A stretch of 64,000 bases of DNA from Bilabrum cf. latius (taxonomy: Eukaryota). The notes beneath the pieces were generated by a model. The model had not been told where the DNA came from. It did not search any database and was given only the letters and a program-made list of their open reading frames with translations. This document shows, piece after piece, positions 1-64,000 of this stretch. The position numbers and the translations under genes were made by a program. The stretch is from positions 496,001 through 560,000 of the forward strand of contig OZ237737.1 in the NCBI GenBank assembly GCA_965178125.1. The letters are read 5' to 3'. The stretch's first letter is position 1; every line of letters starts with the position of its first letter.

Positions 1-1853
1 CACCTTCGTGCGATCTCCTTAGTGTCTAATGCCAGCTGCTCCTCAGATGACTTGCAAAGGCTGAGTCCCTGCTCCTTTGCGGAGCCAAGGGCAGCTACAT
101 GGTCCCCAGCGGCAGACTCGAGGAGCGGCAGCCATTCGTCCCCAAACAGCCTGGGGTCCTGCTCCTGCTCCTCCTCCTCCTCCTCCGTGACTTTCCCGTC
201 GCGACTAGCGCATGCCCGTGCGATGCATCCCAGCTCGGCCAGCTGCGAGCTGATGTCTTCGGTCTGCTCGTACGGGGCGGATTCCGTGGGGTGCAAGAAG
301 TGCATCCTCTGCAGCGCCGCCTGCTCCTCCCAGCACGGCCTGTTCGCCTCCTGGGTACGCATCATCTGAATGTACGCAAAAATGCACTCGATCACGCCCG
401 GCCATGCCATGGCGCCGGCCCTGCTGAGCCCAACGGACACTTCAAAGACGGAGTAGGCCGCGGTCTCTTCTGAGCCCGTGCCCGCAGACAACGAGGTCGC
501 CCAGCCCCTCCGTTGAAGCTCACGGAGCACAGAGCCCTCCCCTTCGTGGCCAAGGCAGTGCGACAAGTGCTGATCAGCAAAAGCGCGCCAGCAGCCCAAC
601 GTCGTGGGCATGCAGAATTCCAGCTGCAGCCAGTGCCTGTCAGACACCGGGCGCACGACGTTCATCACCGGCAGGGAATCCAGGCCCCACAGCGGCCCGG
701 CTCGCATCACTTCTTGCGACCAAGTGTACGGAGCAAGTGCAGGTGCCCCAGCCAAGGGGCCTGGCAAGGCAGCAGTTGAGGCAGCGCTCAGTTCCTCCCC
801 AGCCCCGGCGCCCGATGCTGGCTTGCCCTCCGTGTCGGTGGACCCAGCCGCTGCCGGGGCGCTTCCTACTTCCGGTCTGGCTGCGCCTGGATCTGCGTGC
901 AGCGCGGGAAGCGAGGGAGCAGCTTCATTGGACCCATCGCTCGGGGCCCTCTATGCCTCCCCTGGAGCAAGTGCTCGCTCGTTTTGCTCCTCTGCGTCCA
1001 TCAGGGCCCGCAGGTCAGGGACCTCGGGTATGCGGGCGAACCGCGGTGCCACGATTTCCTGCAGGCGATCAAGAGGAAGCGGAGCACGGACCACGAGGTG
1101 CATCCTGGACGAGTGGTAGTGCTCGGCGTAGAACCGCAGGAACGCTCGCCTTGGCTGGGCACCCGCTTGGCGAGGCCTCGTCCACAGGCTCCGCCAGTTG
1201 CCCCACTGGAACTTGGAGCCGGGGTGGCCTTCCCTGCCCGCCCGAAGGCTGATTTCACCTGCCCGGTTGTAATCGGACACGCTCGCGTTTGACCACTCCG
1301 AATCCACTGCCTGGAGCTCCCGCTCCGTCACGTCTGCTCGCCACAGCGGATGCTCAAAGATGGCGGACAGGCGGTCCAGCGCGCCCTCTAGGTGGGCAGG
1401 CGTGACGTCAAATGTGTAGCATGTATGGTTTGCGTACGTGGCTCCGTTGGAGCTGCCGCCGTGCTCACTCAGAAACGAGTCGTACGCGTTTTCTTCCGGG
1501 TACCGTCGAGACCCCATGAAGAGCAAGTGCTCGCAGGCATGCGCGCACCCGGGCATCCATTCCGGGTCTGAGAGAGAACCAACTGAGACTGCAAGCGCGA
1601 CCGCAGCCTGTTGGGACCCTTGCCCGTCTTCTTCGTCTGCATCGGCGCCCGCACCTGATCCACCTTCATCCTTGGAACCCGTGTCCTCCATGGCTGGAGT
1701 GTCTTCAATGAGTAGCGCACGCAATCCGTTGGTCAGCCGTATTACTCTGTACTGTTTCTTGTCTCCTGGACTTTTCATGGACCCAATTAAATCGAGACGG
1801 GACGCTACAGATTCAACCTCGACATCGTCGACAGAATCGCCCTTCGCTTCCAT
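1..1853 (-). CDS. M16A metallopeptidase (insulysin/nardilysin-like), 3'-truncated by the window edge; one in-frame TAG at 951-953
   Basis: KSPGDKKQYRVIRLTNGLRALLI, an acidic insertion and the inverted zinc motif HACEH. After the TAG the same frame gives LGHEGEGSVLRELQRRGWATSLSAG (M16A signature) and stays open to position 3. Confidence 0.9.
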
Positions 1854-2057
1854 TGAAACACGACTATACCACGACCTAGACGTTGCCAGGGGCTACTGTA
1901 TATATATAGGACCAAACAGATGCGAGATCGTATGCAATAATCCACAAGCCCGCGTGGAATTGAGCTCGCAAGAAGTTGCCAAACCATGCCGAAGCAGCGG
2001 AACTTGGATTGCGCGGCGCCATTCTAGTTCTCCTCAAGTTTGCTACTACGACGCAAG

Positions 2058-3755
2058 ATGTCGGTACTTTTGCGAGATATTGCTCAAGGGGATGAATTAG
2101 TAGATGCACATAGAAGCTCTGGCTTGGATCCAGAGTCTGCAGAGTCCCTCATGTTTGCAGATGGTACGAACGCGCGCGGTTCGAAAGCCTCGGGGCGCAG
2201 CAGAAAGGATGCCAAAGGCAAGAATCAGACTGAGGTGTCCAAAATGCGAGAATTAGATGATTCGTTGCTGACTGGGAGGTACGCAGGAGAGAAGGCATCG
2301 CTGAGTGATCTTCGGAAAGCAGGGGCGCTTCCTGAGGAGCAGCCTCAAATGGTCTCTGGCGCGACTGATGCTGCTTTGGATGCTTTAATGGGTGGCGATA
2401 GCGATGAAGAGAGTGATTCTAGCGATGAAGAGTCCAAGAAGGCAGCTAGACCCGTAGAAACCCGGTCTATAGCGGACTTGAGTAGCCAGTTGCAGTTGAC
2501 GTCAAGCTCGAGATCGAACGAGGAGAGCCGTGGCAAGGCAGCCAAGCTTCAGTTCGACCGAGCAGAATTGTGGTTGCAGAGTCGTGTGTACTTGCAGCCC
2601 GGATTGCGCGCAGCCAATAGGCTTCCGCGAACGGCAGGGCTTGGCATTGACGCAGACGAATGCCAGGAGGCATCGAAGCAGTGCTCCGATCGGGAGGCAC
2701 GAGCCCTCCAGGCGCTCCCGGGACAAGTGCAGGCGACGCAGCGCGAGCTGGCTGCAACCATCGCTGGGTTCATGGAACTCGCCCGGGCGAGCATCGTGGG
2801 CGGGGGAGCAAGTGCTTCGTACAAGGGAGCCTCCTCTCTGCCCATGGTGGGCGACCAGCTCGCCGGCCTCGACAACGAAAGCGACGATTCGGATGACGAT
2901 GATGAATCTGAGAATGATATCGATAGCGATAGTGACAGTAAAAGCGACAGCACAACAAGCAGCGAGGGCGGCTCTGCTGCTATCGACAGCAGCCGTCTGC
3001 CCGGCGAGTGCCTACTGCCGGGACGACGGCCCTGGACCGAACTCGAAGGATCGGAGCAAGGATCGGATCAGACTGCCGGACCGGAGCTTCCCTCCTCGTC
3101 GCAGATCGAGGAGGCCCTGGACGCCTGGTGGGAGGGTGTGCTGCCTTCGGTCGAGGCTGCCGTGGATGCAGCGTTCATGCGGACGAGCAGGAGGCATAGG
3201 TCAGCGGGAAGCTCGGCAGCGGCTGCCTCTGCGGACGGCTCCGCTCTGCTGAAGCCGCCCAGCCAGCAGGCTCTGGAAGTTGCGACCAACGAGCGGGCCA
3301 GGCTGAGGAGGGCCCACGCCAGGGAAGGAACGTTCGTTCCGCTGCTAGCCGAAGCTTGCGACCAGGAAGAAATGCCTGACCTGGGAGGGGCTGCCTCCAG
3401 CGGAACCTCCAGCGGCGCCACGCACGGGCTGGACCCTGGGACGTACGAGGACGGCGATTTCCTGCAGTACACGATGCGTGAGCTATCTTCTATGGGCAAG
3501 GCAGCCGAGCTTAGGAAAGCCACGGTGCGGGCAGGGAGCGCCACGGAGGAAGCGCAGGCCTACTTGAAGAGGATCCGCCCGTTTGCCCCGAAGCGACGGG
3601 AGGGCGTGGATGCTAGAGCGAGCAAGGGGAGGAGGATGCGGTACACGGTCATGCCCAAGCTAGTGGGGTTTGTTGCTGCCAAACCGGGGGCGGCCGGGCC
3701 GCCGCCAGTGGATGTGGACACGCTGCTGCGATCGGTGTTCAAATCGAATGCGTGA
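2058..3755 (+). CDS. AATF: AATF/Bfr2 (SSU processome) family protein
   Basis: Acidic N-terminal tracts; C-terminal TRAUB-like motif YEDGDFLQYTMREL...VDARASKGRRMRYTVMPKLVGFVA; ends TGA. Confidence 0.85.
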   Translation: MSVLLRDIAQGDELVDAHRSSGLDPESAESLMFADGTNARGSKASGRSRKDAKGKNQTEVSKMRELDDSLLTGRYAGEKASLSDLRKAGALPEEQPQMVSGATDAALDALMGGDSDEESDSSDEESKKAARPVETRSIADLSSQLQLTSSSRSNEESRGKAAKLQFDRAELWLQSRVYLQPGLRAANRLPRTAGLGIDADECQEASKQCSDREARALQALPGQVQATQRELAATIAGFMELARASIVGGGASASYKGASSLPMVGDQLAGLDNESDDSDDDDESENDIDSDSDSKSDSTTSSEGGSAAIDSSRLPGECLLPGRRPWTELEGSEQGSDQTAGPELPSSSQIEEALDAWWEGVLPSVEAAVDAAFMRTSRRHRSAGSSAAAASADGSALLKPPSQQALEVATNERARLRRAHAREGTFVPLLAEACDQEEMPDLGGAASSGTSSGATHGLDPGTYEDGDFLQYTMRELSSMGKAAELRKATVRAGSATEEAQAYLKRIRPFAPKRREGVDARASKGRRMRYTVMPKLVGFVAAKPGAAGPPPVDVDTLLRSVFKSNA

Positions 3756-3872
3756 TTAGCTGTATTGACGAAATGATGCGGCTCGTTGTGCGATGTACTG
3801 TTTTGAAGATGAAGATCACCAAACTCGTCGTGCGCTGCCGTATCGCACATACAGCGTCAAAGATCCATTAAC

Positions 3873-6070
3873 ATGGCGAGAGTTTTCCGCGGGAGGATAC
3901 GCTCATTTGTGCGCCGGGCAGCGGGGCTCATTGCTGGCGCAGGCGCGGCACACTGGGTGTGTAGATGTAGCCGATCGTACCTCGACAGCGACAGAGACAG
4001 CGACGGAGGTTATTTGACCAGCCCAATCCAGTGAGAAGCCACATGATTTTATAAGAATATATCATTTCATAACCTCCCGTTGGCTAGGTGCCATGATGCT
4101 CGTCGATTCCACCGATAGCGCGCCTGGTGATGCGTACCAGATGTGTCTCGTGGGCAACTGTTCCTGGTGCATTCGAGCCCCAACTCCCAGCGTTCAGATC
4201 AGTCCACCCATGTTTTGCTCACAACAGATGCCGAGATGGAACCACGGTAGTACCTTGGTCAGCTCCATCAAGGGACAAGCAAATTGCTACTCTGAAGCGA
4301 CAGGGCTACGACGTGCTGGTCGTCGGAGGCGGGTGTGTAGGCGCCGGAGTCGCCCTGGAAAGCGCCACACGAGGCTTAAAGACGGCAATGATTGAAAGGG
4401 ACGATTTTGCAGCCGGCACAAGCAGCCGCAGCACGAAGCTGATCCACGGCGGAATCCGCTACTTGGAAAATGCAGTGTGGAAGCTTGATTTTGGCAGCCT
4501 GAAGCTCGTCGATGAAGCGCTCTCTGAGCGAATGCACTTGCTGCAAGCGGCCCCTTACATGGCACACGCATTGCCTATCATGATTCCGCTTTACAAGTGG
4601 TGGGAGCTCCCCTACATGATGGCGGGCGCCATGGTCTATGATTTTGTCGCCGGCTCGCGAAGGCATGTCCCCCGCTCGAGCATGCTTTCCAAAGACGAAG
4701 CCCTGTATAGATTTCCACAGCTGGATCCGGATGGCCTGAAGGGCGCCATCGTATACTACGACGGCATGCATAACGACGCTAGGATGAACCTCATGATCGC
4801 GCTCACCGCGGCGCAGGAAGGGGCCACCGTGGCGAACTATACTTCGTTGCAACGCCTAGTAAAGAGGGGAGAAGGCACCCCGGAAGAAGAAGAGATTCTC
4901 AAGGCGGCAGAGGCCGAGGCGAACTCGATCAAGCGCAAGAAGAGCCAGGCAGCCAAGGCAGATGCGCAGGGAGAGGGCGATGGAATCCTGGGAGCCCGAG
5001 AGGGCGAGATCATCGGGGCAGTGGTCAAGGATGAGATGGAGGGGAGGGAATTCGCCGTCAGGGCAAGACGGGTCGTCAACGCGACCGGGCCGTTCGCGGA
5101 CGCCGTCAGGAAGATGGCTGACCCTGAGGTGGATGAGGTCATCGTGCCGGCGGGAGGGGTCCACGTGATTCTTCCAGACCACATGTGCCCCGACAGGATG
5201 GGTCTGATCGTGCCAAAGACCAAGGACGGGAGGGTGCTCTTCTTCCTACCCTGGGAGGGACGCACACTGTGCGGCACCACGGACAGCACCACCGACCTGA
5301 CCATGCTGCCGCAGCCCACCGAGAAGGAGATCTCCTTCATCCTCGACGAGGCCAACAAATTCCTCAACACGAGGGTGTCCAGGCACGACGTCAAGTCGGC
5401 GTGGTCAGGGATCAGGCCCCTGGTGCGCGACCCGAACGCAGCGAAAGGAGACACCAAGAGCTTCAGCCGGAACCACGTGATCGAGCACTTCGAGTCCTCA
5501 GGGCTCGTGTCCACGATGGGCGGCAAGTGGACCACCTACCGAAGGATGGCACAGGACACTGTGGACAAGCTTAAGGGCGTGACACCCGAGTTTGAGGACA
5601 AGGTGGAGCCCTCCCGCACCCTGCACATGCAGTTCCTGGGCGCGGACAGGGCCGGCATCGTGGTCGGGCAGAAATTCGATCGCATCACCGTGACGCTGAG
5701 GGAGACGTACGACATGGACAAGGACGTTGCACAGCATCTTCTGAGGAATTACGGCACGCGGGCGCTGCAGGTGGCCGAGCTTGTCAAGCGGGACGAAGCG
5801 AAGGGCGGGAGCAAGCGCATGGGCAAGCGGCTCTCAAGAAAGATGCCGTTCATCCGGGCAGAGGTACACTTTGCCGTAGAGCAGGAGTACGCGCAGCGGG
5901 CCGTGGACGTGATCGCTAGGCGCACCCGCGTGTCGTTCCTGGATTATGCGGCGTGCACGGACGTGTGCGAGCAGGTGATTGAGATCATGGGGGAGAAGCT
6001 GGGGTGGACGTCTGCTCGGAAGCAGAAAGAGTTGGAGCTCTGCCAGGAGTTTATCTCAACAATGCAGTGA
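3873..6070 (+). CDS. GPD2: Mitochondrial FAD-dependent glycerol-3-phosphate dehydrogenase; putative intron 4031-4227
   Basis: DVLVVGGGCVGAGVALE, GTSSRSTKLIHGGIRYLE, YYDGMHNDARMN, GGKWTTYRRMA. An Arg-rich presequence-like exon from ATG 3873 joins in frame via GTGAGA...CTCACAACAG (an acceptor at 4140 is also in phase). Ends TGA. Confidence 0.93.
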
Positions 6071-6285
6071 CCCTGTCCAATGATGATGCGATGCGGCCTG
6101 TTAAGGGGCAGGCTCGCACCGGATCCCCTGGGCGACGAGTGCTGGCTTGGCTTTGATCAAGACCGCGAAAATCAAACAGAACCTCTAACGTAGAAAGCAA
6201 TCAGGTTGACAAAATAAATATTTCCACCATTCTGTGAGCGCGCTTGCAATCAGCGCTCCTATTCTTACCATGTTCCGTGATGGGA

Positions 6286-9200
6286 TCACTGCAGGTCCAG
6301 GTCACTCACTGCCTTGATCTCACGGACCCCGTAGTCATTTCGATCCAATGAATTATCCAGAGCGTCGATGCTCAGGTCTCTTGTGTGGGCTCTCGCCGGC
6401 GTGCCACCGGTTTCGGGGCCTGGTGGGGACCCCACAGCGGTGCATGCCACCGCCGCTGCGACGGCATCCGCGGGTGTCCCGGCGCTCCCGTCCCCGTAGG
6501 ATCTCCCGCCAGTGGACCGAGCGGTGCTACCAGCAACTACGTGCGAGGGAACCCTGGACGAACCCGAAGAACCTTCCATGCCGTACGAGGAGGCGTCGGC
6601 CTCGGATGATTCCACGGTCCCTGGGGCATTGGACACGACGCTGCCGACCCGCATCAGGTCAGATTCCCTGCCCCCCAACCCACCCAGCCCCAGGGGCAAA
6701 TCACTTGTCCCCAGGTGGCTGCCCGTGCCCCCATGGAAACCAGGGGAGGCTGATCCACTCATGGATCCTACTTGTCTGGCAGCACGATGGCTGGCCGTGG
6801 CTGAGCTAGACCCTCCTGCCGCAGCGGTCGCCCCCCCGACGCCATGGGCCCTTGAGAACCCCTGCCCTTGCCCCTGCCCCTGCCCTTGTCCTTGCTGTGT
6901 CCCCACGTCCTGCAAAGAGGCCCGGCGGCTTGTTCCCTGGCTTCCCTTCACCTGCATGAGGGGCTGTGCCTTCGCCTGCCTCTGGATGGCATGCAGGCCA
7001 GGGAAGGACCCGTGGCCGCCTGCGCCGGCAGGGTGTCGGGACAGCGAGCCTCTGGCTGCTCGGTTGGCACTCTCGACTGGCCCTGGACGTGGCGCATTCG
7101 ATCCGTCTTCTTCGTCAAGTCTCGGAGATGATGCGATGCCGAAGGCCTCGGAGGAAGAAGCGCCTCCATGGGCACTCGACGACGGCGAAAGCATCACGCT
7201 CCCGGCGGGGGACTGATACGACAAGGAGGCTGCAGTCGGCAGCTGCAGCTAGCGACGACGAGGTGCGTCTGCGGAACCTCTGCCCAGCATGGCCAGGTCC
7301 GTGCCTACCCGATTCACCCCATTCGCGCCCTCATCCTCGTTCTCGTCTTCCGAATCAGACCCTAGCCCACCCTCCGAACCCGCTGGCGCACCAACTGGCG
7401 GTGAGCCCACAGACGTTCCTGAGACCGACTGCGGCTTATGCGCACCGATAGCGTGACCTATCCCCGTCGCGGCACCAGCCCCAAGCCCACCTCCAATCCC
7501 TGGACCAGGCAGAGGCATCTCCTCCTCCTTCACTGGATCGCTCTGCACGCGCCTATCCCTCCCCTTGCCGTTGCCCAGCTCCTCAACGTAGCGGACCCTG
7601 ACCTGGACCCTCGATCGCTGGGTGCTGACGCTGCGCTGCGGCTGGTGCTGGCCTGCAGAGACAGCGGCAGCTTGGGCGATACCACCGAGTCGCGAAGACG
7701 TGGTCATTGCTGTCGCTCTCACAGCGCTAGCCGAGGAGCTCTGCTGATGCGAGTCTCCGTGCAGCGAGGGCGGTGCTGACCTGTCCTTGCAGTGCATCTT
7801 CATGTGCTGTGGGGATGCCAGCGGATCTAACGGATCGTCAAGGATGCTGGCAGCGCTACTCGGATGGCTGACTCGGCCTGACACGCGCTGGTGCGAGTCG
7901 CGCTGTGCGTGCAGCACCCAGGGTCGCGATTTTGCCCGCAGCAGACCGGGCTGCTGCTGCTACTGTGCCTCAAAGTGAGACACCTGTCTGGCCGAGGAGC
8001 TGCGGACCAGGGGACTCACTGGACCGTCACCGCTCTCGTTCTCATCGGAAGCGGCCAGCTGCATGGGGGGCTGGTCAGGCACGCCGTCTGAGTTCAGGGG
8101 AGGAGCCCATGTGTTCCCCGCACCGGAGTTAGAGCCTGAGTTGCCTTCATTTCCACGCTGAGCAACGCCAGCGCGCTTCAGTCTGCCAGTTCCGGAGGGC
8201 ATGCGAGCCGAGGCAGAGCTTGCCGAGCTGCCCACAGCGAGACTGGCGGACTTGAACAGACCTGGCTGCCTGAGCGCATGGCTGCTGGGCGCTCTGGACG
8301 CTATGCCATGCGCGCCCAGCCCGAGAATACCCTGCATGGATCCTCCCACTGGTTGCGCGTCACCGCCGCCGTGCCCTGACGTGACACCCCTGGACCCTTG
8401 CTTCAGAGCAGCAAGTAGAGTGGGTGAGGCCAGGGCCTCGGGGACCGAGGAACTCTCCACGCCTGCTTTCCCTGCGGTGCTGCGGCTCTGCACGCTCACC
8501 GCTTTGATCGTTAAAGGTGCTCGTGTGCGCCTCCAGTTGCGGGTCGCGCCAAAGCTGCCGCCTGTGGGTGCAGCTGGTACAGGGACAGGGACAGGGACAG
8601 GGGTAGGAGTAGGGAAGGGGCCGGCGTCAAACCCAGACGAATTGTTCCCTGGGGCGTTTCTCAAGGTCCCATAATCATTTCTGTCTGCTGCTGTCGTCCA
8701 CGCCTGCCGGCTCTGTTCCCCAGGTCTGCGAGGGAGGGGCGTTTCCAGCACCCCGCTGGGGTCATCGTCACCCTCATCGTGCTCGTCCTCCCCGAGGCCA
8801 TCATGCGCGCCGCCATGCAGTGCATCCACGGGCCCCGTCACTCCGACGGCTCCCTCCTGCCAAGCCCTGCCTTCTCTAGAGCCGGCTCGCCGCTCGCCGT
8901 TCGGGGTAGACAGGTCCTCTGAGGCCCCCATCACCACCATGCCGCCCGCGGTGCCGTCCGTGTCCGTGGGGGTGGGGACGTTTCCCAGCCCGTTGCCGTG
9001 GGCGTGCGGCTTCAGGGGTCCGTCGGGATCGAGGCTCACGGCCGCATCGGATATAGGCTCCGGATCCGTGCCGATGACCACCACGGCTCCCCCTGCGCCG
9101 GGAATCGTCGCTGTCGTGGCAAGGGCACCTGCGGCGCGCATGGCCGCCGCCTCCTCCATATTTCTGATTGCGATTCTCTGGTTGACGAGATGCACTGCGA

Positions 9201-10410
9201 TGAAGATGACCCCGATGCCCAACACGCAGCCGATGAGGCCGACCACCCACGGATCGGCGCCCCAGAAGGCCTTGCCCTGACCATCGCCGGTCTTCCCGCG
9301 GCCGGTGGTGATGTTTCCGCTAATGGGGGAGGAGCTGGGGCTCGCGACAGGAGGTGCCGTGCTCGGTCGCTTGATGGCCGAGATCTGCATCCCCGCGACC
9401 TGCTCCGTTGAAACGAGCAGTCCGTTCTCCTGCATGGTTCTCGCCAGCTCGCCGCTCGCAAGCGCCTCTTGAATGGCACTTTCCTTCGCATCGATCCAGG
9501 AATCTGGTTTTCTGCCAGAGCCGTCCACGTTAGACGCCATCAGGCGCAGAAGGACCTGGCATCTGCCGGTCGTGACGATCGGCTGCACCGTCGATGATGA
9601 ACCGCTGTGCGGGGAGCGGCTCCCTTCTTCGGGTCCCTACCGCGCGCCAGATGTACTCATCTGCTCTCCATTACCAGAGCTATTTGATGATGGAGAAGGA
9701 GAGGGTGGCGGTGGTCGCGAAGTGCCGGGGGGTGGTGGCCTCGGCCTCGGCGGATTGCTGGCCTGCAGTTCTCGGCGTCCCGAGCGCAGACCAGGCTACA
9801 ACGTCCGAAGATGCATCACGAAAATTTCAATGGGAGACACGGTAGCTTTCGCAGCAAACGAGGCGACCAAAGCTTGCCCGTGCTCGCTTAGCTGCACTGG
9901 AGTGCCCGGGAACGTGGAGGCTCCCGGCGGCGGACCATCCACTCGCTCAATCCCCCGTCCGGCGACCAGTGTCACCGCACTGATATTTACCAGTGTTACA
10001 TTAAACTCTACAAAGCTTACTTTAGGCCACTAGATGTTGCTAGATGGCAGCGGTAAATCGCCACCTTCTTGCAAATACCTATTCTGCACTCCTGTCCGTC
10101 CCACTGTACGCCAGGTAGGTCTAATGATGTCCCGCGCACCTGTAGAGCTACCCGATGTAATATCGAGGCAATGCTCCGATTCAGAACTGTCCCGCGCATT
10201 GGCACTGGCATGGCCACAAGCGAACGGAGCGGTTACGATTCGCTTCGGGGCTGCGACTCGTCCGCGAAACGACGTTGATACCCCGACTACAGCATGAGCT
10301 GATAGTAACAAACTCATTATTGCACATAGCCGCATCATGCCTGAAGCTAAGCCGCCGGATTGGCTGGACGCCGCCCTCGAAGACAAGCCTACGCCCTCGT
10401 GGTGGTTCAT
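6286..10410 (-). CDS. Hypothetical type I membrane protein, ~1370 aa (signal peptide, single TM, long low-complexity tail); in-frame TAG at 10030, 9796, 9637, 7960, 7249
   Basis: Four listed ORFs share one frame and are separated only by TAG. Signal-like MRLCAIMSLLLSAHAVVG; TM WVVGLIGCVLGIGVIFIAVHLV; the TAG at 7960 lies in CAG TAG CAG CAG CAG. Ends TGA. Confidence 0.75.
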
Positions 10411-10679
10411 CGCAATGGCTACGGCAAAACCCAGCTATACCTCAAACCAATTCTGTGTATGAGACCCAATCCATGGATGTACACACTTTAGAATCGTCTG
10501 AGAGCCCTGTTTGTGGGTGATTGGACTTCGGTTTCGCGGAGTGTGCGGGCCTCCGTGGGGCGTGGCGCGTGCGACCATTTTGGTCGCAAGCGACCGCAAC
10601 GAAACAATTTCCAAGCAGCGTGACAGCAAACGAGCGATACATCTCCAGATTACGATACAATAATTGATTAAATGATAAA

Positions 10680-12653
10680 TTACCCGTTCGCCGCTTCGCC
10701 TGGCGCGGAACTCGAATTCCCAGTTCCAGAATCCCTACTGCCTGCTGCTGCCAACGCACCGCCGGCCCCCGCAGCAGCACCTCCCTGCCCGGGAGCAGCC
10801 CCAGCACCGGCTTCTCCCGAGACTGCGGCAGCGGCGCTTGAAGCCCTCTGATTTCCATCCTACCCCCCTGCTCCGTTCGCATCCTCCCCGGAACCGCCCG
10901 ACCCCAAGCCAGCACCCCCACTGTCTGACTGCTCTGCGCTGCCGTGCGATGCACCCTGCTGCTCCACCCCAACGCCGCCCCCGGAACCTCCGTTGTCGGT
11001 ACCAGGGGCCTGCCTCTCCCCGTCAGCACCCGCCTAATCACCCCCCTGCGCTGCTTCCTGCGCCTGAGCCTGCCCCTGCGCCTGCGCCCGCTCCCGCGCC
11101 CGAGCCTGCCCCTGAGCCTGCGCCCGCAAGTGGTCAGCAAGGCCGCCGCCGCCCGCTTCCTGCGGCCCGAAGGCTGCGTGCACGTCTGCGTCCATGACGC
11201 GGCCCCTTTCCCCGTTCGCCTACGCGGGGTCTCCGCCGCATAGGGAATACACCAGTCCCCCGCAGGCATCGATTCCATTGGATCCGAAGCCATCCGCCCA
11301 CGCAATCCAGAGGTAGGCAAGGGCCAAAGAGGCGCCCACGAGGAGCACTGCGGTTGCGATTCCGAATCCGCCCACTGTGCGCGCGTCCCTCAGCAGCACC
11401 TCCCTGAGCTCTCTGCGGTCGTCGTTGTACGTTCTCCGCTGCGACAAGGTCAGGTCGTCCCAGATGTCCCGCGTCAGTCGGCTGCGACGGGGGTGGGATA
11501 CGGGGGGTGGAATACGGAGGGGGTGGGACACGGGGGGGGAGGGGGCGGTGGGGCGGTGCGATTTCTTCGAGACGCGCGCAAGTACAGGCACAGGAGAGAA
11601 ATAAGGGTGGGGGGCTGCCAACCACCAGCTGATGGAGGCGTGCTGCCCTCAGAGCTTGTGGGTGGGGAGCGGTCCCGAGCCAACAAACTCACTTGACTGC
11701 CGCGCGGGATCGAATCCCATTGAGCGCCCAGGACGCTCCAATCAGCAACATCACGCCGGCCACCAGAGCCAGCAACGCGGACGCAAGAGCAAGCCACGGC
11801 CTGTGCAATCTTGCCCCCAGCAGGACTGCCGGCGCGACGACGAGCGCCACCACGGCCGATGCCGGGAACGCTGCTCTAGACGCCACTGTCGATGCAACTG
11901 ACGTGTCATCCCTGAAGCAATAATCGTTTATTACACACATGACGGGCACACCCGTCAGGATCATCCCAAGCGCAAGCGCTGCCAGGAGAACTGCAGTGCG
12001 CCTGGCGCACACGCCGTAGGAGAAGAGAGCGAGCGTGACGGCGTCGCCCTCTGCCTCCTTGCTCGTCTCCTCTTGCTTTGCCCGGCCGTGTACCAGGCGT
12101 ATGGCGCCTGGTACATTAGGATCTGGCTCTGATCGAACGGCAGGGGCAAGCGGCCCAAGCCCCAGCCTGGCAAGCCGCCGTGAGAGCAGCAAAGAAGGCA
12201 CCCGGTCGAGAGCAGAGGGCGGCGGTAGCGAGCCCTGCAGAATCGTTGCCGTGTTCGGGCCGTCCCATAGCTCTTCCAGAGGTACTGTGCTGAACTCATG
12301 ACCCTGTCCATCTGTTCGTCTGGATGGGCCTACTCTCAATGCTCGTCTCCAAGGCTCCTGCGGACCGCCGGAAGGTTGCAGCTCACCCGGCTAGGCGCTA
12401 TCGTTTTGCTGAATAGACGTGGGCGGTTGCCCTGATCCTACTAGTCCAGATGATGGCGCCTGTGTTGAATCTTGCTACCCCGCTTCCGCCTAGGCAGGTT
12501 GCTACCCTGTACCTGCAAATAATCGGTGCAACGGTCTGAAACAGCTAATCGGAACATTTAGAAGTATGCACCGATTTCAGAGAATCAAAACAGACATGCT
12601 GTCACAACTTAATCACTATTCAACTCACTACCTCCTATCTGAGGGGCTGACAT
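10680..12653 (-). CDS. Four-TM membrane protein with tetraspanin-like topology (no CCG motif); introns 12513-12628 and 11482-11692; about 7 in-frame TAG
   Basis: GTGAGT donors and GCAG acceptors join the exons in phase. Three close TMs, a loop, a fourth TM and a Gly/Ala/Gln-rich tail. Ends TAA at 10680-10682, followed by AT-rich sequence. Confidence 0.65.
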
Positions 12654-12759
12654 CAAGCACAAGGCGATAAATTGTCCCTCACCGCGCAGTTGCTGTTTGC
12701 ATTTAAACATATCGTTACATACAAATATACCATACTTTCTGAAGACACTATCGATCGCT

Positions 12760-13671
12760 ATGGCTGGCGCGTCTGATGAGCCAGAAATCATTCGAGTGAC
12801 AATTAATAAATCATTTGTGTACAAGCTTCCGGTGCGCCCGTCTGCTGAGGGCCACAAAGCCAAAGAATGGCGGGACCAAGTCTGGGCTGGTCGCACTCAA
12901 TTCGTTCGAAGAGGCGATGAAGCTGCTATTCGACTTTCCAACCCATCCACCGGAAAAGTGTTTGCTGTAGCTCCTGTCCGAATCGGAGGGCCTCCTGTCC
13001 TTGAAAAAGGTGAGCAATGTCGAAGTATGCCAAGATATCCCAAGTTGCAGTAATGTCGAAGTATGCGTAGTCGGATTGCAACAAATTTGCGGCCATAATC
13101 TCTTTGCAATCCCCGCGCCCTCGCAGTGTCGGACAGTAGCAGATACTTTGTACTGCGCGTGGAAAACGCGAAGGGAAAGCATGCATTCATTGGGTTGGCG
13201 ATGAGCCAGCGAAGCGATGCCTTTGACCTGCAAATTGCTTTGTCGGAATTCGAGGAGGAGCGGAAGCTGGAGACTGAACCGGTCAAAATTGATTACGGAC
13301 CGAAGCAAAAACTCCAGTTGGACGAAGGTGAAACGATTGCAATCGATCTCACTGGCCTGGGCGGCGGCGGATCCTCGTCGGGCAAGCCTGCATCGAGCAG
13401 CGGCGCTGCCTCGGGGGGTGCGGCCGGCGATGACGAGGAGGACCTCTTTGGTCTGCCCCCTCCACCCAAAGCCGGAGCTGGAGCATCACGGAGTGGCGGT
13501 GACGGTGATGCCGACGACTTGCTTGCCTTGGGTGCCGCTCCGCCAAAATCGTCCGGGAGGCGAAAACGAGGGGGAGGTGGTGGTGGTGGATCGGGCTCGT
13601 CGGCAGCTGCACCAGTGCCTGCACCGGCACCTGCGGCAGGAGGCGAGGACGACTGGGTATCGTTTGATTGA
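12760..13671 (+). CDS. NECAP: Adaptin ear-binding coat-associated protein (NECAP/PHear); intron 13010-13126
   Basis: VYKLPVRPSAEGHKAKEW; spliced VLEKVSDSSRYFVLRVE...HAFIGLAMSQRSDAFDLQIAL; C-terminal WxxF motif DDWVSFD; ends TGA. Confidence 0.93.
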
Positions 13672-14373
13672 ATTACTGCAGCCATACGAGTCTTCTTCTT
13701 CTTGGTCCGAATGCTTGCTGAACCGTCTGTGCATGATGCCCTTTCCCGCAGTCACAAGCTGAGCTCGCTCGAATCATAATTGACTCAGTCCGTATCAGTA
13801 CCAAGTACACAGTACACAAGAAAGCTATAATCAGTCCGATAGACACATCTGGCATGTAGTAGAGGGGAGTAAGAGGAGCAGGCACGCTCCTCCCCGTCCT
13901 CCCCTAGTGCCAGCAGATCGTGCTGCGTTCTCGGCAACGCACGGAAGAGGACTGGATCGACCTGCCGCCTCACGAGCGCTTCTTTGCGCCACACATCAAG
14001 CTGAAAGAGTGCACCCCACCCAGGCTTCAAACCACTCGTCCAACCCCCCCGCGACCCCCTTCTCCCGTCGACCCTCCAGTTGGCCAAAATGATTGGCCCG
14101 ACACAAAATTCTTGGGGAGCTAATGCGTGCACTGAAGCCTTGCAGGCGCGGTTGTCCGCAGCTCTGCATATCTTCAGCGACGCAGATCCATTGATCGTGC
14201 GCCACCCCACCTCGACCCAAACCACCACCTCACTTCCCCGCGCTCACCCACCACAGGCTCTGTGGCTACTTGCTCATAATTCAAGGGCAGGCGCGCAAGA
14301 CACGCAGCAGCCTACCCATGAGATCGAAACTCGTACGCGAGCCGAATCAGACTCTCTCCAGAGCCCCCATCAC

Positions 14374-17300
14374 TCACCGCATCTTCATCGTCAGCAGCCC
14401 AGCGATGGCTTCCGCCGTGCTGCTGGTGGCAGTAGCACCATCGCCTGCAACAGGCTGCCTTGCCGCTGCTAAAGCACCCAGGGCAAGCATCGCGTCGTGT
14501 TGGCCCCCAGATGTTGCTTGAGCTCCGAAGCCTGCAGACGCTCCAAACCCTGCAGACATTCCGGTTTGAGCCATGGCTCTTCCAAAGCCGACGGCGCCCT
14601 GCCCCCAGGATTGATACTGACCTGCGGTGGTGAACCGCGCGCCATTAAGCGCTGCAGTGCCGCACAGGTTGTCCTGACCGCCGGGTAGGATGGTGCCAGC
14701 AAGCGGGCGGTTGGCCTGCATCCCCTGGTGGCAATCCTGCCATATCGATTGCACCGGACCAGGGCCTGGGCCAACAAGGGACGATGGATGCAGTGTTCCT
14801 CCTGCTCCACCGTACTGGACTCCATGCAGACCGCGTCCAGGCAGGAAGTAGGGCTACTGGTGCTGCTGGTACTACTGGTGCTGCTGCAGCATCTGCTGCT
14901 ATTGCATGAGCTACTGTCTTCGGTATGCCAGCATGATCTCCGCGTCTTCCGCCTGCTGCTGCCTCTGAAGCATGGCTAGCTGTGTCCTCAGCCTAAGCTC
15001 TTGCTTGGCCCTCAGGCTAGCCGCCTCGAGGGCGCGCAGCCGGTGCAATTGCGCATGTGCCTGCGCCTGTACCTACGCTTGTGCATGCGCTTGTGCCTGT
15101 GCCTGCATCTATGCATGGGCTTGCGCCTGCAACGCAGCGGGCACCGACCCCATGGGCATTGACCCCATTGGCATCTAGAGCGCACCATCCGCCCAGCTGG
15201 GCCGGGTGTGCCCTCCTCGCCCAAAGGCATCGGCAGTTGCCATTCCCCCCGAACACGAGGCGGCTAGTGCGGCGAGCGGTGACGAGGAGGAAGGCCCGAG
15301 GCCGAGAGGTAGAAGAGGTCCAGCTGCATGTCGGGGCGACTCGTGCGCGGTCGCAGCAGAGGAAAAAGAGGCCAGCGCTAGCGTGCCTGAGTCGAGAGAC
15401 ACGGTTGGTGCAAGTGCCGCTGAATCCGGGAGCACGTACTGGGGCTGCTGCTCACCGTGCATCGATGCGGCCAGCACCTCCTCGGCGGCGTCCAGACGAG
15501 CACGCGCGAAATCTCGTGGCTCCTCACGGCGAGCGCGATCTGCACGACCGCCACTAGCAGCTCGGCGGCTGTCCAGGAGGATCGGATCATGCCGCGACGA
15601 TAGACGCAGGGAACCCAGCCCGAGAACTGTCGCCCGCCGCGGCTCGCCCGCGGTGAGGGAGTGGTGTGCCGCCGCGATCTCAGTGAGCTGCTGCTGCTGC
15701 TGCTGCTCCACGGGAGCACTGTCGACACCAGCCCCATGAATGCCTTTCCACCGCCCCATTGCTTTGTCGTAGTTGCGCTGGTACTCAACGTACATGTCAG
15801 ACACAGACGCCCCGGCCGGAAGGACGATCCGCACCACTGCCACGCACCCATCCGAGTGGTTGTCCAAGGCAACTGATCCAGGTTCGGCAGGGCCCCTTGC
15901 TCCCGTTTCGGCTGTTCCCTGAGATGCAGCCAGGCCGCTCAAGCCGTTGGTCATCTTCGCAGGCGACAGGGACGGCTCAGCAGCGTGTTCGTGCTTGCCG
16001 AGCGCTTTCTTTAGAGAGGCTGCCGCTGCGCGAGCGCGGCCCAGCCGCCTGTGCAGCTTGCTCGACGTCACGTACACGGGAAACTCCACGACTTCCTCCT
16101 TGTCACCGATGCTGGTGGCCAAGGCTCGCCTGCACAGGACTGCCAGCTGGAGGGCCCGCACGGTGGAGGGCGATGCAAGCCTGGGGCCGTAATGGGCATC
16201 GAGCGTGTTCTTTGCGGGCGATGATGATGATGATGCTGCTGCTGCTGCTAATGATGATGATGACGATGATGACGATGATGACGATGATGATGACGATGAC
16301 GATGATGCGGCGGCTGTGTCCTGCCCGGGTGCCTGCTTCTAATCCAGTGTTGGTGCCTGCTCTTGCGACTGCAGTCCAGCCTGCAGCTCCGTGCCGGCAC
16401 CAGCTCCCTGGTGCGGCGTCGAAAACCAAGTCTCCCACGTTGCCTCATTGCACATGATCGCGGTCTCCTCGCCGGTAGACGACCGAAGCGCGACCGTGAT
16501 GTGGCCCACCCACTCGGAGCCAGAAAGGAGGGCGCCGAGGGCGTTTTCCAGGCGAATGGCCAGCTGCTCCCCGCTGCTGGACGAATGCGCGGCGCCGCCG
16601 ACATCGGTTCCGCTGCCGTCTTCGTCGAGGCTCTGCTTGCTGCTGCTGCGGCTCCTCCTTACTGAAGATCGCTCGTGCCCTGTCCTTGTCCCTGCACTCG
16701 TGCTGGCACCATCCTGGCTGCGGTCCGAAGCCATCGCGTCGATGGCTCCACTCGTCACACTGAGGGTGCCCTCACCACCCCCGATGGTGGCGGCGTGGGT
16801 CGCACCAGCACCCGCGGTGGCGGTGCCTGGCTGGGAGCTGGCTGGAAGCGGGCTTGCCGGGGCGGGGGCTGGGGCTAGGGCTGGGGCAGGGGCGGGGCTC
16901 TTGCCGAATAGGTCGGCATGAATACCGGCACCTTCGGGTGGCTCGTATGACGAGTGATCGCCGCGCCCGGTTGCCTGTTTCTCCACGCCAGTCCTGCCGT
17001 CGGAGGCATGCTTGGCATCTAAATCCCCCCCTGCCCTCTGCTCGCTTTGCTGGGCCTCTTGCGCAAGAGGCGCCGAGGAGGAGGACGAAGACGGTGGAGC
17101 TTGTATCCCTGTCATGCCGGAACTGGCTGCCATCGAGAGCTGCTCCTCCACGACACAGGAGCACGCCGCCCCTAGGGCCCTCGCTGCGTGCATGCGGAGC
17201 GACAAGGGCAGGGGCGGCTGGCACCCATCCCGTATCTGCCCAGATCCTTGCGAAACGCTGGCAGCTGCAGCAAAAAATGCGTCTCGAATCGCCTTGACTG

Positions 17301-18634
17301 CCTGCGCCAGCTCCTGGGCGGTTCTCGCCTGCCACACGTCCGAGCCAGCGCGCCAGGAGGAAGGCTCGCCGAATGCCTCCCGATCGATTCCAGCGGGTGA
17401 CATGCACGCCTTCATGACCTGCTTGACGCTCCTCCAACTAGGAAGAGACTTGATCGTATTTGCTAGGCTTCGAAGCTTATCGAGGCTGTTGCTTGGTTGG
17501 ACATGGTCGGTCCGTTCCGAAACCGCTGGCAAAACCTGCTGGCTCTCTGCAGATGTATCAGCCAGGCCGCAACGGCCTACGCTCCTACCAATATTGGTTT
17601 TGCAAGCATTTTTATCACTGTTGCGCTGCACAGCTCCGGCTGGGTGCTGCTGCCGGGCCTCCAACGAGGCTCTCTTGCGCTTTGCTCCAATTGTCCCACC
17701 CGTGGTTTGCACCGTTCGCGCTTGCAACGTTGCGCCCGTCTGCACAATCGGGCCGACAGATTTGTTCTGCTGGGATCCACCAAGCAATAACGGTGGCTGG
17801 CCAAGGGTTGATCCAACATGCATGGTTTCAGAAGCAGGCCAGTTTGACATGGCGGAGCTTCCACTCTCCAAACCCGGGCCCGTTCTTGGCGAAGCAGTTA
17901 CAGAAGTTGTTCCAAATCCTAACCGTGGGGTCGTATAGCTGGATGGGCCGAAACTTATCGGGTCAGAGCTTGTAGTGCGTTGGTGCTGCGATGAGCAACC
18001 CGAACTGAAGCCATTGACTGGCGGCGATTGGGCACCTTGCGCACCGACGATCCCAGGCGTCTGCGTCTCAGACATCGAAAAACTGACTGGCCGGGCCGCC
18101 GAGCCCGATCCGACTATCCTGAATTTCGACGGCTGCGCTAGAACGGGCTCCGATGCATCTCTGCTCCCTCCAAACGTACCACTAGGAGGAAACTGAGACA
18201 CCGCATGCAAACTGTTCTGTGAGCCGATAGTCCCTGCCTGACCGTCCACTAGTTGCTTCTCTACCGCAGAAAGGGGGACATGAGACTTTGCTAGGGTTTT
18301 AGCAAGGGAAAGACCGGCTGCATTGCCTCTGCGCCTTCCATCTGGTAAGGTAAGGCACTCCAGACCGAGACGGGAGCATCTGGCGCACGGACGCTGCGGT
18401 CCGCACTTGCGCTGCGAAATTGAGATTGCGTAGGAAAGATGCAACTATGTGTAGCATCTCGCGGAGATGTAGCCGCTGAACGGGCGTCGCTTCGGCGGTC
18501 GCGCGGAGACAGCGGAGGGCGTCCATCGGTCCTGCACGCTGACCGCAGAATCAGTGGCGGAGTCATCTCACCTTGCATGATGCACAGTATACGCATGCTC
18601 GCTGCAGTGTTCTACCTTTTTGGCCCGAGGGCAT
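14374..18634 (-). CDS. Zn(II)2Cys6 binuclear-cluster transcription factor with poly-Ser and Gln-rich C-terminal region; intron 18412-18571; 8 in-frame TAG
   Basis: Splicing restores RACVYCASCK|RKCGPQRPCARCSRLGLEC (C-x2-C-x6-C-x5-C-x2-C-x6-C). ORFs 16339-18444, 15175-16161 and 14374-14754 are one frame linked by TAG. The 3' TGA overlaps a possible GTGAGT donor, so the end is uncertain. Confidence 0.82.
16220..16306. repeat. (GAT/GAC)n trinucleotide microsatellite encoding poly-Ser in the Zn2Cys6 gene
   Basis: gatgatgatgacgatgatgacg... seen directly; reads TCA/TCG on the minus strand. Confidence 0.85.
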
Positions 18635-19068
18635 GCTTCCCGGGCGAAATCCCGGCAAGCCAGCGCGATGCTCGCCCCAACCCAAGTGTTGCACAAATTC
18701 CGCCGGCCGGCGAAGTGTCGCGGAACCTCCGGGTCGTGCGCGGCGCCAATTCCCGAATTTCGCTGCATCACCTGCAAATTGTGGCTGCGAAACTGCAGGC
18801 TCACTCCAAATTGTTTTGAAACGCACTTATTTTGGATCTCTTATACCGCGTACTACCTCCTGTAGCTGGGGCGGTATCAGCTAGCCTTCCGAGTAGGACT
18901 ACGTGCATTACAAGCAACACAATGTGGAACTGCGAAAGTGTCTGACTCGTTCTTCTGCAGTAGTCTGGCGGACGAGCTAATCTACCGCGTTCGCGTGTGG
19001 GGTGTGCAATCACGTCACTGCCATGGATGGAATCGACCCGAGACGTACACGATGTCCTTCCCCGGCAT

Positions 19069-21991
19069 TCAGCCGCTCGCGCCCCACAGGCCATCACTGG
19101 GCGAACCACCCATTCCGCTAGCCGCCGCGTCCACCATGGCCGCAGCCACCCGCTTGCCGAACGTGGAGCCGCACGCCGCCTTGGCTCCGTCATGAGCCCC
19201 AGCAGCCCCTTCAAGCGCGGCGAGGCTCCCTGGCCCGAAGGCGCCAAGCGCCACGGCATGCCCGAGGCACACGCCCAGCACCTTGGGAGCGCGGGGGGCG
19301 TCCATGCACACGTCCCGAAGCACGCTCAGCGCCAGCACGGCACCAGCCACGGCGTTGGCGGGTTTGACCACCCCCGCGCCAGCGTCGGCGGCCCCCACGC
19401 CAGCCAGGCAGGCCAGCATCTCCGCCGCCGGCTCGGCAAGGTCAGGGCCCCTCCGGCTCTCCATGAGTTCCACCAGAGTGCACGCTACTAGCTGCTGCTC
19501 GGCGGTGTCGCGGTCGGTAAGAAAGGCACCCTCGCCCCCCGCCGCCCCGTCCGCGCCAAGGTGGTCAAAGGCGGCCTCGTGCGCGCCCTCCCTGAGCTCC
19601 TTCCTGTACCTGCCACCGGTCGCCTCCCACTCCTCAAGCATACCCCGGCACTTGCGGCGGAACGTAGGCTTGTCCGGGCCCGCGCTCGCGCCTCCAGACG
19701 CAGCCGCGGCGCCCATTGCGGAACCGCTGCCGGCCCCGCCGGCCGATGCAGACGATGGCGCCGCGGCGGCGGCCGCGGTGGCGCTGGTTCCGCTCCCAGC
19801 ACCGGAGGAGGCCCCGAACGCCGCGGGTGCCGCCCCAGCACCCCCTGCCGCGCGCGACTGCGCAGGCGGCCGACTGCTAGAGAAGGCCCCTGGAGCGGTG
19901 GAGGCTCCGCCGCCCCCACCACCACCCCGACGGTTGCCCCCGGCCCAGTCACCGGGCCGCCTGACGTCCCTCGGGGGGGGCGCGCCCGGCGCCAGGCCCG
20001 GGGCCAGCTGTGCCCTGGCCGCCTGCGCCTTCTTGGCTGCCTTCCTGAGCTGTTCCCTCTTTCTCCTCTCCTTCTTGTCTCCGCCCATCTCCCACCCGTC
20101 CTGTTCCCCGAAGCCGTTGGCCGCGGCCAGGGCCTCCCTCCGGAGCATTTCCGCCATCTTCTCGTCGCTGCCCGCGATGAGCTCGATGTGGTCCTCCAGC
20201 TGCACCTCCCTGATGCTCTTGTTCGACTGAGCCACGGCGAACATGCCGGACTTGGGCTGCCAGTCCTCGGCGCGGGCCTCGGCCAGGGCCTGCAGCATGA
20301 ACTTGACCCTCATCTCGATGCCTCCCGACCGCTTGGCGATGCGGTGGCACACCGCCATGTACCTGTCCACGAGTTCCTTGCTCGCACCGTTCGAAGCACC
20401 GTCGAGCACCTGACCAGCGGAGCGGAGGACCCTCACCACGGACTCCAGCTTCTCCGTGTTCTCCCCTACTTCCTCGTCCACCTCTGCCTCGAAGTCGCGC
20501 CTCTTGCGCCACTGGACGGCGTGAGGGGCGTCCGACTCCTCCTCCTCGGGAGCGGGGCGCGCCGCCCCTAGGAAATCGAGGCAGCCGGCGACGGCACCGC
20601 CCGCCGCCTTGGTGGCCGCGATGACCCGCACCTTGGCAGCGTCCTCCTCCTTGCCGATGGATTCCCAGCCCTGCAGCAGATTGCACAGCACGCGGTGTGC
20701 GAGCTGCACGGGGACGATGCCCACGCGGGTCAGCTGACCGACGAGGGTCGCAGCGCCGAGGCGGCGCCTGCGGCGGGTCAGCTCGGCCACCTCCCTGTCG
20801 TCGGGGTCCTCGATGGCGGCTGCGCGGCGCCGCTCCTCGGCGTGGTTCCGCAATAGCTCACCCTGCAGCACGTCCAGCAGCTGCCATCGGAAGCTCCTGC
20901 GCGGGTCGAACCATTGCGCGGCGCCCATGTTTGCGGAACCTCCATCGTCCCCCTCCTCCTTGCCGGCTGCGAAGGGCTTGGCCGCCTCCTCGGTTGACTT
21001 GGCGATGCTGGAGAGCCCTGCATCGTCAGCTACGGGCATTGTTCCCTGGGCAGGGGGCCCGCACCTGCGGAACGCCTCCGGCTCGCCCCCGAGCTGCGCA
21101 CAGGCCACGTCGTAGGTGACGTCCTTGTTGGCATCGTCCCAGGGAGCCACACCCGCGAGGGGTCCCCTGCCCTGCTGGTGCAGCCTCAGCGCCAGCCTCG
21201 AGTACATCTCGGCGAAGTTGTCTGCGTCCGAGGCCTCGCCCACGATCATGAGGGCGATGTCTCTGACGGCGGTGACGCCCAGGGCCTGCGCGCCCACAGA
21301 GGCGGTGGCAAGGACGCGGTCCGAGATGGAGGTGATGTTGTCGGCGGTGAGCTTGTTGAGAGCTCCGATGGTCCTCCGGCGGTAGTTTTCCGCGGAGAGG
21401 GGGTCCTCAGTGACGGGGGCCGCGCCCCGCCAGTCCTTCGAGGCCCCGCCTGCGCCCGAGCCAGCCAGGGCCATGCCCGCGGCGCGGCCGTCAGCGCCAG
21501 GCCGTGCAGCGGCGGGCATTTCGCCAAACGCGCCGCCAGTTCCAGTGCGAGAGGACCGGGGAATCTGCGAGACACAATCAATAAATGGGAAGCACGGTCA
21601 GGAAACGATGGGTACAGACACAGCGCGGGCGTAGGGCAGTCCCTGAGCCACTCGGTCCAGATCCGCACAAGCACTCTCTGGTGCTCGGCAACACCCTCAC
21701 GTTCAGGAACTCCGCGGATCCGAAGCGCTTCTGAAGCTGTGCTAGCTCTACGTCATGGGCCCGGGCTCGAGATGCCTCCTCAAATTCTGCACGAAGGGCT
21801 TCCATGCGGGCCGCAAGAATCTGGCCAATGGTCTGGTGCCCAATCGCCGAAGCACCGCCGGCCGCAGCGCTGCTGGCAGCTGGGCTGGCCATGGGAGCAC
21901 TAGGAGATGCATCACCAGCGCGACCGATCGCGGCCTTAAAGCTTTGTCCTGGAATGAACGGCGGCGCGTCCACATTCAGCTGAGAAGACAT
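19069..21991 (-). CDS. EIF4G: eIF4G-like protein: N-terminal PAM2 motif, MIF4G domain, probable MA3-like C-terminus; intron 21565-21700
   Basis: SQLNVDAPPFIP (PAM2); MIF4G hallmarks GALNKLTADN, FAEMYSRLA, RRRRLGAATLVGQL, MRVKFMLQALAEARAEDW; phase-0 intron GTGAGG...TCTCGCAG; ends TGA. Confidence 0.8.
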
Positions 21992-22239
21992 GTTTGTATC
22001 TTCAGTCTGGAATCTAGCGGTCAGTCAGACCCAAAATCGCACCTTCGCGCGAGTGACAAACGTATGAATACAAGATACAGACCTTGGCTGGCAGATCAAA
22101 GCGATACTGAGCTCGAGTCGCCGTGAATGGCCTTGCGGATGGCTTTCTGTCGTGCCCCGAGGGCGCCGCGCAGTTGAAACGGAACCTTTCAGAACCGGAA
22201 TAAAATTGAGACAGTGTGTGTCCGCATTCTTGCGGGCGC

Positions 22240-23634
22240 ATGGCAAGTGAAAGGTACGTTCGTCTGTCGCTGGAGGGTAACATATCTGCTGGAAAGTCAA
22301 CGTTCCTTGATGTTATTCGAAAACATTTGACGGACCGAGTTTTGGTTGCGTAGGAGCCGATAGAGTCCTGGCAGGTGTGCTCGACCGGAGATGGTGCGGA
22401 CACTTCGGGCCAAGTGGCAGGACCAGACGATGAGACGAATGTTTTGAAGTTATTCTATACAGATCCGTCCAGGTGGGGTTTCACGTTTCAGTCGTTTGCG
22501 TTCCTGAGCAGACTGAAGACGTAGCTAGAGTCTGCCAAGGTTCTCGAGCAAAGAGTGCGCAAGCTTGCGGACACTGAATCCGCAGGCACTCCAGGTTTGT
22601 ATGAAAAAGATCATAAGGAATCATCCAAACGAGTGGCTGCTCAAGATCCGAGAGGGTCTTCTGGAGGAGGTCCGAGAACAGCCGGTTGCTGTGACGGCGG
22701 CCCTGGCGTCAGCGATGGTCCTGCCGCTCCAAGAGCTCTCGTGTATGAGCGCAGCGTCCTTTCGGATAGATTCTGCTTTGCGTAGAATTGCAAAGAGACG
22801 GGACTGTTCAAAAAAGCAGAATGGGCCATCTACCTGCAGTGGTGGACGTGGCTCGTGCGCTCGTTCGATGGACTGCACCTCGACGGTATCGTGTACCTTC
22901 GGAGCTCGCCCGATACATGCCTCCGCCGGCTGAAGCGCCGTAGCCGGGAAGAGGAAAGCACTGTAGGCGCAGAGTATCTGGGCCAGCTCCACGACAGGCA
23001 CGAGAGCTGGCTGCTCCGGGGTTCGATCCCGGGAGAATTCATGCGACCCGTCCTTGTCCTCGACACGACGGCCGAGTTCGAAACCGACGCGGCGAGATCG
23101 GAGCACATTCTGGCACTGGTGGAGCGCTTCATGCAGCGGCTTGCGGCTACCAGGGTTCGCGAACGTTCGCTGAGCATGGACAGGCCCAAGGGCACGGAGG
23201 AGCCCGAGTCCAAATCAGGAAGCTTGGAATATGGAGCCGCGCTGGGCGGTCATAGATCGCCTGTACGAAAAGTCGGGGCTCCGGGTCTCGCCCCAGCATC
23301 GGCGTCGGGTGCGGGTGCGGGTGCGGGTGCGGACCGGAGCAGTACCGGGCACTCCAGCGGTTCATGTGCCACTACTTGTGCGGGTGCAGTGAAGGTGGAA
23401 GGGATTGCTCGCTCCGGTTCGCGCCGGATGGGAGGGGAAGATAGGGAGACATGGCTCACCAGGGTGGTGGGACCTGCAGAAGTTCCGCTATTGCGCGGCG
23501 ACATCGTCGGGGAGGTCCCTGCAGAGAGCACTAGTCTGGGAAGCTTGCTGGACGTGTCCGAGGGCTCTGGTGGGGGCGATAGCGGAGCGGCAGTTTCGGC
23601 GGCAAAGATAGCGGGTGTGACTGAACCTAGCTGA
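22240..23634 (+). CDS. Deoxynucleoside kinase (dCK/dGK/TK2 family); in-frame TAG at 22351, 22522, 22783
   Basis: P-loop LEGNISAGKST, EPIESW, FYTDPSRWGFTFQSFAFLSRLKT[TAG]LE, ERSVLSDRFCFA, DGIVYLRSSPDTCLRRLKRRSREEE, HESWL; ends TGA. Confidence 0.93.
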
Positions 23635-23771
23635 GTACTATGTGCTGTCTTGTATTGTTGAGCCAGTATGCGTCCCTCTGCGACGATGACCGGTGTTCTG
23701 TTTTTTCCGTGGCCCGAACTGCACGCTACCTACAGTATCGAGATCGCCAGAAGTGAAATATTTCTTGCGCC

Positions 23772-26700
23772 ATGCTGGCTGCAATTTCGCTATTGTGCGC
23801 TTGTGCATTGGCTGGAACCATTCATAAGCATCCACACGATGCACTGCGTGCGGCCGGAGTTGATTCAAAAGACTTCAAACTATTCCGACCGCGCAAGCAC
23901 GGAGACAGCATCGACAAGGCCGAGCACGATCACGACCGAATCGTGGCGGCCAAGAAGATGCACGAGCGAGCTCGTAGAATGAGGTTGGGTACTGAGTCGC
24001 CAGAGGACGACAGCGTCATGAAGCGGAAGGACAATCGCACCATTGCTCCGCCGGTGGACCGGCACGCCCTGTCACCGCCGGTCGTTGCGTCGCTGTACGA
24101 TGGCATCCACCGATCTGGTGCCAGGCGCACCATCAAAAAGCACTACACGTGAGATCGTTAAAGGCTTAAGGATTCGCTGGACTGTGGCTTCTGGTCTGTA
24201 TGCTATATGTCGGTTTCCGCCTCTCCACTTGTTGCGCAGGTGTCACGCGGTGCACCCTCGCGCGGTACTTGATCCGTTTTTCCAGGGAAATCCCGAAGGC
24301 CATCCCGGTTCTTCCGACGGAGCGGCGGGCTCGCGCACGTGCGCTGCTGCTGGGACCCTCCCGGCCTCTGAAGGGGCTGCGCCTCTCGCGGATGGCGCCG
24401 AAGCGAGCGTTGGCGCCATCCGGTCAGCTTTCCTGTTTTCGGCGCAGCGTCCCGGCGCTGGCCTGCCGATGCATCCCTTGCACAACGCCGACGTGCTGAC
24501 GATCACGCTGCCGCCCTCGGTCCACGACCACGAGCAGGGCTACGACGGCAGGGAGGAGGCGGGGGAGGAGAGGGTCGATGACGAGGGCAGGCTGACGACG
24601 CCGGACGCGGCGGACGATTTCCACCTAGCGGGATGGTTCCACGACGACCGACAGGACACGGAGGTGAGCCACCACGCCGGGGGGCTCATGCTGCCCGGCG
24701 ACGCGCAGATGGTCACCGGTGGGCACGGCAGCGTGAGAGAGCTCAGGGCACAGCGGGCAGACCCTGATACGTCAGGGAACAACGGGCACCGCGCGGACGA
24801 CGACGCTCACTTCGGCGCGAGAGGGCTCATGCTGGCCATCGCTGTGCCCGACCCCCCGGAGTCCATGTACTCTCCCCACGTGGCCGAGCTGGAGGCCAAG
24901 GAAGCCCCGCATCGGATCAAGAGGAGGGCGAGAGAGCTCATCGAGGAGAAGGAGATGTTCCCGGAGGATGCCTGGAGGCAGGCGAGGGCTGAAGAAGAGG
25001 CGCATCTCAGGCGGGTGGCACCAGCGGCCCACGGCATGACGAGGCTGAGGGTCAAGCACGGCCACAGCGGGCGCGGAGCTGGGGGCGCGTAGGGGCGTGA
25101 GCTGCCTGTGGACAGGCGCTTCCTCGTACCAAAGGCTACGGAGGAGGAACTTTCTGCCCGCCGGCATTCTCCCATGTTCGATGAAGCCGAGTTCAAGCGA
25201 CTCATTGCCGCGGGTTTGCCCACCGGGTCAGCTGAGAAGGTGAGGGAAGAGGAGCACCACGTCAGCCACCTCACCGAGGAGGTCCCTGAACTGGACGAGG
25301 CCACGCGGCGCCAAATGCGGGACCAAATGCGGGAGCTCACGGGCGAGGGCGACGAGGACGAGGAGCCAGAAGCGTTCGCAGGGGATGACATGGCCGAGCT
25401 CTGGGAGGAGGGGCTGGAGGGTGGCGGTGCTGGCGCGCCCGTCCTGCAGCAGCTGCGGTACAGGGATGTGCCGGTGATTCCCGCGCTGAGCAGGCACGGG
25501 CATCGCCACGGGAACCACTCCATCGAGTCGCACGTGAACGACCTCCATAGCCCCCGTTTCATCGCGGGCGTGCGCGGTCACCATGGCGGCGGCCACGCTT
25601 CGATGGACCACGCACCAGTGGAGGGCGAGCAGTACAACCCGCTGGGCAGGGGCAAGGTCGCAGGCTCGTTCCATTCCCACAACGCAGGTCTTCAGGGGCA
25701 GCCGCATCCCCACATCGACACGGCGCATGTGCCCGAGCACGGTGCCCACCACCACGTCGGGCAGTCCAAGCGCTTTGCATCGGCGCTCGGCGTGCGGCCG
25801 CACCATGAGGACCCCCAGGAGTACGTCGACGATGAGGAGTGGCACGTGGAGGTGGCCAAGCGGTCGGATGGACCCCTCACCACTGCCGGCTCCGCCTTCC
25901 TGCACCTGTACGCCGGGTCGCTCGGCAGGGTGACCGGGCCGCTCGCCACCCGCCTCCCGACGTACCTCGTTGTGGTCGAGGTGGAGCCTCATTCGTCCCT
26001 TCGGCTGCCTATACCCACGGCTTTCGACGACGTGATGCTGGTGGTCATTGGCGGCTCGGGCCGCGTGGGTGGTGGCGATCCGCACAAGATGGACGAAGCC
26101 GACGCGCTTGAGCGACACGAGATGGATCACCACGTCGACGGGCCCAGCTTCACGCGCGAAATGCGGGAGCGCAAGCGCAAGGCGCAGCAGGCCAGCAAGA
26201 GCAGCCGCACGCAGCACAGGCCTCGCGACCCGGACGTGCACGGTGACAGTCCCAGGGAGGACGGCGATGAGCACCCCCACGCGGCCGGAGAACATGTTCA
26301 CGACATGCACGAGGCACATTTTCACGCAAAGAGGGAGGAGCTCAAGAACAAGAAGCACCATGCCTCTCATCTGGGAAGCGTGGCGGTGCATGACGGAGAT
26401 GTGGTCGTGCTGGACCCGTCCGATCGGAGAGACATCGCAGACAGGGACAGGGTGAGGCTGCACCACCCCGGCCGCAACGACTCGTGGCCCCCACACGCGC
26501 CCCCGCTGCGGCATTGGGACACGACCCACTTCCACAACGTGGACGATCTTTGGCTGGTGACTGGAGGCAGGCGCCTCGTGGTCGCGGTGGCGGCCGTGGA
26601 ACCGACCCAGATGGCTGACGCGTCGCCCCTGGACGACGAAGCGCGCCGCTGGAAGGCTCTCGTGGCCCCTGCACCCTACGCCGGCGTCAGCACCGAGGCA

Positions 26701-27249
26701 GCTCTCCGCATGTACAGGCAGGGCCTGCTCATGCCCACCACGATCGATGAGGCCGTGCGCCGCCGCGAGATGGACCTAGAGCTGGAGGAGAGGCTTGCGG
26801 ACGAGGTGGGCTAGGGCAAGGACACCCACAGGGTGATGGAGCAGAGGGCCAAGGACGACGAGCAGGAAGCTGATGCGCTCGGCATCTCCTTCCATGAGCC
26901 CCTCTCCGCCCTGCCGCACCATTCCCACCTGCGGCACCGCTACCTGGTTCGCACCGTGGCCAGCGGGGCCGACCACGACCACGCACATCTGGCTTCGACT
27001 GGGGAGCACGGTGCTCACGCCCACCTGGACTCGCTGCATCGCCACGACCTCCATGAGCACGCAGAGGGCGACCCCCACCATCCAGCTAACGAGTACTTCG
27101 ACCCGTTTACGGGAGAGCTGGACGAGTCCCACCCCGACCTCGTTGGCAACCCTGCGCTCGCCAGGCGTCTCAGGAGCATGCCCACGCCCCCGCCTCATCC
27201 GGACTACGAGAGGCACGCCCCGCCTCCAATGGATCACGAGGAGCTCTAA
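23772..27249 (+). CDS. Secretory-pathway His-rich degenerate pirin/cupin-like protein with C-terminal HEEL; intron 24149-24239; in-frame TAG at 25090 and 26812
   Basis: Signal peptide MLAAISLLCACALAG; pirin-like blocks GLPMHPLHNADVLTITL, PGDAQMVTGGHGSVRE, YAGSLGRVTGPLATRLPTYLVVVEVEPHSSLRLPIP; ends ...MDHEEL-TAA. Confidence 0.7.
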
Positions 27250-27563
27250 GTGGCCGAGCGCCCATTGATGTGCGCATTCGGCCATGCAGCACCCGTCCTG
27301 CTGCATGGCGTTTCGTGGATGTCGTGCACCTACACCACGGATCGACTGGCAGCCTACCTCGAAAGAGGGAAAGGCGCCGTTGGGATTTTGCTTGCATGTG
27401 ACTGTGACTGTATAGATGGCATACTAGTAGCCTTACTGTATCCTTGGATCAATTCATTGGCAGCATGCCTGGCAACCGCAGCAACCCTACCTTCGGTCGC
27501 GAAAGAAGAACACATCAGCCTTCACTTGCACGTTTCCGCCAGCATCCAAAGGACTGGGAGCAT

Positions 27564-30500
27564 TTAGGTCCAATGGCCCTTCTCCAGCCCTCGCAGCGAT
27601 GCCTCAACCGCATCACAATCGATTGACCAAGCTATACTCATCGGCTTGCTTCCGCTCGATGCATCCGAGCCTTCAATTGACTTTGTGGAGGGATCCACCG
27701 GCAGGGAGATGCACCCTGCAATCAACCGCAGACAAGTTGCCAACTACTTGTCAGCAGCAGACGTGCCCAGCGTCGCAGGATACTTGCTGCCACGCATACC
27801 AGCCGGGGCATCTGAGACATCGCTCCGACGAAGCGTACCTGCTGCAGAGTTGGCGAGCCTGCTCGCCGCAGTCAGCGCCTTAAGCATTGAGCTCGGGAAT
27901 GCATCATGCGCAGCTCTTCCGGCGCCCGCTGCATTGGCCGCAGCAACCAGTGCGGTGCATGCCGCAGCCACCGAACTCAGCACAGCCTCAACAGACTGTC
28001 CAGCCGTGCTCAAAGCACCGAGCGCAGATGGTGAGCCAGCAGTCGCAGTCCCGAAGCCATCAGCCATGGCTTGGCCCGCCTTCAACGCAGTCGCAAAGCA
28101 CGCTACCATTCCAGCAAGCTGTGACCGGGCACAAGATGCGAGAGCAGGTTGGGCAGCAGCCACGGGTGCAGCGGTAGTGCATGCTTTGGCGCATTCTGCA
28201 ATTGATAGAAGCAGGACGGCAAGCTATCTGCTGCGGAACGACTGGGCGTCGCGCTTTGCAGAGCCGTTGTCGGCCGTCGTAGCCGGTGACTGCAGCACCT
28301 AGGTTGCGCTGATGGAAGCAGATGCCGCGCGACAAGCAGTTGCAGCAAAGGCACGTGCTGCCTGCGCTGCGACGATACCAGCGGTACGCTCCGTGGTCAC
28401 CTGCTGCAGCGCCAATGCGGTGCTTCGTGGCTTTTGCTTGGTCAACGTGACAGCAGCTTGAAGCAGCACAGAGACCCACCCACCTCCGAGCATGCCTTGC
28501 TAAAACCGAGCCGCGATCGCCTGGCTTTGATCCGACCACGCTGTGCCACAAGCGCCATAGACAGCCTCTGCAGCTGCCAGTGCTCGCGACGCTTGCGTAG
28601 CCCCGCTCTCCGCAAGTGCAATGACGGACGCCACCTGGTTTACTGTCTCCATAGTCATGCTGTCCACCCCACTCCCGTCTTTTCCACCTGTGGCTGCGCT
28701 GAGTCGCAGCCTGGCAAGACCCCGTGCAATGAGCGCACCGATGGCAACTTGCATGGCTCCTTGCTCCCGCCGAGCATCTTGTGCAGCGGCACGAGCTGCA
28801 CGCACCCTGGGCTCTAGCTCGCCTGCGCGGAACTTGCTACTCGACGCACCGCCCATTCGCTGCCCCCTATGCTCCTTGGATTTGGAGGACAGGGAGGCAG
28901 CTCGAGCCTCCATGCGCTACGCCGTTTCAGCGGCCAGCGCAGCTCCAGCTTCGAGCAGCTGCTTAGCCCCCGGATCCAGCAGCTCAGCGGAGGGGCCAGC
29001 GGAAGCAGGCTCGATCCCTCCGTTCGCAAGCTCGATCGAGGTACGCCGGAGCAGCGCTACGACGTTGCATCGCAGCCGGCCAACATTCACTTCGTCTCCG
29101 CCAACCTCAAAGTGCCGGCTGCCTTGCATGTAGCCTGCAACGGCTGCTGCTACTGCGGACCACCGCAGACGATGCGCGCTGTCGGTCGCTGTTGCTTCGG
29201 AAGCCGCTGCCAAGGGAAGTCTCGAACCAAGTGAGCTTCCATTTGTTTTGCCGGCCATACTCACAGCCATCTGCAAAAGAGCAACATTAAGGGACACGAG
29301 ACCCCTTTCTGCTTGCAGCAAGTGCGCGAGCAGTGATGCCCACTCGTTCATCGAGTCTCCAAGGCGACGCCTAGCGCTCTGCTCGGCCCGCCCTGCCTAC
29401 CCTTCGTAACCGTCCGCGATCTAGCTACCTCGTAGATCGCGAATACTGGCGCTATAGGCAGAGGCAGCTGCAGCCAGAGAAACTAGACCTGCGATGCTGC
29501 GTATCCCGTCCCATTTACGCTCCCCGGCGGCTCCCGCGCGTCTCATCTGCTCATCCACTTGTACGTACGACGGGACAGCAATCCATAAATCGCCCTACAG
29601 CGCAGAGAGGATCTACTAGGCAACTGGAATCGATGGCTTCGTGGACTGCAGATCGGCCCTGTACCTCTTGTCCGCCGAGGCTGATGTGCTCCGCCCGATG
29701 CTCTCAAAACTAGACGACTCAGGCCCGAGATCCGCATCCTCTTCAGTTCCGGCACCGTGCCGCAGAAGTGACAACACAAGATCTAGTCGATCCAACCGCA
29801 CAAGTTGCTGCTCTTGAGTGCCCTGCAGAGCAGGGAGGGAGGATCGAACGGCAGTGAATGCGTCCCCAATGGCGAGCCAGAGGGGGACACGTTCGTTCGG
29901 TTGCAGGCAATCCACTGCTCTAGTGGCATCCGTGATGGATTCAGATGCTTCGTCTTCGCGCAAACCAGCGGCTGCCTGTTTCCGATACCGCACTGCTACC
30001 CGCAAGGCGTCCTCCATGGCTCTGAGTGCCATCCTCGGCCTGTCTTCCTGCAGCAGAGACCCGGCCAGACCGGCACTGCATCGGATCAGCAGTCCAGACA
30101 GGCGTCGGAGAGCAATGGCGTGTATCTCTATCGTATCTGCCAAGTCTACTGCAGGTGCCGGGGACCCCTCCTCCTCGTGCACTTTAGCACCACCCTCTGC
30201 CTAGCTGGAAGGACTCCCCTCATCCTCCTCCATGCCTGGTTCACCCGAGCGCACTGCAGCCTTCTCGTGTGCATGGGTGACGAGGGCGGCCCGACACTCC
30301 AGCGCCAGCAGAACGTGTCTTGCAGCGCTGTTGAAAATGTCCGTTGCTTGCCCTATGACTTTGCCTGGGTCTGCCTCGTCTCCGCTTGACTCCTCGTCGG
30401 GCGAGCCCTGGCTAGACCCCGCCACCACCATTGCCATCGCACCAGGCGCCGAGTCATTCTATCCATCGATGCCAGCCAAAGGCTAGGGCAATTCGCTGTC

Positions 30501-33500
30501 TTGAACGGAAAGCAGTGCATCGGCAGCGTCTGTCGTGGTTGGTGCGGCTGACAAGCTCTAAGAGCGCAAGCGCCGCCCTGCCCTTCGCCTAGCCTGCGAC
30601 GCCGCCACAGAGCCACCTATCATCCCACCGCCCAGCGGTCCAATTGAAGCCCTGGATCGAATACCGCGCGCCACTGGTTTTATGCTCATCCCACTAGCTG
30701 CAAGCTGCTTGGATTTTTTGTGCCGTCTGTGGCCCTGAAGCAGCAGCTCTTCGGCAACCAGCTCGTGTACGTGAGCGCGTAAAGGCAGATGAGCCTTTGC
30801 CCACGATGGCAGTTCGCCAGTAGTGCGCCTGCGCGGTCCAGACTTATCTGAGGCGGCACTGGCGCTATCTTTGTCATGCGCATGCAGCGCCGCCCCATCC
30901 CTGGCCACATCACCAAGCAGCTCCACGCACTTAAGCAACAGCCTGCACCGCCTACGCTGCTGCCTTCGCTGCTTCTGAGCTGCCTCGCGCTAATTTCGTT
31001 CCCTAGCCCGCCTACCCCTTGCCCCCTTCTTGCCATACGCACCAAGCGGCGCTTGCGGCGCGTTCTACGTGTCGGTCACCGTGCTGCGGCCAATTTCCTG
31101 CGCCACACGGTAGCACAGCATAGCCATCATGTACCGCCACCTGCGACGGCGAGCAATGCCTTGTAGGTCAATCCCAGAGCCGCTCCCTCCATGCTCCTGT
31201 GCCCTCAAGTCGCTACCATCTGTATCCTACGTTGAAGCACCTGCTTGGGTGCCGGCGCTGACGCTTGAGTCGCCAGTGGTTGTCTTGGCCTGTTCCGAGG
31301 CAGGATGAACGCGTGTGCCAGCAGATGGACCAGCCTGGGGCCCTCCTGTCTTTCTCGTATCAGAGGCTTCACTGCCTGTGTAGACTGACTTTGCTCCAGT
31401 AGAATCTACGCTGCTGTCTTGCTGCTTGGCTTGCGTGTTCATATCGTAGAGCTCAACAAGCGACTGACCGGCCCTCTTCACCAACCAGTACGATGAGCAG
31501 TCCTTGGTGCAGTTGTGGCGCAGGAATTGCAGCAGCGCAGCACCACCCTGCTCTACAGCACTCGCAGAGAATGGCGCGTCATCACCGGACAACAAAGGAA
31601 TTTCTGAAGTGCTTACCAGCTAGTATCCTTGGATCCTCCCGCCGTCGTGGTAGCAGACCACGAGCTCAGGCACGTCAGTGAAGAGGTTATCCAGATACAG
31701 GTCCAGGCACTCCTCCTGGCTGAGACCCTTCCCAATCTCTGCCAGGGTCACAGCCACGGGATTTGGATGAGCTTGGTTGCGAAACACGAGCAGGTCGCTG
31801 CCTAGGACTAGCTTCAGCCCCGCAAACTGCCAGTGTGCCATGAACCTGTATCCGCTCGACGTAGGGTCTGCCGGCTGCACGTCGGCATGGGAGGATGAAG
31901 ACGAGCGGCGGTTCCTTGCGCGACCGGTTGCCACGGCACCTGAGCCGGTGGTATTAGCGCCTGCCTGCATCATCTTTCCAGACGCGGCAACCGGTGTGAC
32001 TGTAGCTGTAGTCGCAATGTGGGTTGAGCGAGCCTGGCTCTAGGCGCTCGTTCCTAACTGAGACTTAGTTTCTCTCCCGTACGGCGCTATAACACCAGAC
32101 TGGACCTATACATGCGCGGCGCTACGGCTTGCTGCTCTACCCCCGCTGCGTCTCTTCGCGTCGCTACTGTGAGCAACGGCAACGATACCCTCAGCCTGTT
32201 CTTCTTCCTCCTCTTCAACTTCTTCTTCGTCTACCCCCTCCAATTTGTCAAGACTTTGGGCTGTGCCATGCAGTCGCGCACCCGCATGGTCAAACTCGTC
32301 TCCTCCCACCACGTAGGCCGGGGAGACCATCTCCACCTTGCCATCCTTGATCATAACCCAGCGCAGGTCGTCAGAGGCTTCCGGCGTATCCGATTTGACT
32401 GCACCGCCCGACTGCACCGACGATGACGTCGCAACGATATGATCATTGGCAGTAGATCCTGGAGCATAGTCTTGCTTGGTCAAGCGCCCAGTCCTGGCTC
32501 GCGCTCGCCGGTTCTCTCTCGCCTTCTAGGACACCAGCAGGGGGGCAGGCTGTTCGTGCTGTAGCTCGGGCGACGGAGCAATCATGCTGAATGCTGGGGC
32601 GTTTCGAGAGCCCGGGCTTGCTGCTCCGCTTGCACCGCTCCCAGAAGAGCCCGCGCTTTGCGATCGGCCGGGCGGCAAGCTGAGCAGAGCCGTGCGGTCG
32701 GCTCCCCTGAGCACCTGCTGCATGTCTGGAGGGTCCAGCTGCAGCACTCTCGATGCCAGGCCTGCGCTATCAGAATGCACCTCCCTATCTGAGTAAAGGG
32801 ATGGATCCTGGGCGGCCGCGTGATCGGGCTCGGCCAACTGGCCCGGTCTTTTGGATTCTGCCAAGGCAGATTTCGGTCTATCGGCAATGAGATGAGGCTG
32901 GTCGCCTGGCGATTCAAGCATCGGTAGCTGGCTGATCGCTCCCCCTGAGGACATGTTCACGAAGGCAGAGTACAAGGTGCGACTGGACTGGCTGAGAGTG
33001 GCCCTCGTGCGCGCATCACGCCTGCCAGCATCAGAATTGGGCATGATCCGCGGGTCGCTGCGACGCCTCTATTCAAGTCCGCCGGCTGAGTCGATGGCTA
33101 GCGGTGCCTCAGGCTGTGGATCGGCTTGCACCGGCTTGCTTCCCCTGCGCTACTCTTCTTGTATGCTTCCAGAGGAAACCACCATGCCGGCATCGCCTGC
33201 TTGGACCGCTGGTAGCACGGCGATGCCGGTGCCAGCAACTTGCGCTGGCGAGCCACGCTTGCCGCGTGGCTCCGCTCTGTCTGTGCCTGGCTCGGCATCG
33301 AAAGTGCTGCTTGCTGAGGAGCTTTCGATTGGAATGCTCGGATCACCATCCAGGACGATGGTGCGACCAACTCGGTGCACTGCCATCGATACCGGCCTGT
33401 CAGACACTGGCATTGCGAAGAGGCTTCGGAGGGCTGACGCGGGGGCAACCACATCAGCGCTGCCTACGTGCGCTACTAGCTGATCAGAACGCTCCATTGG

Positions 33501-34001
33501 GCCAGAGAGGCGCTGGCGAATTGATTTAGCTTGCTTTGCAATGACAAGCTCAGCTCCAGCCCCACTTAAATCTGGCCTGTACCCGACTTGCTCCGCTTCC
33601 AACGCTGACAGAACTGCCTTCGCAGCACCCCAAGGAACCACAGCTTCCTCCCTCAGGGTTTCTTGTTGGAACTATAAGCCTACACCACCACTCTCTGACA
33701 GCAATCCGCCCATTGCAAGCAGCCCTCTTTGCGTTCCGAACATGTCGGGATCCAGACCAATCTTGCTGCTGTCCACAGCAGGACTTGTGACCAGCCTCGT
33801 CGGCTCAGCAGAGGGCGCACCTTTCGATATTGTCGCGACCTCAAGCTATGTTTGGGCCGGCAAATGATGATATTGTAGAGCGGGAGCAGCCTGTATTTGG
33901 ACCTGCTGGAATAAGTCCGGATCGATTCCATCTTGCGTCCCCACCAGAGAGGCTAGGTCCAGCCTAGCCGATGGTGTATGCTCTTCATTTAATAAATTCA
34001 T
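27564..34001 (-). CDS. EDRF1: EDRF1 (erythroid differentiation-related factor 1)-like protein, ~2145 aa, apparently intronless, about 25 in-frame TAG
   Basis: DVVAPASALRSLFAMPVSDRPVSMAVHRVGRTIVLD; LVLGSDLLVF; YLDNLFTDVPELVVCYHDGGRIQGY; LQFLRHNCTKDCSSYWLVK. About eleven listed ORF pieces lie in one frame; I translated the larger gaps and found no TAA or TGA. Ends TAA. Confidence 0.85.
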
Positions 34002-34165
34002 GATGCCTGAAGCCCAACTAGCAAAGTTAACGTCATGGAGTCCGGGTGGATGTGATGCTTGTGCATTATATCTGATTTTGCCGCCGGCGTGCTAGTTGCG
34101 AGCACATTTCCACGTGTCCGCCAAAGGCAACTTCAAGCCTGGGCCCACATTTACAGTATCCTGAT

Positions 34166-35611
34166 ATGCCCAAGTAGCGTGGAAACAGAAAGAAAAAGAC
34201 AGGGAAACCCGATTCAGAGGCTGGCGATGCCAGCAATCCGGGAAACGCGCCTGAGTAGGTAGATGAGAAGAAGCTAAAAATGCAAGCGGAGCAGGAGGCT
34301 GCGTAGAAGCGCGTGAAGCTGCTGCTGGAGAACTATGGGAGCATGAAGAAGGCTGATAGTGATCGGGAGGCATTTTTGCTGAAAGTTGTAGAGTCTATCC
34401 GTTCTCATTCTACGGGGTTCGGCCCGGCCCTCGCTCTCGGCGAGCGAACGAAGTACTTTGGGCCAGAGCACATTTATGGCGCGATCATGTCGTCTGGGCT
34501 CGTGGATCCGAACTGGTCTGGCGAGGGAAAGGGAGAGTTGAGCCGGGAGGACGTCGCAGATTCTATTTTCATCGAGTTGCTGCGGACCATAAACTCGAAG
34601 CTGTCACCGAGAGATTTTGGCCCGCAGCGACCCAAGCAGCTAGGCGCGCGCCCATTCCTGTAGCGATTGGAGATCGCCAAGCGAGTGAAGACCGGCGCAG
34701 ATGGTCAGCCGGTCCTTAGCAAGAAAACAGGGAAACCGAAAAAGGAGGTGGTGCACGCCCCGGGCAACCTGGTCGTGCTGCAGCCGCCGCAGGACGGGTC
34801 TGACGTGTTCAAGGTCGATGATCTAGCGCGCTTTATCATCAACTACGAAGAAGATGCGTTTTGGCAGACGCTTAAGCTCGGCGCGATGGCTGTGGCTGTA
34901 TTCATTCTGCTGCTATATAGGGTGTGGCCGATGTGGATGAGGACGGGCATTTGGTACGTGTCTGTCACGTTCCTAATCGTGTTTTTCGGTTTCGTGGTCC
35001 TAAGGCACTCCCTATTCGTGGTTCTATGGGTGTTTGGCGTGGAGCTCTGGCTAATTCCTGGATTCTGGGAAGATATTTACTGGCCTCTTTACAGCCTCGA
35101 GTTCGCGCCTGGCAGGGACGTGGTGCTGAGGCTGATCATGGCGGTTGCGCTCGTGTTTGGTGGATATATGGCGTACAACTCCGACATCACGTTCGACCAC
35201 GTGCTCGAGTCGCAGCAGGAGATGGTGAGTTCTCTGTACGAAGGAAAGTTCCTCACGCAGGGAGCAGCCGAGGACCCGTTCGCTCGCACCATTCCCAGCA
35301 TCGCTGACCTCGAGAAGCAGCTGGAGGAGGAGGAGAAAGAGGAGGATGGGGGCGAAGAGGCGGCCGGCAGCGCATCGGGTGCTGCAGGGGAGTCTCCCGA
35401 TGCTGAAGGCGAGTGGGGAGGGGAGCAGGAAGGAGTGAGCCAGCCTGGGTCTGGTGGCACCAACACTGCTGACGTGGGTCCCGGCGGTGATGTGGATACC
35501 TCTCAGACTGGCGGCGACAATGACGATGACGAGGACGCTGCTCTGATGGAGGAGATGCGGAGGGTGGCCGAGGAAGAGGCAAGCGGGGAGGAGCAGCGGT
35601 ACGAGGACTGA
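34166..35611 (+). CDS. SEC62: Translocation protein Sec62; in-frame TAG at 34175, 34256, 34304, 34661
   Basis: Basic N-terminus; INYEE followed by TMs LLLYRVWPMWMRTGIWYVS...VLRHSLFVVLW...LWLIPGFWED..PLYS; acidic tail; ends TGA TGA. Confidence 0.85.
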
Positions 35612-36477
35612 TGAGGCAGCTCGTCACTGGGATTCTTTCGGTGGCTTTAGATTCAGCAGGTAGCGGGCCTCAATGGTCAAACTAAGTTCTCCGCTGGCAG
35701 GCTTGGCTGTACCTATCGCTGCGCGCGAGCTGGATGGAGCCCGCTTGGTTGATCTGAATTTACCATTCCATGCGGGACTACGCCCCATCACTCACTCCTT
35801 ATTGGATCTTTGCAGCGGAATACCAGAATGCCAGCGGGACAATACTGCAGCGGGGTAGCTGGCTGGGGGGGCTCTAATAGTTCGTGCTGTCATGCCTACG
35901 GATTTTGAAAAGATAGACCTCACTGGTGTCCTTCCACTCAGACCATGGCGGGGGTAGATCTAGCTGGCTGATGCCGCGGGTTGCGTGCAGTCTCAATTCG
36001 CCTGAATGGTCGTCCGCTATCCAAACCTAAGACGTAAAGTCGAAAATGGATCGTGTCATTGGCTAGTAACAGTGGCGTGCGGACGAAGAGGAAGGCCTGG
36101 TGATCGAAGTGAACCTTTTGCACGATGCCCCTTTCGAACGTCCTCAAGGGAATGCCATGCGGCGCCGTACAAGTAGCGCTTCATCATCATTTGCCACAAG
36201 ATGTTCGCACACGCTGTACTAAGAATGGGCCTACCACAATGATCTGTTGGGCAAAGAAACCGGTGGGGTAGCCAGGAATACCAGAATACCAGAATAATTT
36301 GTAGGGTAAAGAAATCAGGGGTAGCAGGCAAATGTAGCGTTCACATACAATTTTAATCACACTCAATCCTGCGGCGTACCTACGCATGCAATCGAAAGTC
36401 ACGCATACTCTGGCGACTCTCAGCACAAATTGGAAATAGCTCAGGAATCTATTTGAAGCTTGAGCCTTTGATCCAGA

Positions 36478-39400
36478 ATGGAAGGCTCGTCTGCTGGATG
36501 GAATGCCGTCGAAGAGGGCAGCCTCAAGATCGAAGTCAATATCGCGTACGATGCCCTTTTGAAGAAAGTCCTAAAGGGAATGCCAGAAGGCGCCACCAAA
36601 GTTCTTTTAGATCAACTGATTCCACAAGATGCCAGCGAGAGGACCAAGTTTCTGAATGATCCATGCATACGGTGGATCCAGCCGGACGACAATAATGGGA
36701 CGACAGGAGTGCGCACGATTTCGATGAATATCTTGCAATTCGCGGTAATGTGCGAAGCAAGTGTGCTCGATTGCACGCTTGCACAATGTCTGGTTTTTGC
36801 AGGGGCCGGAGTACTCGTCCCAACCTCGGTGAGTGCGTGGAAGCAGCTTTGTATCTCGATTGCGGACAATAGCCACACTATGCCATGTGCAGGTGGGACC
36901 ACCTAGCAGCCTACATTGATGCTTGCACTTTTACTGCAGGACGGACGCACAGCATTCGAGATGATGCTGACTATTCAGGGACGTTTGCACAAGCGGAGAA
37001 AGAACGAATTTCATGCTTTCTAGTATGCTGCACAGGCAGCTGCCGCCGAGGCTCGCGCTTCACCAGATGCCCAAGCACGGCTGGATCGGTCGCTGTCTCT
37101 GTCCTTGCGCAGGGCACTGGCAGTGCGCTCTACCGAGCACCTTGACATCATCTGCCGCAGCGAGGCTGCCTGCGTGGACCAGTCGTGGATCGACCCCGAT
37201 ACGGGTCGCTCGCTCGTTCACACTGCCATCGCCGCCGGATGCTGCCGCCTGGCCGTGCTGGACGAGCTCGCAATGGCGGGCTGCGACCCTCATGCTCCAG
37301 ACAAGGATGGCGACACGCCCATGCAGCTGGCCCTGAAGGCCGGCAGTGCCACGATGGTGCGCGGGCTGCTGGCGTGGGGCTGCGAGCTGCGGGCATCGAT
37401 GGCCGGGCTGGTGCCTGCGGGCGAGTCGCATGATGCGTTGCGGTCGTTCGTGTCCGATGTGGGCGATGGTGTGGGAGCGGGGGAAGTGGTGTGCGTGGAC
37501 AGCAGTGTGGCAGAGTTTGGCCGCGTGGCCGATGTGCGTCTTCCTTGGGTGGGTGGGAGTGTGGCTGGTGGTCTGGCATCTGACAGCGAAGCCCGTCTGG
37601 GCTTGATCCGGTAGCTGGTCCTGCAGCTTGGGCCAGAGCTGTGCGGGGAAGCCGCCTTGGAGGCATACATTGCCCATCGCCATACTTATGGGGGGGCCGT
37701 GCTGGCTGATCCAGGGTACGCTGGCGAGGAGGCGCTGGCCCATGCCCGCAGCGCGATCACCTCTCAGGAGGACAAGGGCCTGTCGTATACGGACGTGGTG
37801 GTCGCGTTTGAGAGCATGTGGCGTGGCATGGATTGCATCGTGGCGAGTCCGCCGACGTGTGCATCGCTCGGAGTCTCACCGGCGTAGCTGGTACCGGCGA
37901 TGGCTGACGCGTTGAAGAAGTACGGAAGCACAGAAAGTGAGGCCGAGGAAGCCGGTGACGGGCCAGACGAGGCAATGGGTAGTGGCGACGTGCAGGCCGT
38001 GCTGGTGGGCCAGATCAAGGAGATGTTTGAGTCACCCCCGTATGGCACGAAGAAGGAAGACATGCTGTAGAAGCTGCTGGACCCTGACGGCGGCAAGATG
38101 GTGAAGGAGGGCGACGACAGTTTTTCCCACGATTCTGCATACGAATGGGTGTCCAGCACGGCAGCATGGATCGCCCTCATTGCAAGTACGCGCACGCCGA
38201 TGAAGCGAGACACCAAGGCGGCCGACGGTGAGGAGCATATGGAGGCAGCTGCAGCTTCCAGGGCGGCCTCGGGCGCTGGGGCTGCTGGTGGTACTGATGT
38301 GGATGCATCCGCATCTGCATTGAGCGAGCTGGTGTTCAGTAACGCCCTACGATTGAACAAGCCGGGGAATGTGAGAATCACAGAAGATGCACGTTTTGTC
38401 TGTATTACGACACCGTGTGGCTATGTGTTCGTTGTCCAGGTTGCGTTCGTTTCCCAACAATCTCGCAGGCTGGTCGCGTGCTGCCCTTGGGCTATGCTCT
38501 GAAAAGCAGGGGCGATGACTCGTATGTATCCTTGGGCCTTCTGTCCGCTCTCGGTTGCTGCACTTCTGCTACCTTGCTTCCTGGCTATCGAAGCGTCTTG
38601 CCGACTATTGAAGCAGTTTACAGAGACGTTGGAAGTGGTATGCTGTCGCCTACCTGTGCTTCATTCTGCCATTCAGTTGACACAGGAATGGAGGTTGTGA
38701 TGTCTTTGGATGAGTGCAAGGGTCTGTTGTCGAATTGGTTCTTCATGGAGGGCCAATTGGAAGAGTCAATGCCGCTGGTTCGTTTTGCAGTTGCCGCTGC
38801 AGCGATTGTACGAGCCTACAAGACAGACGATCACATCGCAAAGGACATCGGTTAGAGGGTAGCTGCTGCAGCTGCCCGCTTGTTTGAGCGTAGTAAGGTG
38901 CCATTGGCCTTTCGCGTTGCATATGCCCGAGGCCTTGCTGTCTTCGCCGCTTCTATCGACCTGCGAGTTCAATTTCTTGTATCGGAAGACGGCGACTCTG
39001 TCCTGTGGTAGGCACATGGGCTGGACGAAGGAGCTGACGGCAGGTCTGGATCCCTTGCAGTGGAGAAGGAAGGCTTACACGCGCTGCCTGAGGTGGTGCA
39101 AACGCTGTGCGGCAAGACACACAAGTCATACGGCTCGCTACTTCGTAATCCGGATGCAGCGGGGCTCGCAAGCGTCCGAGACAACCCCAGTGGCTTCAGC
39201 ACCTTGCTAGACACGGATGCTGTCATGGAGAAGGTCGCTGATGGGCTGTGGTCCGCGGTCTCAAGTGAAGACAGCAGACTGCGGGGGCTGTGCCACGTGG
39301 ACTGTCTTGACATGACAGTGGAAAACACCGAGGACATGGCGGCAGCACTGACCTGGTGCAGCAAGCACGAGTCCTCTGGCCTGTTGGTGCAGAGCGTCGA

Positions 39401-42400
39401 CAGGTGCACGAACGGTACTGCGGCGTCCTTTCACGAGGCATGGGTCCTTGTTCGGGACATGCAGCAGTCCAGTAAAGCCACAGGCGCTCAAGCAGAGGGT
39501 GGGCAAGACGACGCAGGGAGCGGTGCAGATGGAGTCGCCGTGCCTCCCCTGTGTGCCTTGCTCATGCAGTAGACTACTTCATGGTTCCCTGAGTTCTTCG
39601 CCAGCATCAGTCTGCTGCAAGCTGGGGCGAGCCCTGTGCTAGGAGCGACGGTGAGTCAACGTAGCATACTCTTGTGCATGTATGAAAGCATATCCCTATG
39701 CCTACCTCACCCGTGGATCCACAATGTGCCAAGCATGTCCGTATCACTCGTCTGTATCGCAGGATGGAAGCTGCTCTCCTCTGTCCATCTTCGTCAAGTG
39801 CACGCGAGGAAAGTCCATGGATGCCACCATGAGGCGGCTGCCCGTGCTTGCGGCACTCGCTGATGCGGCTTGGACCCAGGGCCAGAAGGACCCTGCCGTG
39901 TGGACTGCGTGGACACAGGCCGCGGTGCAGCAGCTGAAGCTGTGCACGGACAAGGACGACGAGGCCCTGGCGGAAGTACTGCTGGACTACTCTGGCATCC
40001 TGGAGGGTCCGCTGATGCTGCTGCATCAGGCTGGCAGCGGGGTCCAGGATGAGCCAGCCAGCGGGGCAGGTGCCAGCGCTGGTGCAGGAGGTGGTGTAGC
40101 TGCTGATGTGGAGGCCCTTGTTGCATCCAGCGCTATGCTGCTTCAGGATGTGTTTGTGTGGGCATGCTCGAGCAAGAGCGTGTCGGGGCAGGTGCTGAGC
40201 AGCTTGCTGGAGCGCGGGTGCAGCCCCACAGCGCCGGGCAGCAGTGGAGAGACCCCTCTGCATGCAGCCGTGCGGGCTGGTCGTGTGCAGGCCGTTGCCG
40301 AGCTGCTTCGGAGGGGGGCGCGATTCACTCGCGGCCTTGCCACTGACTTGTGCGCAGGCGCCGATGGCGCCACGAAGACGATTGCAGAGGCCATGGCTCT
40401 GTCGTACCGCCTGCCGGACTCCACCCCGCAGTCTAGGTCTGACTTCGTGATTGACAACTTGGGCGAGCCCGTGGAGGCGATCTATGACCCCAGCAGCTGG
40501 GAATTGAGGCATGCAGGGTCAAAGATGGAATCGTGCAGATATGCGATGGTCGCCGGGATCAAGTTGCTGGACGACGACAAGAAGGCGGAGGCTGCTGCGT
40601 CGTTGAAAGCGGCCATGGCTGCTTTGCCGTCGCGTGACGCGAAAGAGGCAGGGGGCCCATGGGGTCTGGCTGTGCTGCGGGCACGCTTGTGCTCCATGGC
40701 AGCGATGGGCATCCGTGAGTGGGGCGAAGCGAGCGAGCTGGGTGTGACGGGTGATACGGAGCAGCAGGTGTCACCGCGCGACGTCCTGAGAACTATGGAG
40801 AGCATCCAGGAGAGGCATCTCAGAGCAGCTGAAGCAGTCGAGGATGTAAGCGACGAAGCTGTGAGTGGAGAAGGGGATGACTGGGTCCTCTAGATGGGCA
40901 AGCACATTCAGGTTGAAGTGCACAAGGCGCACCTGACTCTCCTCAACCATATACATCATGCTGATAGCAAAGCCGTAATAGAGGTGGCTTTGGAGCTTGA
41001 GGCACCCTAGGACCCAGTAGAGCGCAAGGTATGGCTTAACGAGCCTTGCGTGCGATGGACTGTCCCTGCTACAGCTAGCGATGTCATGGGCTCAACTGGC
41101 GAAAGCCCTGGGTTCCTCGTCCCAGGCACACAGATATGTGTCAACATGCTACAGTACGCCATCATGCACAACGCATCGGCTTGCACTGACAATGCCATTC
41201 ACGCGCTGTTGTGCGCAGGTGCAAGCGTACTAGAAGCTACGTCGGTGAGATTAACGATGCTGAAGTTGCCACAATTAGCTACTTGTTCGCGCTGCTTTCG
41301 AAGTTTTGCAATATGCACGCCTATTCTGAGCTGATTGAGACGACCACAACCGATCGCCGCGTCTTGTGTTTCTGTCCCACAATCCTCTGCAGGACGGTCG
41401 CACTGGTCTTGAGCTGTGGCTGAATGTGAGAGCACGAAAGTACGACCCTGATCCTGGGGTGTACATGACGCCACACATCTCCGAGAGGGCCGCCTCTGAG
41501 GCTTCTTGGTCCCCTGAGGCAAGGCAGCACTTAGTCAGATCTGTGTTTTCTGCAGCTGAGCGTGTGTTTGCCATCCGTTCCAATTAGCACCTGCTGCATT
41601 TCCTGGAGTACGGAGGCTGCGTTGACCCATCGTTGGTTCATCCAGATACGGGTCGCTCGCTCGTTCACACTGCCATCGCCGCCGGATGCTGCCGCCTGGC
41701 CGTGCTGGACGAGCTCGCAATGGCGGGCTGCGACCCTCATGCTTCCGACAAGGATGGCGACACGCCCATGCAGCTGGCCCTGAAGGCCGGCAGTGCCACG
41801 ATGGTGCGCGGGCTGCTGGCGTGGGGCTGCGAGCTGCGGGCATCGATGGCCGGGCTGGTGCCTGCGGGCGAGTCGCATGATGCGTTGCGGTCGTTCGTGT
41901 CCGATGTGGGCGATGGTGTGGGAGCGGGGGAAGTGGTGTGCGTGGACAGCAGTGTGGCAGAGTTTGGCCGCGTGGCCGATGTGCGTCTTCCTTGGGTGGG
42001 TGGGAGTGTGGCTGGTGGTCTGGCATCTGACAGCGAAGCCCGTCTGGGCTTGATCCGGTAGCTGGTCCTGCAGCTTGGGCCAGTGCTGTGCGGGGAAGCC
42101 GCCTTGGAGGCACAAATCTGCAGGGATGACTACATATCTGGCGCCTTTCATGGCACGGACGAGTACATTGGCTATGAATAGTACAATGAAGCGCAGCTGC
42201 TGGCTGCAGGGCGCGAGAAGATGAGTTACTCGCACGCCATCATTGTTTATGAATGCCTTGCTGGCACCCCTGAGCGGGCTCGAGTGCAGCGTGGAGGTGT
42301 CGAAACACGTCCGGCTGAGCTTGCAAGTTAGTTGACCTAGTATCTCTCGGAAAGCAAAGGCCTTAAGGGCTTTGAGAGCCTTAGAACATCCATCGTTGGG

Positions 42401-45400
42401 CGGCTCTCAGCTGAGCCAGAGCTGCTGCAGAAACTGAAAGACTCGCTTTCTCCGCGAGAGGGTTCTGAGACGCAGTACGGGCAGCTGTCCGATACCGCTC
42501 TTCTGGTCGCACTGGTAGGTACACCTCCCCCGCAGGACATCGATGGCAGTGCTGGAACGGAAGCTATCCCGTCGGGACCAAATCATCAAAACAACGTGTA
42601 TGGGTGGGCCAATCGGCTCAGCATGCGGGATGAAGTAAGATACGCAACGATCTTCTGCAACACGGTATCAAATTGTACAAAGTGCCCCCAGTGACATCTT
42701 CGAGCCAACGATCCCAAGCTTCGTTCAATTTCCCCCTGCTTAATTTATCGTTTCATCCGCAGAATGGTTGTTCGGCACTAGGCTATGCCCTTGGTATGCT
42801 GGACGATCGCAACGACTCCAACACAGCAGTCGATCTGCTAGTTGCCCTAGGATGTTGCGTGTCGAGCACAAATATCAGCTACTATGGCACTGCCAGCAGC
42901 GTAGCAGCGTTCATCTTGGACTCTGAGCAGGTTCGCGGCTGCTATCCCACCCGCTGTACGCTACTTGCTACAGCTCGAGCAAGCGTTGAAGCCAGCATTG
43001 CCGCGGCTGGCGATGGCGACGGGGCGGCAGACAATGCAAGCAGCGCCACGTCGAGCTCTGACAAACAGCTTGATCTTGCCGTGGTAGACGGTACAAAGCG
43101 GCGTGGGGAGGTCTTTATCCGGAGTTTGTTCTCGTACTATTCTGTTCACCGTGGGATCGCCTTGGCGGCGGCCTGGTGTCGACACCCACATGATGATCCG
43201 CAGCCAAGACCTGAGCTGGTGGCGACAGCTGCCGCCCGCGTGTTCCAAGACGATGATGCCACTGCGGCTGATCGTCTCAGGGCAGCCAGAGCTATTTGGG
43301 TGTTGGGCTAGCTATCTCCTGAACGAATCCAGTTCAATATGTCTGATGGCGGTGGCGAGCTGCTATGGACCGCGAGGGGACTGGCAGATGGAGCTGACGG
43401 CAGCTCAGGCGCTGTTGAAGAGGACAAGGAACGCCTGCGCGCGCTGCAAGAGGTCAGGCAAACGCTATGCGATGGCACGCCTCATCATGAGCTGCATGCA
43501 GATCTGACTACCAATGATGCGGGCGCGGACATGCCCAAACGGCCTTGCACCCTGCTGCAAAGCAGTATCGCGGGGAAACTCTTGGCTCCAATACAAAGCG
43601 GAGTCATGAAAGCGAGCGACGATGACGCGAGGCAGCACGAGGCTCTCAAGCGTCTCTGTGTCCTGAGAGTGCTGTCCGGGTCCGTCAAGTGGAAGGACAC
43701 TATGATCCAGAGCATTGTCGGTGCTGTGAGAAGCAACGAGGCTCGTGCAATTCAAGGACACGTTACCAAACTAGTCGAGTGTGGATAGGAGCTCCTGTCG
43801 CGACCGTGGATTTGCCTGAAAATCCCTGCTGCCAACCATGCAGAGCAGCTCGCGGCTGTTGGCGCCGCAATAGGCGATCCATCATTCACTGTCATCGCTG
43901 CCTCGCCGTTGTGCGCCCTCCTGCAAAGCACGGTTCAGGTTCAATCAACGAATTCATGCTTAGCGAGCATTATGCTTTTGCAAGCTGGTGCCAGCCCCGT
44001 CTATAGTTCAGAGGTGAGACTGCCGTTGTACTTGTGTGTGTTGTCACTTTTCTGTGATTCCATTTGCCACTGTACTTTTCGCGTTTCAAAGCCCTCACTA
44101 TTATGCAGGATGGCAGCATTACGCCCTTGTCTATTCTTGTGGGCTAGCTACACGAGGGTCCTTTCAGTCGTGATCGATCCAGCTTGCTTAACGACCCATT
44201 GCTACTCCTTGCGGCACTCGCTGATGCGGCTTGGACCCAGGGCCAGAAGGACCCTGCCGTGTGGACTGCGTGGACACAGGCCGTGGTGCAGCAGCTGAAG
44301 CTGTGCACGAAGCACACCAAGGGCGACGAGCTGGTAGTTGAGCTGCTGCTGGACTACTCTGGCATCCTGGAGGGCTCGCTGATGCTGCTGCAGCAGGCTG
44401 GCAGCGGGGTCCAGGATGGGCCAGCCAGCGGGGCAGGTGCCAGCGCTGGTGCTGGAGGTGGTGTAGCTGCTGATGTGGAGGCCCTTGTTGCATCCAGCGC
44501 TATGCTGCTTCAGGATGTGTTTGTATGGGCATGCTCGAGCAAGAGCGTGTCGGGGCAGGTGCTGAGCAGCTTGCTGGAGCGCGGGTGCAGCCCCACAGCG
44601 CCGGGCAGCGATGGAGAGACCCCTCTGCGTGCAGCCGTGCGGGCTGGTCGGCTTGCGGCCGTGATCGAGTTGCTGAAGCGCGGCGTGAAGCTCAGTAGGC
44701 TGCACGTAGCAAGTTATATTGCAGCCGATGGCAGGCTTCCCAAAGTTGCCGATGTTTTGGAAAGGGTGACCCTTGAGGGGGATACCACTGCAGAAGCGCA
44801 GCTATCAGCAATTAGGGCTGAGCTCGAGGCCGAGATAGATGCTGAGACACCCAAGCGAGGGGTGGTTGACAGATTCGACTGGCCTGTAGCGTGGAATGCA
44901 GGGCGGGCGGACTTCGTGACTGCTTTGTCCATGGCCGACATGAAAACGTGGCGAGACAAGGCAGTCAAGAGCCTCTTGGAGTCTGGTGAGCTTGCTGAGA
45001 AGCAGTTCCAGGATTCAAGTGAGTGGAAACTGCTCTGTGTGAGGCGAGGCGTTTTGCTTCGCGCCGCATCGAATGTGTGGGGGCAGCCCGAGCTGTGGAA
45101 GACAGATGGTGCGGATGCGTCTTCCCTGATCCATGCTATCGAGCATGCGACTGGAAGCATACAGGCACATCTTGGGCATCTAGCTGAAAGCGCAGCGGCG
45201 TCAGAGGCGAAGGCTGTAGAGGAGGAGGCAGAGGCAGCCAGGCGCAAGGCCGCTGAGGAGGAGCAGCAAGAGGCAGCCAGGCGCAAGGCCGCTGAGCAAG
45301 AGGCAGAGGCAGCCAGGCGCAAGGCCGCTGAGGAGCAGCAGCAAGAGGCAGCCAGGCGCAAGGCCGCTGAGGAGGAGCAGCAAGAGGCAGCCAGGCGCAA

Positions 45401-46736
45401 GGCCGCTGAGGAGGAGCAGCAAGAGGCAGCCAGGCGCAAGGCCGCTGAGGAGGAGCAGCAAGAGGCAGCCAGGCGCAAGGCCGCTGAGGAGCAGCAGCAA
45501 GAGGCAGCCAGGCGCAAGGCCGCTGAGGAGGAGCAGCAAGAGGCAGCCAGGCGCAAGGCCGCTGAGGAGCAGCAGCAAGAGGCAGCCAGGCGCAAGGCCG
45601 CTGAGGAGCAGCAGCAAGAGGCAGCCAGGCGCAAGGCCGCTGAGGAGGAGCAGCAAGAGGCAGCCAGGCGCAAGGCCGCTGAGGAGGAGCAGCAAGAGGC
45701 AGCCAGGCGCAAGGCCGCTGAGGAGGAGCAGCAAGAGGCAGCCAGGCGCAAGGCCGCTGAGGAGGAGCAGCAAGAGGCAGCCAGGCGCAAGGCTGCTGAG
45801 GAGGAGCAGCAAGAGGCAGCCAGGCGCAAGGCTGCTGAGGAGGAGCAGCAAGAGGCAGCCAGGCGCAAGGCCGCTGAGGAGCAGCAGCAAGAGGCAGCCA
45901 GGCGCAAGGCCGCTGAGGAAGAGCAGCAAGAGGCAGCCAGGCGCAAGGCCGCTGAGGAGGAGCAGCAAGAGGCAGCCAGGCGCAAGGCCGCTGAGGAGGA
46001 GCAGCAAGAGGCAGCCAGGCGCAAGGCTGCTGAGGAGGAGCAGCAAGAGGCAGCCAGGCGCAAGGCCGCTGAGGAGCAGCAGCAAGAGGCAGCCAGGCGC
46101 AAGGCCGCTGAGGAGGAGCAGCAAGAGGCAGCCAGGCGCAAGGCCGCTGAGGAGGAGCAGCAAGAGGCAGCCAGGCGCAAGGCCGCTGAGGAGCAGCAGC
46201 AAGAGGCAGCCAGGCGCAAGGCCGCTGAGGAGGAGCAGCAAGAGGCAGCCAGGCGCAAGGCCGCTGAGGAGCAGCAGCAAGAGGCAGCCAGGCGCAAGGC
46301 CGCTGAGGAGCAGCAGCAAGAGGCAGCCAGGCGCAAGGCCGCTGAGGAGGAGCAGCAAGAGGCAGCCAGGCGCAAGGCCGCTGAGGAGGAGCAGCAAGAG
46401 GCAGCCAGGCGCAAGGCCGCTGAGGAGGAGCAGCAAGAGGCAGCCAGGCGCAAGGCCGCTGAGGAAGAGCAGCAAGAGGCAGCCAGGCGCAAGGCCGCTG
46501 AGGAGGAGCAGCAAGAGGCAGCCAGGCGCAAGGCCGCTGAGGAGGAGGAAGATGGCGATGACGTCCTAGGCTCTGGGGCTGCAGCCGCAGCGTTAGACGC
46601 CTAGAGGATGCGATCCACCAAGGACAGTTCCAAGAGCCGTCCGCGACGCCGTGCGCCAGCCGCACATGGTCGGGACTGGTCTCAGTCGTCCAATGGTGGG
46701 GGGAGCAGCCCTGGTGGATTCTGTACTATCTCGTGA
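36478..46736 (+). CDS. Giant ankyrin-repeat protein, copy A (~3190 aa): two internal modules, long charged helical repeat, C-terminal CaaX (CTIS); introns 36829-36939, 38371-38468, 39651-39762, 41245-41392, 42635-42762, 44014-44108
   Basis: Ankyrin motifs GRSLVHTAIAAG, DKDGDTPMQLALKAG, GETPLHAAVRAGRVQAVAELLRRGA. Six phase-0 GT-AG introns join all pieces in frame once about 18 TAGs are read through. Ends GGFCTIS-TGA. Confidence 0.78.
45231..46550 (+). repeat. 39-bp coding minisatellite, ~34 copies (EAARRKAAEEEQQ)
   Basis: gaggcagccaggcgcaaggccgctgaggaggagcagcaa in tandem; one unit is 36 bp. Confidence 0.95.
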
Positions 46737-47313
46737 GATTGGTGATCCCACTGGGCCACGGCCCTTTATCACGTGTGCTGAAGCTTCAATAAGGCTAGTA
46801 TCCATTGGTTGATCCGATAGTTATGGTTGTGGCTCTGTCCGTCCAGGGAGCGCATTCCACGCTTAGCCCAACTAGAGGGCTATCAGAATTTCCAGACCCC
46901 TCAGGGGGTAGGCACAGGGACTGAGCCTTCTAAGCCAGAACAGTGACGCAGGGGTAGATCTAGACGTCTACCACCTTTTTGAGGCGAAACCCTGTGCCTC
47001 CAATCGGACACCAGTTCGTAGGCCAACCTGGACGCTGGGATGCACTCAGCCGGTGGTGTATGGGCCTGTCAAGGCTGAAACCACCCACACAACACCGATT
47101 CGAAACGGACAGGGTCATGCTGCCCGTTCTGTTCAAACCCTAAAGAAACCGGTGGGGTAGCAGGCCAATGTAGCGTTCACATACAATTTTAATCACACTC
47201 AATCCTGCGGCGTACCTACGCACGCAATCAAAAGTCACGCATACTCTGCCGACTCTCCGCACAAATTGGAAATAGCTCAGGAATCTATTTGAAGCTTGAG
47301 CCTTTGATCCAGA

Positions 47314-50300
47314 ATGGAAGGCTCGTCTGCTGGATGGAATGCCGTCGAAGAGGGCAGCCTCAAGATCGAAGTCAATATCGCGTACGATGCCCTTTTGAAG
47401 AAAGTCCTAAAGGGAATGCCAGAAGGCGCCACCAAAGTTCTTTTAGATCAACTGATTCCACAAGATGCCAGCGAGAGGACCAAGTTTCTGAATGATCCAT
47501 GCATACGGTGGATCCAGCCGGACGACAATAATGGGACGACAGGAGTGCGCACGATTTCGATGAATATCTTGCAATTCGCGGTAATGTGCGAAGCAAGTGT
47601 GCTCGATTGCACGCTTGCACAATGTCTGGTTTTTGCAGGGGCCGGAGTACTCGTCCCAACCTCGGTGAGTGCGTGGAAGCAGCTTTGTATCTCGATTGCG
47701 GACAATAGCCACACTATGCCATGTGCAGGTGGGACCACCTAGCAGCCTACATTGATGCTTGCACTTTTACTGCAGGACGGACGCACAGCATTCGAGATGA
47801 TGCTGACTATTCAGGGACGTTTGCACAAGCGGAGAAAGAACGAATTTCATGCTTTCTAGTATGCTGCACAGGCAGCTGCCGCCGAGGCTCGCGCTTCACC
47901 AGATGCCCAAGCACGGCTGGATCGGTCGCTGTCTCTGTCCTTGCGCAGGGCACTGGCAGTGCGCTCTACCGAGTACCTTGACATCATCTGCCGCAGCGAG
48001 GCTGCCTGCGTGGACCAGTCGTGGATCGACCCCGATACGGGTCGCTCGCTCGTTCACACTGCCATCGCCGCCGGATGCTTCCGCCTGGCCGTGCTGGACG
48101 AGCTCGCAATGGCGGGCTGCGACCCTCATGCTCCCGACAAGGATGGCGACACGCCCATGCAGCTGGCCCTGAAGGCCGGCAGTGCCACGATGGTGCGCGG
48201 GCTGCTGGCGTGGGGCTGCGAGCTGCGGGCATCGATGGCCGGGCTGGTGCCTGCGGGCGAGTCGCATGATGCGTTGCGGTCGTTCGTGTCCGATGTGGGC
48301 GATGGTGTGGGAGCGGGGGAAGTGGTGTGCGTGGACAGCAGTGTGGCAGAGTTTGGCCGCGTGGCCGATGTGCGTCTTCCTTGGGTGGGTGGGAGTGTGG
48401 CTGGTGGTCTGGCATCTGACAGCGAAGCCCGTCTGGGCTTGATCCGGTAGCTGGTCCTGCAGCTTGGGCCAGAGCTGTGCGGGGAAGCCGCCTTGGAGGC
48501 ATACATTGCCCATCGCCATACTTATGGGGGGGCTGTGCTGGCTGATCCAGGGTACGCTGGCGAGGAGGCGCTGGCCCATGCCCGCAGCGCGATCACCTCT
48601 CAGGAGGACAAGGGCCTGTCGTATACGGACGTGGTGGTCGCGTTTGAGAGCATGTGGCGTGGCATGGATTGCATCGCGGCGAGTCCGCCGACGTGTGCAT
48701 CGCTCGGAGTCTCACCGGCGTAGCTGGTACCGGCGATGGCTGACGCGTTGAAGAAGTACGGAAGCACAGAAGGTCAGGCCGAGGAAGCCGGTGACGGGCC
48801 AGACGAGGCAATGGGTAGTGGCGACGTGCAGGCCGTGCTGGTGGGCCAGATCAAGGAGATGTTCGAGTCACCCCCGTATGGCACGAAGAGGGAAGACATG
48901 CTGTAGAAGCTGCTGGACCCTGACGGCGGCAAGATGGTGAAGGAGGGCGACGACAGCTTTTCCCACGATTCTGCATACGAATGGGTGTCCAGCACGGCAG
49001 CATGGATCGCCCTCATTGCAAGTACGCGCACGCCGATGAAGCGAGACACCAAGGCGGCCGACGGTGAGGAGCATATGGAGGCAGCTGCAGCTTCCAGGGC
49101 GGCCTCGGGCGCTGGGGCTGCTGGTGGTACTGATGTGGATGCATCCGCATCTGCGTTGAGCGAGCTGGTGTTCAGTAACGCCCTACGATTGAACAAGCCG
49201 GGGAATGTGAGAATCACAGAAGATGCACGTTTTGTCTGTATTACGACACCGTGTGGCTATGTGTTCGTTGTCCAGGTTGTGTTCGTTTCCCAACAATTTC
49301 GCAGGCTGGTCGCGTGCTGCCCTTGGGCTATGCTCTGAAAAGCAGGGGCGATGACTCGTATGTATCCTTGGGCCTTCTGTCCGCTCTCGGTTGCTGCACT
49401 TCTGCTACCTTGCTTCCTGGCTATCGAAGCGTCTTGCCGACTATTGAAGCAGTTTACAGAGACGTTGGAAGTGGTATGCTGTCGCCTACCTGTGCTTCAT
49501 TCTGCCATTCAGTTGACACAGGAATGGAGGTTGTGATGTCTTTGGATGAGTGCAAGGGTCTGTTGTCGAATTGGTTCTTCATGGAGGGCCAATTGGAAGA
49601 GTCAATGCCGCTGGTTCGTTTTGCAGTTGCCGCTGCAGCGATTGTACGAGCCTACAAGACAGACGATCACATCGCAAAGGACATCGGTTAGAGGGTAGCT
49701 GCTGCAGCTGCCCGCTTGTTTGAGCGTAGTAAGGTGCCATTGGCCTTTCGCGTTGCATATGCCCGAGGCCTTGCTGTCTTCGCCGCTTCTATCGACCTGC
49801 GAGTTCAATTTCTTGTATCGGAAGACGGCGACTCTGTCCTGTGGTAGGCACATGGGCTGGACGAAGGAGCTGACGGCAGGTCTGGATCCCTTGCAGTGGA
49901 GAAGGAAGGCTTACACGCGCTGCCTGAGGTGGTGCAAACGCTGTGCGGCAAGACACACAAGTCATACGGCTCGCTACTTCGTAATCCGGATGCAGCGGGG
50001 CTCGCAAGCGTCCGAGACAACCCCAGTGGCTTCAGCACCTTGCTAGACACGGATGCTGTCATGGAGAAGGTCGCTGATGGGCTGTGGTCCGCGGTCTCAA
50101 GTGAAGACAGCAGACTGCGGGGGCTGTGCCACGTGGACTGTCTTGACATGACAGTGGAAAACACCGAGGACATGGCGGCAGCACTGACCTGGTGCAGCAA
50201 GCACGAGTCCTCTGGCCTGTTGGTGCAGAGCGTCGACAGGTGCACGAACGGTACTGCGGCGTCCTTTCACGAGGCATGGGTCCTTGTTCGGGACATGCAG

Positions 50301-53300
50301 CAATCCAGTAAAGCCACAGGCGCTCAAGCAGAGGGCGGGCAAGACGACGTAGGGAGCGGTGCAGATGGAGTCGCCGTGCCTCCCCTGTGTGCCTTGCTCA
50401 TGCAGTAGACTACTTCATGGTTCCCTGAGTTCTTCGCCAGCATCAGTCTGCTGCAAGCTGGGGCGAGCCCTGTGCTAGGAGCGACGGTGAGTCAACGTAG
50501 CATACTCTTGTGCATGTATGAAAGCATATCCCTGTGCCCACCTCACCTGTGGATCCGCAATGTGCCAAGCATGTCCGTATCACTCGTCTGTATCGCAGGA
50601 TGGAAGCTGCTCTCCTCTGTCCATCTTCGTCAAGTGCACGCGAGGAAAGTCCATGGATGCCACCATGAGGCGGCTGCCCGTGCTTGCGGCACTCGCTGAT
50701 GCGGCTTGGACCCAGGGCCAGAAGGACCCTGCCGTGTGGACTGCGTGGACACAGGCCGTGATGCAGCAGCTGAAGTTGTGCACGGACAAGGACGACGAGG
50801 CCCTGGCGGAAGTACTGCTGGACTACTCTGGCATCCTGGAGGGCTCGCTGATGCTGCTGCATCAGGCTGGCAGCAGGGTCCAGGATGAGCCAGCCAGCGG
50901 GGCAGGTGCCAGCGCTGGTGCAGGAGGTGGTGTAGCTGCTGATGTGGAGGCCCTTGTTGCATCCAGCGCTATGCTGCTTCAGGATGTGTTTGTGTGGGCA
51001 TGCTCGAGCAAGAGCGTGTCGGGGCAGGTGCTGAGCAGCTTGCTGGAGCGCGGGTGCAGCCCCACAGCGCCGGGCAGCAAGGGAGAGACCCCTCTGCATG
51101 CAGCCGTGCGGGCTGGTCGTGTGCAGGCCGTTGCCGAGCTGCTTCGGAGGGGGGCGCGATTCACTCGCGGCCTTGCCACTGACTTGTGCGCAGGCGCCGA
51201 TGGTGTCACGAAGACGATTGCAGAGGCCATGGCTCTGTCGTACCGCCTGCCGGACTCTACCCCGCAGTCTAGGTCTAACTTCGTGATTGACAACTTGGGC
51301 GAGCCCGTGGAGGCGATCTATGACCCCAGCAGCTGGGAATTGAGGCATGCAGGGTCAAAGATGGAATCGTGCAGATATGCGATGGTCGCCGGGATCAAGT
51401 TGCTGGACGACGACAAGAAGGCGGAGGCTGTTGCGTCATTGAAAGCTGCCATGGCTGCTTTGCCGTCGCGTGACGCGAAAGAGGCAGGGGGCCCAGGGGG
51501 TCTGGCTGTGCTGCGGGCACGCTTGTGCTCCATGGCAGCGATGGGCATCCGTGAGTGGGGCGAAGCGAGCGAGCTGGGTGTGACGGGTGATACGGAGCAG
51601 CAGGTGTCACCGCGCGACGTCCTGAGAACTATGGAGAGCATCCAGGAGAGGCATCTCAGAGCAGCTGAAGCAGTCGAGGATGTAAGCGACGAAGCTGTGA
51701 GTGGAGAAGGGGATGACTGGGTCCTCTAGATGGGCAAGCACATTCAGGTTGAAGTGCACAAGGCGCACCTGACTCTCCTCAACCATATACATCATGCTGA
51801 TAGCAAAGCCGTAATAGAGGTGGCTTTGGAGCTTGAGGCACCCTAGGACCCAGTAGAGCGCAAGGTATGGCTTAACGAGCCTTGCGTGCGATGGACTGTC
51901 CCTGCTACAGCTAGCGATGTCATGGGCTCAACTGGCGAAAGCCCTGGGTTCCTCGTCCCAGGCACTCAGATATGTGTCAACATGCTACAGTACGCCATCA
52001 TGCACAACGCGTCGGCTTGCACTGACAATGCCATTCACGCGCTGTTGTGCGCAGGTGCAAGCGTACTAGAAGCTACGTCGGTGAGATTAACGATGCTGAA
52101 GTTGCCACAATTAGCTACTTGTTCGCGCTGCTTTCGAAGTTTTTGCAATATGCACGCCTATTCTGAGCTGATTGAGACGACCACAACCGATCGCCGCGTC
52201 TTGTGTTTCTGTCCCACAATCCTCTGCAGGACGGTCGCACTGGTCTTGAGCTGTGGCTGAATGTGAGAGCACGAAAGTATGGGACAGTTATTGCCAGGTA
52301 CGTCACCCCGCATATTTCCGAGCGGGCGGCAATTGAAGCCTCGGAGTGTCCAGAGGCAAGGCAGCGCTTAGTCAGATCTGTGTTTTCTGCAGCTGAGCGT
52401 GTGTTTGCCATCCGTTCCAATTAGCACCTGCTGCATTTTCTTGTGTACGGAGGCTGCGTTGACCCATCGTTGGTTCATCCAGATACAGGTCGCTCGCTCG
52501 TTCACACTGCCATCGCCGCCGGATGCTGCCGCCTGGCCGTGCTGGACGAGCTCGCAATGGCGGGCTGCGACCCTCATGCTCCCGACAAGGATGGCGACAC
52601 GCCCATGCAGCTGGCCCTGAAGGCCGGCAGTGCCACGATGGTGCGCGGGCTGCTGGCGTGGGGCTGCGAGCTGCGGGCATCGATGGCCGGGCTGGTGCCT
52701 GCGGGCGAGTCGCATGATGCGTTGCGGTCGTTCGTGTCCGATGTGGGCGATGGTGTGGGAGCGGGGGAAGTGGTGTGCGTGGACAGCAGTGTGGCAGAGT
52801 TTGGCCGCGTGGCCGATGTGCGTCTTCCTTGGGTGGGTGGGAGTGTGGCTGGTGGTCTGGCATCTGACAGCGAAGCCCGTCTGGGCTTGATCCGGTAGCT
52901 GGTCCTGCAGCTTGGGCCAGAGCTGTGCGGGGAAGCCGCCTTGGAGGCATATATGACTCAGCAGCATTCGTTTGCGGGTGGCATGCTCGTTGCAACCGAG
53001 TACATTGGCTGGGATCAGTACGCTGATGCACTGCGGAAGGCTGCGGAAGGTAAGGGCATGCACTTCTCGCATGCTGTCATAGTTCATGAGTGCCTTGCTG
53101 GTGGCATTCAGAAGTCCATGGTGCAGCCCCGTCTTCAGCGAGTATCAATTGGAAAAGCCGCACTTGCAAACCAGCTTGGGTTGTTACTCTAGGGGCAGCA
53201 AGGGGACAACCACAGTGATGACACCGTTGGGGCCCTCAGTAACTCAATTCGAGGGAGGTTGCGAGTAGAGCCTAAGCTTTTGGAAATGTGTAGGGGTTCA

Positions 53301-56300
53301 TGCAATCCACAGCAAGATAAGGACCCGGTTTATGCACAACTAGCCGACACGGCTCTTCTGGTCGCTCTAGTTAGTACATCACCCCCTTAGGAAAGCGCTA
53401 CCAGTGCCCTTGAAGCAGTTGCGCAGGGATAGGCCAGCAGCCCAGGTCTAAGTGAGGCACAGAATAATGTTATCAGCTGGGCGAAGCGTCTCTGCATGCG
53501 GGATAGTGTAAGATAGGATTAGCCTCGGAGTTCAGGCACAGCGCTATGCGTTGCTGTTTGGACGGGGTGCCGCGCATTACTTTACCTTGTGCGAGTGTGT
53601 GTACGTATGCTGCATTTTATCTGTCCCGCAGGATGGCTGCTCCGCTTTGGGTTACGTTGTAGGCGAGGCAGGTGGTCAAGGTAATGCGAATTCAGCTATC
53701 GACTTGCTTGTAGCGTTGGGTTGCTGCGTATCAAGCACGCAGGTATACCATCGCGGTGAAACGTTCAGCGCAATCGAGGCCGTAACAGCCTCGCATGAAA
53801 CACGCAGTTGCTACCCAACTCGTGCTAGTTTTGTGCAGACAGCCCGAGAGAGCCTTGAAGCGAACAGTGATCCACTTGCCAGTGGGTCAAGTGCTGCTGG
53901 TGCTGCGGGAGATGCCAGCCCGATGAATTTAGCCTCTGTAGAGAAGCCCACGTGGCTCAACTTCTGTACTAGCTTGGCAGTAGATAATGTTGTTCACCGT
54001 GCCATCGCCGTGGCCGCTGGCTGGCACCGCTACCCAGACGGTGAACCAGAGGCGAGGTCCGCTGAAGTTACGAAGATGGCCGCCAGGGCCTTCGAAGAGA
54101 GTGAGGCTCCAACAGCTGTTCGATTAAAGGTAGCTCAAGCTGCCTGGCTGCTGGGAAGCTTGATGCCGGACCAGATCCACTTCAGTGTGTCCAAGGATTG
54201 TAACTCGCTGCTGTGGAGTGCCAAAGGGCCGGATGATGGAGCTGCTGGCAGCTCCGGCGCCCTCGAAGTTGACAAAGAATGCCTGCACGCCCTACCTGAG
54301 GTGGTACAAACGCTGTGCGGTGGTCGGCCTGCCCTACCACAGGCAGACTAGGCTACTGACCCAAAGCAGCGTCCTTGCACTTTGCTGCGAAGTGAAATTG
54401 CTGAAAATCTACTGGCTCCGATCCGAAACGGTGAGATGTAGGCGAACGAAGACGACCACTATCAAATGTAGGCCCTAAAGTATCTGTGTTCCATGAAGCT
54501 GTTGTCGACACACGTTGAGCGTCCTGTCGGAGTGGTCGAGAATATTACGAAAACAGTTGACTCTTCAGCCGGACGCGAATTACGTTCGCAAGTTGGCAAG
54601 ATGTTAGCAGCCGGAGAGACTCTACTTCACGATGCATGGGTACGTGTGAAGGCACCTACCGTTGACCACGCAGCGGTGAGCGCCGGTGCCCGTGCCGCTG
54701 CAAGTGGTTCTGCATCTAACCCAGATGCTGAAATTGCCGTTCCCCCAGTCTGCGCCCTCATGCTTCAAAGCGGTGCTGATGGCTCAGAATTCCCTGACCT
54801 CGCTAGCATTGTACTTTTGTTGTACGGCGCAAGCCCGGTCTAGGGGTCCGAGGTAAGTCGAGTTTCGCACTCATGTTAACATTTATTTCTCTACTTTGCA
54901 GAGCTTACACTAAATGCACAATATTATTTCACATATTTCGCAGGATAGCACTTGTACGCCCCTCTCTGTGCTCGTGCAGTAGATTCGCGCTGGATCTATA
55001 GATCGAAGAATGCGTACGGAGCCGCATCTCCGCAGTTCACTCCTTGCGGCACTTGCTGATGCGGCTTGGACCCAGGGCCAGAAGGACCCTGCCGTGTGGA
55101 CTGCGTGGACACAGGCCGTGATGCAGCAGCTGAAGCTGTGCACGTAGCACACCAAGGGCGACGAGCTGGTAGTTGAGCTGCTGCTGGACTACTCTGGCAT
55201 CCTGGAGGGTCCGCTGATGCTGCTGCATCAGGCTGGCAGCGGGATCCAGGATGAGCCAGCCAGCGGGGCAGGTGCCAGCGCTGGTGCTGGAGGTGGTGTA
55301 GCTGCTGATGTGGAGGCCCTTGTTGCATCCAGCGCTATGCTGCTTCAGGATGTGTTTGTGTGGGCATGCTCGAGCAAGAGCGTGTCGGGGCAGGTGCTGA
55401 GCAGCTTGCTGGAGCGCGGGTGCAGCCCCACAGCGCCGGGCAGCAGTGGAGAGACCCCTCTGCGTGCAGCCGTGCGGGCTGGTCGGCTTGCGGCCGTGAT
55501 CGAGTTGCTGAAGCGCGGCGTGAAGCTCAGTAGGCTGCACGTAGCAAGTTATATTGCAGCCGATGGCAGGCTTCCCAAAGTTGCCGATGTTTTGGAAAGG
55601 GTGACCCTTGAGGAGGAGACCACTGCAGAAGCGCAGCTATCAGCAATTAGGGCTGAGCTCGAGGCCGAGATAGATGCTGAGACACCCAAGCTAGGGGTAA
55701 TTGACGAATACGACTGGCCTGCAGCGTGGAATGCAGGGCGCGCGGACTTTGTGACTGTTTTGTCCATGGCCGACATGAAAACGTGGCGAGACAAGGCAGT
55801 CAAGAGCCTCTAGGAGTCTGGCGAGCTTGCTGAGAAGCAGTTCCAGGATTCAGGCGAGTGGAAACTGCTCTGTGTGAGGCGAGGCGTTTTGCTTCGCGCC
55901 GCATCGAATGTGTGGGGGCAGCCCGAGCTGTGGAAGACAGATGGTGCGGATGCGTCTTCCCTGATCCATGCTATCGAGCATGCGACTGGAAGCATACAGG
56001 CACATCTTGGGCATCTAGCTGAAAGTGCAGCGGCGTCAGAGGCGAAGGCTGTAGAGGAGGAGGCAGAGGCAGCCAGGCGCAAGGCCGCTGAGGAGGAGGC
56101 AGAGGCAGCCAGGCGCAAGGCCGCTGAGGAGGAGGCAGAGGCAGCCAGGCGCAAGGCCGCTGAGGAGGAGGCAGAGGCAGCCAGGCGCAAGGCCGCTGAG
56201 GAGGAGGCAGAGGCAGCCAGGCGCAAGGCCGCTGAGGAGGAGGCAGAGGCAGCCAGGCGCAAGGCCGCTGATGAGGAGGAAGATGGCGATGACGTCCTAG

Positions 56301-56467
56301 GCTCTGGGGCTGTGGCCGTAGCGTCAGACGCCTAGAGGATGCGATACACCAAGGATAGTTCCAAGAGCCGTCCACGACCCCGTGGGCCAGCCGCACATGG
56401 TCGGGACTAGTCTCAGTCGTCCAATGGTGGGGGGAGCAGCTCTGGTGGATTCTGTACTATCTCGTGA
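47314..56467 (+). CDS. Giant ankyrin-repeat protein, copy B (~2800 aa), tandem paralog of copy A; introns 47665-47775, 49207-49304, 50487-50598, 52081-52229, 53508-53631, 54853-54943
   Basis: Same exon structure and the same CTIS-TGA end. The 5' half is nearly identical to copy A at an offset of 10836 bp. Confidence 0.78.
56066..56281 (+). repeat. 36-bp coding minisatellite, 6 copies (EAARRKAAEEEA)
   Basis: gaggcagccaggcgcaaggccgctgaggaggaggca in tandem. Confidence 0.95.
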
Positions 56468-56663
56468 GACGGGTGATCCCACTGGGCCACGGTCCTTTAT
56501 CACGTGTGCTAGAATTTGATTAAAGATTTAATAGATAGTCCATTTGTTGGTTGACACAAATTGACAGTCTTGGTTGTGGCCAACTTGTTGAACTTGAGGG
56601 AACCTTCGAGAAGTCCGACCCAGTTTCCGTTCGTCACTGGCAGTCCACTGGTGCACCACAGAC

Positions 56664-57641
56664 ATGCAAAGTGCAGCCTCTTACAAGAAATCACGGGAGG
56701 ATGAGTTGGATGAAATCGTAGGCTCCTGGTTGCAGTCATTCGCGTTGGAAAGGCAAAGGCTAGAGCGAAGCTAGTGCATCACTTCGGCGGTAGTCGCGCA
56801 ATGCAGACGCCTGTTATCGCTACTAAGCTAGCAAATGCTTGTTGCACAAGCATCAAAATCATTGCACGATGCCGACGCCATGACAATCAAAACTCTGAAA
56901 AATGCGCTCAAGTAGAAAGAGCAGCACCTGCAAGTTGCAAGGCAACGTGAGCTGGTCGCACAGCGTCTTGTGGCTCGACTACAAAGAAAGCTGGCGGAAG
57001 TTGACACTGAAACAGTAAAGGTGGACTCTCTTGCATCTTAGCTTGTGGTAGAGGAACGCCGATCGCTTTCTCGGAGGAGGCAGGCATCTTCTTCACCACC
57101 AGCCGGCGGCCTCGCCGGAAGCGGGATCGCCTATGCGAACAAATCTGCTTCGAACATTCGGAAATCATCGCCAACCACATCATCATGGCGAGCTACAGTG
57201 ACCGGAAGGCGTGGCTCGGAGACGACTGGGGGCATCATGCTCCGGGAAGCCGAGACGCAGCGCAAGCGAGCCCTGGATGGAATCGGCATTGGAGGGGCCC
57301 CGTCTCCACTCATGCAGGCAGGATCCAGGCACGCTCGGCGAGAACACCATTCGAGAGATCATGAAGCTGCACTTATTGACCCGCACGGCTTGCCTTCATC
57401 AGCAGCGTCCGGTGAGCATCGGCCCGGCACCGGTGATCACGCAAGCCGCCCAGCTGCTAGTAGAGCAGGGTACACCCGCCCGAGCAGCGCTGCAGTGCCC
57501 CCTCACGTACGCACCCGTGGTGGGGGAACCTCTGGACGAAGCTTTGCTGGCCCTCTAGCCATGGCCCTCGCAGAAAGCAAGGCCGCCGCAGAGGCGGAGG
57601 CAGGTGCCGTAAGCGGCGCTTCTAGGGGTGGGACGCATTGA
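56664..57641 (+). CDS. Hypothetical coiled-coil protein; 4 in-frame TAG
   Basis: ORF 57045-57641 extends upstream through TAG only, giving MQSAASYKKSREDELDEIV...LKNALK[TAG]KEQHLQVARQRELVAQRLVARLQRKLAEVD; ends TGA. Confidence 0.6.
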
Positions 57642-58012
57642 CTCAATGGGATCACAGTGAGGTTCCTTGCGTACGATATGTAGCTTTTTTCAGATTTGAA
57701 CACGCCGAGCAGGCACCGTTACAAAAATTGCAATGCATCCGGATGTATTGGCTGCTCCTCATATTGGATATGCATCAAGTTTCTGTGTGTTTGTCTTCAC
57801 CAACACTGACGCACTCCTGTGGCATCAGGGCGAGGCGAGACTCGCGCCGCATACTACCCTTCTTCTCATCGTTTCCTTAGATTCCACCCTGCAAAACACA
57901 GCTGCTGTACCCCTCAATGACAACTCCCCACATCTCTTGCACGCCCCCACACGCATGCTCCTTGCCCTATCCACCCCTGAGAGATGAACAAGAGATCCCA
58001 ATATCGATCAGC

Positions 58013-60682
58013 TCACAACACCTCAAGCCCTCTGCCCCCGTCAGGGCACAGCTCCGAGACGGTCACGCCTGCCAGCCCCCTTGATCCGCAGATCACGTCA
58101 AGCGCGCGGTCCACAGAGGCCACCACGTCGTGGTCGTAGCTCGGCCTCTCGAACCCAGGCACGTGCGAGAGGCTGAAGACGAGGTCGGCGGGCAGCTGGG
58201 CGTGCAGCTTGACGATGCCGCCGCGAAGGTCGCCCTGGTGCGAGAGGCGCTCACGCACGCGAGCGGGCCCTTTGGTGTCGTGGTCCCAGGGGCAGTGCGA
58301 CCACAGGCACACGGACATACCTGCGGCGTTCGCGGCGCGCAGGACTGACACGTTGCGGGTGCCGCTCTGCGGCCTGAACCAACGCACAGTGGTCTGGCGG
58401 AACGGCTCGGGTACTAGCTCCAGACGGAAGTGCAGCGTGCTGTAGAGCAGAGCGGCGAGGCTGACGTCCACGTCGTCATCGTCGCTGTCATCCCCATCCT
58501 CGTCCTCTTCGTCCTCCTTCTTGCCGCCTGACCCGCGTGCCCTGCTGCCTGCTCTGCGCCTCGCCTTGGGCTTCTCCTCCTCCTCCTCGGCCTGCTGCTC
58601 CATCGCCTCCATCTCCATCTCCGCCGCGTCCATATCCTCAAACTCGCCGGGGATAGTCTGAAGGGCCCTCTCTAGAGTCTCCTTGGCCTCTCGCATGGCG
58701 CCCTCGGTGTCCAGGCGGCCAGACGACGTGCCAGAGGGGCCCAGAAGCCCGATCTCGTGGCCAGCAGCAGCCACCAGCCTCACCAGCTGCGGCACCGCGC
58801 GGGCATCTCCCGCGGACACGAAGAAGGTGGCCCGGGCGCCCTTGTCCGCGAGCGTGGAGAGCACCTGGGCGAGCGTGGCCTCGTCGATCCCCTCGATGGT
58901 CAGGGCGGCGCAGTCGGTGTGCACGGAGCCGTGGGTGCTCACCTCGGCGAACATGGGCGCCAGCATGCGGTGTACACGGTTGGCACTGTGGCGGAGCGCC
59001 GAGGCGGCGCCGAAGATCAGAGTGGCGAGCACCGCTGCCACCAGGGGCTCGTCCACGGAGGCGCCCTTGTTGGCGAGCATGCGGGCAGGGGAGTACAGCG
59101 CGATGAGGGCGCCAACCTGCGCCTTGCCCGGTACGAGGTTCCACAGGGGCTGCAGGAAGGACAGGCCGTAGGTGATCCACTCCACGGCCTGGGTGACGTA
59201 AGGTCCCACGGCGTCGGTGACTGGCTTGAGTGCCGAGTAGTCGGCAGGGGGGTTCTCCTTGAGCTGCTGCTGCCCGAACACGATGGCGAAATAGCACACC
59301 GCGATCATTACCACCAGAATCGTAAAGTCCGCCGTGCCCATGCGCACGCTGGACGACATGCGGATGGTGGAAGTCTCGATGAAGCGCACGAAGGCGAGAC
59401 ACACCGACATGGCGGCGGCGTATCCGACGGCGAACGCGAACAGACGGGTGTGCATCGAGCCGTCGCCGCCAGTGGTCTGCGCCGCGTGCACGGCCACCAG
59501 CCCAAACGACAGGGTCACGAGCACAGCCGAGTTCCGCTGGAGCGGGGAGAAGGGCCCGTACACCGCGGGTTTGGTGCGGAGGAAGGGCCAGTGGCTCGCC
59601 AAGTCAACTGCGAGAACTGCCGTGGCGGCAAGGGCGAGAGCTACGGATCCGGAGCCGGAACTTCCGAAGAGGGTGGCGCCCTCTGCGCCCGTGATCCACT
59701 GGAACGCGTCGGTAGGGCCCGGCAGGACGGCGATGGTCTCGGTCACGACCGACAGGCCGACCGCCCCGGCCAGCACGTACCACCACACGGGGATGTTCCC
59801 GGTCTCAGGGTACCTGGGGGGCCCTGCGACCAGTAGCGCGATGGGCAGGGACATGGCCAGCGCCACGATCTGCGGGGATAGCTCGATCCCGGCGTATGCG
59901 TAGGCGAAGAGGAGGCTCCCTCCGATGACGCCGAGCACGGCGAACTGAGGCGTGAACGTCTCGGCGAGCCCTGCGAGATAGGCGGCGGCATAAGGTTGAT
60001 ATGGATGATCGTGCAACCAAATACTGAAAGCTTCTGGCGTGCGAGATGGGAACTGGCTGAGGTAATTGCAGTGACACGCAAGTGATCTCCGCCAAGCACA
60101 CCGCTGACTAGCTCGCTCACACTTGACAGACACGCCATAGGCTGCGGCGAAAAAGGCAAGAATCACCGGGATAATCCTAAGGCTTGACGCCTCGAAGCCC
60201 TTGCCACCGATCACGTCAGGCTGTGTCGCAACGAGGACGATTCCAACTGCCACCGCCACCACGGTCGCAGAATACCGATGCCAAATCAGGGAGGCGCACA
60301 AAGTGCCAGCTCCAATCACGGCAGACAGAAGAAGCTCTTTGTTGATCTTGCTGGCAGAGACGTGCATGGCCACGTACACGAGGACACCCACAGTTGCCAC
60401 AACCGAGGTGAGGAAACACAGCGGAAGCATGATCGAAGTCAACTTCCTGCTGCCAGTCACGCCAGCAAATGCCACAAATGCGGCGCTGATGCTCTGCGTT
60501 GGAGACAGGAGGCCCTTGGGAGATACGAAGACATTCGATCGTGTTGCGTGAGATTCGAAGTGCAACTGCAACGAGACGCGAAGATCCCTGAGGCAGCACG
60601 TGCAGATGAGCCCAAGCTAGTCAGAACTTACAAAAAGAAAGAGTATTCCAGCATAACTCGTCTCATCTAAAGTAAAATTCAT
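58013..60682 (-). CDS. Multi-pass membrane protein with C-terminal NodB/polysaccharide deacetylase (CE4)-like domain, probably inactive; intron about 60494-60631, possible second in-frame intron near 60030-60120
   Basis: Many hydrophobic helices, then AALTIEGI, ARATFFVS, AAGHEIGLLG, RWFRPQSG, GGIVKLH. First exon MNFTLDETSYAGILFLF|GTAAGT. Ends TGA. Confidence 0.75.
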
Positions 60683-60921
60683 CCTCGCGTGCAGCAGGGA
60701 CTGAGTGCGTGGGCCAACGGCAGCGTCGATCTGGTTTAGACCGAAGGTAGCGTGCTGTTAAATCCAAGCGTGCGCGCGCACCCAAAGGGCAGATGAGCGT
60801 GGGCCCCCAGACCCTAGAAGTGGCTGGTCACCAGCCTCGCAAAGCAGTGCTTCAGCATATCACTTTGAGACTAATGCAAATATATGCATGCCAACCTCAA
60901 AAAAGCCAGCACTGCGCCTGT

Positions 60922-62658
60922 TCACAGCGACAGCACCGCCATGGACGTCGTGACGGATCCAACACCGTCTTCTTCGTCGCTTGAGGGCAGGTCCTCGCCG
61001 ACCCCATCCTTCACCTCGATCCCAGCCTGCCTTTTCCTCTCTCGCTCTGCCGCCGCTCGTTTCCTCAGCTCGGCTTTCCTTTCTTTGTTGCTTAGACCCT
61101 CCAGGCTGGCATCCCCCCCAGCCTCCATCGCTTTTCTCTTCTTCCTGGCCGCCTTCATCAAACGCTTCGCCTCCTTGCGCCTACGCTTCTCTTCCTTCTT
61201 CTGCTAGGCAAGCGCAGCCGCAGATACCAAAGAGGCTGCCTTGCCAGACCCAGCAGCTGCATCCCCATCAGCAGCAGCAGCAGCAGCAGCAGCATCATCA
61301 CCAGGGCTTGAGATGGACCCACACGCCGCACCTGCCCGCGCTGTTCCGGTGGAGCTGCCAGCGCCAACAGGCGGCGGACACCCACCGGAAGGCAACATCG
61401 GGGGAACATTTCCCGACGTTGCAACCGCGTCTTCCTCCAGGGCTCCACCGAGGCCCAGGCCGCCCTCTCCCCAGCCGTCCGTGAGCAACGAGCCGCCGCC
61501 TGCACCGCTTGCACCCGCAGAGGCTGGGACTGTCTCGAATTCGCCTGCCCCCGCTTTGGAAAGTGCAGGCTTCGCTGCTGCAGCACCACCCACCGCTGCT
61601 GCTTCGCCATCGCCAGCCCCGTGGACTCCTTCCATGTCCCCCCAGGCTTCTCGCTTGCTCTCCTGCTGCGCGATCAGGATCTCCAGAGCGGCGTCAACGT
61701 CACCCTCCACGGATGCCAGCGTTGATCTGACGTCCCCCAGCGTCATTCCAACGGTGCTGCGGAGCAGAAGCTCCTCCTCACTCGTCACACCTCCATTGGC
61801 GCCGCCCATCGCTGCCCCCTTGTCCCTGCCCCAGTCCGCCCCGGCACCTCCCCCCATGTCCAGTCGGTCCCCTGCACCAGCACCAGCACCAGCACCAGCA
61901 CCAGCACCAGCACCAGCACCAGCACCAGCACCAGCACCAGCACCAGCAATGAGCCTCTTTGCCTCCGGCGCGCCTTCCCAAACCGCGCCTTTAGCCGTCA
62001 TGACGAATGGAGTGGCGGGGGCTTTCGCGTCGTCCCCTAGCATCCTGATGGAATCGTAGTGCTCTCCGTTGCGATACACGAGGTTGATCGTCTTCTTGTA
62101 ACCCGGCGACTTGAACTCCCACCGGGGCTGGTCCAGCTGGTGCACCACGATGTTCATCTTGAGGTGATCATGAATTGCCATGATTTCTAGCTGCCCCACC
62201 CATTCGCCTTGCTTGGCGATGTTGGCCGTGTACTCCTCAAAAGTACCGTCCTCCTCCTCGCTTATGAAAAACTGGTACCCATCCTTGTTTGCCTGCAGGC
62301 GCGCCACGCAAGCAGCACGAAGCTCGACGTGATGGGCTTCAGTCCCATGCAACTAGTCTGACACGGCTCGAAACATGCAATTCCCATCTGCAGCAACTTC
62401 TCGCACTTGCAAGTTGGCCTTCCGAAGCTCTACAGCCAGCTTTCTGCTATCCGCTGCCCACTTCGCCTTGTCCTACCTAGCCCTTTCTCGCTGCATTCTG
62501 CGCCTATCTCTCTTCTCCTGTTTCTTTTCTTGGGCACGCTTCTGGTGCTGCAATCGACGTTCCTCCTTGCGGGTCTTTGCCTTGCCTGCACCCGATCCGC
62601 CTGCCGCAGACTTAGCACTTGTCCCCTTTCCTGTCTTCTTTCCCTTCTTCTTCGGCAT
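60922..62658 (-). CDS. OTU-domain deubiquitinase (OTUD3-like) with UBA/CUE-like domain; in-frame TAG at 62473, 62353, 61204
   Basis: VREVAADGNCMFRAVSD[TAG]LHG, GEWVGQLEIMA, NLVYRNGEHYDSIR; UBA-like VRSTLASVEGDVDAALEILIA; basic termini; ends TGA. Confidence 0.92.
61874..61948. repeat. (GCACCA)n hexanucleotide repeat encoding (Gly-Ala)n in the OTU gene
   Basis: About 12 tandem copies seen directly. Confidence 0.9.
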
Positions 62659-62799
62659 TAAACAACGACAATTATTTCAGAGGGAGGAAATCTGGGCTTT
62701 GCTCCATCGTTCTTGCTCGTGGCATAGAACGTTCGTTTAGAGTAGCGAACCTCGGCTGAAATCCATCGCCACGAGTCGGGAATCGCCATTTCCTTCGCA

Positions 62800-64000
62800 A
62801 TGCCTAGGGTATACATTCACATTTAGGCTGGAAACAATGATCATGTCATAGCTGTTCCTAATGTTCGCGACACTGACACGTGCGAGTCGTTGGCAAAGGT
62901 GAGAGACTGATCGTTGTATGATGAGCCACGTGGGCTGTAAACATCGAGATTATGGAAGATGTCCGCTACAAACGAGTGTAATTACTACCTTTTGCAGGCA
63001 TTCGTGGAGTCTCCCGGGTTTCGCCGCCGATTCAAAGCAATTCGCCCAGCCGCAATTCGATTTCGAGTGTGCGGCAAGCCAGAAGGGGGCCTGCTCCCCC
63101 AAGTAGCTTCAGTAGGAAACGCGCTGCGGTCAGACTTAACTCCAGCGACTCCTGGCTACGCAGACGCTGTTGCTGTGATCGTGAAGTTGCCAGAGTCTGC
63201 AGGTGAGCCGGAATCTTAGGTAGCCGAAGCCGCCAGAGTGGCTGTCAAGCACGAGGGCGCTGGGAAGCGCGAACGTCCTGCTGCTAGGCACGTTGGTGCA
63301 TCTAGTGGAGCCGGCTCCGACGATATCCTAGCGGATACCAAGTCCGTCGGAGGCAGCGAGGCCGAGGACGAGCCCGCGGCAGCGGACTGGAGGAGCGCCT
63401 GCCTGCAGGCAGAGCTTGGCCTTCGAGGGGGGGTCTACAGGCAGGCCATCCAGGCCATCAAGCAGGCGGTGGAAGCATACCCGGGAGGTGCAGCAGGGGC
63501 CCCAACGGAGGCTAGGGTGGCTCTTCTCCGGTGCAGAGCGTGGGTGCAGATGAAGGTGGGGAGACCCGCGAGGGCAGTGAAGCTGCTGCGCCAAGCAGTA
63601 TCGCTGTCTAAGAAAGACCCGTCGCTTGCGTGCGAATTCGGAGAGAGCCTGCTGTAGACTGGAGACAGCAAGGCCGCAGTGTCTGCATTTGACGGCGCCG
63701 CGGTGGAGCTCCGCAAGATGGAGACTAGGCTGGCTGCTAGCCCCTCGGCAGCTGCCGCGGCCCAGGGCAAGTCAACGGCTCTAATCGGCGCCCACGCTGC
63801 GTACAAGCTGGCCATGGGCAAGGGAGGCCGCTTTACCCTGTGCAACGGCCCCGGGGGGCTGTGCACCACGCCCTTCCCGGGCGTATACTGCAGCACGGAC
63901 GCTTTACTCGGTTGTGCGAGAGCTCTGTGGAAAGGCGGCAACTTGGCGGGCGGGGTCCAGGTCATCAACGCGATCGTGGAGACGGGTGCAGGTGACGAGC
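62800..64000 (+). CDS. TPR-like protein, 3'-truncated; intron 62899-62997; in-frame TAG at 62824, 63217, 63655
   Basis: Phase-0 GTGAGA...TTTTGCAG intron; helical TPR-like segments YRQAIQAIKQAVEAYP, RAVKLLRQAVSLSKKDP, FGESLL[TAG]TGDSKAAVSAF; frame open to the window end. Confidence 0.65.

Follow-up and report, generated by a model that had tools for sequence, protein, structure and literature searches.

Analysis of a 64-kb stretch of DNA (the window) shows that UAG is a sense codon in its genes, most likely specifying glutamine. In the explanation we favor, UAG would be an ordinary codon translated as Gln and UAA and UGA would be the sole terminators, which are the codon meanings of NCBI translation table 15. 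A first-pass annotation made from the letters alone had proposed this code, and shuffles of stop labels, codon counts, transcript-like contigs and homologue columns all agree with it. The window is very probably nuclear DNA of a GC-rich, compact, intron-poor heterotrophic stramenopile in which UAG is read as Gln.

The effect of the code on open reading frames (ORFs) is specific to TAG. The longest ORF in the window under the standard code has 867 codons; reading TAG as sense yields four ORFs of at least 1000 codons (2306, 1578, 1397 and 1075), and read-through of TAA or TGA yields none of that size (maxima of 867 and 920 codons, respectively). When stop labels were shuffled among all stop positions, none of 1000 shuffles attained the 2306-codon TAG read-through ORF (shuffle maximum, 1546), while the maxima observed for TAA and TGA were reached in 1000/1000 and 983/1000 shuffles. 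The 23 ORF models, which run from a chosen Met codon (gene starts are inferred) to the next TAA or TGA, comprise 16,303 codons with 93 in-frame TAGs, no TAA and no TGA; as the ORFs are delimited by TAA and TGA, these two zero counts are partly circular. Left out of the 93 are the near-identical duplicate ORFs A2, B2 and C2, holding 10 further TAGs, so that the initial estimate of roughly 100 was sound. The two off-frames of the sense strand together contain 244 TAG, 100 TAA and 641 TGA. At least one TAG is present in 19 of the 23 models, or in about 13 of 17 genes after the ankyrin blocks are merged (3 of 4 genes), close to the 13 of 18 gene models given before. The genes for AATF (conservative start), G3PDH and MIF4G are TAG-free, as is G5 from its first ATG. 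Translated with table 15, the window genes have no internal stops, and Pfam domains lie beyond or across TAGs in five cases (Sec62, dNK, OTU, EDRF1_N and M16_C), as had been noticed at the outset. The genes and sites on which the analysis draws are as follows.

27567..34001, minus strand: EDRF1-like gene of 2145 codons from the Met at 34001, with 25 TAGs; TAA stop at 27564-27566; Pfam EDRF1_N, E 2.1e-30
32526-32528 (r653), 31620-31622 (r955), 28299-28301 (r2062) and 28917-28919 (r1856), minus strand: informative TAGs of the EDRF1 gene
31227-31229, 30201-30203, 28500-28502 and 28224-28226, minus strand: EDRF1 TAGs kept in a close relative
22240..23634, plus strand: deoxynucleoside kinase (dNK) gene whose three TAGs lie at 22351-22353, 22522-22524 and 22783-22785, closing with TGA at 23632-23634; Pfam dNK matches two stretches flanking TAGs (E 1.4e-47); PDB dCK alignments span both sides of the three TAGs
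34166..35611, plus strand: Sec62 gene with the membrane domain downstream of TAGs at codons 4, 31, 47 and 166 (Pfam Sec62; PDB Sec62 match at residues 218-305); table 15 frame open to a TGA stop
60922..62658, minus strand: OTU deubiquitinase-like gene with three TAGs, that at 62353-62355 inside the motif DGNCMFRAVSD-TAG-L; TGA stop; Pfam OTU, E 5.7e-19
14374..18075, minus strand: low-complexity gene G6, with eight TAGs in 1233 codons counted from its first ATG; TGA stop
6286..10578, minus strand: low-complexity gene G4, 1430 codons, with six TAGs; TGA stop
24240..27249, plus strand: exon 2 of a His/Asp-rich gene; two TAGs; TAA end at 27247-27249; preceded by a GT..AG intron at 24149-24239
36478..56467, plus strand: four paralogous ankyrin-repeat genes (Pfam Ank, self-BLAST) with several TAGs each, in three ORF blocks apiece separated by short introns; all four last blocks close with TGA
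3..1853, minus strand: M16 (insulinase-type) peptidase gene, truncated by the window start; Pfam Peptidase_M16 and M16_C; one TAG, with M16_C beyond it
58013..60682, minus strand: gene for a membrane protein carrying a polysaccharide deacetylase domain; one TAG near the N-terminus; TGA stop
4130..6070, plus strand: mitochondrial-type glycerol-3-phosphate dehydrogenase (G3PDH) gene; no TAG; TGA stop; Pfam DAO and DAO_C
19069..21519, minus strand: MIF4G-domain gene, GC3 0.84; no TAG; TGA stop; a 136-nt intron upstream at 21565-21700

In-frame TAGs might also arise from assembly errors, pseudogenes, editing of UAG to CAG in RNA, or undetected introns, and one of the 93 (at 36904) is indeed intronic. 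Contigs of the public runs X5 and X6 speak against this. Based on their splice joints and the positions of their breaks, X5 and X6 appear to be RNA in nature (the automatic label was 'RNA?', and 'probably DNA' for X5): they break at intergenic gaps, have gene-wise depth, and lack four short GT..AG introns, the joints in the ankyrin region lying at 36828-36938 and 38371-38468. The models covered contain 39 in-frame TAGs; excision of these introns removes just one, and the remainder are present unchanged. The EDRF1 gene is spanned by a single 6619-nt contig (27426-34044) with no differences and no joints, and the dNK contigs (22243-23631 and 22237-23563) and Sec62 contigs (34159-35933 and 34181-36234) likewise match the window at every letter. 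CAG or TGG at these sites in mRNA had been named as a possible refutation; the RNA-like contigs retain TAG there, and UAG stands in frame in both the coding sequence and mRNA-like contigs, as in a table 15-type code. Over 19000-36304 the window and DNA run X1 are colinear, and in that interval contigs from four runs of four studies are identical to the window letter for letter. Moreover, decay would generate TAA and TGA as well as TAG, contrary to the counts above, and two other related sequences display the same pattern. An artefactual origin is already contradicted, and the probability we assign to it is negligible.

Termination at UAA and UGA was assessed from the ends of the genes. The 17 visible ORF ends comprise 15 TGA and 2 TAA when the TAAs closing ankyrin blocks A4 and B4 are treated as intronic. 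The earlier statement that genes end at these two codons stands, and its tally of 13 TGA and 3 TAA is replaced by this recount. Its further remark that genes never end at TAG is true, though by construction, and so provides no independent test. The TAA of the His/Asp-rich gene was confirmed as a true stop: mRNA-like contigs end 171-178 nt past it, at 27420 (X5) and 27427 (X6), and the next in-frame TGA lies 404 codons beyond. Both codons thus end genes and are absent in frame, the pattern of a table 15-type code, with the reservation that the zero counts are partly circular. A code in which both UAA and UAG specify Gln (table 6) was rejected. Given a CAA/CAG ratio of 179/497, about 30 in-frame TAAs would be expected beside the 93 TAGs, and there are none; the EDRF1 gene by itself has 42 CAA, 59 CAG, 25 TAG and 0 TAA codons.

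UAG could nevertheless be ambiguous, encoding Gln within genes and terminating translation in some contexts. Condylostoma and karyorelict ciliates have context-dependent codes of this type, as does Blastocrithidia for UAA. The models read through TAG by construction, such that a TAG could be the true stop of some gene, and several genes have a TAG about 20-60 codons before their TGA or TAA (for example, C4). On the other hand, none of the 17 visible ends requires a TAG stop, and fragment P0124 of the close relative shares the final residues of the dNK tail ahead of TGA. Nor is there any sign of counter-selection in the EDRF1 gene: its coding frame has 25 TAG and neither TAA nor TGA, and its in-frame TAG count matches the 15-25 found in the other five frames (which contain 5-11 TAA and 19-48 TGA). 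Both UAA and UGA are available for termination. Dual use of UAG leaves no positive sign among the few gene ends of so small a window; we regard it as very unlikely and prefer the reading of UAG as a sense codon throughout.

Relatives of the EDRF1 gene bear on the identity of the amino acid. Four ORF fragments from a close relative (86-94% identity) each terminate exactly at TAG positions of the window, and two more distant fragments terminate at positions where the window has Q. The metagenome contig L001 carries an EDRF1 orthologue with one frame open over its whole 2182 nt (10 TAG, no TAA or TGA), while its other frames contain 31 and 11 TAA/TGA. Where local identity between the window and L001 is at least 0.75, all four TAG columns are opposite CAG or CAA, and this holds in both directions (TAG-CAG twice, CAA-TAG twice); the CAA-TAG pairs need two base changes and fit synonymous exchange. 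At a local identity of at least 0.58 Gln is found in 5 of 7 columns, the remaining two being A and R, and among poorly aligned TAG columns Q is found in only 1 of 12. Three TAG sites are not conserved in the close relative, which has Q at two of them; TAG r1856 is opposite E in this sequence and opposite L in a distant relative.

Other genes were compared as well. In an alignment of 77 dNK homologues, TAG-105 is opposite Q in the first seven aligned (listed by E-value apart from one fragment); the PDB alignments give Q for human dCK too. The TAG-48 and TAG-192 columns are variable, with P (18/77) and K (37/77) the commonest residues and Q in only 4/77 and 6/77. At OTU TAG-108, comparison with PDB entries gave Q for OTUD3 and OTUD5; OTUD1 has T there, and two viral OTUs have F and L. 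Six of the eight TAGs in G6 (15109, 15073, 14911, 14899, 14872 and 14854) lie within Q-rich tracts, and that at 7960-7962 in G4 is embedded in a Q run. Within three residues of TAG, Q is enriched 1.8-fold and E is at 1.0-fold. Summed BLOSUM62 scores over 13 columns rank Q first (18.6), followed by R (11.5) and E (7.3), with L and S far lower than Q. An absence of amino acid preference, which the initial proposal had named as a refutation, is not what these alignments show.

These data also bear on the possibility that UAG encodes another amino acid (Glu, Lys, Arg, Leu or Tyr) or a near-cognate mixture. The E at r1856, the A and R in moderately aligned L001 columns, and the second and third ranks of R and E all lean in that direction, as do the ankyrin paralogues, in which Q is opposite TAG in only 4 of 30 columns, K, L, W and E face TAG in close copies, and the closest pair has K, L and W. 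However, the unanimous Gln in the best-aligned L001 blocks, the CAA-TAG exchanges, the Q residues at dNK-105 and OTU-108, and the TAGs within Q runs without any enrichment of E favor Gln, and we give another identity only a faint chance. With E, A and R as exceptions, UAG is found opposite Gln in homologues, as in a table 15-type code, and Gln is the most likely reading judged from the relatives, dNK, OTU and the Q-rich tracts.

Elsewhere in the ORF models Gln is encoded by 179 CAA and 497 CAG codons. Read as Gln, TAG would account for about 12% of all codons for this residue. The GC3-rich genes, which we take to be highly expressed, nearly avoid it; on these grounds, UAG would behave like a minor synonymous codon in a reassignment that is old and settled. 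Decoding would be carried out by a tRNA-Gln(CUA) derived from tRNA-Gln(CUG), much as a mutated tRNA-Gln is the presumed route to codes in which both UAA and UAG are Gln. An eRF1 with an altered N-domain would no longer recognize UAG but still read UAA and UGA. Neither a tRNA gene nor an eRF1 gene is located within the 64-kb window, and Rfam gave no hit.

Placement of the organism was based on one marker gene, G3PDH; the window holds no rRNA. The window has a GC content of about 60%. The top match of its G3PDH protein is Cafeteria roenbergensis (60% identity), and in a maximum-likelihood tree it is sister to Cafeteria plus the sequence P0002 with support of 100/99. In the one marker tested, Cafeteria is the nearest named relative, and on G3PDH alone the window groups with named members of the Cafeteria-related stramenopiles (Bigyra). 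Ciliates are the group known for code changes, and the early impression that this is not a typical ciliate is borne out: judged by the clustering of its G3PDH with C. roenbergensis, the organism is not a ciliate.

UAA and UAG are usually coupled in code changes, and a change of UAG alone is rare. The UAG-only reassignments named in PMC11687900 are those of a rhizarian, Iotanema, Scotinosphaera, Protocruzia and phyllopharyngean ciliates. Among these, the fornicate Iotanema spirale (UAG as Gln, UAA and UGA as stops) has the same three codon meanings as the window, with UAA uncoupled from UAG and still a stop, but it belongs to Metamonada, a supergroup unrelated to the stramenopile, ~60% GC window. 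Protocruzia tuzeti and two phyllopharyngean lineages, in which UAG alone is Gln (PMC11687900), also share the table 15 meanings but are ciliates (Alveolata). In the uncultured rhizarian (Leu) and Scotinosphaera (Ser) described there, UAG and UAA differ in meaning as in the window, but the amino acid is another one. Many ciliates, ulvophycean green algae, Hexamita, Streblomastix and Amoeboaphelidium use UAR = Gln codes (PMC11687900), in which Gln has likewise captured a stop, but UAA is not sense in the window. Finally, phages with TAG as Gln ('code 15'; PMC9523058) share the codon meaning; a phage origin was rejected for the window, which carries eukaryotic nuclear genes (Sec62, MIF4G, EDRF1 and AATF) with spliceosomal GT..AG introns.

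Since the organism, grouped with Cafeteria, falls outside the UAG-only groups that PMC11687900 names, an independent origin of the code is the natural reading of the single-gene tree and the open-access literature, in which searches gave no report of a nuclear code change in a stramenopile. The pattern is present in at least three sequence-distinct lineages (the window, the 86-94% identity relative and contig L001), with TAG positions conserved between species. On balance, this is probably the first nuclear code change in stramenopiles: Gln would have captured UAG independently and long ago in a free-living, GC-rich, Cafeteria-related clade in which UAA escaped the usual coupling. If so, these organisms would be tractable, and perhaps culturable, subjects outside the ciliates for studying how eRF1 can lose UAG alone.

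Stop-to-stop open reading frames (ORFs) in the window reach at most 867 codons with the standard code, and reading TAG as a sense codon yields ORFs of 2306, 1578, 1397, and 1075 codons. The same operation leaves the maximum at 867 codons for TAA and brings it to 920 codons for TGA. When the three stop labels were permuted 1000 times among all stop positions in six frames (TGA being the commonest at 1654, followed by TAG at 922 and TAA at 367), the 2306-codon TAG read-through was reached in 0/1000 shuffles (shuffle maximum 1546), and the TAA and TGA maxima were reached in 1000/1000 and 983/1000 shuffles, respectively. The read-through lengths and label shuffles thus rule out TAA or TGA as a sense codon. 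A set of 23 ORF models was then built from a chosen Met, the starts being inferred, to the next TAA or TGA, with the near-identical duplicate ankyrin ORF blocks A2, B2, and C2 left out. Its 16,303 codons include 93 in-frame TAG, 0 TAA, and 0 TGA, the two zeros being partly circular because the models are bounded by TAA and TGA; the two sense-strand off-frames, summed, contain 244 TAG, 100 TAA, and 641 TGA. The EDRF1-like gene provides a less circular test, since its coding sequence nearly fills its transcript contig. In frame, it contains 25 TAG, with TAA and TGA both absent, and its remaining five frames have 5–11 TAA, 15–25 TAG, and 19–48 TGA.

Pfam searches of the window returned typical eukaryotic nuclear genes:

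M16 peptidase
AATF/TRAUB
mitochondrial-type glycerol-3-phosphate dehydrogenase (G3PDH)
MIF4G protein
22240–23634, plus strand, deoxynucleoside kinase (dNK)
27567–34001, minus strand, EDRF1-like protein (2145 codons, TAA stop)
34166–35611, plus strand, Sec62
polysaccharide-deacetylase membrane protein
60922–62658, minus strand, OTU protease
TPR protein
36.3–56.5 kb, ankyrin-repeat genes, four paralogues

The Sec62 membrane domain lies downstream of four in-frame TAGs, the dNK domain matches on either side of three TAGs, and the OTU, EDRF1_N, and M16_C matches span or lie beyond TAGs. Together with the ORF gain for TAG alone and the count of 93 TAG versus 0 TAA/TGA, these domains confirm the claim of the first-pass annotation that genes here carry in-frame TAGs. 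Gene content and spliceosomal introns rule out a phage, plasmid, or prokaryote as the source of the window. GC content is 57–65% across the 64 kb, in which ARAGORN found no tRNA genes, Rfam families gave no match (thus no rRNA), and the eRF1 gene is absent.

Several structural features of the window were also recorded. In each ankyrin gene, three ORF blocks occupy different frames and have short introns between them, and the array of four paralogues includes a recent tandem duplication (36307–42112 versus 47141–52949, 98.5% identity over 5811 nt). One ankyrin gene contains a coding tandem repeat (45219–46547, a 39-nt unit × 34.2, 97% match) that encodes a long EAARRKAAEE(E/Q)QQ repeat, and its paralogue has a 36-nt unit × 6.8 at 56040–56283. 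A Cys-rich stretch (C..C......C......C) at ~18.3–18.45 kb on the minus strand, at the N-terminus of the stop-to-stop ORF 14377–18567, resembles a fungal-type Zn2Cys6 DNA-binding motif; Pfam gave no match there at E 0.001 or better. As the stretch lies upstream of the first ATG (18075), it is noncoding unless translation begins at a non-ATG codon or the start is supplied by splicing.

Public sequencing runs contain the window DNA, and contigs of four of them were compared over 19000–38999. The DNA run X1 has a single contig colinear with the window over 19000–36304 with 0 differences. Two further studies provided runs X5 and X6, the RNA nature of which is a guess: X5 is labelled 'probably DNA', and no matching run is recorded as RNA. 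Their contigs stop at intergenic gaps (19000–22122, 22243–23631, 23812–27420, 27426–34044, and 34159–35933), vary in depth gene by gene, and omit four short GT..AG segments (21565–21700 on the minus strand, 24149–24239, 36828–36938, and 38371–38468). From these joints and contig breaks, we read X5 and X6 as cDNA-derived. Because they span dNK, EDRF1 (6619 nt, without a joint), and Sec62 and differ from the window at no position there, the TAGs in the contigs compared would be present in mRNA, unedited and not spliced out. One in-frame TAG only, at 36904, is intronic.

That TAG lies in the intron 36828–36938, which at 111 nt is a multiple of three and is free of in-frame TAA and TGA; if it were retained, the ORF would still be open under a code with TAG as sense. 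Gene packing is very tight: the RNA-like contigs of the convergent EDRF1 and His/Asp-rich genes (exon 2 of the latter at 24240–27249, plus strand) end 6 nt apart (27420–27426), and 114 nt separate the contig starts of EDRF1 and Sec62, which are divergent (34044–34159). The dNK protein has a low-complexity C-terminal extension of ~165 residues (23164–23631), which a fragment from a close relative, P0124, keeps down to identical last residues. The dNK contig of X5 stops at 23631, the base before TGA, with a T/G-rich stretch next. The position is reminiscent of Blastocystis, in which polyadenylation completes stop codons, and may reflect only where the contig happened to end.

Searches with the EDRF1 protein found 2 close-relative fragments among shorter proteins and 7 matches among representatives; the search among shorter proteins did not yield a broad set of EDRF1 orthologues. 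Four close-relative ORF fragments with 86–94% identity to EDRF1 each end exactly at a window TAG, at these codon positions of the EDRF1-like gene:

P0121, r1995
P0122, r1086
P0203, r1428
P0204, r2087

A standard-code gene caller has split the relative's EDRF1 at codons matching the window TAGs. An EDRF1 orthologue is also encoded by contig L001 from a JGI metagenome (2182 nt, 59% GC). One of its frames has 10 TAG and 0 TAA/TGA and is open over its whole length, the other two frames having 31 and 11 TAA/TGA. Judging from these sequences, the relatives share the window's code.

The same orthologue is informative about the amino acid. Alignment of the window EDRF1 with L001 gives 19 columns with TAG on one side or the other. 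At a local identity of at least 0.75, TAG is opposite a Gln codon in 4/4 columns (TAG–CAG at r653 and r955, CAA–TAG at r904 and r952), and the CAA–TAG pairs, being two base changes apart, fit exchange among synonymous codons. Three TAG columns at 0.58–0.62 identity have Q, A, and R, and the 12 poorly aligned ones have one Q, the remainder being mixed residues or a gap. In the close relative, three non-conserved window TAGs are opposite Q, Q, and E, and the more distant fragments P0200 and P0201 end at a window Q. The first seven homologues aligned to dNK, as well as human dCK, have Q at TAG-105, and the columns of TAG-48 and TAG-192 are variable (Q in 4/77 and 6/77). Opposite TAG-108 of OTU, OTUD3 and OTUD5 have Q, OTUD1 has T, and two viral OTUs have F and L. 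PDB alignments of Sec62 covered no TAG column, and a PDB search with the TPR protein gave no match. Summed BLOSUM62 scores were highest for Q, both over 13 columns (Q 18.6, R 11.5, E 7.3, K 7.0) and over the 7 better ones (Q 12.6, E 7.3, K 2.5). TAGs are located within Q-rich tracts of two low-complexity proteins, and within three residues of TAG, Q is enriched 1.8-fold (2.1-fold around Q itself) and E is not enriched. The comparison of ankyrin paralogues within the window is not decisive, with Q opposite TAG in 4/30 columns and mixed residues in the remainder (K, L, and W in the closest pair). All lines combined, the alignments and codon contexts make Gln a well supported, but not proven, meaning of UAG, in keeping with the original suggestion of a sense codon with Gln as the likeliest amino acid.

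That UAA and UGA remain stops, as had also been proposed, is borne out by the gene ends. All 17 that are visible are TGA (15) or TAA (2), and neither triplet occurs in frame. Termination at TAA is further shown by the His/Asp-rich gene, the mRNA of which ends soon after its TAA (27247–27249; contig ends at 27420 and 27427), the next in-frame TGA being 404 codons on. Were UAA also Gln, ~30 in-frame TAA would be predicted beside the 93 TAG from the CAA/CAG ratio (179/497), and 0 were observed. If Gln, TAG makes up 12% of Gln codons (93/769; CAG 497, CAA 179). Its density is 7.3/1000 codons in ORFs with GC3 <0.70 and 1.0/1000 in those with GC3 ≥0.70, and it behaves like a minor synonymous codon. 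Pyrrolysine or selenocysteine-like recoding is ruled out, since 5.7 TAG/1000 codons that interchange with Gln codons amount to ordinary codon use. UAG is clearly translated, and we consider it highly probable that it encodes Gln with UAA and UGA as stops.

G3PDH matched Cafeteria roenbergensis best (60% identity), with oomycetes and other stramenopiles next, and a maximum-likelihood tree of 24 rows placed the window sister to Cafeteria plus the unnamed P0002 (support 100/99). On this one-gene basis, the organism is a likely, but not secure, Cafeteria-related stramenopile. ESM Atlas matches to the MIF4G protein were family-level only and uninformative for taxonomy. Over 19000–36304, the window sequence is identical in X1, X5, X6, and a further run, X8. 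These runs belong to four studies and carry four coded organism names, and one of them has the sequence at a depth of only ~2. It may be that this organism accompanies other cultures or that it is deposited under several different names.

The codon meanings are identical to those of NCBI table 15. UAG-only nuclear reassignments described in PMC11687900 include an uncultured rhizarian (Leu), Iotanema spirale (Gln), Scotinosphaera (Ser), Protocruzia tuzeti (Gln), and phyllopharyngean ciliates (Leu, and Gln twice), and UAR = Gln is described there for ciliates, ulvophytes, Hexamita, Streblomastix, and Amoeboaphelidium. The Vipsania preprint deals with ciliates only. Searches of mainly open-access full texts found no published change of the nuclear code in stramenopiles, and one may exist elsewhere; the code variant itself is known, and the lineage is one for which no report was found. 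By analogy with other UAG/UAR = Gln lineages, UAG would be decoded by a tRNA-Gln(CUA) derived from tRNA-Gln(CUG), and eRF1 would lack UAG recognition and still read UAA and UGA. As public runs contain the DNA and, in two runs, apparent transcripts, tRNA, eRF1, and proteome tests are readily feasible.

Standard-code gene callers shatter genes of this kind, as with the relative's EDRF1, present in the protein database only as TAG-ended fragments, and without table 15, errors will enter the annotations, BUSCO scores, and phylogenomic matrices of the clade. Nuclear departures from the standard code are few, and changes of UAG without UAA are fewer still, a handful of cases, mostly ciliates, being described in PMC11687900. 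A new origin in a GC-rich stramenopile, if true, would bear on the cause of the usual coupling of UAA and UAG and on the need for low GC content in stop-codon capture.

Follow-up and report, generated by a model that had tools for sequence, protein, structure and literature searches.

The nuclear genome of Bilabrum cf. latius very probably uses a variant genetic code in which UAG specifies Gln, and UAA and UGA are the stop codons (NCBI table 15); taken as a whole, this is the best explanation of our data. The reassignment is real and genome-wide, and the code itself is already known from a few unrelated protists. The residue placed at UAG, and the amino acid that the tRNA reading it would carry, are deduced from sequence. 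The window discussed below is the whole stretch of DNA analysed, 64,000 nucleotides with a GC content of about 60%.

A Gln-rich tract with in-frame TAG codons

The most conspicuous TAG codons in the window lie in one gene on the minus strand, referred to here as the tract gene. X1, X5 and X6 are public runs whose contigs cover it.

18572..18634, minus strand: exon 1 of the tract gene, with the ATG and the first half of a Zn2Cys6-type motif (from the X5/X6 joint and translation)
18412..18571, minus strand: 160-base GT..AG intron of the tract gene (X5 and X6 show the joint 18411/18572, X1 does not)
14374..18411, minus strand: exon 2 of the tract gene, 1,345 codons plus TGA, with 8 in-frame TAG, encoding a low-complexity protein
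16339..16341, minus strand: eighth TAG of the tract gene, outside the tract
14850..15180, minus strand: Gln-rich and (QA)n tract, 111 codons, with 25 CAG/CAA and 7 TAG
15175..15177, minus strand: TAG codon overlooked by an earlier note
15109..15111, minus strand: TAG codon, QAQAHA*MQ
15073..15075, minus strand: TAG codon, HAQA*VQ
14911..14913, minus strand: TAG codon, RQ*LMQ
14899..14901, minus strand: TAG codon, MQ*QQ
14872..14874, minus strand: TAG codon, HQ*YQ
14854..14856, minus strand: TAG codon, HQ*P

The spliced coding sequence runs from the ATG at 18634 to the TGA at 14374 and has 1,366 codons, including 8 TAG, 76 CAG and 24 CAA. Seven of the eight TAG codons fall in the tract, as do 25 of the 100 CAG/CAA codons. 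The open frame from 18567 to 14377 contains neither TAA nor TGA. One more TAG, at 18447-18445 (minus strand), is not a codon because it is intronic.

An earlier note on this DNA had reported six TAGs in a single minus-strand frame. All six are there (15111-15109, 15075-15073, 14913-14911, 14901-14899, 14874-14872 and 14856-14854, the note giving the low coordinate of each codon), with the flanking peptides correctly quoted, as is the TAG in EAQ*QQQ that it gave at 7960; this codon occupies 7962-7960 on the minus strand. Its reading that TAG sits where the repeats predict Gln agrees with a within-gene permutation (11 Gln neighbours vs 2.1 expected, p = 5e-5), a post hoc value, since the tract was chosen for exactly that pattern. 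The note also took this evidence to be independent of homology. That is so apart from one remaining assumption, the reading frame: shifted by one base, the same mixture of CAG and TAG becomes poly-Ser (AGC/AGT), and the opposite strand gives poly-Leu (CTG/CTA), making the repeat evidence frame-dependent. In this gene the frame is set independently of the repeats, because the splice joint completes a Zn2Cys6 motif. Residues 13-40 of the product, spanning the joint, fit what we take to be the Zn(II)2Cys6 pattern. A Pfam search of the unspliced frame gave no match, as the intron splits the motif. The gene probably encodes a Zn2Cys6 transcription factor, and the tract is most likely its Gln-rich activation region. 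The gene is an ordinary one; in its Gln-rich tail, which is the tract, a third synonymous Gln codon is merely conspicuous.

The note had proposed a comparison of TAG beside Gln runs with TAG beside runs of other residues. We made it in 163 ORFs (529 kb), picked by a codon model in which TAG, CAG and CAA cast no vote; the direction was as predicted and the power low. TAG filled 3 of 99 Gln-flanked positions (at least 3 Gln) and 23 of 4,244 positions flanked by other residues (p = 0.02), or 2/84 vs 23/4,190 (p = 0.09) when the tract gene was left out; by flank, it filled 2/289 positions for Glu, 2/310 for Leu and 0/82 for Lys. Gln adjoined TAG 1.23-fold more often than expected, and 1.16-fold within five codons with the tract gene excluded. 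Values of this size are too weak for run or neighbour enrichment to serve as a stand-alone test. The decisive evidence for TAG as Gln is homology, stop usage and the tRNA, and by these three the reading implied in the note holds genome-wide.

Other genes of the window

TAG codons also occur in other genes of the window.

7960..7962, minus strand: TAG in EAQ*QQQ, in a separate long ORF (frame open from 11022 to 6289, ending in TGA)
22240..23634, plus strand: deoxynucleoside kinase gene (PF01712), 3 in-frame TAG, TGA end
27564..34484, minus strand: open frame of 2,306 codons with 28 TAG, EDRF1_N (PF23788), TAA end

The 5′ part of the last of these frames may be non-coding. Ordinary genes recognised by Pfam are M16 peptidase (3-2033), AATF (1941-3752), a FAD-dependent glycerophosphate oxidase-like gene (4097-6067), DUF1681 (13099-13668), MIF4G (19072-21597), Sec62 (34076-35608), polysaccharide deacetylase (58016-60757) and OTU protease (60925-62676). 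Tandem ankyrin-type genes occupy 36472-57638. Two copies among them (36472-41331 and 47308-52257), about 10.8 kb apart, are 97-99% identical, and a repeat array lies between them at about 45200-46600. Exchanges of TAG among these duplicated genes proved uninformative: near-identical copies retain TAG, and distant copies align badly, with three TAG/CAG exchanges in low-identity pairs.

UAG is a minor Gln codon

Dynein heavy chains provide most of the homology evidence. Nineteen stretches totalling 62,576 codons contain 280 TAG, 2,322 CAG and 405 CAA, and every stretch has TAG; in-frame TAA and TGA are absent. The PRP8 frame has 4 TAG and the eRF1 gene 2. When the dynein paralogues were aligned among themselves (201 of the 280 TAG sites usable), the share of Gln opposite TAG was 0.18, next to 0.20 for CAG and 0.17 for CAA. 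We also aligned outside homologues, 120 of the axonemal type and 120 of the IFT type, and 184 of the 280 TAG sites were covered by 50 or more of them. The log-likelihoods summed over these 184 sites were +63 for Gln, -171 for Glu, -210 for Lys, -364 for Leu, -473 for Tyr and -529 for Trp. The control codons GAA, TAT, AAA and TTA each returned their own residue. TAG falls in conserved Gln columns as often as CAG/CAA does (36/70 vs 428/816, p = 0.90).

The 163 ORFs have a similar composition, with 458 TAG, 2,984 CAG and 758 CAA, and TAG is present in 114 of them. Among the 19 dynein genes, the TAG share of Gln codons correlates negatively with GC3 (rho -0.88) and positively with CAA (rho 0.78). 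TAG is thus a minor codon, making up 9-11% of Gln codons, CAA-like in behaviour and rare at high GC3.

TAG ends none of the genes checked

Of 28 gene ends defined by homology, 23 are TGA, 5 are TAA and none is TAG. Twenty-five Dynein_C matches correspond to 18 genes. TGA closes 15 of these and TAA the other 3, with L091 having the least certain end. Four of five alpha/beta tubulin genes end in TGA and one in TAA; two gamma-like rows were left out of this tally, their stop lying beyond the extracted stretch. TGA also ends PRP8, GlnRS (locus L230 on G000:C33), GluRS and the DUF1681 gene, and TAA ends eRF1. A code in which both UAR codons mean Gln (NCBI table 6) was rejected on these grounds, as in-frame TAA is missing from all 62,576 dynein codons and TAA ends eRF1, three dyneins and a tubulin.

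Codes in which the meaning of UAG-type codons depends on context exist in Condylostoma and Blastocrithidia. It is conceivable that UAG is likewise ambiguous here, being Gln internally and still a stop near the 3′ end of some mRNAs. The intact core motifs of eRF1 (see below) would suit such a code, and about 28 gene ends checked by homology are too few to reveal TAG stops at a frequency of a few per cent. The sequence downstream of TAG argues the other way. The coding score after the last TAG (+0.02, 72 ORFs) resembles that after the last CAA (+0.04, 85 ORFs) rather than that after TAA/TGA (-0.20, 116 ORFs). The last 30 codons show no shortage of TAG (25 there vs 313 upstream; CAA, 30 vs 522), and short tails are no commoner after the last TAG (20/82) than after the last CAA (25/97). 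In this small sample, 28 ends and 163 ORFs, neither gene ends nor 3′ depletion gave any sign of a dual meaning, and with TAG ending 0 of 28 genes we regard an ambiguous code as very unlikely.

A candidate decoding tRNA

The genome has a tRNA gene with anticodon CUA (G000:C23:907607-907679, minus strand) that scores 69.8 bits on RF00005. Its minimum-energy fold is a cloverleaf (z -2.68). A genome-wide pattern search for anticodon arms with CUA or UUA returned 17 matches (35 in the reversed control). Fifteen of the 17 are nuclear, and tRNA-CUA is the only tRNA among those 15. No UUA tRNA gene was found among the matches genome-wide; intron-containing genes and those with unusual T arms are beyond the reach of this search. 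The cytosolic GlnRS would load the single tRNA-CUA with Gln, and this tRNA would pair with UAG, not with UAA.

We compared tRNA-CUA with 33 other nuclear tRNA sequences, a set that is incomplete and has no tRNA-His, as a search for a nuclear one found none. The closest is tRNA-Tyr(GUA), with 6 of 7 acceptor positions shared (next best, 3), 4 of 5 positions of the anticodon stem, and a variable loop of 5 bases. The D stem, on the other hand, matches tRNA-Gln(UUG), Glu and Trp at 4/4 and Tyr at 1/4, and G73 is common to tRNA-CUA and tRNA-Gln(UUG). The eukaryotic Tyr determinants listed in PMC9976931 are A73, C1-G72, G34 and U35; the bacterial Gln determinants given there include G73, G2-C71, G10, U35 and A37, and the portion of that source available to us gives none for eukaryotic Gln. 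tRNA-CUA retains C1-G72, lacks A73 and G34, and has G73 and G2-C71. Our hypothesis is that a Tyr-derived tRNA was switched to Gln, which would fit these features; we put it no more strongly because short stems in a divergent tRNA set may match by chance.

The likeness to tRNA-Tyr raises the alternative that UAG has mixed decoding or stands for a residue other than Gln, such as Tyr (through the Tyr-like tRNA-CUA) or, in part, Glu. The shared acceptor and anticodon stems and the retained C1-G72 favour Tyr. There is also a small excess of TAG in conserved Glu columns (11/70 vs 50/816 for CAG/CAA, p = 0.006; CAA alone, 9/92), which counts against pure Gln. However, TAG occupies conserved Tyr columns in 1 of 70 cases (CAG/CAA, 7/816), the log-likelihoods of Tyr and Glu at TAG sites are far below that of Gln, and the tRNA is without two of the listed Tyr determinants, A73 and G34. 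The Glu excess would fit recent GAG-to-TAG changes. A TAG in GluRS that appeared to stand in a Trp/Tyr column was set aside when the column proved variable (12 of 109 homologues have Gln there). A residue other than Gln, alone or in mixture, is highly improbable, and we continue with UAG as Gln.

Other tRNAs of this genome have features of their own. In tRNA-Trp(CCA) (L220, G000:C40:414960-415100) the anticodon stem has four standard pairs, positions 31 and 39 forming a mismatched A-C; we saw no sign of UGA read-through alongside it. Two further oddities concern the loci L011 and L043, L046-L048, and L025, L035 and L039 taken together: the nuclear tRNA-Ile genes have anticodon GAU, which is unusual for eukaryotes, and several AT-rich Met-like or Pro-like tRNA copies form one family, some with mismatched stems.

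eRF1 and its relatives

We found one eRF1 gene and one Pelota-like gene in the genome. The eRF1 gene has four exons and a TAA stop, and two of its codons, equivalent to residues 44 and 69 of the human protein, are TAG. Of about 160 homologues, 153 have Gln at residue 44; at residue 69, 154 have Leu and 5 have Gln. The protein retains GTS with T32, NIKS, E55 and YxCxxxF. Five of its substitutions, G29A, N30D, I35V, S60V and K130H, occur in none of the 160 homologues; G29A and N30D lie beside GTS, S60V in TASNIKS and K130H in YxCxxxF. Loss of UAG reading has been linked to eRF1 T32G in Iotanema and to L69A in exLh (in the part of PMC5304391 consulted), and T32G is absent here. Through G29A, N30D, S60V and K130H, and possibly L69Q, this eRF1 may compete poorly at UAG. 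No substitution is diagnostic, because the core motifs are kept and some eRF1 loci without any in-frame TAG likewise have Gln at 69.

Two other eRF1 loci, each one gene on one short contig, bear on the code. The first (L140) is a 1.3-kb metagenome contig, 82% identical in nucleotides and 92% in protein. It reads TAG at a CAG of this genome and ends in TGA where this genome's eRF1 ends in TAA. In the second (L173, 1-1310), two in-frame TAG codons each align with a Gln of the sister sequence L167 (108-1433), which is 80% identical and has no TAG. The N domain encoded by L173 is strongly altered, with QIKS for NIKS, Asn69 and a Trp in YxCxxxF. In a quick eRF1 tree of 72 rows, hand-picked from 120 proteins and 80 loci, the L173/L167 pair is weakly sister to the clade of this genome (support 84). 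L173 is a candidate for a further lineage with UAG as Gln. The in-frame TAGs of nine more eRF1 loci (L179, L181, L184, L185, L188, L194, L199, L202 and L214) were discarded, being by context a C-terminal stop or flanking sequence.

TAG is present in independent runs and in spliced contigs

Within window positions 4001-23900, contigs of all four public runs span the tract, and none shows a different letter there. The assembly itself may have been built from X1. X5 and X6, which have different study codes, lack GT-AG introns found in X1; both behave as cDNA, the RNA nature of neither being on record. Their contigs, from which minor variants are dropped, show no other letters over 13794-16212 and 14055-16212, nor over the TAG at 7960..7962. 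The TAGs of the tract are not an assembly error.

These contigs bear on the possibility that the code is standard and U-to-C editing restores CAG in the mRNA. TAG and CAG differ by one base, and the unrecorded nature of X5 and X6 and the loss of minor variants from their contigs leave editing some room. Both nevertheless skip introns and keep TAG throughout the tract, and editing would not explain the tRNA-CUA gene or the absence of TAG as a stop, so that it is barely credible. Pseudogene nonsense mutation, C-to-T decay or base-calling error can be dismissed: CAG-to-TAG is a common transition and nothing else speaks for them, and against them TAG occurs in the sole eRF1 found, in PRP8 and in all 19 dynein stretches without internal TAA, TGA or frameshift, 114 of 163 ORFs contain it, the four runs agree letter for letter, and a relative at 82% nucleotide identity (L140) uses TAG likewise.

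The organism

The assembly (48.6 Mb in 111 contigs), of which the window is G000:C3:496001-560000, appears to come from a bicosoecid-like stramenopile, a single-celled flagellate. Cafeteria roenbergensis was the best named match in both of two dynein searches, at 68% and 53% identity, values too low for the same species. In the quick eRF1 tree, a single gene, the genome forms a clade with Bicosoecida sp. CB-2014 (SH-aLRT 99). Two types of 18S, 77-83% alike, are present: a 1,700-base type arranged in arrays on the 1.33-Mb contig C12 (L101), and a 1,802-base type on the 17.9-kb contig C95 (L075, L102). The assembly probably contains a little foreign DNA, since the C95 type is, we presume, dinoflagellate-like.

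Contig C111 (38,401 bases, 24% GC) is the mitochondrial genome. It has 10 tRNA genes (ARAGORN), 30 of its 31 long ORFs end in TAA, and TGA is read through, with a tRNA of anticodon UCA. This resembles the mitochondrial code of Cafileria marina as given in the part of PMC6723347 we could consult. The bicosoecid mitochondrial code is an organelle matter; the nuclear UAG change is separate.

Comparison with known codes

The accessible text of PMC11687900 names Iotanema spirale, Hartmannula sinica, Trochilia petrani and Protocruzia tuzeti as having UAG alone as Gln, and no stramenopile. Iotanema, whose code change is confined to that lineage according to the text seen of PMC9161772, resembles our organism in reading UAG as Gln and keeping UAA as a stop, with a tRNA-Gln(CUA) predicted (PMC5304391; PMC9161772). 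It differs in being an unrelated fornicate with eRF1 T32G, whereas T32 is kept here, and in its dominant stop, UAA as opposed to TGA here (23/28). From what these sources give, its tRNA-Gln(CUA) was not found, and a tRNA-CUA gene is in hand here; the authors proposed an origin from tRNA-Gln(CUG), and our tRNA-CUA is unlike a copy of tRNA-Gln(CUG).

The ciliates H. sinica, T. petrani (PMC11687900) and P. tuzeti (cited therein) also read UAG as Gln with UAA still a stop. On the figures in the part of PMC11687900 consulted, 78-91% of genes contain UAG in recoded phyllopharyngeans (114/163 ORFs here), and UAA ends 87-98% of genes, unlike the prevalence of TGA here. A suppressor tRNA went undetected in H. 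sinica and T. petrani in the same text, while a candidate is present in our genome. In the rhizarian exLh and the TARA phyllopharyngean MAGs, UAG is uncoupled from UAA as it is here, although it is read as Leu, which our alignments reject (log-likelihood -364). The exLh eRF1 is altered at position 69, which is a TAG-encoded Gln in ours. Tetrahymena, hexamitin diplomonads, ulvophytes and Amoeboaphelidium share UAG as Gln with a tRNA-Gln(CUA), but UAA is also Gln there, whereas here TAA is the stop of 5 of the 28 genes and a UUA tRNA was searched for without success.

A literature search that left subscription journals and database records outside its scope found no report of UAG as Gln in the nucleus of a bicosoecid or any other stramenopile; a prior report is possible. 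The portion of PMC13768787 consulted holds nothing bearing on the question. The origin of tRNA-CUA may be new.

With some hesitation, we suggest the following as a possible history. The change could be the first of the nuclear code in a stramenopile. It would have arisen in a GC-rich genome that ends its genes mostly with UGA, through a switch of tRNA identity: G34C would have made an amber reader of a duplicated tRNA-Tyr(GUA), which then became a Gln acceptor (A73 to G73, U2-A71 to G2-C71, a Gln/Glu-type D arm), in place of the usually assumed origin from tRNA-Gln(CUG). The two UAGs in the N domain of eRF1 could feed back on UAG recognition, and the L173 lineage may have reached UAG as Gln with a different eRF1.

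Annotation of this genome needs table 15, as about 70% of ORFs are cut under the standard code. The relatives appear to use the standard code, Cafeteria proteins being annotated as full-length. The tRNA, eRF1, GlnRS and GluRS occur together in one contiguous 48.6-Mb assembly; for the earlier Gln cases, as far as the sources consulted go, the tRNA was predicted or not found. Both the eRF1 changes that would drop UAG yet keep UAA and UGA, and the source of the suppressor tRNA, are now directly testable.

Follow-up and report, generated by a model that had tools for sequence, protein, structure and literature searches.

In the ciliate, hexamitid and ulvophyte nuclear code (NCBI table 6) both UAA and UAG are read as glutamine, and in codes of the table 15 type UAG is read as glutamine. 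As far as PMC11687900 and PMC5304391 describe it, UAA and UAG nearly always have the same meaning, and the exceptions, which are limited to about half a dozen lineages, have been used to probe what couples the two codons, namely wobble in the tRNA and recognition by eRF1. Reassignments restricted to UAG have been described for Iotanema, for one rhizarian, for Scotinosphaera and for a number of ciliates. In Iotanema spirale (Fornicata), UAG encodes Gln and UAA and UGA are the stops (Panek et al. 2017, PMC5304391); in the phyllopharyngean ciliates and in Protocruzia tuzeti UAG encodes Gln or Leu, and UAA is a stop (McGowan et al. 2024, PMC11687900). The rhizarian exLh reads UAG as Leu and the green alga Scotinosphaera reads it as Ser, both with UAA and UGA as stops (PMC5304391, PMC11687900). 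A tRNA bearing a CUA anticodon together with a change in eRF1 is the standard inference for such codes, also drawn for Iotanema and exLh (PMC5304391); nonetheless, the eRF1 of exLh is described in the same source as having conserved elements without an obvious change, and an altered eRF1 is for this reason not strictly diagnostic.

The stretch of DNA analyzed here, 64 kb in length and referred to as the window, carries 18 coding sequences with 15,292 in-frame codons. Among these codons TAG occurs 84 times, in 16 of the 18 coding sequences, and neither TAA nor TGA occurs at all; several of the TAGs fall within Pfam domains (OTU, dNK and EDRF1_N). TAG is thus a sense codon in the genes of the window. 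The stop codons at the 15 gene ends that could be assigned are TGA in 12 cases and TAA in three, and within this small set of genes, judged from the sequence, there is no end that requires TAG (0/15). At each of the 15 stops, the three TAAs included, the codon-usage coding score changes from positive to negative. TAA is a terminator in these same genes. It follows that the two UAR codons differ in meaning, as had been proposed in the initial annotation when it set this code apart from the ciliate one in which both UAR codons are Gln. The main stop is TGA and TAA is a minor one, so that termination at TAA is represented by just three genes in 64 kb, and of these the end of the gene that we call HEEL, after the last four residues of its product, is the one backed by independent evidence (Table 1). 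Several candidate ends were left out of this count: the TGA ends of ankyrin reading frames at 38502, 39863 and 41334 lie inside RNA-supported introns, and the TAA ends of the ankyrin reading frames 52176-53684 and 53512-54879 are probably located in the equivalent introns of a second repeat unit.

Table 1. Coordinates in the window of the genes ending in TAA and of two in-frame TAG codons at conserved sites
Feature	Position	Strand	Remarks
HEEL gene, exon 1	23772..24148	+	starts MLAAISLLCACALAG, signal-peptide-like; in-frame TGA 6 codons 5' of the ATG
HEEL gene, intron (91 nt, GTGAG...GCAG)	24149..24239	+	joint 24148>24240 in contigs of X5, X6 and X7; not in DNA run X1
HEEL gene, exon 2	24240..27246	+	in-frame TAG at 25090 and 26812
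H-E-E-L codons, KDEL-type C-terminal tetrapeptide	27235..27246	+	from the sequence; fits PROSITE [KRHQSA]-[DENQ]-E-L
HEEL gene, TAA terminator	27247..27249	+	aligned with the TGA stop of the ortholog
HEEL mRNA, 3' UTR	27250..27427	+	59 in-frame stop-free codons up to the contig end
EDRF1-like gene, ORF	27567..34373	-	26 in-frame TAG, no TAA or TGA; Pfam EDRF1_N match 2e-30
EDRF1-like gene, TAA terminator	27564..27566	-	followed by an in-frame TGA 13 codons on, 27522-27524
4-TM membrane-protein gene, TAA terminator of last exon	10680..10682	-	further in-frame TAAs at +4 and +10 codons
In-frame TAG, OTU domain	62353..62355	-	human OTUD3 has Gln there
In-frame TAG, deoxynucleoside kinase gene	22522..22524	+	human dCK and dGK have Gln there

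Sequencing reads were available from one DNA run (X1) and from three RNA-like runs (X5, X6 and X7). The RNA status of the latter is a guess, and we treated them as RNA because their contigs skip GT..AG introns that are retained in the DNA run. The DNA run and the three RNA-like runs (three studies) match the window letter for letter between 22000 and 36304, and the spliced contigs from X5 show 0 differences from it over 23812-27420 and 27426-34044. The in-frame TAGs are unchanged in the RNA-like contigs of the three runs, from which it can be concluded that TAG is not edited in the RNA.

The HEEL gene (23772-27249, + strand) encodes a protein of 1128 residues, high in His, Asp and Glu, that ends in ...DHEEL. 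It had been claimed that the TAA at 27247 directly follows this retrieval signal in a protein with a signal peptide; indeed, positions 27235-27249 read CAC GAG GAG CTC TAA, that is, H-E-E-L-stop, and an N-terminus that looks like a hydrophobic, cleavable signal peptide is present, although only in the frame obtained when the 91-nt intron is removed. This spliced frame opens at ATG 23772 with MLAAISLLCACALAG/TIHK, and the Kyte-Doolittle hydropathy averages +2.5 over residues 2-14, compared with -0.7 over residues 16-40. The RNA contigs of the gene begin at 23774, 23779 and 23812; the ATG is 2 nt upstream of where the longest of them starts, and the contigs are thus no proof that the mRNA includes this ATG. 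The tetrapeptide agrees with the PROSITE pattern for ER proteins, for which a human ER protein ending in HEEL is listed (PMC2140024), and ER-located proteins with HEEL are known in both humans and Magnaporthe. The pattern [KRHQSA][DENQ]EL occurs in 5 of the 15,238 tetrapeptides of the window proteins and is C-terminal in one of the 16 complete C-termini. By its C-terminal motif, the HEEL protein thus fits a putative KDEL-type soluble ER resident; it resembles proteins with the KDEL/HDEL signal in carrying HEEL at the extreme C-terminus behind a hydrophobic N-terminus, and its localisation is a predicted one. The protein gave no match to a Pfam family, and AlphaFold2 on its conserved domain (three sequences) yielded a poor model, with a pLDDT of 39.

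The 3' ends of the transcript contigs are consistent with the TAA being the end of the HEEL gene. These contigs, which come from three runs and two studies, stop at 27420 (X5), 27427 (X6) and 27406 (X7), 157-178 nt past the TAA, whereas the DNA contig continues beyond this region; contig ends are, in general, weak evidence for RNA ends. In the RNA contigs there is no splice joint close to the TAA, and no second in-frame stop was found between it and the contig ends. The coding score directly past the TAA is only -0.01.

An ortholog of the HEEL gene was identified on a metagenome contig, L001, with 74.4% identity over 996 alignment columns. It ends in ...HGDEL followed by TGA, and this TGA aligns with the TAA of the window; past the stop, the similarity between the two DNAs vanishes. 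The G at position -4 falls outside the PROSITE set, in which the ortholog differs from the known KDEL/HDEL signals. The ER-retrieval motif, the transcript end and the UGA of the ortholog at the same place together fix the end of the HEEL gene at its TAA. The initial annotation had also named two observations that would speak against this stop. One was readthrough of TAA 27247 to 27567, which is at odds with transcripts that end at 27406-27427 and with the TGA of the ortholog; the other was in-frame TAA elsewhere, of which there is none in the 15,292 codons of the window or in the 1,015 codons of the L001 coding sequence.

The ortholog carries four in-frame TAGs of its own, at other positions than those of the window gene and with conserved sequence on both sides, which align with CAG, CAG, GAG and GCT in the window. 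Protein fragments in the databases, from a relative, show 59-75% identity to the HEEL protein, and three of them (P0121-P0123) end exactly at the TAG positions of L001, as would be expected if gene callers using the standard code had cut the protein there. Since the species represented by L001, with about 74% protein identity, shares this reading of TAG, the change is older than the split of the two lineages. Two ORFs at 3863-4487 of L001 matched no Pfam family, and for this reason the TAA-ended ORF on its minus strand (3860-4486) was not included among the gene ends.

In the EDRF1-like gene, the frame spans 2307 codons between stops; counted from the first ATG (34373) it has 2269, and counted from ATG 34001, the first ATG that the RNA contig of this gene contains, it has 2145. 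The previous statement that TAA 27564 closes the gene after some 2145 codons free of TAA and TGA holds when counted from ATG 34001. The TGA that comes next is still within the transcript contig, and a short read-through tail from the TAA to this TGA is possible. Neither a whole-length search nor a search with the N-terminal domain among longer proteins returned EDRF1 homologs, and the EDRF1 domain had no match in the PDB. In the 4-TM gene the TAA at 10680 is followed by a spacer of 101 nt with 41% GC, as AT-rich as had been noted, which includes the two additional in-frame TAAs; the coding score goes from +0.26 ahead of the TAA to -0.40 behind it.

We considered three other explanations for these data. 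The one that survives best, which we nevertheless regard as improbable, is a context-dependent code, in which TAG, and perhaps TAA, would be sense within genes and stop near the 3' end of the mRNA, in the manner of Condylostoma, the karyorelict ciliates and Blastocrithidia. Codes of this type are described in PMC5304391 and PMC11687900. Among the 15 gene ends of the window it is conceivable that some late TAGs act as stops, and for the TGA-ended genes with an earlier TAG (12) termination could in principle take place early, at TAG. However, there is not a single end at which TAG is needed; one TAG lies 61 codons before the stop in the L001 ortholog, with well-conserved coding sequence after it, and another 145 codons before the stop of the window HEEL gene. 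Given that TAA was never seen as sense, at most TAG would carry two meanings.

The second alternative, to which we assign a still lower likelihood, supposes that both UAR codons have been reassigned to Gln, that TAA is rare because of GC pressure, and that the three TAA ends are in fact sense, with the true stop, a TGA, coming later in each case. It is true that TAA is scarce throughout the 60% GC DNA of the window (367 in total, both strands), that TGA ends 12 of the 15 genes, and that the EDRF1-like gene offers such a TGA inside its transcript contig. Yet scarcity does not account for the complete absence of TAA in frame, where 43.5 would be expected from the off-frame rate. The A-ending synonyms make up 21-24% of their codon pairs in the window (CAA 24% of CAR, GAA 24%, AAA 21%), so that about 27 TAAs would be expected alongside the 84 TAGs; with a CAA share of 0.243 the probability of finding TAG at every one of the 84 TAR codons is approximately 0.757^84, or 7e-11, if TAA were synonymous with TAG. 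This absence is not circular, because with frames delimited by TGA only each gene is likewise free of TAA from its ATG to its end. At the HEEL gene, the next in-frame TGA comes 404 codons past the TAA, through a stretch antisense to the EDRF1 coding region, and the transcripts end after 59 codons; the ortholog carries a TGA at precisely the site of the window TAA, and in the 4-TM gene the TAA is succeeded by two others in AT-rich spacer. The third alternative, under which the in-frame TAGs would be spurious, whether through misassembly, through pseudogenes or through editing to CAG in the RNA, hardly deserves consideration: the TAGs of the ankyrin paralogue at 54914-56464 face K, L, Q and W of the sister copy in a comparison of the translations and could look like decay, but TAG is spread over nearly all the coding sequences with zero in-frame TGA or TAA, DNA and RNA-like runs agree and UAG is kept in the RNA, and the independent metagenome contig behaves alike.

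The residue encoded by TAG was approached by scoring three Pfam domains with TAG translated as each of the 20 amino acids. The summed scores were 329.8 for Q, 329.4 for E, 327.4 for N, 322.7 for Y, 318.8 for L and 317.2 for W. Q was the best residue in the OTU domain (73.4, followed by N with 72.1) and in the dNK domain (164.7), while EDRF1_N scored higher with E (93.9) than with Q (91.7). Leu and Ser were 11 and 4.6 bits under Gln, respectively, and neither is present at the conserved sites of the OTU and dNK domains, where the human proteins carry Gln (Table 1). At other TAG sites the aligned residues are P/T, S/K, E, A and R. In PDB alignments of the M16 peptidase, Sec62 and AATF genes, zero TAGs fell within the aligned stretches. 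From these comparisons Gln is favoured as the most likely meaning of TAG, with Glu as a possible alternative. The ankyrin paralogues were rejected as a guide to the residue, given that their TAGs face any one-step neighbour codon; they evolve fast and, for this reason, say little about it.

Taken together, we propose that the window stems from the nuclear genome of a GC-rich, intron-poor protist, whose closest protein match is to a stramenopile, and that its code would differ from the standard one by a single change, UAG being read as an amino acid, most likely Gln, with UGA as the main and UAA as the minor stop. A tRNA whose anticodon is CUA would read UAG and could not pair with UAA; it would probably have derived from the tRNA-Gln(CUG) through one anticodon change. 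Recognition of UAG by eRF1 would have been lost or weakened, with that of UAA and UGA retained. No tRNA was detected by ARAGORN in the window or in L001, and the Rfam scan of the window gave no match; the window does not contain the gene for eRF1. For this reading as a whole we estimate a probability of roughly 0.85.

The best protein match of the window is to the stramenopile Cafeteria (60%), and no stramenopile with a reassignment restricted to UAG was found in the literature searched. We are slightly inclined to see here the first non-standard nuclear code in stramenopiles, an independent change of UAG to Gln in a GC-rich genome with UGA as main stop, present in at least two species that are about 74% identical in protein. 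If this were the case, there would be a second system, outside the ciliates, for studying how eRF1 drops UAG and yet keeps UAA. In practical terms, gene callers that use the standard code truncate the proteins of this lineage at each TAG, and public collections hold such fragments, as P0121-P0123 illustrate; annotation of the genomes and metagenome bins of the group needs TAG as sense and TAA and TGA as stops.

With respect to the table 6 code, the present one is alike in reading UAG probably as Gln, and differs in that TAA accounts for none of the 84 in-frame TAR codons and ends three genes. The rhizarian exLh and Scotinosphaera share with it a nuclear reassignment restricted to UAG; the amino acid is in both cases different from the Gln favoured here. 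A close counterpart is Iotanema, in which, as presented in PMC5304391, only UAG is changed, probably to Gln, UAA is kept, and the same mechanism is put forward (a tRNA-Gln with CUA derived from CUG, and an expected change in eRF1). Iotanema belongs to another supergroup and was studied from a transcriptome, while our evidence comes from one 64-kb window, with its best match in a stramenopile and about 60% GC, and from one related contig. In addition, PMC5304391 names UAA as the dominant stop of Iotanema and exLh, in contrast to TGA in the window. The phyllopharyngean ciliates and Protocruzia are similar in the uncoupling of UAG from UAA and in the wide use of UAG as sense; in them, by the figures given in PMC11687900, UAA ends 86.9-98.3% of the genes, whereas in this organism, which is not a ciliate, it ends three of 15. 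A further independent split of UAG and UAA in a distant group would add a case of another type, with a GC-rich genome and TGA as its main terminator.

With all three standard stops, the longest reading frame in the window has at most 868 codons; if only TAA and TGA are taken as stops, four frames exceed 1000 codons, with a maximum of 2307, and removing TAA rather than TAG from the stop set brings no comparable lengthening. A set of 18 coding sequences (15,292 codons) was built with RNA-supported splicing wherever it was obtained, and includes genes supported by Pfam (EDRF1_N, dNK, OTU, Sec62, AATF, M16 peptidase, MIF4G, polysaccharide deacetylase and DAO). In-frame TAG occurs 84 times in this set, with at least one in 16 of the 18 sequences, and in-frame TGA is absent, as is TAA, which the initial annotation had proposed to look for. 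Contigs from three sequencing runs (X5, X6 and X7) were read as transcript assemblies because they lack GT..AG introns present in the DNA run X1, and because one contig corresponds to about one gene. The X5 contigs do not differ from the window in a single letter across 23812-27420 and 27426-34044; therefore, the UAG codons persist unedited in the RNA. We conclude, with a probability of about 0.85, that in this organism TAA terminates translation and TAG is a sense codon; the initial annotation had already proposed this split of the two UAR codons, and these data agree with it.

The absence of TAA from the frames is not circular, because it also holds where TGA alone bounds them: none of the 18 ORFs has a TAA between the start ATG and the gene end, and the only TAAs in these frames precede four start codons or close the HEEL and EDRF1 genes. 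Off-frame TAA on the sense strand appears 87 times in 30,584 positions, which gives 43.5 expected in frame against 0 observed. A-ending synonyms are not avoided to the degree of TAA; CAA represents 24.3% of CAR, and the corresponding shares of GAA and AAA are 24.4% and 20.5%. With TAA and TAG synonymous, approximately 27 TAAs would be expected, and the probability of finding TAG at all 84 TAR codons is ~0.757^84, that is ~7e-11.

At the 15 gene ends counted, the stop codon is TGA in 12 cases, TAA in three and TAG in none; apparent ORF stops within the ankyrin array are not included, since the RNA contigs place them in introns. For each gene, a codon-usage score trained on the others was compared between the last 100 codons before the stop and the 50 after it, and was positive before and negative after at 15/15 stops. 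The post-stop values at the TAA ends are -0.40 (4-TM), -0.11 (EDRF1) and -0.01 (HEEL), the last being weak evidence of termination taken by itself.

Features of the window discussed in the text
Feature	Coordinates	Strand	Remarks
Mitochondrial-type glycerol-3-phosphate dehydrogenase (G3PDH)	4130-6070		TAG absent; most conserved protein of the window
4-TM gene, last-exon end	10682-10680	-	...GEAANG, then TAA
dNK TAG in conserved stretch	22522-22524		
HEEL gene	23772-27249	+	...PPPMDHEEL, then TAA (27247)
HEEL intron	24149-24239	+	91 nt, GTGAG...GCAG
HEEL conserved domain	25849-26100	+	
TGA past the EDRF1 end	27522-27524	-	13 codons after TAA, in frame
EDRF1 end	27566-27564	-	...LEKGHWT, then TAA
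Giant ankyrin-repeat gene array	36478-56467	+	repeated A-B-C modules
Ankyrin C module	44103-46736	+	...GGFCTIS, then TGA
Ankyrin C module	54914-56467	+	...GGFCTIS, then TGA
OTU-domain TAG	62353-62355		
Genes ending in TAA (3)			HEEL gene, EDRF1, 4-TM gene
Genes ending in TGA (12)			AATF, G3PDH, 1430-aa protein, 1233-aa protein, MIF4G, dNK, Sec62, two ankyrin C modules, coiled-coil protein, deacetylase, OTU

The HEEL intron is removed in RNA contigs of three runs from two studies, and the spliced frame starts at ATG 23772, six codons past an in-frame TGA, and extends for 1128 codons to the TAA. The N-terminus, MLAAISLLCACALAG/TIHK, looks like a short signal peptide, given a hydropathy of +2.5 (residues 2-14) and small residues at -3 and -1; the signal peptide proposed earlier is retained in this qualified form, and its start ATG lies outside the longest contig, 2 nt upstream of the contig start. 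The C-terminal HEEL fits the PROSITE endoplasmic reticulum pattern [KRHQSA]-[DENQ]-E-L as given in PMC2140024, and is described on ER-located proteins of humans and Magnaporthe (PMC2140024, PMC5430845). In the proteins of the window, this pattern matches 5 of 15,238 tetrapeptides and is C-terminal in one of 16 complete C-termini, HEEL alone. Past the TAA, the transcript contigs remain colinear with the genomic sequence and end at 27420, 27427 and 27406, the DNA contig running further; the opposite-strand EDRF1 contig starts at 27426, where the summed depth falls from 117 to 27. Contig ends are generally a weak hint of an mRNA end, and are given moderate weight here because three assemblies agree. 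Read-through into the downstream frame, a check suggested by the initial annotation, would be stop-free for 59 codons up to the contig end, and the next TGA is 404 codons off in a frame antisense to the EDRF1 coding region, a result that favours termination. The X5 contigs of the convergent HEEL and EDRF1 genes end ~6 nt apart (27420 and 27426, in the region 27406-27427), so that the 3' UTRs almost touch without overlap.

An exhaustive HMMER search with HEEL exon 2 returned five proteins only, four of them fragments (59-75% identity), and a metagenome scan using an alignment of the window HEEL protein and one of these proteins (P0121) returned one contig, L001, of 4488 bp. Its frame 15-3062 is 74.4% identical to the window protein over 996 columns and carries four in-frame TAGs, each flanked by conserved sequence and none at the TAG positions of the window gene. 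P0121, P0122 and P0123 terminate exactly at L001 TAGs, so it follows that they were truncated by gene calling under the standard code; proteins of this lineage stand in public databases as TAG-cut fragments (P0121-P0124), and homology searches therefore undercount them. The L001 protein ends ...SHGDEL followed by TGA, which pairs with the window TAA in a global alignment; DNA identity is ~75% until the last ~15 codons, and ~50% with many gaps past the stop. The strongest single evidence is that the same -EL protein end has TGA as its stop in one species and TAA in the other. Together with the contig ends, it upholds the view that TAA 27247 ends the HEEL protein. On the minus strand of L001, an open frame of 208 codons (3860-4486) has two in-frame TAGs and ends in TAA; it was not counted as a gene because it has no Pfam match. 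L001 does not share the synteny of the window, where EDRF1 lies downstream of the HEEL gene. The HEEL conserved domain has no Pfam match, its AlphaFold2 model was unusable (pLDDT 39), and it weakly matches P0125, an unnamed protein of 161 aa (E 5e-4, 31-32% identity over ~100 residues), which may resemble a pirin-type cupin C-terminal domain.

The TAA of the 4-TM gene had been said to close it before AT-rich DNA, and this holds: further in-frame TAAs lie 4 and 10 codons past the stop, and the 3' spacer (101 nt, 41% GC) leads to the ATG of the next gene at 10578. That TAA closes EDRF1 agrees with the negative score after it, but the protein may extend 13 residues further, to a TGA still within the transcript contig; the homolog searches returned no EDRF1 orthologs. 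At 32212 and 33188 in this gene, X5 and X7 contigs carry unmatched sequence ahead of both points, which could represent alternative transcripts, chimeric contigs or a paralogue. The main weaknesses of the analysis are that just three ends are TAA, that the mRNA 3' end relies on contig ends, and that the window carries neither a tRNA nor the eRF1 gene.

TAG most probably encodes Gln, as judged from alignments and domain scores; Glu is unlikely, and any other residue would be more unlikely still. At the TAG in the conserved stretch of dNK, dCK and dGK both have Q; the remaining two dNK TAGs align with P/T and S/K, and the OTU-domain TAG with Q in OTUD3 (the closest solved homolog) and T in OTUD1. 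The four L001 TAGs face CAG, GAG, CAG and GCT in the window, and the TAGs of the window HEEL gene face a gap and CGC. When three Pfam domains were scored with each of the 20 residues in turn placed at TAG, Q gave the top score in dNK (164.7; H 164.5, E 164.0) and OTU (73.4; N 72.1), and ranked fourth in EDRF1_N (91.7), where E was best (93.9); summed over the domains, the scores are Q 329.8, E 329.4, N 327.4, S 325.2, Y 322.7, L 318.8 and W 317.2. Read as Gln, TAG would account for 84 of 731 Gln codons.

In the ankyrin array, RNA contigs link 36478-36828, 36940-38370, 38469-39650, 39763-41244 and the sequence from 41393 on, giving a single open frame of at least 1915 codons with four introns of 98-148 nt, all GTGAG...GCAG. 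The segment 36472-41334 is duplicated in tandem at 47308-52260 (period ~10.8 kb). The C modules have a possible CaaX-like prenylation box at their ends, and a 13-residue unit of the type AARRKAAEEEQQE is present in ~30 tandem copies in the longer module and in a few in the shorter. When 54914-56464 is aligned with its sister 44103-46733, four of the five TAGs of the shorter copy face K, L, Q and W, whose codons are each one base change from TAG; either this copy evolves fast and tolerates new Gln substitutions, or it is in decay.

The window has ~60% GC and eukaryotic genes with few and short introns. G3PDH is most similar to that of Cafeteria roenbergensis (60% identity), followed by oomycetes (51-54%) and other stramenopiles; because of these matches of one protein, the host is treated as a stramenopile, probably nearest to bicosoecids among the sequences compared. 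tRNA and Rfam family scans of the 64 kb gave no match. A full-text literature search, outside which most subscription journals lie, returned no nuclear UAG reassignment for stramenopiles or bicosoecids, and such a report may exist elsewhere, the host runs dating from 2025; the genetic-code terms looked for are absent from a 2026 bicosoecid genome preprint and a 2016 transcriptome paper.

The initial annotation had set this code apart from UAR=Gln. Its observation is confirmed and its interpretation supported, given that 0/84 in-frame TAR codons are TAA, that TAA ends three genes, and that L001 has TGA at the TAA site. Of the two UAR codons, a CUA anticodon pairs only with UAG, and a UUA anticodon reads both through wobble; for this reason a change of UAG only is the easy direction. 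A CUA tRNA decoding UAG would arise from a duplicated tRNA-Gln(CUG) by a single anticodon change, and eRF1, the single eukaryotic release factor, would cease to compete at UAG and still read UAA and UGA (on the basis of PMC5304391 and PMC11687900). Nuclear reassignments of UAG only have been described in the rhizarian exLh (Leu), Iotanema spirale (Gln) and Scotinosphaera (Ser) (PMC5304391, PMC11687900), and, among ciliates, in Protocruzia tuzeti (Gln) and several phyllopharyngeans (Gln or Leu) (PMC11687900). The present code is of the same kind; lineage and stop usage differ. In the ciliates with this change, UAA stands at 86.9-98.3% of gene ends (PMC11687900), and it is called the dominant stop in Iotanema and exLh (PMC5304391); in contrast, TGA closes 12 of 15 genes here, in keeping with a GC-rich genome.

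Follow-up and report, generated by a model that had tools for sequence, protein, structure and literature searches.

Gene Organization and Reading of TAG

The window, the whole 64-kb stretch of DNA that was analyzed, contains two large tandem genes, A and B, each lying in one copy of a duplicated segment (Table I). The coding length of the two genes is 8.5-9.6 kb, and each gene is an internal duplication of a unit of ~1,290 codons, with three introns per half-gene at homologous positions. The six GT..AG joints of gene B were taken from spliced contigs of run X5; it should be noted that this run is labeled "RNA? (probably DNA)", yet its contigs are without the six GT..AG segments. The placement of the introns of gene A relies on their homology with those of gene B, on GT..AG ends and on the frame remaining open. 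After splicing of its six introns, gene B is a single open frame when TAG is taken as sense, and so is gene A. Reading frame, motifs and intron positions are preserved between the copies, as an earlier sequence-only reading of the locus had proposed, with the qualification that the frame requires TAG to be a sense codon.

Throughout the window, TAG serves as a sense codon that probably specifies Gln, and TAA is apparently not reassigned alongside it. The residues that correspond to TAG in solved homologs are mixed: Pro, Gln and Ser in human deoxycytidine kinase, Gln in OTUD3 and Thr in OTUD1. There are no tRNA genes, hence no suppressor tRNA, in the 64-kb window, and a full-text literature search found no published account of this nuclear code change in stramenopiles, the group that, by a housekeeping gene, includes the nearest named relatives (which are not fungi). 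The genes in the window are intact solely when TAG is translated, and annotation under the standard code will shatter them; genes in the related data from which the short fragments described below derive would be broken up in the same way. This by-product of the analysis is the larger practical point, and the lineage merits a check of its genetic code.

TABLE I. Coordinates of the features of the tandem locus within the window
Feature	Position	Strand	Remarks
Duplicated segment, copy A	36307..46782	+	BLAST limits of A/B similarity
Duplicated segment, copy B	47141..56514	+	BLAST limits of A/B similarity
Spacer between copies	46783..47140	.	358 bp; unique, matches nothing else in window
Gene A coding region	36478..46736	+	3188 codons; 18 in-frame TAG; stop TGA
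Gene A exons	36478-36827, 36939-38370, 38469-39649, 39762-41243, 41392-42634, 42763-44013, 44109-46736	+	
Gene B coding region	47314..56467	+	2822 codons; 23 in-frame TAG; stop TGA
Gene B exons 1-5	47314-47663, 47775-49206, 49305-50485, 50598-52079, 52229-53507	+	
Gene B exons 6-7	53632-54850 (or -54852), 54942 (or 54944)-56467	+	
Cassette X, copy 1A	37198..37665	+	Ankyrin pair plus ~90 further residues; four-way alignment; Pfam Ank_2/Ank; GC 0.677
Cassette X, copy 2A	41645..42112	+	Self-BLAST, four-way alignment
Cassette X, copy 1B	48034..48501	+	Self-BLAST, four-way alignment
Cassette X, copy 2B	52482..52949	+	Self-BLAST, four-way alignment; X1 contig over 52482-52920, depth 165
Cassette Y, copy 1A	39847..40283	+	One or two ankyrin repeats; self-BLAST, four-way alignment
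Cassette Y, copy 2A	44208..44650	+	Self-BLAST, four-way alignment
Cassette Y, copy 1B	50683..51119	+	Self-BLAST, four-way alignment; in exon 4 of gene B
Cassette Y, copy 2B	55043..55485	+	Self-BLAST, four-way alignment
Block V1 of gene A	37666..39846	+	Twin in gene B 48502-50682; 99% amino acid identity, dS 0.012
Block V2A	42113..44207	+	Appears to escape homogenization; 51% DNA and 43% amino acid identity to V2B
Block V2B	52950..55042	+	X1 contig over 52922-55084, 0 differences; spliced X5 contig covers block
Patch left of X2	41392..41616; counterpart 52229..52453	+	Intermediate divergence; 84.4% identity, dS 0.41
39-bp tandem array	45219..46547	+	34.2 copies; encodes 13-residue E/Q/A/R/K repeat, gene A
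36-bp tandem array	56040..56283	+	6.8 copies; encodes 12-residue repeat, gene B
Last four codons, C-T-I-S	46722..46733 (gene A); 56453-56464 (gene B)	+	Follow a basic stretch; CaaX-like end

Domains and Repeats of the Encoded Proteins

The proteins encoded by both genes are lineage-restricted giants. Two cassettes, X and Y, hold all matches to the ankyrin families of Pfam, and these matches are weak, with scores close to the curated cut-offs. Exon 4 of gene B (Y1B) scores 27.4 bits with Ank (cut-off 21.1) and 28.3 bits with Ank_3 (cut-off 22.3), and the corresponding scores for Y1A are 26.0 and 24.4 bits; X passes the Ank_2 cut-off in exon 5 of gene B (27.8 versus 27.3 bits), with the other copies just below it. 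Recognized ankyrin repeats make up about a tenth of the protein. The description of the pair as giant ankyrin genes is only loosely right, and the V blocks match no Pfam family. A degenerate "DG-T-L" repeat motif can be read in the sequence at the start of every exon. No defense-type domain (NACHT, NB-ARC, TIR or other) was seen in the Pfam search, and neither NACHT nor NB-ARC appeared at E ≤ 1 in nine exon translations. A search for longer proteins with the 412-residue Y1 frame gave only 11 generic ankyrin proteins, which account for 6-30% of the query. The AlphaFold model of V2B exon 6, built from nine sequences, has a mean pLDDT of 32.6 with no residue above 50 and provides no usable structure, and a language-model look-up with a TAG-free stretch of 239 residues of V2B returned ankyrin clusters only at 0.88, below the trust level of the tool.

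Both proteins have a predicted charged helical repeat stalk, the length of which is very different in A and B, and both end in C-T-I-S, which we take to be a putative CaaX-like prenylation signal. Such an end suggests a lipid anchor, and the arrangement of sparse ankyrin repeats around orphan domains, together with the charged helical stalk, indicates that the proteins probably act as scaffolds.

Mosaic Divergence of the Two Copies

In a self-BLAST of the window, 36307-42112 aligns with 47141-52949 at 98.52% identity (5811 columns) and 44204-45455 with 55039-56278 at 96.49% identity (1252 columns), within a few bases of the stretches of near-identity given in the sequence-only reading. The abrupt divergence reported between them is seen in a global alignment of the copies, where 42113-44203 and 52950-55038 are 51.1% identical. 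In this alignment, identity is 99.2% over the 4.8 kb of 36478-41243 and its counterpart, introns included, 99.4% in the X2 segment (41617-42112), 97.5% in Y2 and 96.9% in the tail, giving values along successive segments of 99, 84, 99, 51 and 97%. The second of these belongs to a patch of 225 bp (75 codons) to the left of X2; because this patch is just 84.4% identical, the unhomogenized segment starts at the beginning of exon 5 and contains X as an island. The switch points are the right edge of X (42112/52949) and position 44204, at most 4 bp from the left edge of Y (44208), and thus lie at cassettes present in four copies, in agreement with the sequence-only reading.

At silent sites, the divergence of A from B forms three classes, of about 0.01, 0.4, and about 2 or more: it is 0-0.022 in exons 1-4, 0.008 in X2 and 0.036 in Y2 and the tail, and 0.41 in the patch left of X2; V2 is saturated. 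Clustering is seen among the 44 differences that lie outside V2 (5061 bp), the index of dispersion being 1.85 (p = 0.005) and the longest stretch of identity 1005 bp (p = 0.001), with both p values derived from 5000 random placements. Divergence is not uniform; the differences are clustered and the edges fall on the cassettes.

Each cassette occurs in four near-identical copies, as had been claimed. Across its four copies, the 468-bp core of X has five singleton differences, whereas the DNA immediately next to it cannot be aligned from one unit to another; Y is about 437-443 bp in length. Outside X and Y, half-genes 1 and 2 are unalignable as DNA, with 25-50% identity in MAFFT windows. Within 437 bp, the Y copies show every one of the three possible 2|2 partitions, grouping by gene at site 39925, crosswise at sites 40008, 40009 and 40244, and by unit at sites 39949-39978, 40086 and 40262. 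The GC content is 0.677 in X and 0.66 in Y (range 0.66-0.68) versus 0.54-0.58 in the V blocks, an enrichment that is compatible with biased conversion, though not specific to it. A search for relatives of the X frame among proteins of 86-275 residues gave none at E ≤ 1e-10, so concerted evolution of X itself is not demonstrable across organisms.

V Blocks and Their Relatives

The same intron positions are found in V1, V2A and V2B. Comparison of V2A with V2B over 610 codons gives a dN of 0.52, a pS of 0.695 (saturated) and a dS of about 2; the resulting dN/dS of about 0.27 is a pairwise average, and there are three block types only. A profile search with the three V types against 1,835,955,588 representatives (E ≤ 0.001) yielded five proteins, all short fragments, with no relatives beyond fragments and no fourth V type. 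Among fragments from ENA and Logan contigs of 1.1-2.2 kb (P0012-P0018), P0013 and P0016 are 84 and 87% identical to V2A and 46-47% to V2B, and P0012, P0015, P0017 and P0018 are 78% identical to V2B and 35-46% to V2A, so that both V2 types are present elsewhere; P0014 is of the V1 type (81-82% identity). In two fragments from another organism, the sequence continues into introns at positions that correspond to those here. Because V1A and V1B are 99% alike, the paralogs in this genome are far closer to each other than to the orthologous fragments, but it should be recognized that the fragments could represent a divergent haplotype or subgenome instead of other species, which would weaken this comparison.

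Support from Contigs

In run X1, which may be the sample behind the assembly of the window, contig depth is 165 in X, about 75-82 in the two-copy parts and 32-47 in the single-copy parts. The depth of X fits four copies and hence the absence of a donor archive, other family members or donors being excluded by contig depth alone, which is not a copy number; a 2:1:1 ratio of depths is also expected from two alleles. The V2B contig of this run has a depth of 32.5, and a second contig (depth 46.8) follows X to the right edge, matches thereafter only 53344-53386 and joins again at 55039; the V2A counterpart of the 53344-53386 island is identical at 35 of 43 positions. V2A and V2B are found together in the same runs. 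Another X1 contig covers the spacer and continues into copy B, with 103 letters beyond the left end of the stretch used for the contig comparison. Neither the 468-bp X nor the Y cassette can be spanned by k-mer contigs, and the assignment of each V2 block to its gene is therefore that of the assembly alone.

Evolution of the Locus

The locus displays paralogs that are closer to one another than they are to orthologs, conflicting signal among sites, clustered differences and GC enrichment. Taken together, these features make it reasonably probable that A and B are old tandem paralogs under patchy, GC-biased gene conversion. We infer conversion as the mechanism and an order of events in which conversion, with or without unequal exchange, would maintain the similarity of genes A and B over most of their length, and repeated conversion would do the same for X and Y across the four units. 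Tracts of conversion would end at the limits of homology and so leave X and Y as sharp-edged islands. The region to escape would be 41392-44207 / 52229-55042 in the second unit, minus the X island, and would preserve an ancient split between A and B; the escape of V2 might have resulted from lost homology, from selection for two versions, or from both.

An alternative, which appears unlikely, is that the whole gene was duplicated recently and that the V2 of one copy was replaced once from a divergent allele or paralog, or that the duplication itself resulted from unequal crossing-over between two old and very different alleles, in either case with exchange points in or beside the cassettes. 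The 99.2% identity of A and B over 4.8 kb, introns included, and the coincidence of the block edges with X and Y would be expected from such events. The contigs of organism C (run X6) also fit this scheme, since they include the first unit (25 differences in 3605 bp), Y2 and the tail, and a left flank that is that of copy A (loose end at 36288); at a depth of 2-4, this run has no contigs over the spacer or over 51727-54816, a gap that is no evidence of absence. However, there are three rather than two age classes and the differences are clustered, so several events are needed in any case; the depth of X fits only four copies, with no present-day donor visible; and both V2 types are 78-87% conserved elsewhere and therefore old and stable. 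In the allelic version, a polymorphism would have to persist across lineages.

It is quite improbable that the genes belong to a diversifying recognition or defense family in which recombination among cassettes shuffles hypervariable blocks, the interpretation offered in the sequence-only reading. Conserved cassettes do flank divergent blocks, recombination among the cassettes is evident, and ankyrin repeats are common in recognition proteins. In addition, in a contig of run X8 (depth 3.2) the end of V1 is followed directly by a Y cassette with a Y2-type sub-block (joint 50694->55055), so that cassette content differs between organisms; this run covers 16 of 30 bins, its gaps being no evidence of absence, and the joint is a cassette conversion, not a swap of V blocks. 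Hypervariability of the blocks themselves is not supported: silent sites are saturated and a dN/dS of about 0.27 indicates no excess of amino acid change. Among 1.84 billion representatives there are three block types only, each with orthologous fragments at 78-87%; depth points to just four units without a donor archive; and no NACHT, NB-ARC, TIR or other defense-type Pfam domain is present. Of the proposal that recombination or gene conversion at the cassettes swaps variable segments, exchange at the cassettes survives, on the evidence of the Y partitions, the near-identity of X, the clustering and the GC content, but swapping is not supported, there being no case in the window of the same V block in different positions or genes.

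An assembly artifact, with two haplotypes placed in tandem or V blocks put in the wrong X-Y slots, is very improbable. A heterozygous locus would give flanks that are identical, a single block that is very different and depths of 2:1:1, and X and Y exceed the short-read k-mer length. Against this, the unique 358-bp spacer and the start of copy B lie on one X1 contig, and the 3' arrays differ in both unit (39 versus 36 bp) and number (34.2 versus 6.8 copies). There is no N in the window, in which a 1.3-kb array is resolved at 97% identity as in long-read assemblies, and other data also contain both V2 types. A scheme in which an ancestral three-unit gene lost different units through X-X and Y-Y recombination is rejected because of the dS of 0.41 between A and B in the patch left of X2.

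It is conceivable, though doubtful, that A and B represent two specificities of a lineage-restricted, lipid-anchored scaffold. V2 would then be kept apart by selection beyond lost homology, the distance from the membrane would differ (about 34 versus 7 stalk repeats), and X and Y would bind common partners, in a stramenopile-related host that reads TAG, apparently not TAA, as Gln.

Comparison with Known Systems

The locus opens no new kind of diversity-generating system and, though clear, is an unremarkable instance of concerted evolution. Cassette-based antigenic variation, as in the VSG mosaics of trypanosomes, vlsE of Borrelia and msp2 of Anaplasma, involves conserved flanks, divergent cassettes and gene conversion. 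The present locus shares the conserved flanks bordering divergent cassettes, and gene conversion as the engine, but differs in having no donor archive, three old block types, purifying selection and no visible expression-site logic. In fungal NLR-type proteins, strongly conserved internal ANK, TPR or WD repeats are under concerted evolution, and ankyrin-bearing units that are near-identical in DNA inside one gene are common to both; however, no nucleotide-binding domain was found here by Pfam, and the homogenized unit is a cassette of ~150 residues, not repeats of 33 residues. With ankyrin-repeat proteins in general (the Pfam clan of PF00023, PF12796 and PF13606), the relationship consists of Y scoring above the curated cut-offs and X doing so in one copy, whereas recognized repeats form only about a tenth of the protein and the V blocks have no Pfam family.

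A close parallel is with tandem arrays of Trypanosoma brucei, for which Jackson (2007; PMC1855330) describes concerted evolution of tandem duplicates with some regions escaping conversion. According to that source, paralogs within a genome are more alike than orthologs, affinities conflict by region, and homogenization occurs alongside differentiation in a single locus where duplicates are set apart by structural heterogeneity (PMC1855330), all of which have counterparts here. Unlike those arrays, the units of the present locus are giant, internally duplicated genes, homogenization from half to half is limited to two sub-exonic cassettes of ~450 bp, and a cassette with five differences in 468 bp stands beside saturated DNA in the same exon. 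With three age layers within 3 kb, the locus shows unusually cleanly, in a natural setting, where gene conversion comes to a halt, and tract lengths, homology thresholds and GC bias can usefully be measured with it in a protist about which little is known.

Layout of the Tandem Copies

Self-comparison resolves two neighboring tandem segments, copies A and B, each consisting of two units of ~4.4 kb and carrying one giant gene. Identity between the copies is 98.52% over 5811 columns (36307-42112 / 47141-52949) and 96.49% over 1252 columns (44204-45455 / 55039-56278), but drops to 51.1% across the intervening 42113-44203. The two units within a copy are unalignable as DNA (25-50% in 100-column windows) save at two cassettes, X and Y, present in four copies each; the block between them is designated V1 in the first unit and V2A or V2B in the second. 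One A/B switch point coincides with the right edge of X, and the other is at most 4 bp from the left edge of Y. The sequence-only reading had described tandem copies that switch at four-copy cassettes, which is reproduced here almost to the base, and the interval it delimited, 36478 to 56467, runs precisely from the ATG of gene A to the TGA of gene B.

Coordinates of the duplicated segments, their components, and TAG-containing frames
Feature	Position	Strand	Size or composition
Copy A	36307-46782		
Copy B	47141-56514		
Unique spacer between copies A and B			358 bp
Cassette X	starts 37198, 41645, 48034, 52482		468-bp core
Cassette Y	starts 39847, 44208, 50683, 55043		~440 bp
Gene A	36478-46736		3188 codons, 18 TAG
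Gene B	47314-56467		2822 codons, 23 TAG
Tandem array, gene A	45219-46547		39-bp unit, 34.2 copies
Tandem array, gene B	56040-56283		36-bp unit, 6.8 copies
TAG-containing example	6289-11022	-	
TAG-containing example	14377-18567	-	
TAG-containing example	22210-23631	+	
TAG-containing example (EDRF1-like)	27567-34484	-	2306 codons, 28 TAG
TAG-containing example (OTU protease)	60925-62676	-	

Gene Models and the Genetic Code

When contigs from four public runs were aligned to copy B, six GT..AG-bounded segments of 91-149 bases were missing from those of run X5, the pattern expected of spliced transcripts, although this run is labeled “RNA? (probably DNA).” All 16 in-frame stops 3' of the start codon in these spliced contigs are TAG, and the only two TGA codons are upstream of the ATG. 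Once the six introns are removed and TAG is taken as sense, gene B forms a single frame with no TAA and one TGA, which is terminal, the remaining two frames containing 51 and 88 TGA; the introns of gene A were positioned by homology. There are three introns per unit at homologous positions, each directly ahead of a degenerate “DG-T-L” ankyrin-like motif, and the earlier description of the diverged segments as keeping frame, motifs, and intron positions is correct, given TAG as sense.

A scan for open frames with TAA and TGA as sole stops shows in-frame TAG used as sense in almost all genes of the window. Besides the EDRF1-like and OTU protease genes, the frames include Sec62 and a deoxynucleoside kinase, and read-through frames of 1578, 1397, and 1075 codons contain 7, 9, and 2 TAG, respectively. 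A count over ~13,000 codons (omitting gene A, a near-duplicate) gives 80 TAG and no TAA, where the CAA/CAG ratio of 0.30 predicts ~24 TAA were this codon also sense, but it should be noted that the count is partly circular, most frames having been selected for absence of TAA. Genes end in TGA (10 of 12) or TAA (2 of 12). Gln is enriched twofold among residues near TAG and gives the best correlation with the TAG neighborhood profile (r 0.73; runner-up 0.37); against homologues of solved structure, it falls opposite Q in OTUD3 and opposite one Q in deoxycytidine kinase, but opposite P, S, or T at other positions. Context and the two conserved positions thus point to Gln as the best guess for the meaning of TAG.

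The closest named relatives of the glycerol-3-phosphate dehydrogenase in the window are stramenopiles (Cafeteria, 60%; oomycetes, 51-54%), and full-text searches turned up no report of nuclear TAG reassignment in stramenopiles. The known cases of TAG-only reassignment are those of a fornicate and a rhizarian (PMC5304391). The genetic code of this genome merits attention.

Two other genes of the window have further features. The EDRF1-like gene is seemingly intronless, encodes an EDRF1 N-terminal domain (E 3.8e-30), and overlaps at its 3' end a long plus-strand frame (24022-28461 assuming read-through of the TAA at 27247). The OTU protease gene encodes, at ~61300-61400, 14 consecutive Gly-Ala dipeptides in a dinucleotide-like coding repeat.

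Age of the Blocks and Signals of Probable Conversion

By Nei-Gojobori counts, V2A and V2B (610 codons) have 43% amino acid identity, a saturated pS of 0.695, and a dN of 0.52 (ratio ~0.27), whereas dS is 0.012 between V1A and V1B, 0 to 0.022 in exons 1-4, 0.008 in the second-unit X, and 0.036 in the second-unit Y plus tail. A 75-codon patch just left of the second-unit X has an A/B dS of 0.41 and begins precisely at the start of exon 5. The unhomogenized segment therefore extends from 41392 to Y, with X an island inside it, which is why the switch points appear at cassette edges. The 44 A/B differences that lie outside V2 fall in clusters along 5061 bp (dispersion 1.85, p = 0.005), and the longest identical run is 1005 bp (p = 0.001). 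The four copies of X show 5 differences, all singletons. Those of Y show all three possible 2|2 groupings, which requires recombination among them. The GC content of X and Y is 0.66-0.68, compared with 0.54-0.58 in the V blocks.

A profile built from V1, V2A, and V2B, searched against 1,835,955,588 representatives, matched five proteins, all short fragments from contigs of 1.1-2.2 kb in ENA and Logan, and found neither further relatives nor a fourth V type. Fragments P0012, P0015, P0017, and P0018 match V2B at 78% and V2A at 35-46%; P0013 and P0016 match V2A at 84-87% and V2B at 46-47%; P0014 matches V1 at 81-82%. Two fragments read into introns at positions matching those here. As each fragment is nearest to one type, V1, V2A, and V2B are each old and stable. 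The proposal of hypervariable blocks therefore fails; of the sequence-only reading, the observation holds and the interpretation stands in part, for recombination among cassettes. In run X1, contig depths, a rough guide only, are ~75-82 for A/B-shared sequence, 32.5 for V2B (0 differences), 165 for X, 130 for Y, and 46.8 for a contig that most likely represents V2A. These values agree with four copies per cassette and with the absence of an archive.

Old tandem paralogues subject to repeated, patchy conversion best explain these data. On this model, the two cassettes would act as self-sustaining homology islands common to all four units, and one segment may be too diverged for conversion tracts to cross, or selection may keep it distinct. 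One recent duplication followed by one replacement accounts for the sharp edges but leaves unexplained the three age layers and the fact that both V2 types occur elsewhere. An artefact of assembly is unlikely because the spacer and the beginning of copy B share a contig, the two copies have unlike 3' arrays, and both V2 types recur in other data, although short contigs do not bridge X or Y and run X1 may be the very sample behind the assembly.

Related Loci in Other Runs

In run X8 (organism D), one contig of depth 3.2 joins 50290-50694 to 55055-55212, passing from the end of V1 across a confirmed intron into a Y cassette with a Y2-type (second-unit) sub-block; either the first-unit Y was converted by the second or this organism's gene consists of one unit. 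In run X6 (organism C), a 3.6-kb first-unit contig at 47154 (25 differences) is preceded by the upstream sequence of copy A (found at 36288) and not by the spacer, so that this organism may have a single copy, depth of 2-4 being too low to tell. At 55256-55290, in the Gly/Ala-rich part of Y, only 35 bases are common to contigs of three runs, which continue into unrelated sequence on both sides; this suggests that low-complexity sequence here matches other loci.

Encoded Proteins

Ankyrin repeats (Pfam) are confined to X and Y, with scores near cut-offs; the V blocks match no Pfam family, and the predicted structure of V2B is unusable (mean pLDDT 32.6). The arrays encode a charged, E/Q/A/R/K-rich repeat of 12-13 residues, very unequal in length in A and B, that resembles a long single helix, and the stalk so predicted would differ by ~360 residues between the two proteins. 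Both genes end in ...GGFCTIS-stop (46722-46736 and 56453-56467) after a basic stretch, which under general motif rules would be a CaaX-like prenylation signal and suggests a putative prenyl anchor. The proteins may be membrane-tethered scaffolds presenting two versions of one domain. The locus as a whole supplies a new and clean instance of an already known process, carried by a pair of orphan genes.

Follow-up and report, generated by a model that had tools for sequence, protein, structure and literature searches.

What does a TAG codon stand for when it falls on a conserved glutamine in the middle of an enzyme domain? The locus analysed here raises this question in an open reading frame for a predicted OTUD3-like deubiquitinase (Table 1). 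A sequence-only reading of the DNA had pointed to the in-frame string DGNCMFRAVSD-TAG-LHG, leaving the strand unstated; the string is present and lies on the minus strand, the CTA of the plus strand at 62353-62355 giving TAG. The frame opens with an ATG at 62658, closes with a TGA at 60922 and contains three in-frame TAGs. Based on our findings, we propose, with a probability of about 0.94, that the nuclear code of this organism, a Cafeteria-related bicosoecid, would read UAG as Gln and keep UAA and UGA as its sole stops, as in NCBI table 15. The window is the whole 64,000-nucleotide stretch of DNA that was analysed (C3:496001-560000), and the genome tested is the assembly to which it belongs (G000; 48.6 Mb, 111 contigs).

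Table 1. Features of the window discussed in the text; residues and codons are numbered along the OTU reading frame.
Feature	Position	Strand	Remark
OTUD3-like deubiquitinase ORF (predicted)	60922..62658	-	intronless; 578 aa if TAG is Gln; closes at TGA
In-frame TAG, codon 102 of the OTU ORF, read as Gln	62353..62355	-	Gln in 145/150 homologs
Cys94, DGNC motif of the OTU ORF	62377..62379	-	C in 150/150 homologs
His200, GEHYDS of the OTU ORF	62059..62061	-	H in 150/150 homologs
In-frame TAG, codon 62 of the OTU ORF, N-terminal basic region	62473..62475	-	unconserved column, uninformative about the residue
In-frame TAG, codon 485 of the OTU ORF	61204..61206	-	C-terminal family motif 93 codons downstream
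TAG in deoxynucleoside kinase gene, Gln of the SR..Q motif of dCK/dGK	22522..22524	+	by alignment
EDRF1-like ORF	27564..34373	-	2,269 aa; 26 in-frame TAGs; frame closes at TAA
Sec62-like ORF	34166..35611	+	4 in-frame TAGs; ends in TGA

The predicted protein belongs to the OTU family by its match to PF02338 (residues 90-201, E 5.6e-19, 69.3 bits against a cut-off of 23.3) and by its Asp, Cys and His motifs, whose catalytic columns are each invariant (150/150 homologs). Its best match in the PDB is OTUD3 (4bou, E 1.3e-24), and like human OTUD3 it would have the OTU domain, the D-C-H triad motifs and Gln at the TAG column; unlike that protein, it carries long low-complexity insertions, and its deubiquitinase activity is a prediction. 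We take Cys94 and His200 to be the catalytic residues, from what is established for OTU proteases. The 150 homologs come from a profile-library search, a first homolog search (E<=1e-10) having returned none; the query of that set carried Q at the TAG column and the alignment carried X. At this column the homologs have Q in 145, V in 2 and C, H and S in 1 each, so that the column is 97% Gln, in agreement with the earlier claim of a conserved glutamine. The structures compared have Gln in OTUD3 (4bou) and OTUD5 (3pfy, 3tmo), and Thr in OTUD1 and the one viral OTU shown. The TAG had been described as next to the catalytic Cys; it lies eight residues past it and is not adjacent. It does stand between Cys and His, as had been said, and the frame continues past it to GEHYDS. 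Since His200 is encoded downstream of the TAG, the predicted active site requires readthrough. The C-terminus, directly before the TGA, has the form [LIVM]x[LIVM], which is common to 109/150 homologs against a background of 3.5%, and this family motif indicates readthrough of the third TAG as well. As predicted from these features, the OTU gene is intact and ordinary, and its TAG is one ordinary Gln codon.

The TAG is not an assembly error, for contigs of 4/4 runs from three studies span 62353-62355 without an alternative letter, a gap or a joint. Nor does it appear to be removed by a small intron or altered by RNA editing, an explanation that we consider scarcely credible. In-frame GT..AG pairs that span the TAG do exist (45 candidates up to 200 nt, the shortest of 12 nt), but the removal of such an intron would delete columns that are filled in 150/150 homologs. 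Contigs of runs X6-X8 are without three neighbouring GT-AG introns (59969-60120, 60493-60632 and 62896-62996), which X5 keeps, and are therefore likely to be at least partly mRNA-derived, with the proviso that the RNA nature of these runs is a tool's guess and that an intronless OTU gene cannot prove its own contigs to be mRNA. The contigs of X6-X8, like that of X5, retain the TAG unedited, and those with the neighbouring introns spliced out cross the site with no joint. Sequence nearly identical to positions 56000-64000 of the window was found in runs under four different organism labels, as is expected of a bacterivore in the cultures of others, and such DNA may thus contaminate other data sets.

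A further alternative is that the genome uses the standard code and that the OTU gene has decayed to a pseudogene or exists here as a null allele. Because a CAG>TAG nonsense mutation, a C>T change, gives the identical one-site pattern, a genome-wide test was made, and since the OTU site alone is weak, the assignment of UAG to Gln was decided by the dynein, Rab and eRF1 genes and by gene ends. The earlier statement that this codon is the best single-site evidence for UAG=Gln thus holds for the assignment, which is supported genome-wide, but not for the weight given to a lone site. HMM domain matches were made with stops read through and counted. The 28 matches to dynein AAA_6 contained 20 TAG, 0 TAA and 0 TGA, and the 36 matches to Ras contained 34 TAG, 0 TAA and 1 TGA, the latter at a match edge; pooled, the 64 matches hold 54 TAG, 1 TGA and 0 TAA, whereas gene decay should also yield TAA and TGA. 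TAGs are carried as well by eRF1, by Prp8 and by all 19 dynein stretches. The three TAGs of the OTU gene are what a decayed gene might show, but its catalytic residues and C-terminal motif are intact, and we regard the nonsense mutation as extremely improbable.

The dynein genes provide the largest sample. The 19 stretches are single frames of 2,254-3,333 codons interrupted only by TAG, and their 60,400 codons include 273 TAG, 2,196 CAG and 375 CAA; the lack of TAA and TGA inside these frames is by construction, the independent counts being those of the AAA_6 and Ras matches. In an alignment of 120 homologs, drawn from the neighbourhood of one query so that its columns are not independent, 163 TAGs were aligned. 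Among columns conserved to at least 90%, Gln is the conserved residue at 28/41 TAG, 324/466 CAG and 34/52 CAA codons, so that the Gln share at TAG equals that at CAG and CAA (p 1.0). The summed log-odds for dynein TAG are +78 bits for Q, with E next at -217, L at -460 and Y at -617, and TAG is the only codon in the alignment whose top residue departs from the standard code. Outside the dyneins, the Gln of the DTAG[Q] motif of Ras is encoded by TAG in 8/30 loci, and Q44 of eRF1 is a TAG at a column that is Q in 116/117 homologs. That UAG means Leu, Tyr or pyrrolysine is hardly conceivable in the light of these data. One column of eRF1, L69, would by itself give TAG=Leu, but among dynein columns conserved to at least 90%, none of the 2,053 with Leu and none of the 537 with Tyr has a TAG, and pyrrolysine would not be expected to be widespread and placed at Gln columns, as UAG is here.

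It is unlikely, if less remote than the foregoing, that UAG is ambiguous, being mostly Gln and partly Glu, or that, as in context-dependent codes, it doubles as a stop close to mRNA 3' ends. At Glu-conserved dynein columns TAG exceeds CAG (E/Q 7/28 against 20/324, stratified OR 3.8, p 0.011), and at codon 29 of one dynein (L058) it stands on a column that is Glu in 110/110 homologs. Moreover, the genome's tRNA with a CUA anticodon matches tRNA-Glu(CUC) in 7/8 D-stem bases and differs from it by one base in the anticodon loop. Against this, TAG does not exceed CAA at the Glu columns (CAA E/Q 5/34, p 0.7), its Gln share is that of CAG and CAA, and TAG is found at 0/35 defined gene ends. We infer that the Glu excess reflects GAG>TAG changes, which take one substitution, all TAG codons being presumably young. 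Apart from this, TAG makes up between 0.7% and 27% of the Gln codons in individual dynein genes (L057-L075), a share that is lower where GC3 is higher (rho -0.86). The code could therefore escape notice in relatives that are very rich in GC.

The 35 defined gene ends, a small sample, comprise 27 TGA, 8 TAA and 0 TAG. A Cys prenylation motif closes the protein at 20 of the 30 Ras loci, and the stop after it is TGA at 16 of them and TAA at 4; the 10 loci without a C-terminal Cys motif were left out of the tally. Twelve dynein termini give TGA 9 and TAA 3, with one stretch whose frame end is not the dynein terminus (L070) and six that run off their locus excluded. Prp8 and the OTU gene end in TGA, and eRF1 ends in TAA. 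Because UAA still terminates, the assignment corresponds to table 15 and not to table 6. The code of table 6, in which UAA and UAG are both Gln, was considered and rejected: no TAA occurs in the 64 domain matches, where in-frame UAA at Gln positions would be expected.

Elsewhere in the window, the deoxynucleoside kinase gene has two TAGs in addition to the one on its conserved Gln, and these align to unconserved P/T and S/K positions. At 14374-18075 on the minus strand, Q is replaced by TAG inside Gln/Ala-rich tracts, which is consistent with Gln. Between 36478 and 56467 on the plus strand, ankyrin-containing ORFs are tandemly duplicated at a spacing of about 10.8 kb (36478/47314 and 39682/50518), and a long EEEQQEAARRKAA-type repeat lies near 45200-46600 within the same region.

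The source organism can be placed as a Cafeteria-related bicosoecid, a stramenopile, from one gene tree and the best named hit. Cafeteria roenbergensis is the closest named dynein homolog at 66% identity, against 52-54% for other named stramenopiles, and the dynein tree joins our sequence, with a support of 1.0, to a sister clade made up of Cafeteria and two environmental sequences (FastTree LG+gamma; a single gene, query-anchored alignment of 2,996 columns, 40/120 homologs). An 18S rRNA array lies on contig C12. A second 18S rRNA, on a contig of 17.9 kb (G000:C95:6099-7900, L001), is only 77-83% identical to that array; its signatures look dinoflagellate-like to us, and it probably comes from a co-cultured organism. 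The mitochondrial contig (G000:C111, L037-L040) is 38,401 bp long with 24% GC, reads open under table 4 and encodes a tRNA with a UCA anticodon; ARAGORN finds just 10 tRNAs on it, an unusually small set if real. Cafeteria and Cafileria are likewise reported to have mitochondrial UGA=Trp (PMC6972860, PMC6723347).

For the decoding of UAG as Gln, a candidate tRNA is present. A tRNA gene with a CUA anticodon (tRNA-CUA; G000:C23:907607-907679, 69.8 bits) folds into a full cloverleaf, and BLASTN of the genome gave no second copy. A pattern for a CUA anticodon and T loop had 12 hits in the genome, 1 of them a tRNA; this pattern misses any CUA tRNA that has an intron, a long variable arm or U32. A Gln-like CUA pattern matched nothing in the genome and a looser one matched only the known gene; the 64-kb window itself contains no tRNA gene. 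The RF00005 search scored 63/780 candidates, so the tRNA set is partial, and the comparison sample is without nuclear His, Leu and several other isoacceptors. The genome also has tRNA-Gln(CUG) in two copies and tRNA-Gln(UUG), neither of which tRNA-CUA closely resembles. Compared with tRNA-Tyr(GUA), it shares 12/14 bases of the acceptor stem and 8/10 of the anticodon stem, each difference being a compensated pair, together with C1-G72 and a 5-base variable loop. Over these two stems, a grouping chosen post hoc, it matches Tyr at 20/24 positions and Gln(CUG) at 12/24, with a maximum of 16/24 among 224 pairs of different amino acids; over 53 fixed positions it matches Tyr at 37, Gln(CUG) at 31 and Gln(UUG) at 29, and 37 is reached by 6/224 background pairs. 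It agrees with tRNA-Gln(UUG) in the D stem (8/8) and in G73.

These comparisons suggest that tRNA-CUA would be a Tyr-derived amber suppressor switched to Gln. A body derived from tRNA-Gln is not supported, as the agreement with Gln(UUG) is confined to the D stem and G73; tRNA-Trp(CCA) and tRNA-Asp(GUC) were rejected as parents, with 10/24 and 3/24 stem matches. The Tyr-like body might favour UAG as Tyr, and ARAGORN, going by the anticodon, labels the gene tRNA-Pyl. However, tRNA-CUA has G73 and C34 against the A73 and G34 of the eukaryotic Tyr set, which further includes C1-G72 and U35 (PMC9976931), and its variable loop is short, contrary to the Leu, Tyr and pyrrolysine readings. G73 is among the Gln elements reported for bacteria, together with G2-C71, G10, U35 and A37, and several non-Gln amber suppressors are reported to insert Gln (PMC9976931). 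Returning to Gln, we would put slightly better than even odds on the following history: in this stramenopile, UAG alone passed to Gln through a tRNA-Tyr that became an amber suppressor (G34C), then changed identity (A73G and a Gln-type D arm) and came to be charged by GlnRS. In the present cell, tRNA-CUA would be charged with Gln by the canonical GlnRS, whose gene is intact and whose sequence, by eye, differs in no obvious way from the human and bacterial enzymes, and it would read UAG but not UAA, as C34 cannot pair with A. At loci L124, L025 and L134, tRNA-Met(CAU) and tRNA-Pro(UGG) also have 12/14 acceptor bases in common, which qualifies the acceptor-stem likeness to Tyr, and the two isoacceptors of tRNA-Gln agree at just 27/53 fixed positions; this lineage may often recruit tRNAs.

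The release factor could contribute. In eRF1, G29A, N30D, S60V and K130H (human numbering) are each found in 0 of 109-117 aligned homologs, in an alignment that leaves out three fused hits (P0002-P0004), while GTS, NIKS, E55 and S70 are intact. The gene (L034:1068-2900, G000:C35) has two in-frame TAGs in domain 1, one of them the last codon before an intron. Since these UAGs lie in eRF1's own gene, residual termination at UAG would lower the output of eRF1 itself. The second TAG is at L69, where the column is Leu in 116/117 homologs; the eRF1 structure 8ip8, which we take to be from a plant, has Gln at position 69, and L69Q is therefore not diagnostic either way. We infer that the changes in domain 1 have a role in ignoring UAG: together with L69Q, the four substitutions may weaken its recognition. 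A metagenome scan returned 80 eRF1 loci, none above 73% identity, and therefore no close relative by which to date the code change; among the sequences compared, no bicosoecid sister eRF1 is closer than 76%.

Our analysis thus goes beyond the sequence-only reading in that UAA is still a stop, the host is a stramenopile, and a cognate tRNA is present that looks Tyr-derived. Among known codes, UAA and UAG hardly ever differ in meaning, and for Gln the rare nuclear cases in which they do are reported without an identified tRNA (PMC5304391, PMC11687900). Since code, tRNA, GlnRS and eRF1 are here found together in one genome, with Cafeteria as a cultured relative for comparison, the uncoupling of UAG from UAA becomes directly testable. 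If the proposed origin is true, a eukaryotic code would here have changed through a natural switch of a suppressor from Tyr to Gln identity, in contrast to the origin from tRNA-Gln predicted or seen in the literature consulted, and a Tyr-bodied tRNA that delivers Gln would bear on the rules of eukaryotic Gln identity, for which the table of an identity review is blank (PMC9976931). In practice, annotation under the standard code breaks up the genes of this organism.

A code of this kind is already known, and it is apparently new for stramenopiles. We found no nuclear UAG code of a bicosoecid or other stramenopile in the literature, where coverage of subscription journals and supplements is thin; nor is one mentioned in the available portions of a stramenopile review from 2024 or of a preprint on the Halocafeteria genome from 2026. 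If true, this would be the first nuclear code variant found in stramenopiles, within the literature searched. The nearest named relatives, Cafeteria roenbergensis and C. burkhardae, likewise have intron-poor genes and mitochondrial UGA=Trp; their genomes are 34-36 Mb with about 70% GC, against 48.6 Mb and about 60% GC (window) here, and the available text names a non-standard code for the mitochondrion only (PMC6972860).

UAG alone is reported as Gln in Iotanema spirale, Hartmannula sinica, Trochilia petrani and Protocruzia tuzeti, and as Leu or Ser in a rhizarian, three ciliate MAGs and Scotinosphaera (PMC11687900, PMC5304391, PMC9161772). I. spirale (Fornicata) is like the present organism in its nuclear UAG=Gln, its UAA stop and its uncoupling of the two codons, but it belongs to an unrelated supergroup, its eRF1 has T32G where GTS is intact here, and for its tRNA(CUA), reported as unseen, an origin from tRNA-Gln(CUG) was predicted, whereas here the gene is found and is nearer to tRNA-Tyr (PMC5304391, PMC9161772). 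H. sinica, T. petrani and P. tuzeti also reassign only UAG to Gln, as inferred from conserved columns, but they are ciliates; in the phyllopharyngeans H. sinica and T. petrani a suppressor tRNA is reported as undetected (PMC11687900). The rhizarian exLh and the three TARA ciliate MAGs (UAG=Leu) and Scotinosphaera (UAG=Ser) likewise change UAG alone, but to a different amino acid; the eRF1 of exLh is also changed at position 69 (L69A), and the ciliate UAG=Leu suppressors derive from tRNAs for the same amino acid, Leu, unlike tRNA-CUA (PMC5304391, PMC11687900). The UAR=Gln codes of Tetrahymena and hexamitins have in common with ours UAG=Gln through a tRNA(CUA), but there UAA is Gln too (PMC5304391), whereas here UAA is the stop codon of eRF1, of 3 dyneins and of 4 small GTPases and is absent from the domain matches. 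The same assignment as proposed here, with TAG as Gln and TAA and TGA as stops, is that of crAss-like phages (NCBI table 15), in which it is a phage trait shown by proteomics (PMC9523058); in the present bicosoecid it would belong to a eukaryotic nucleus, as read from its genes.
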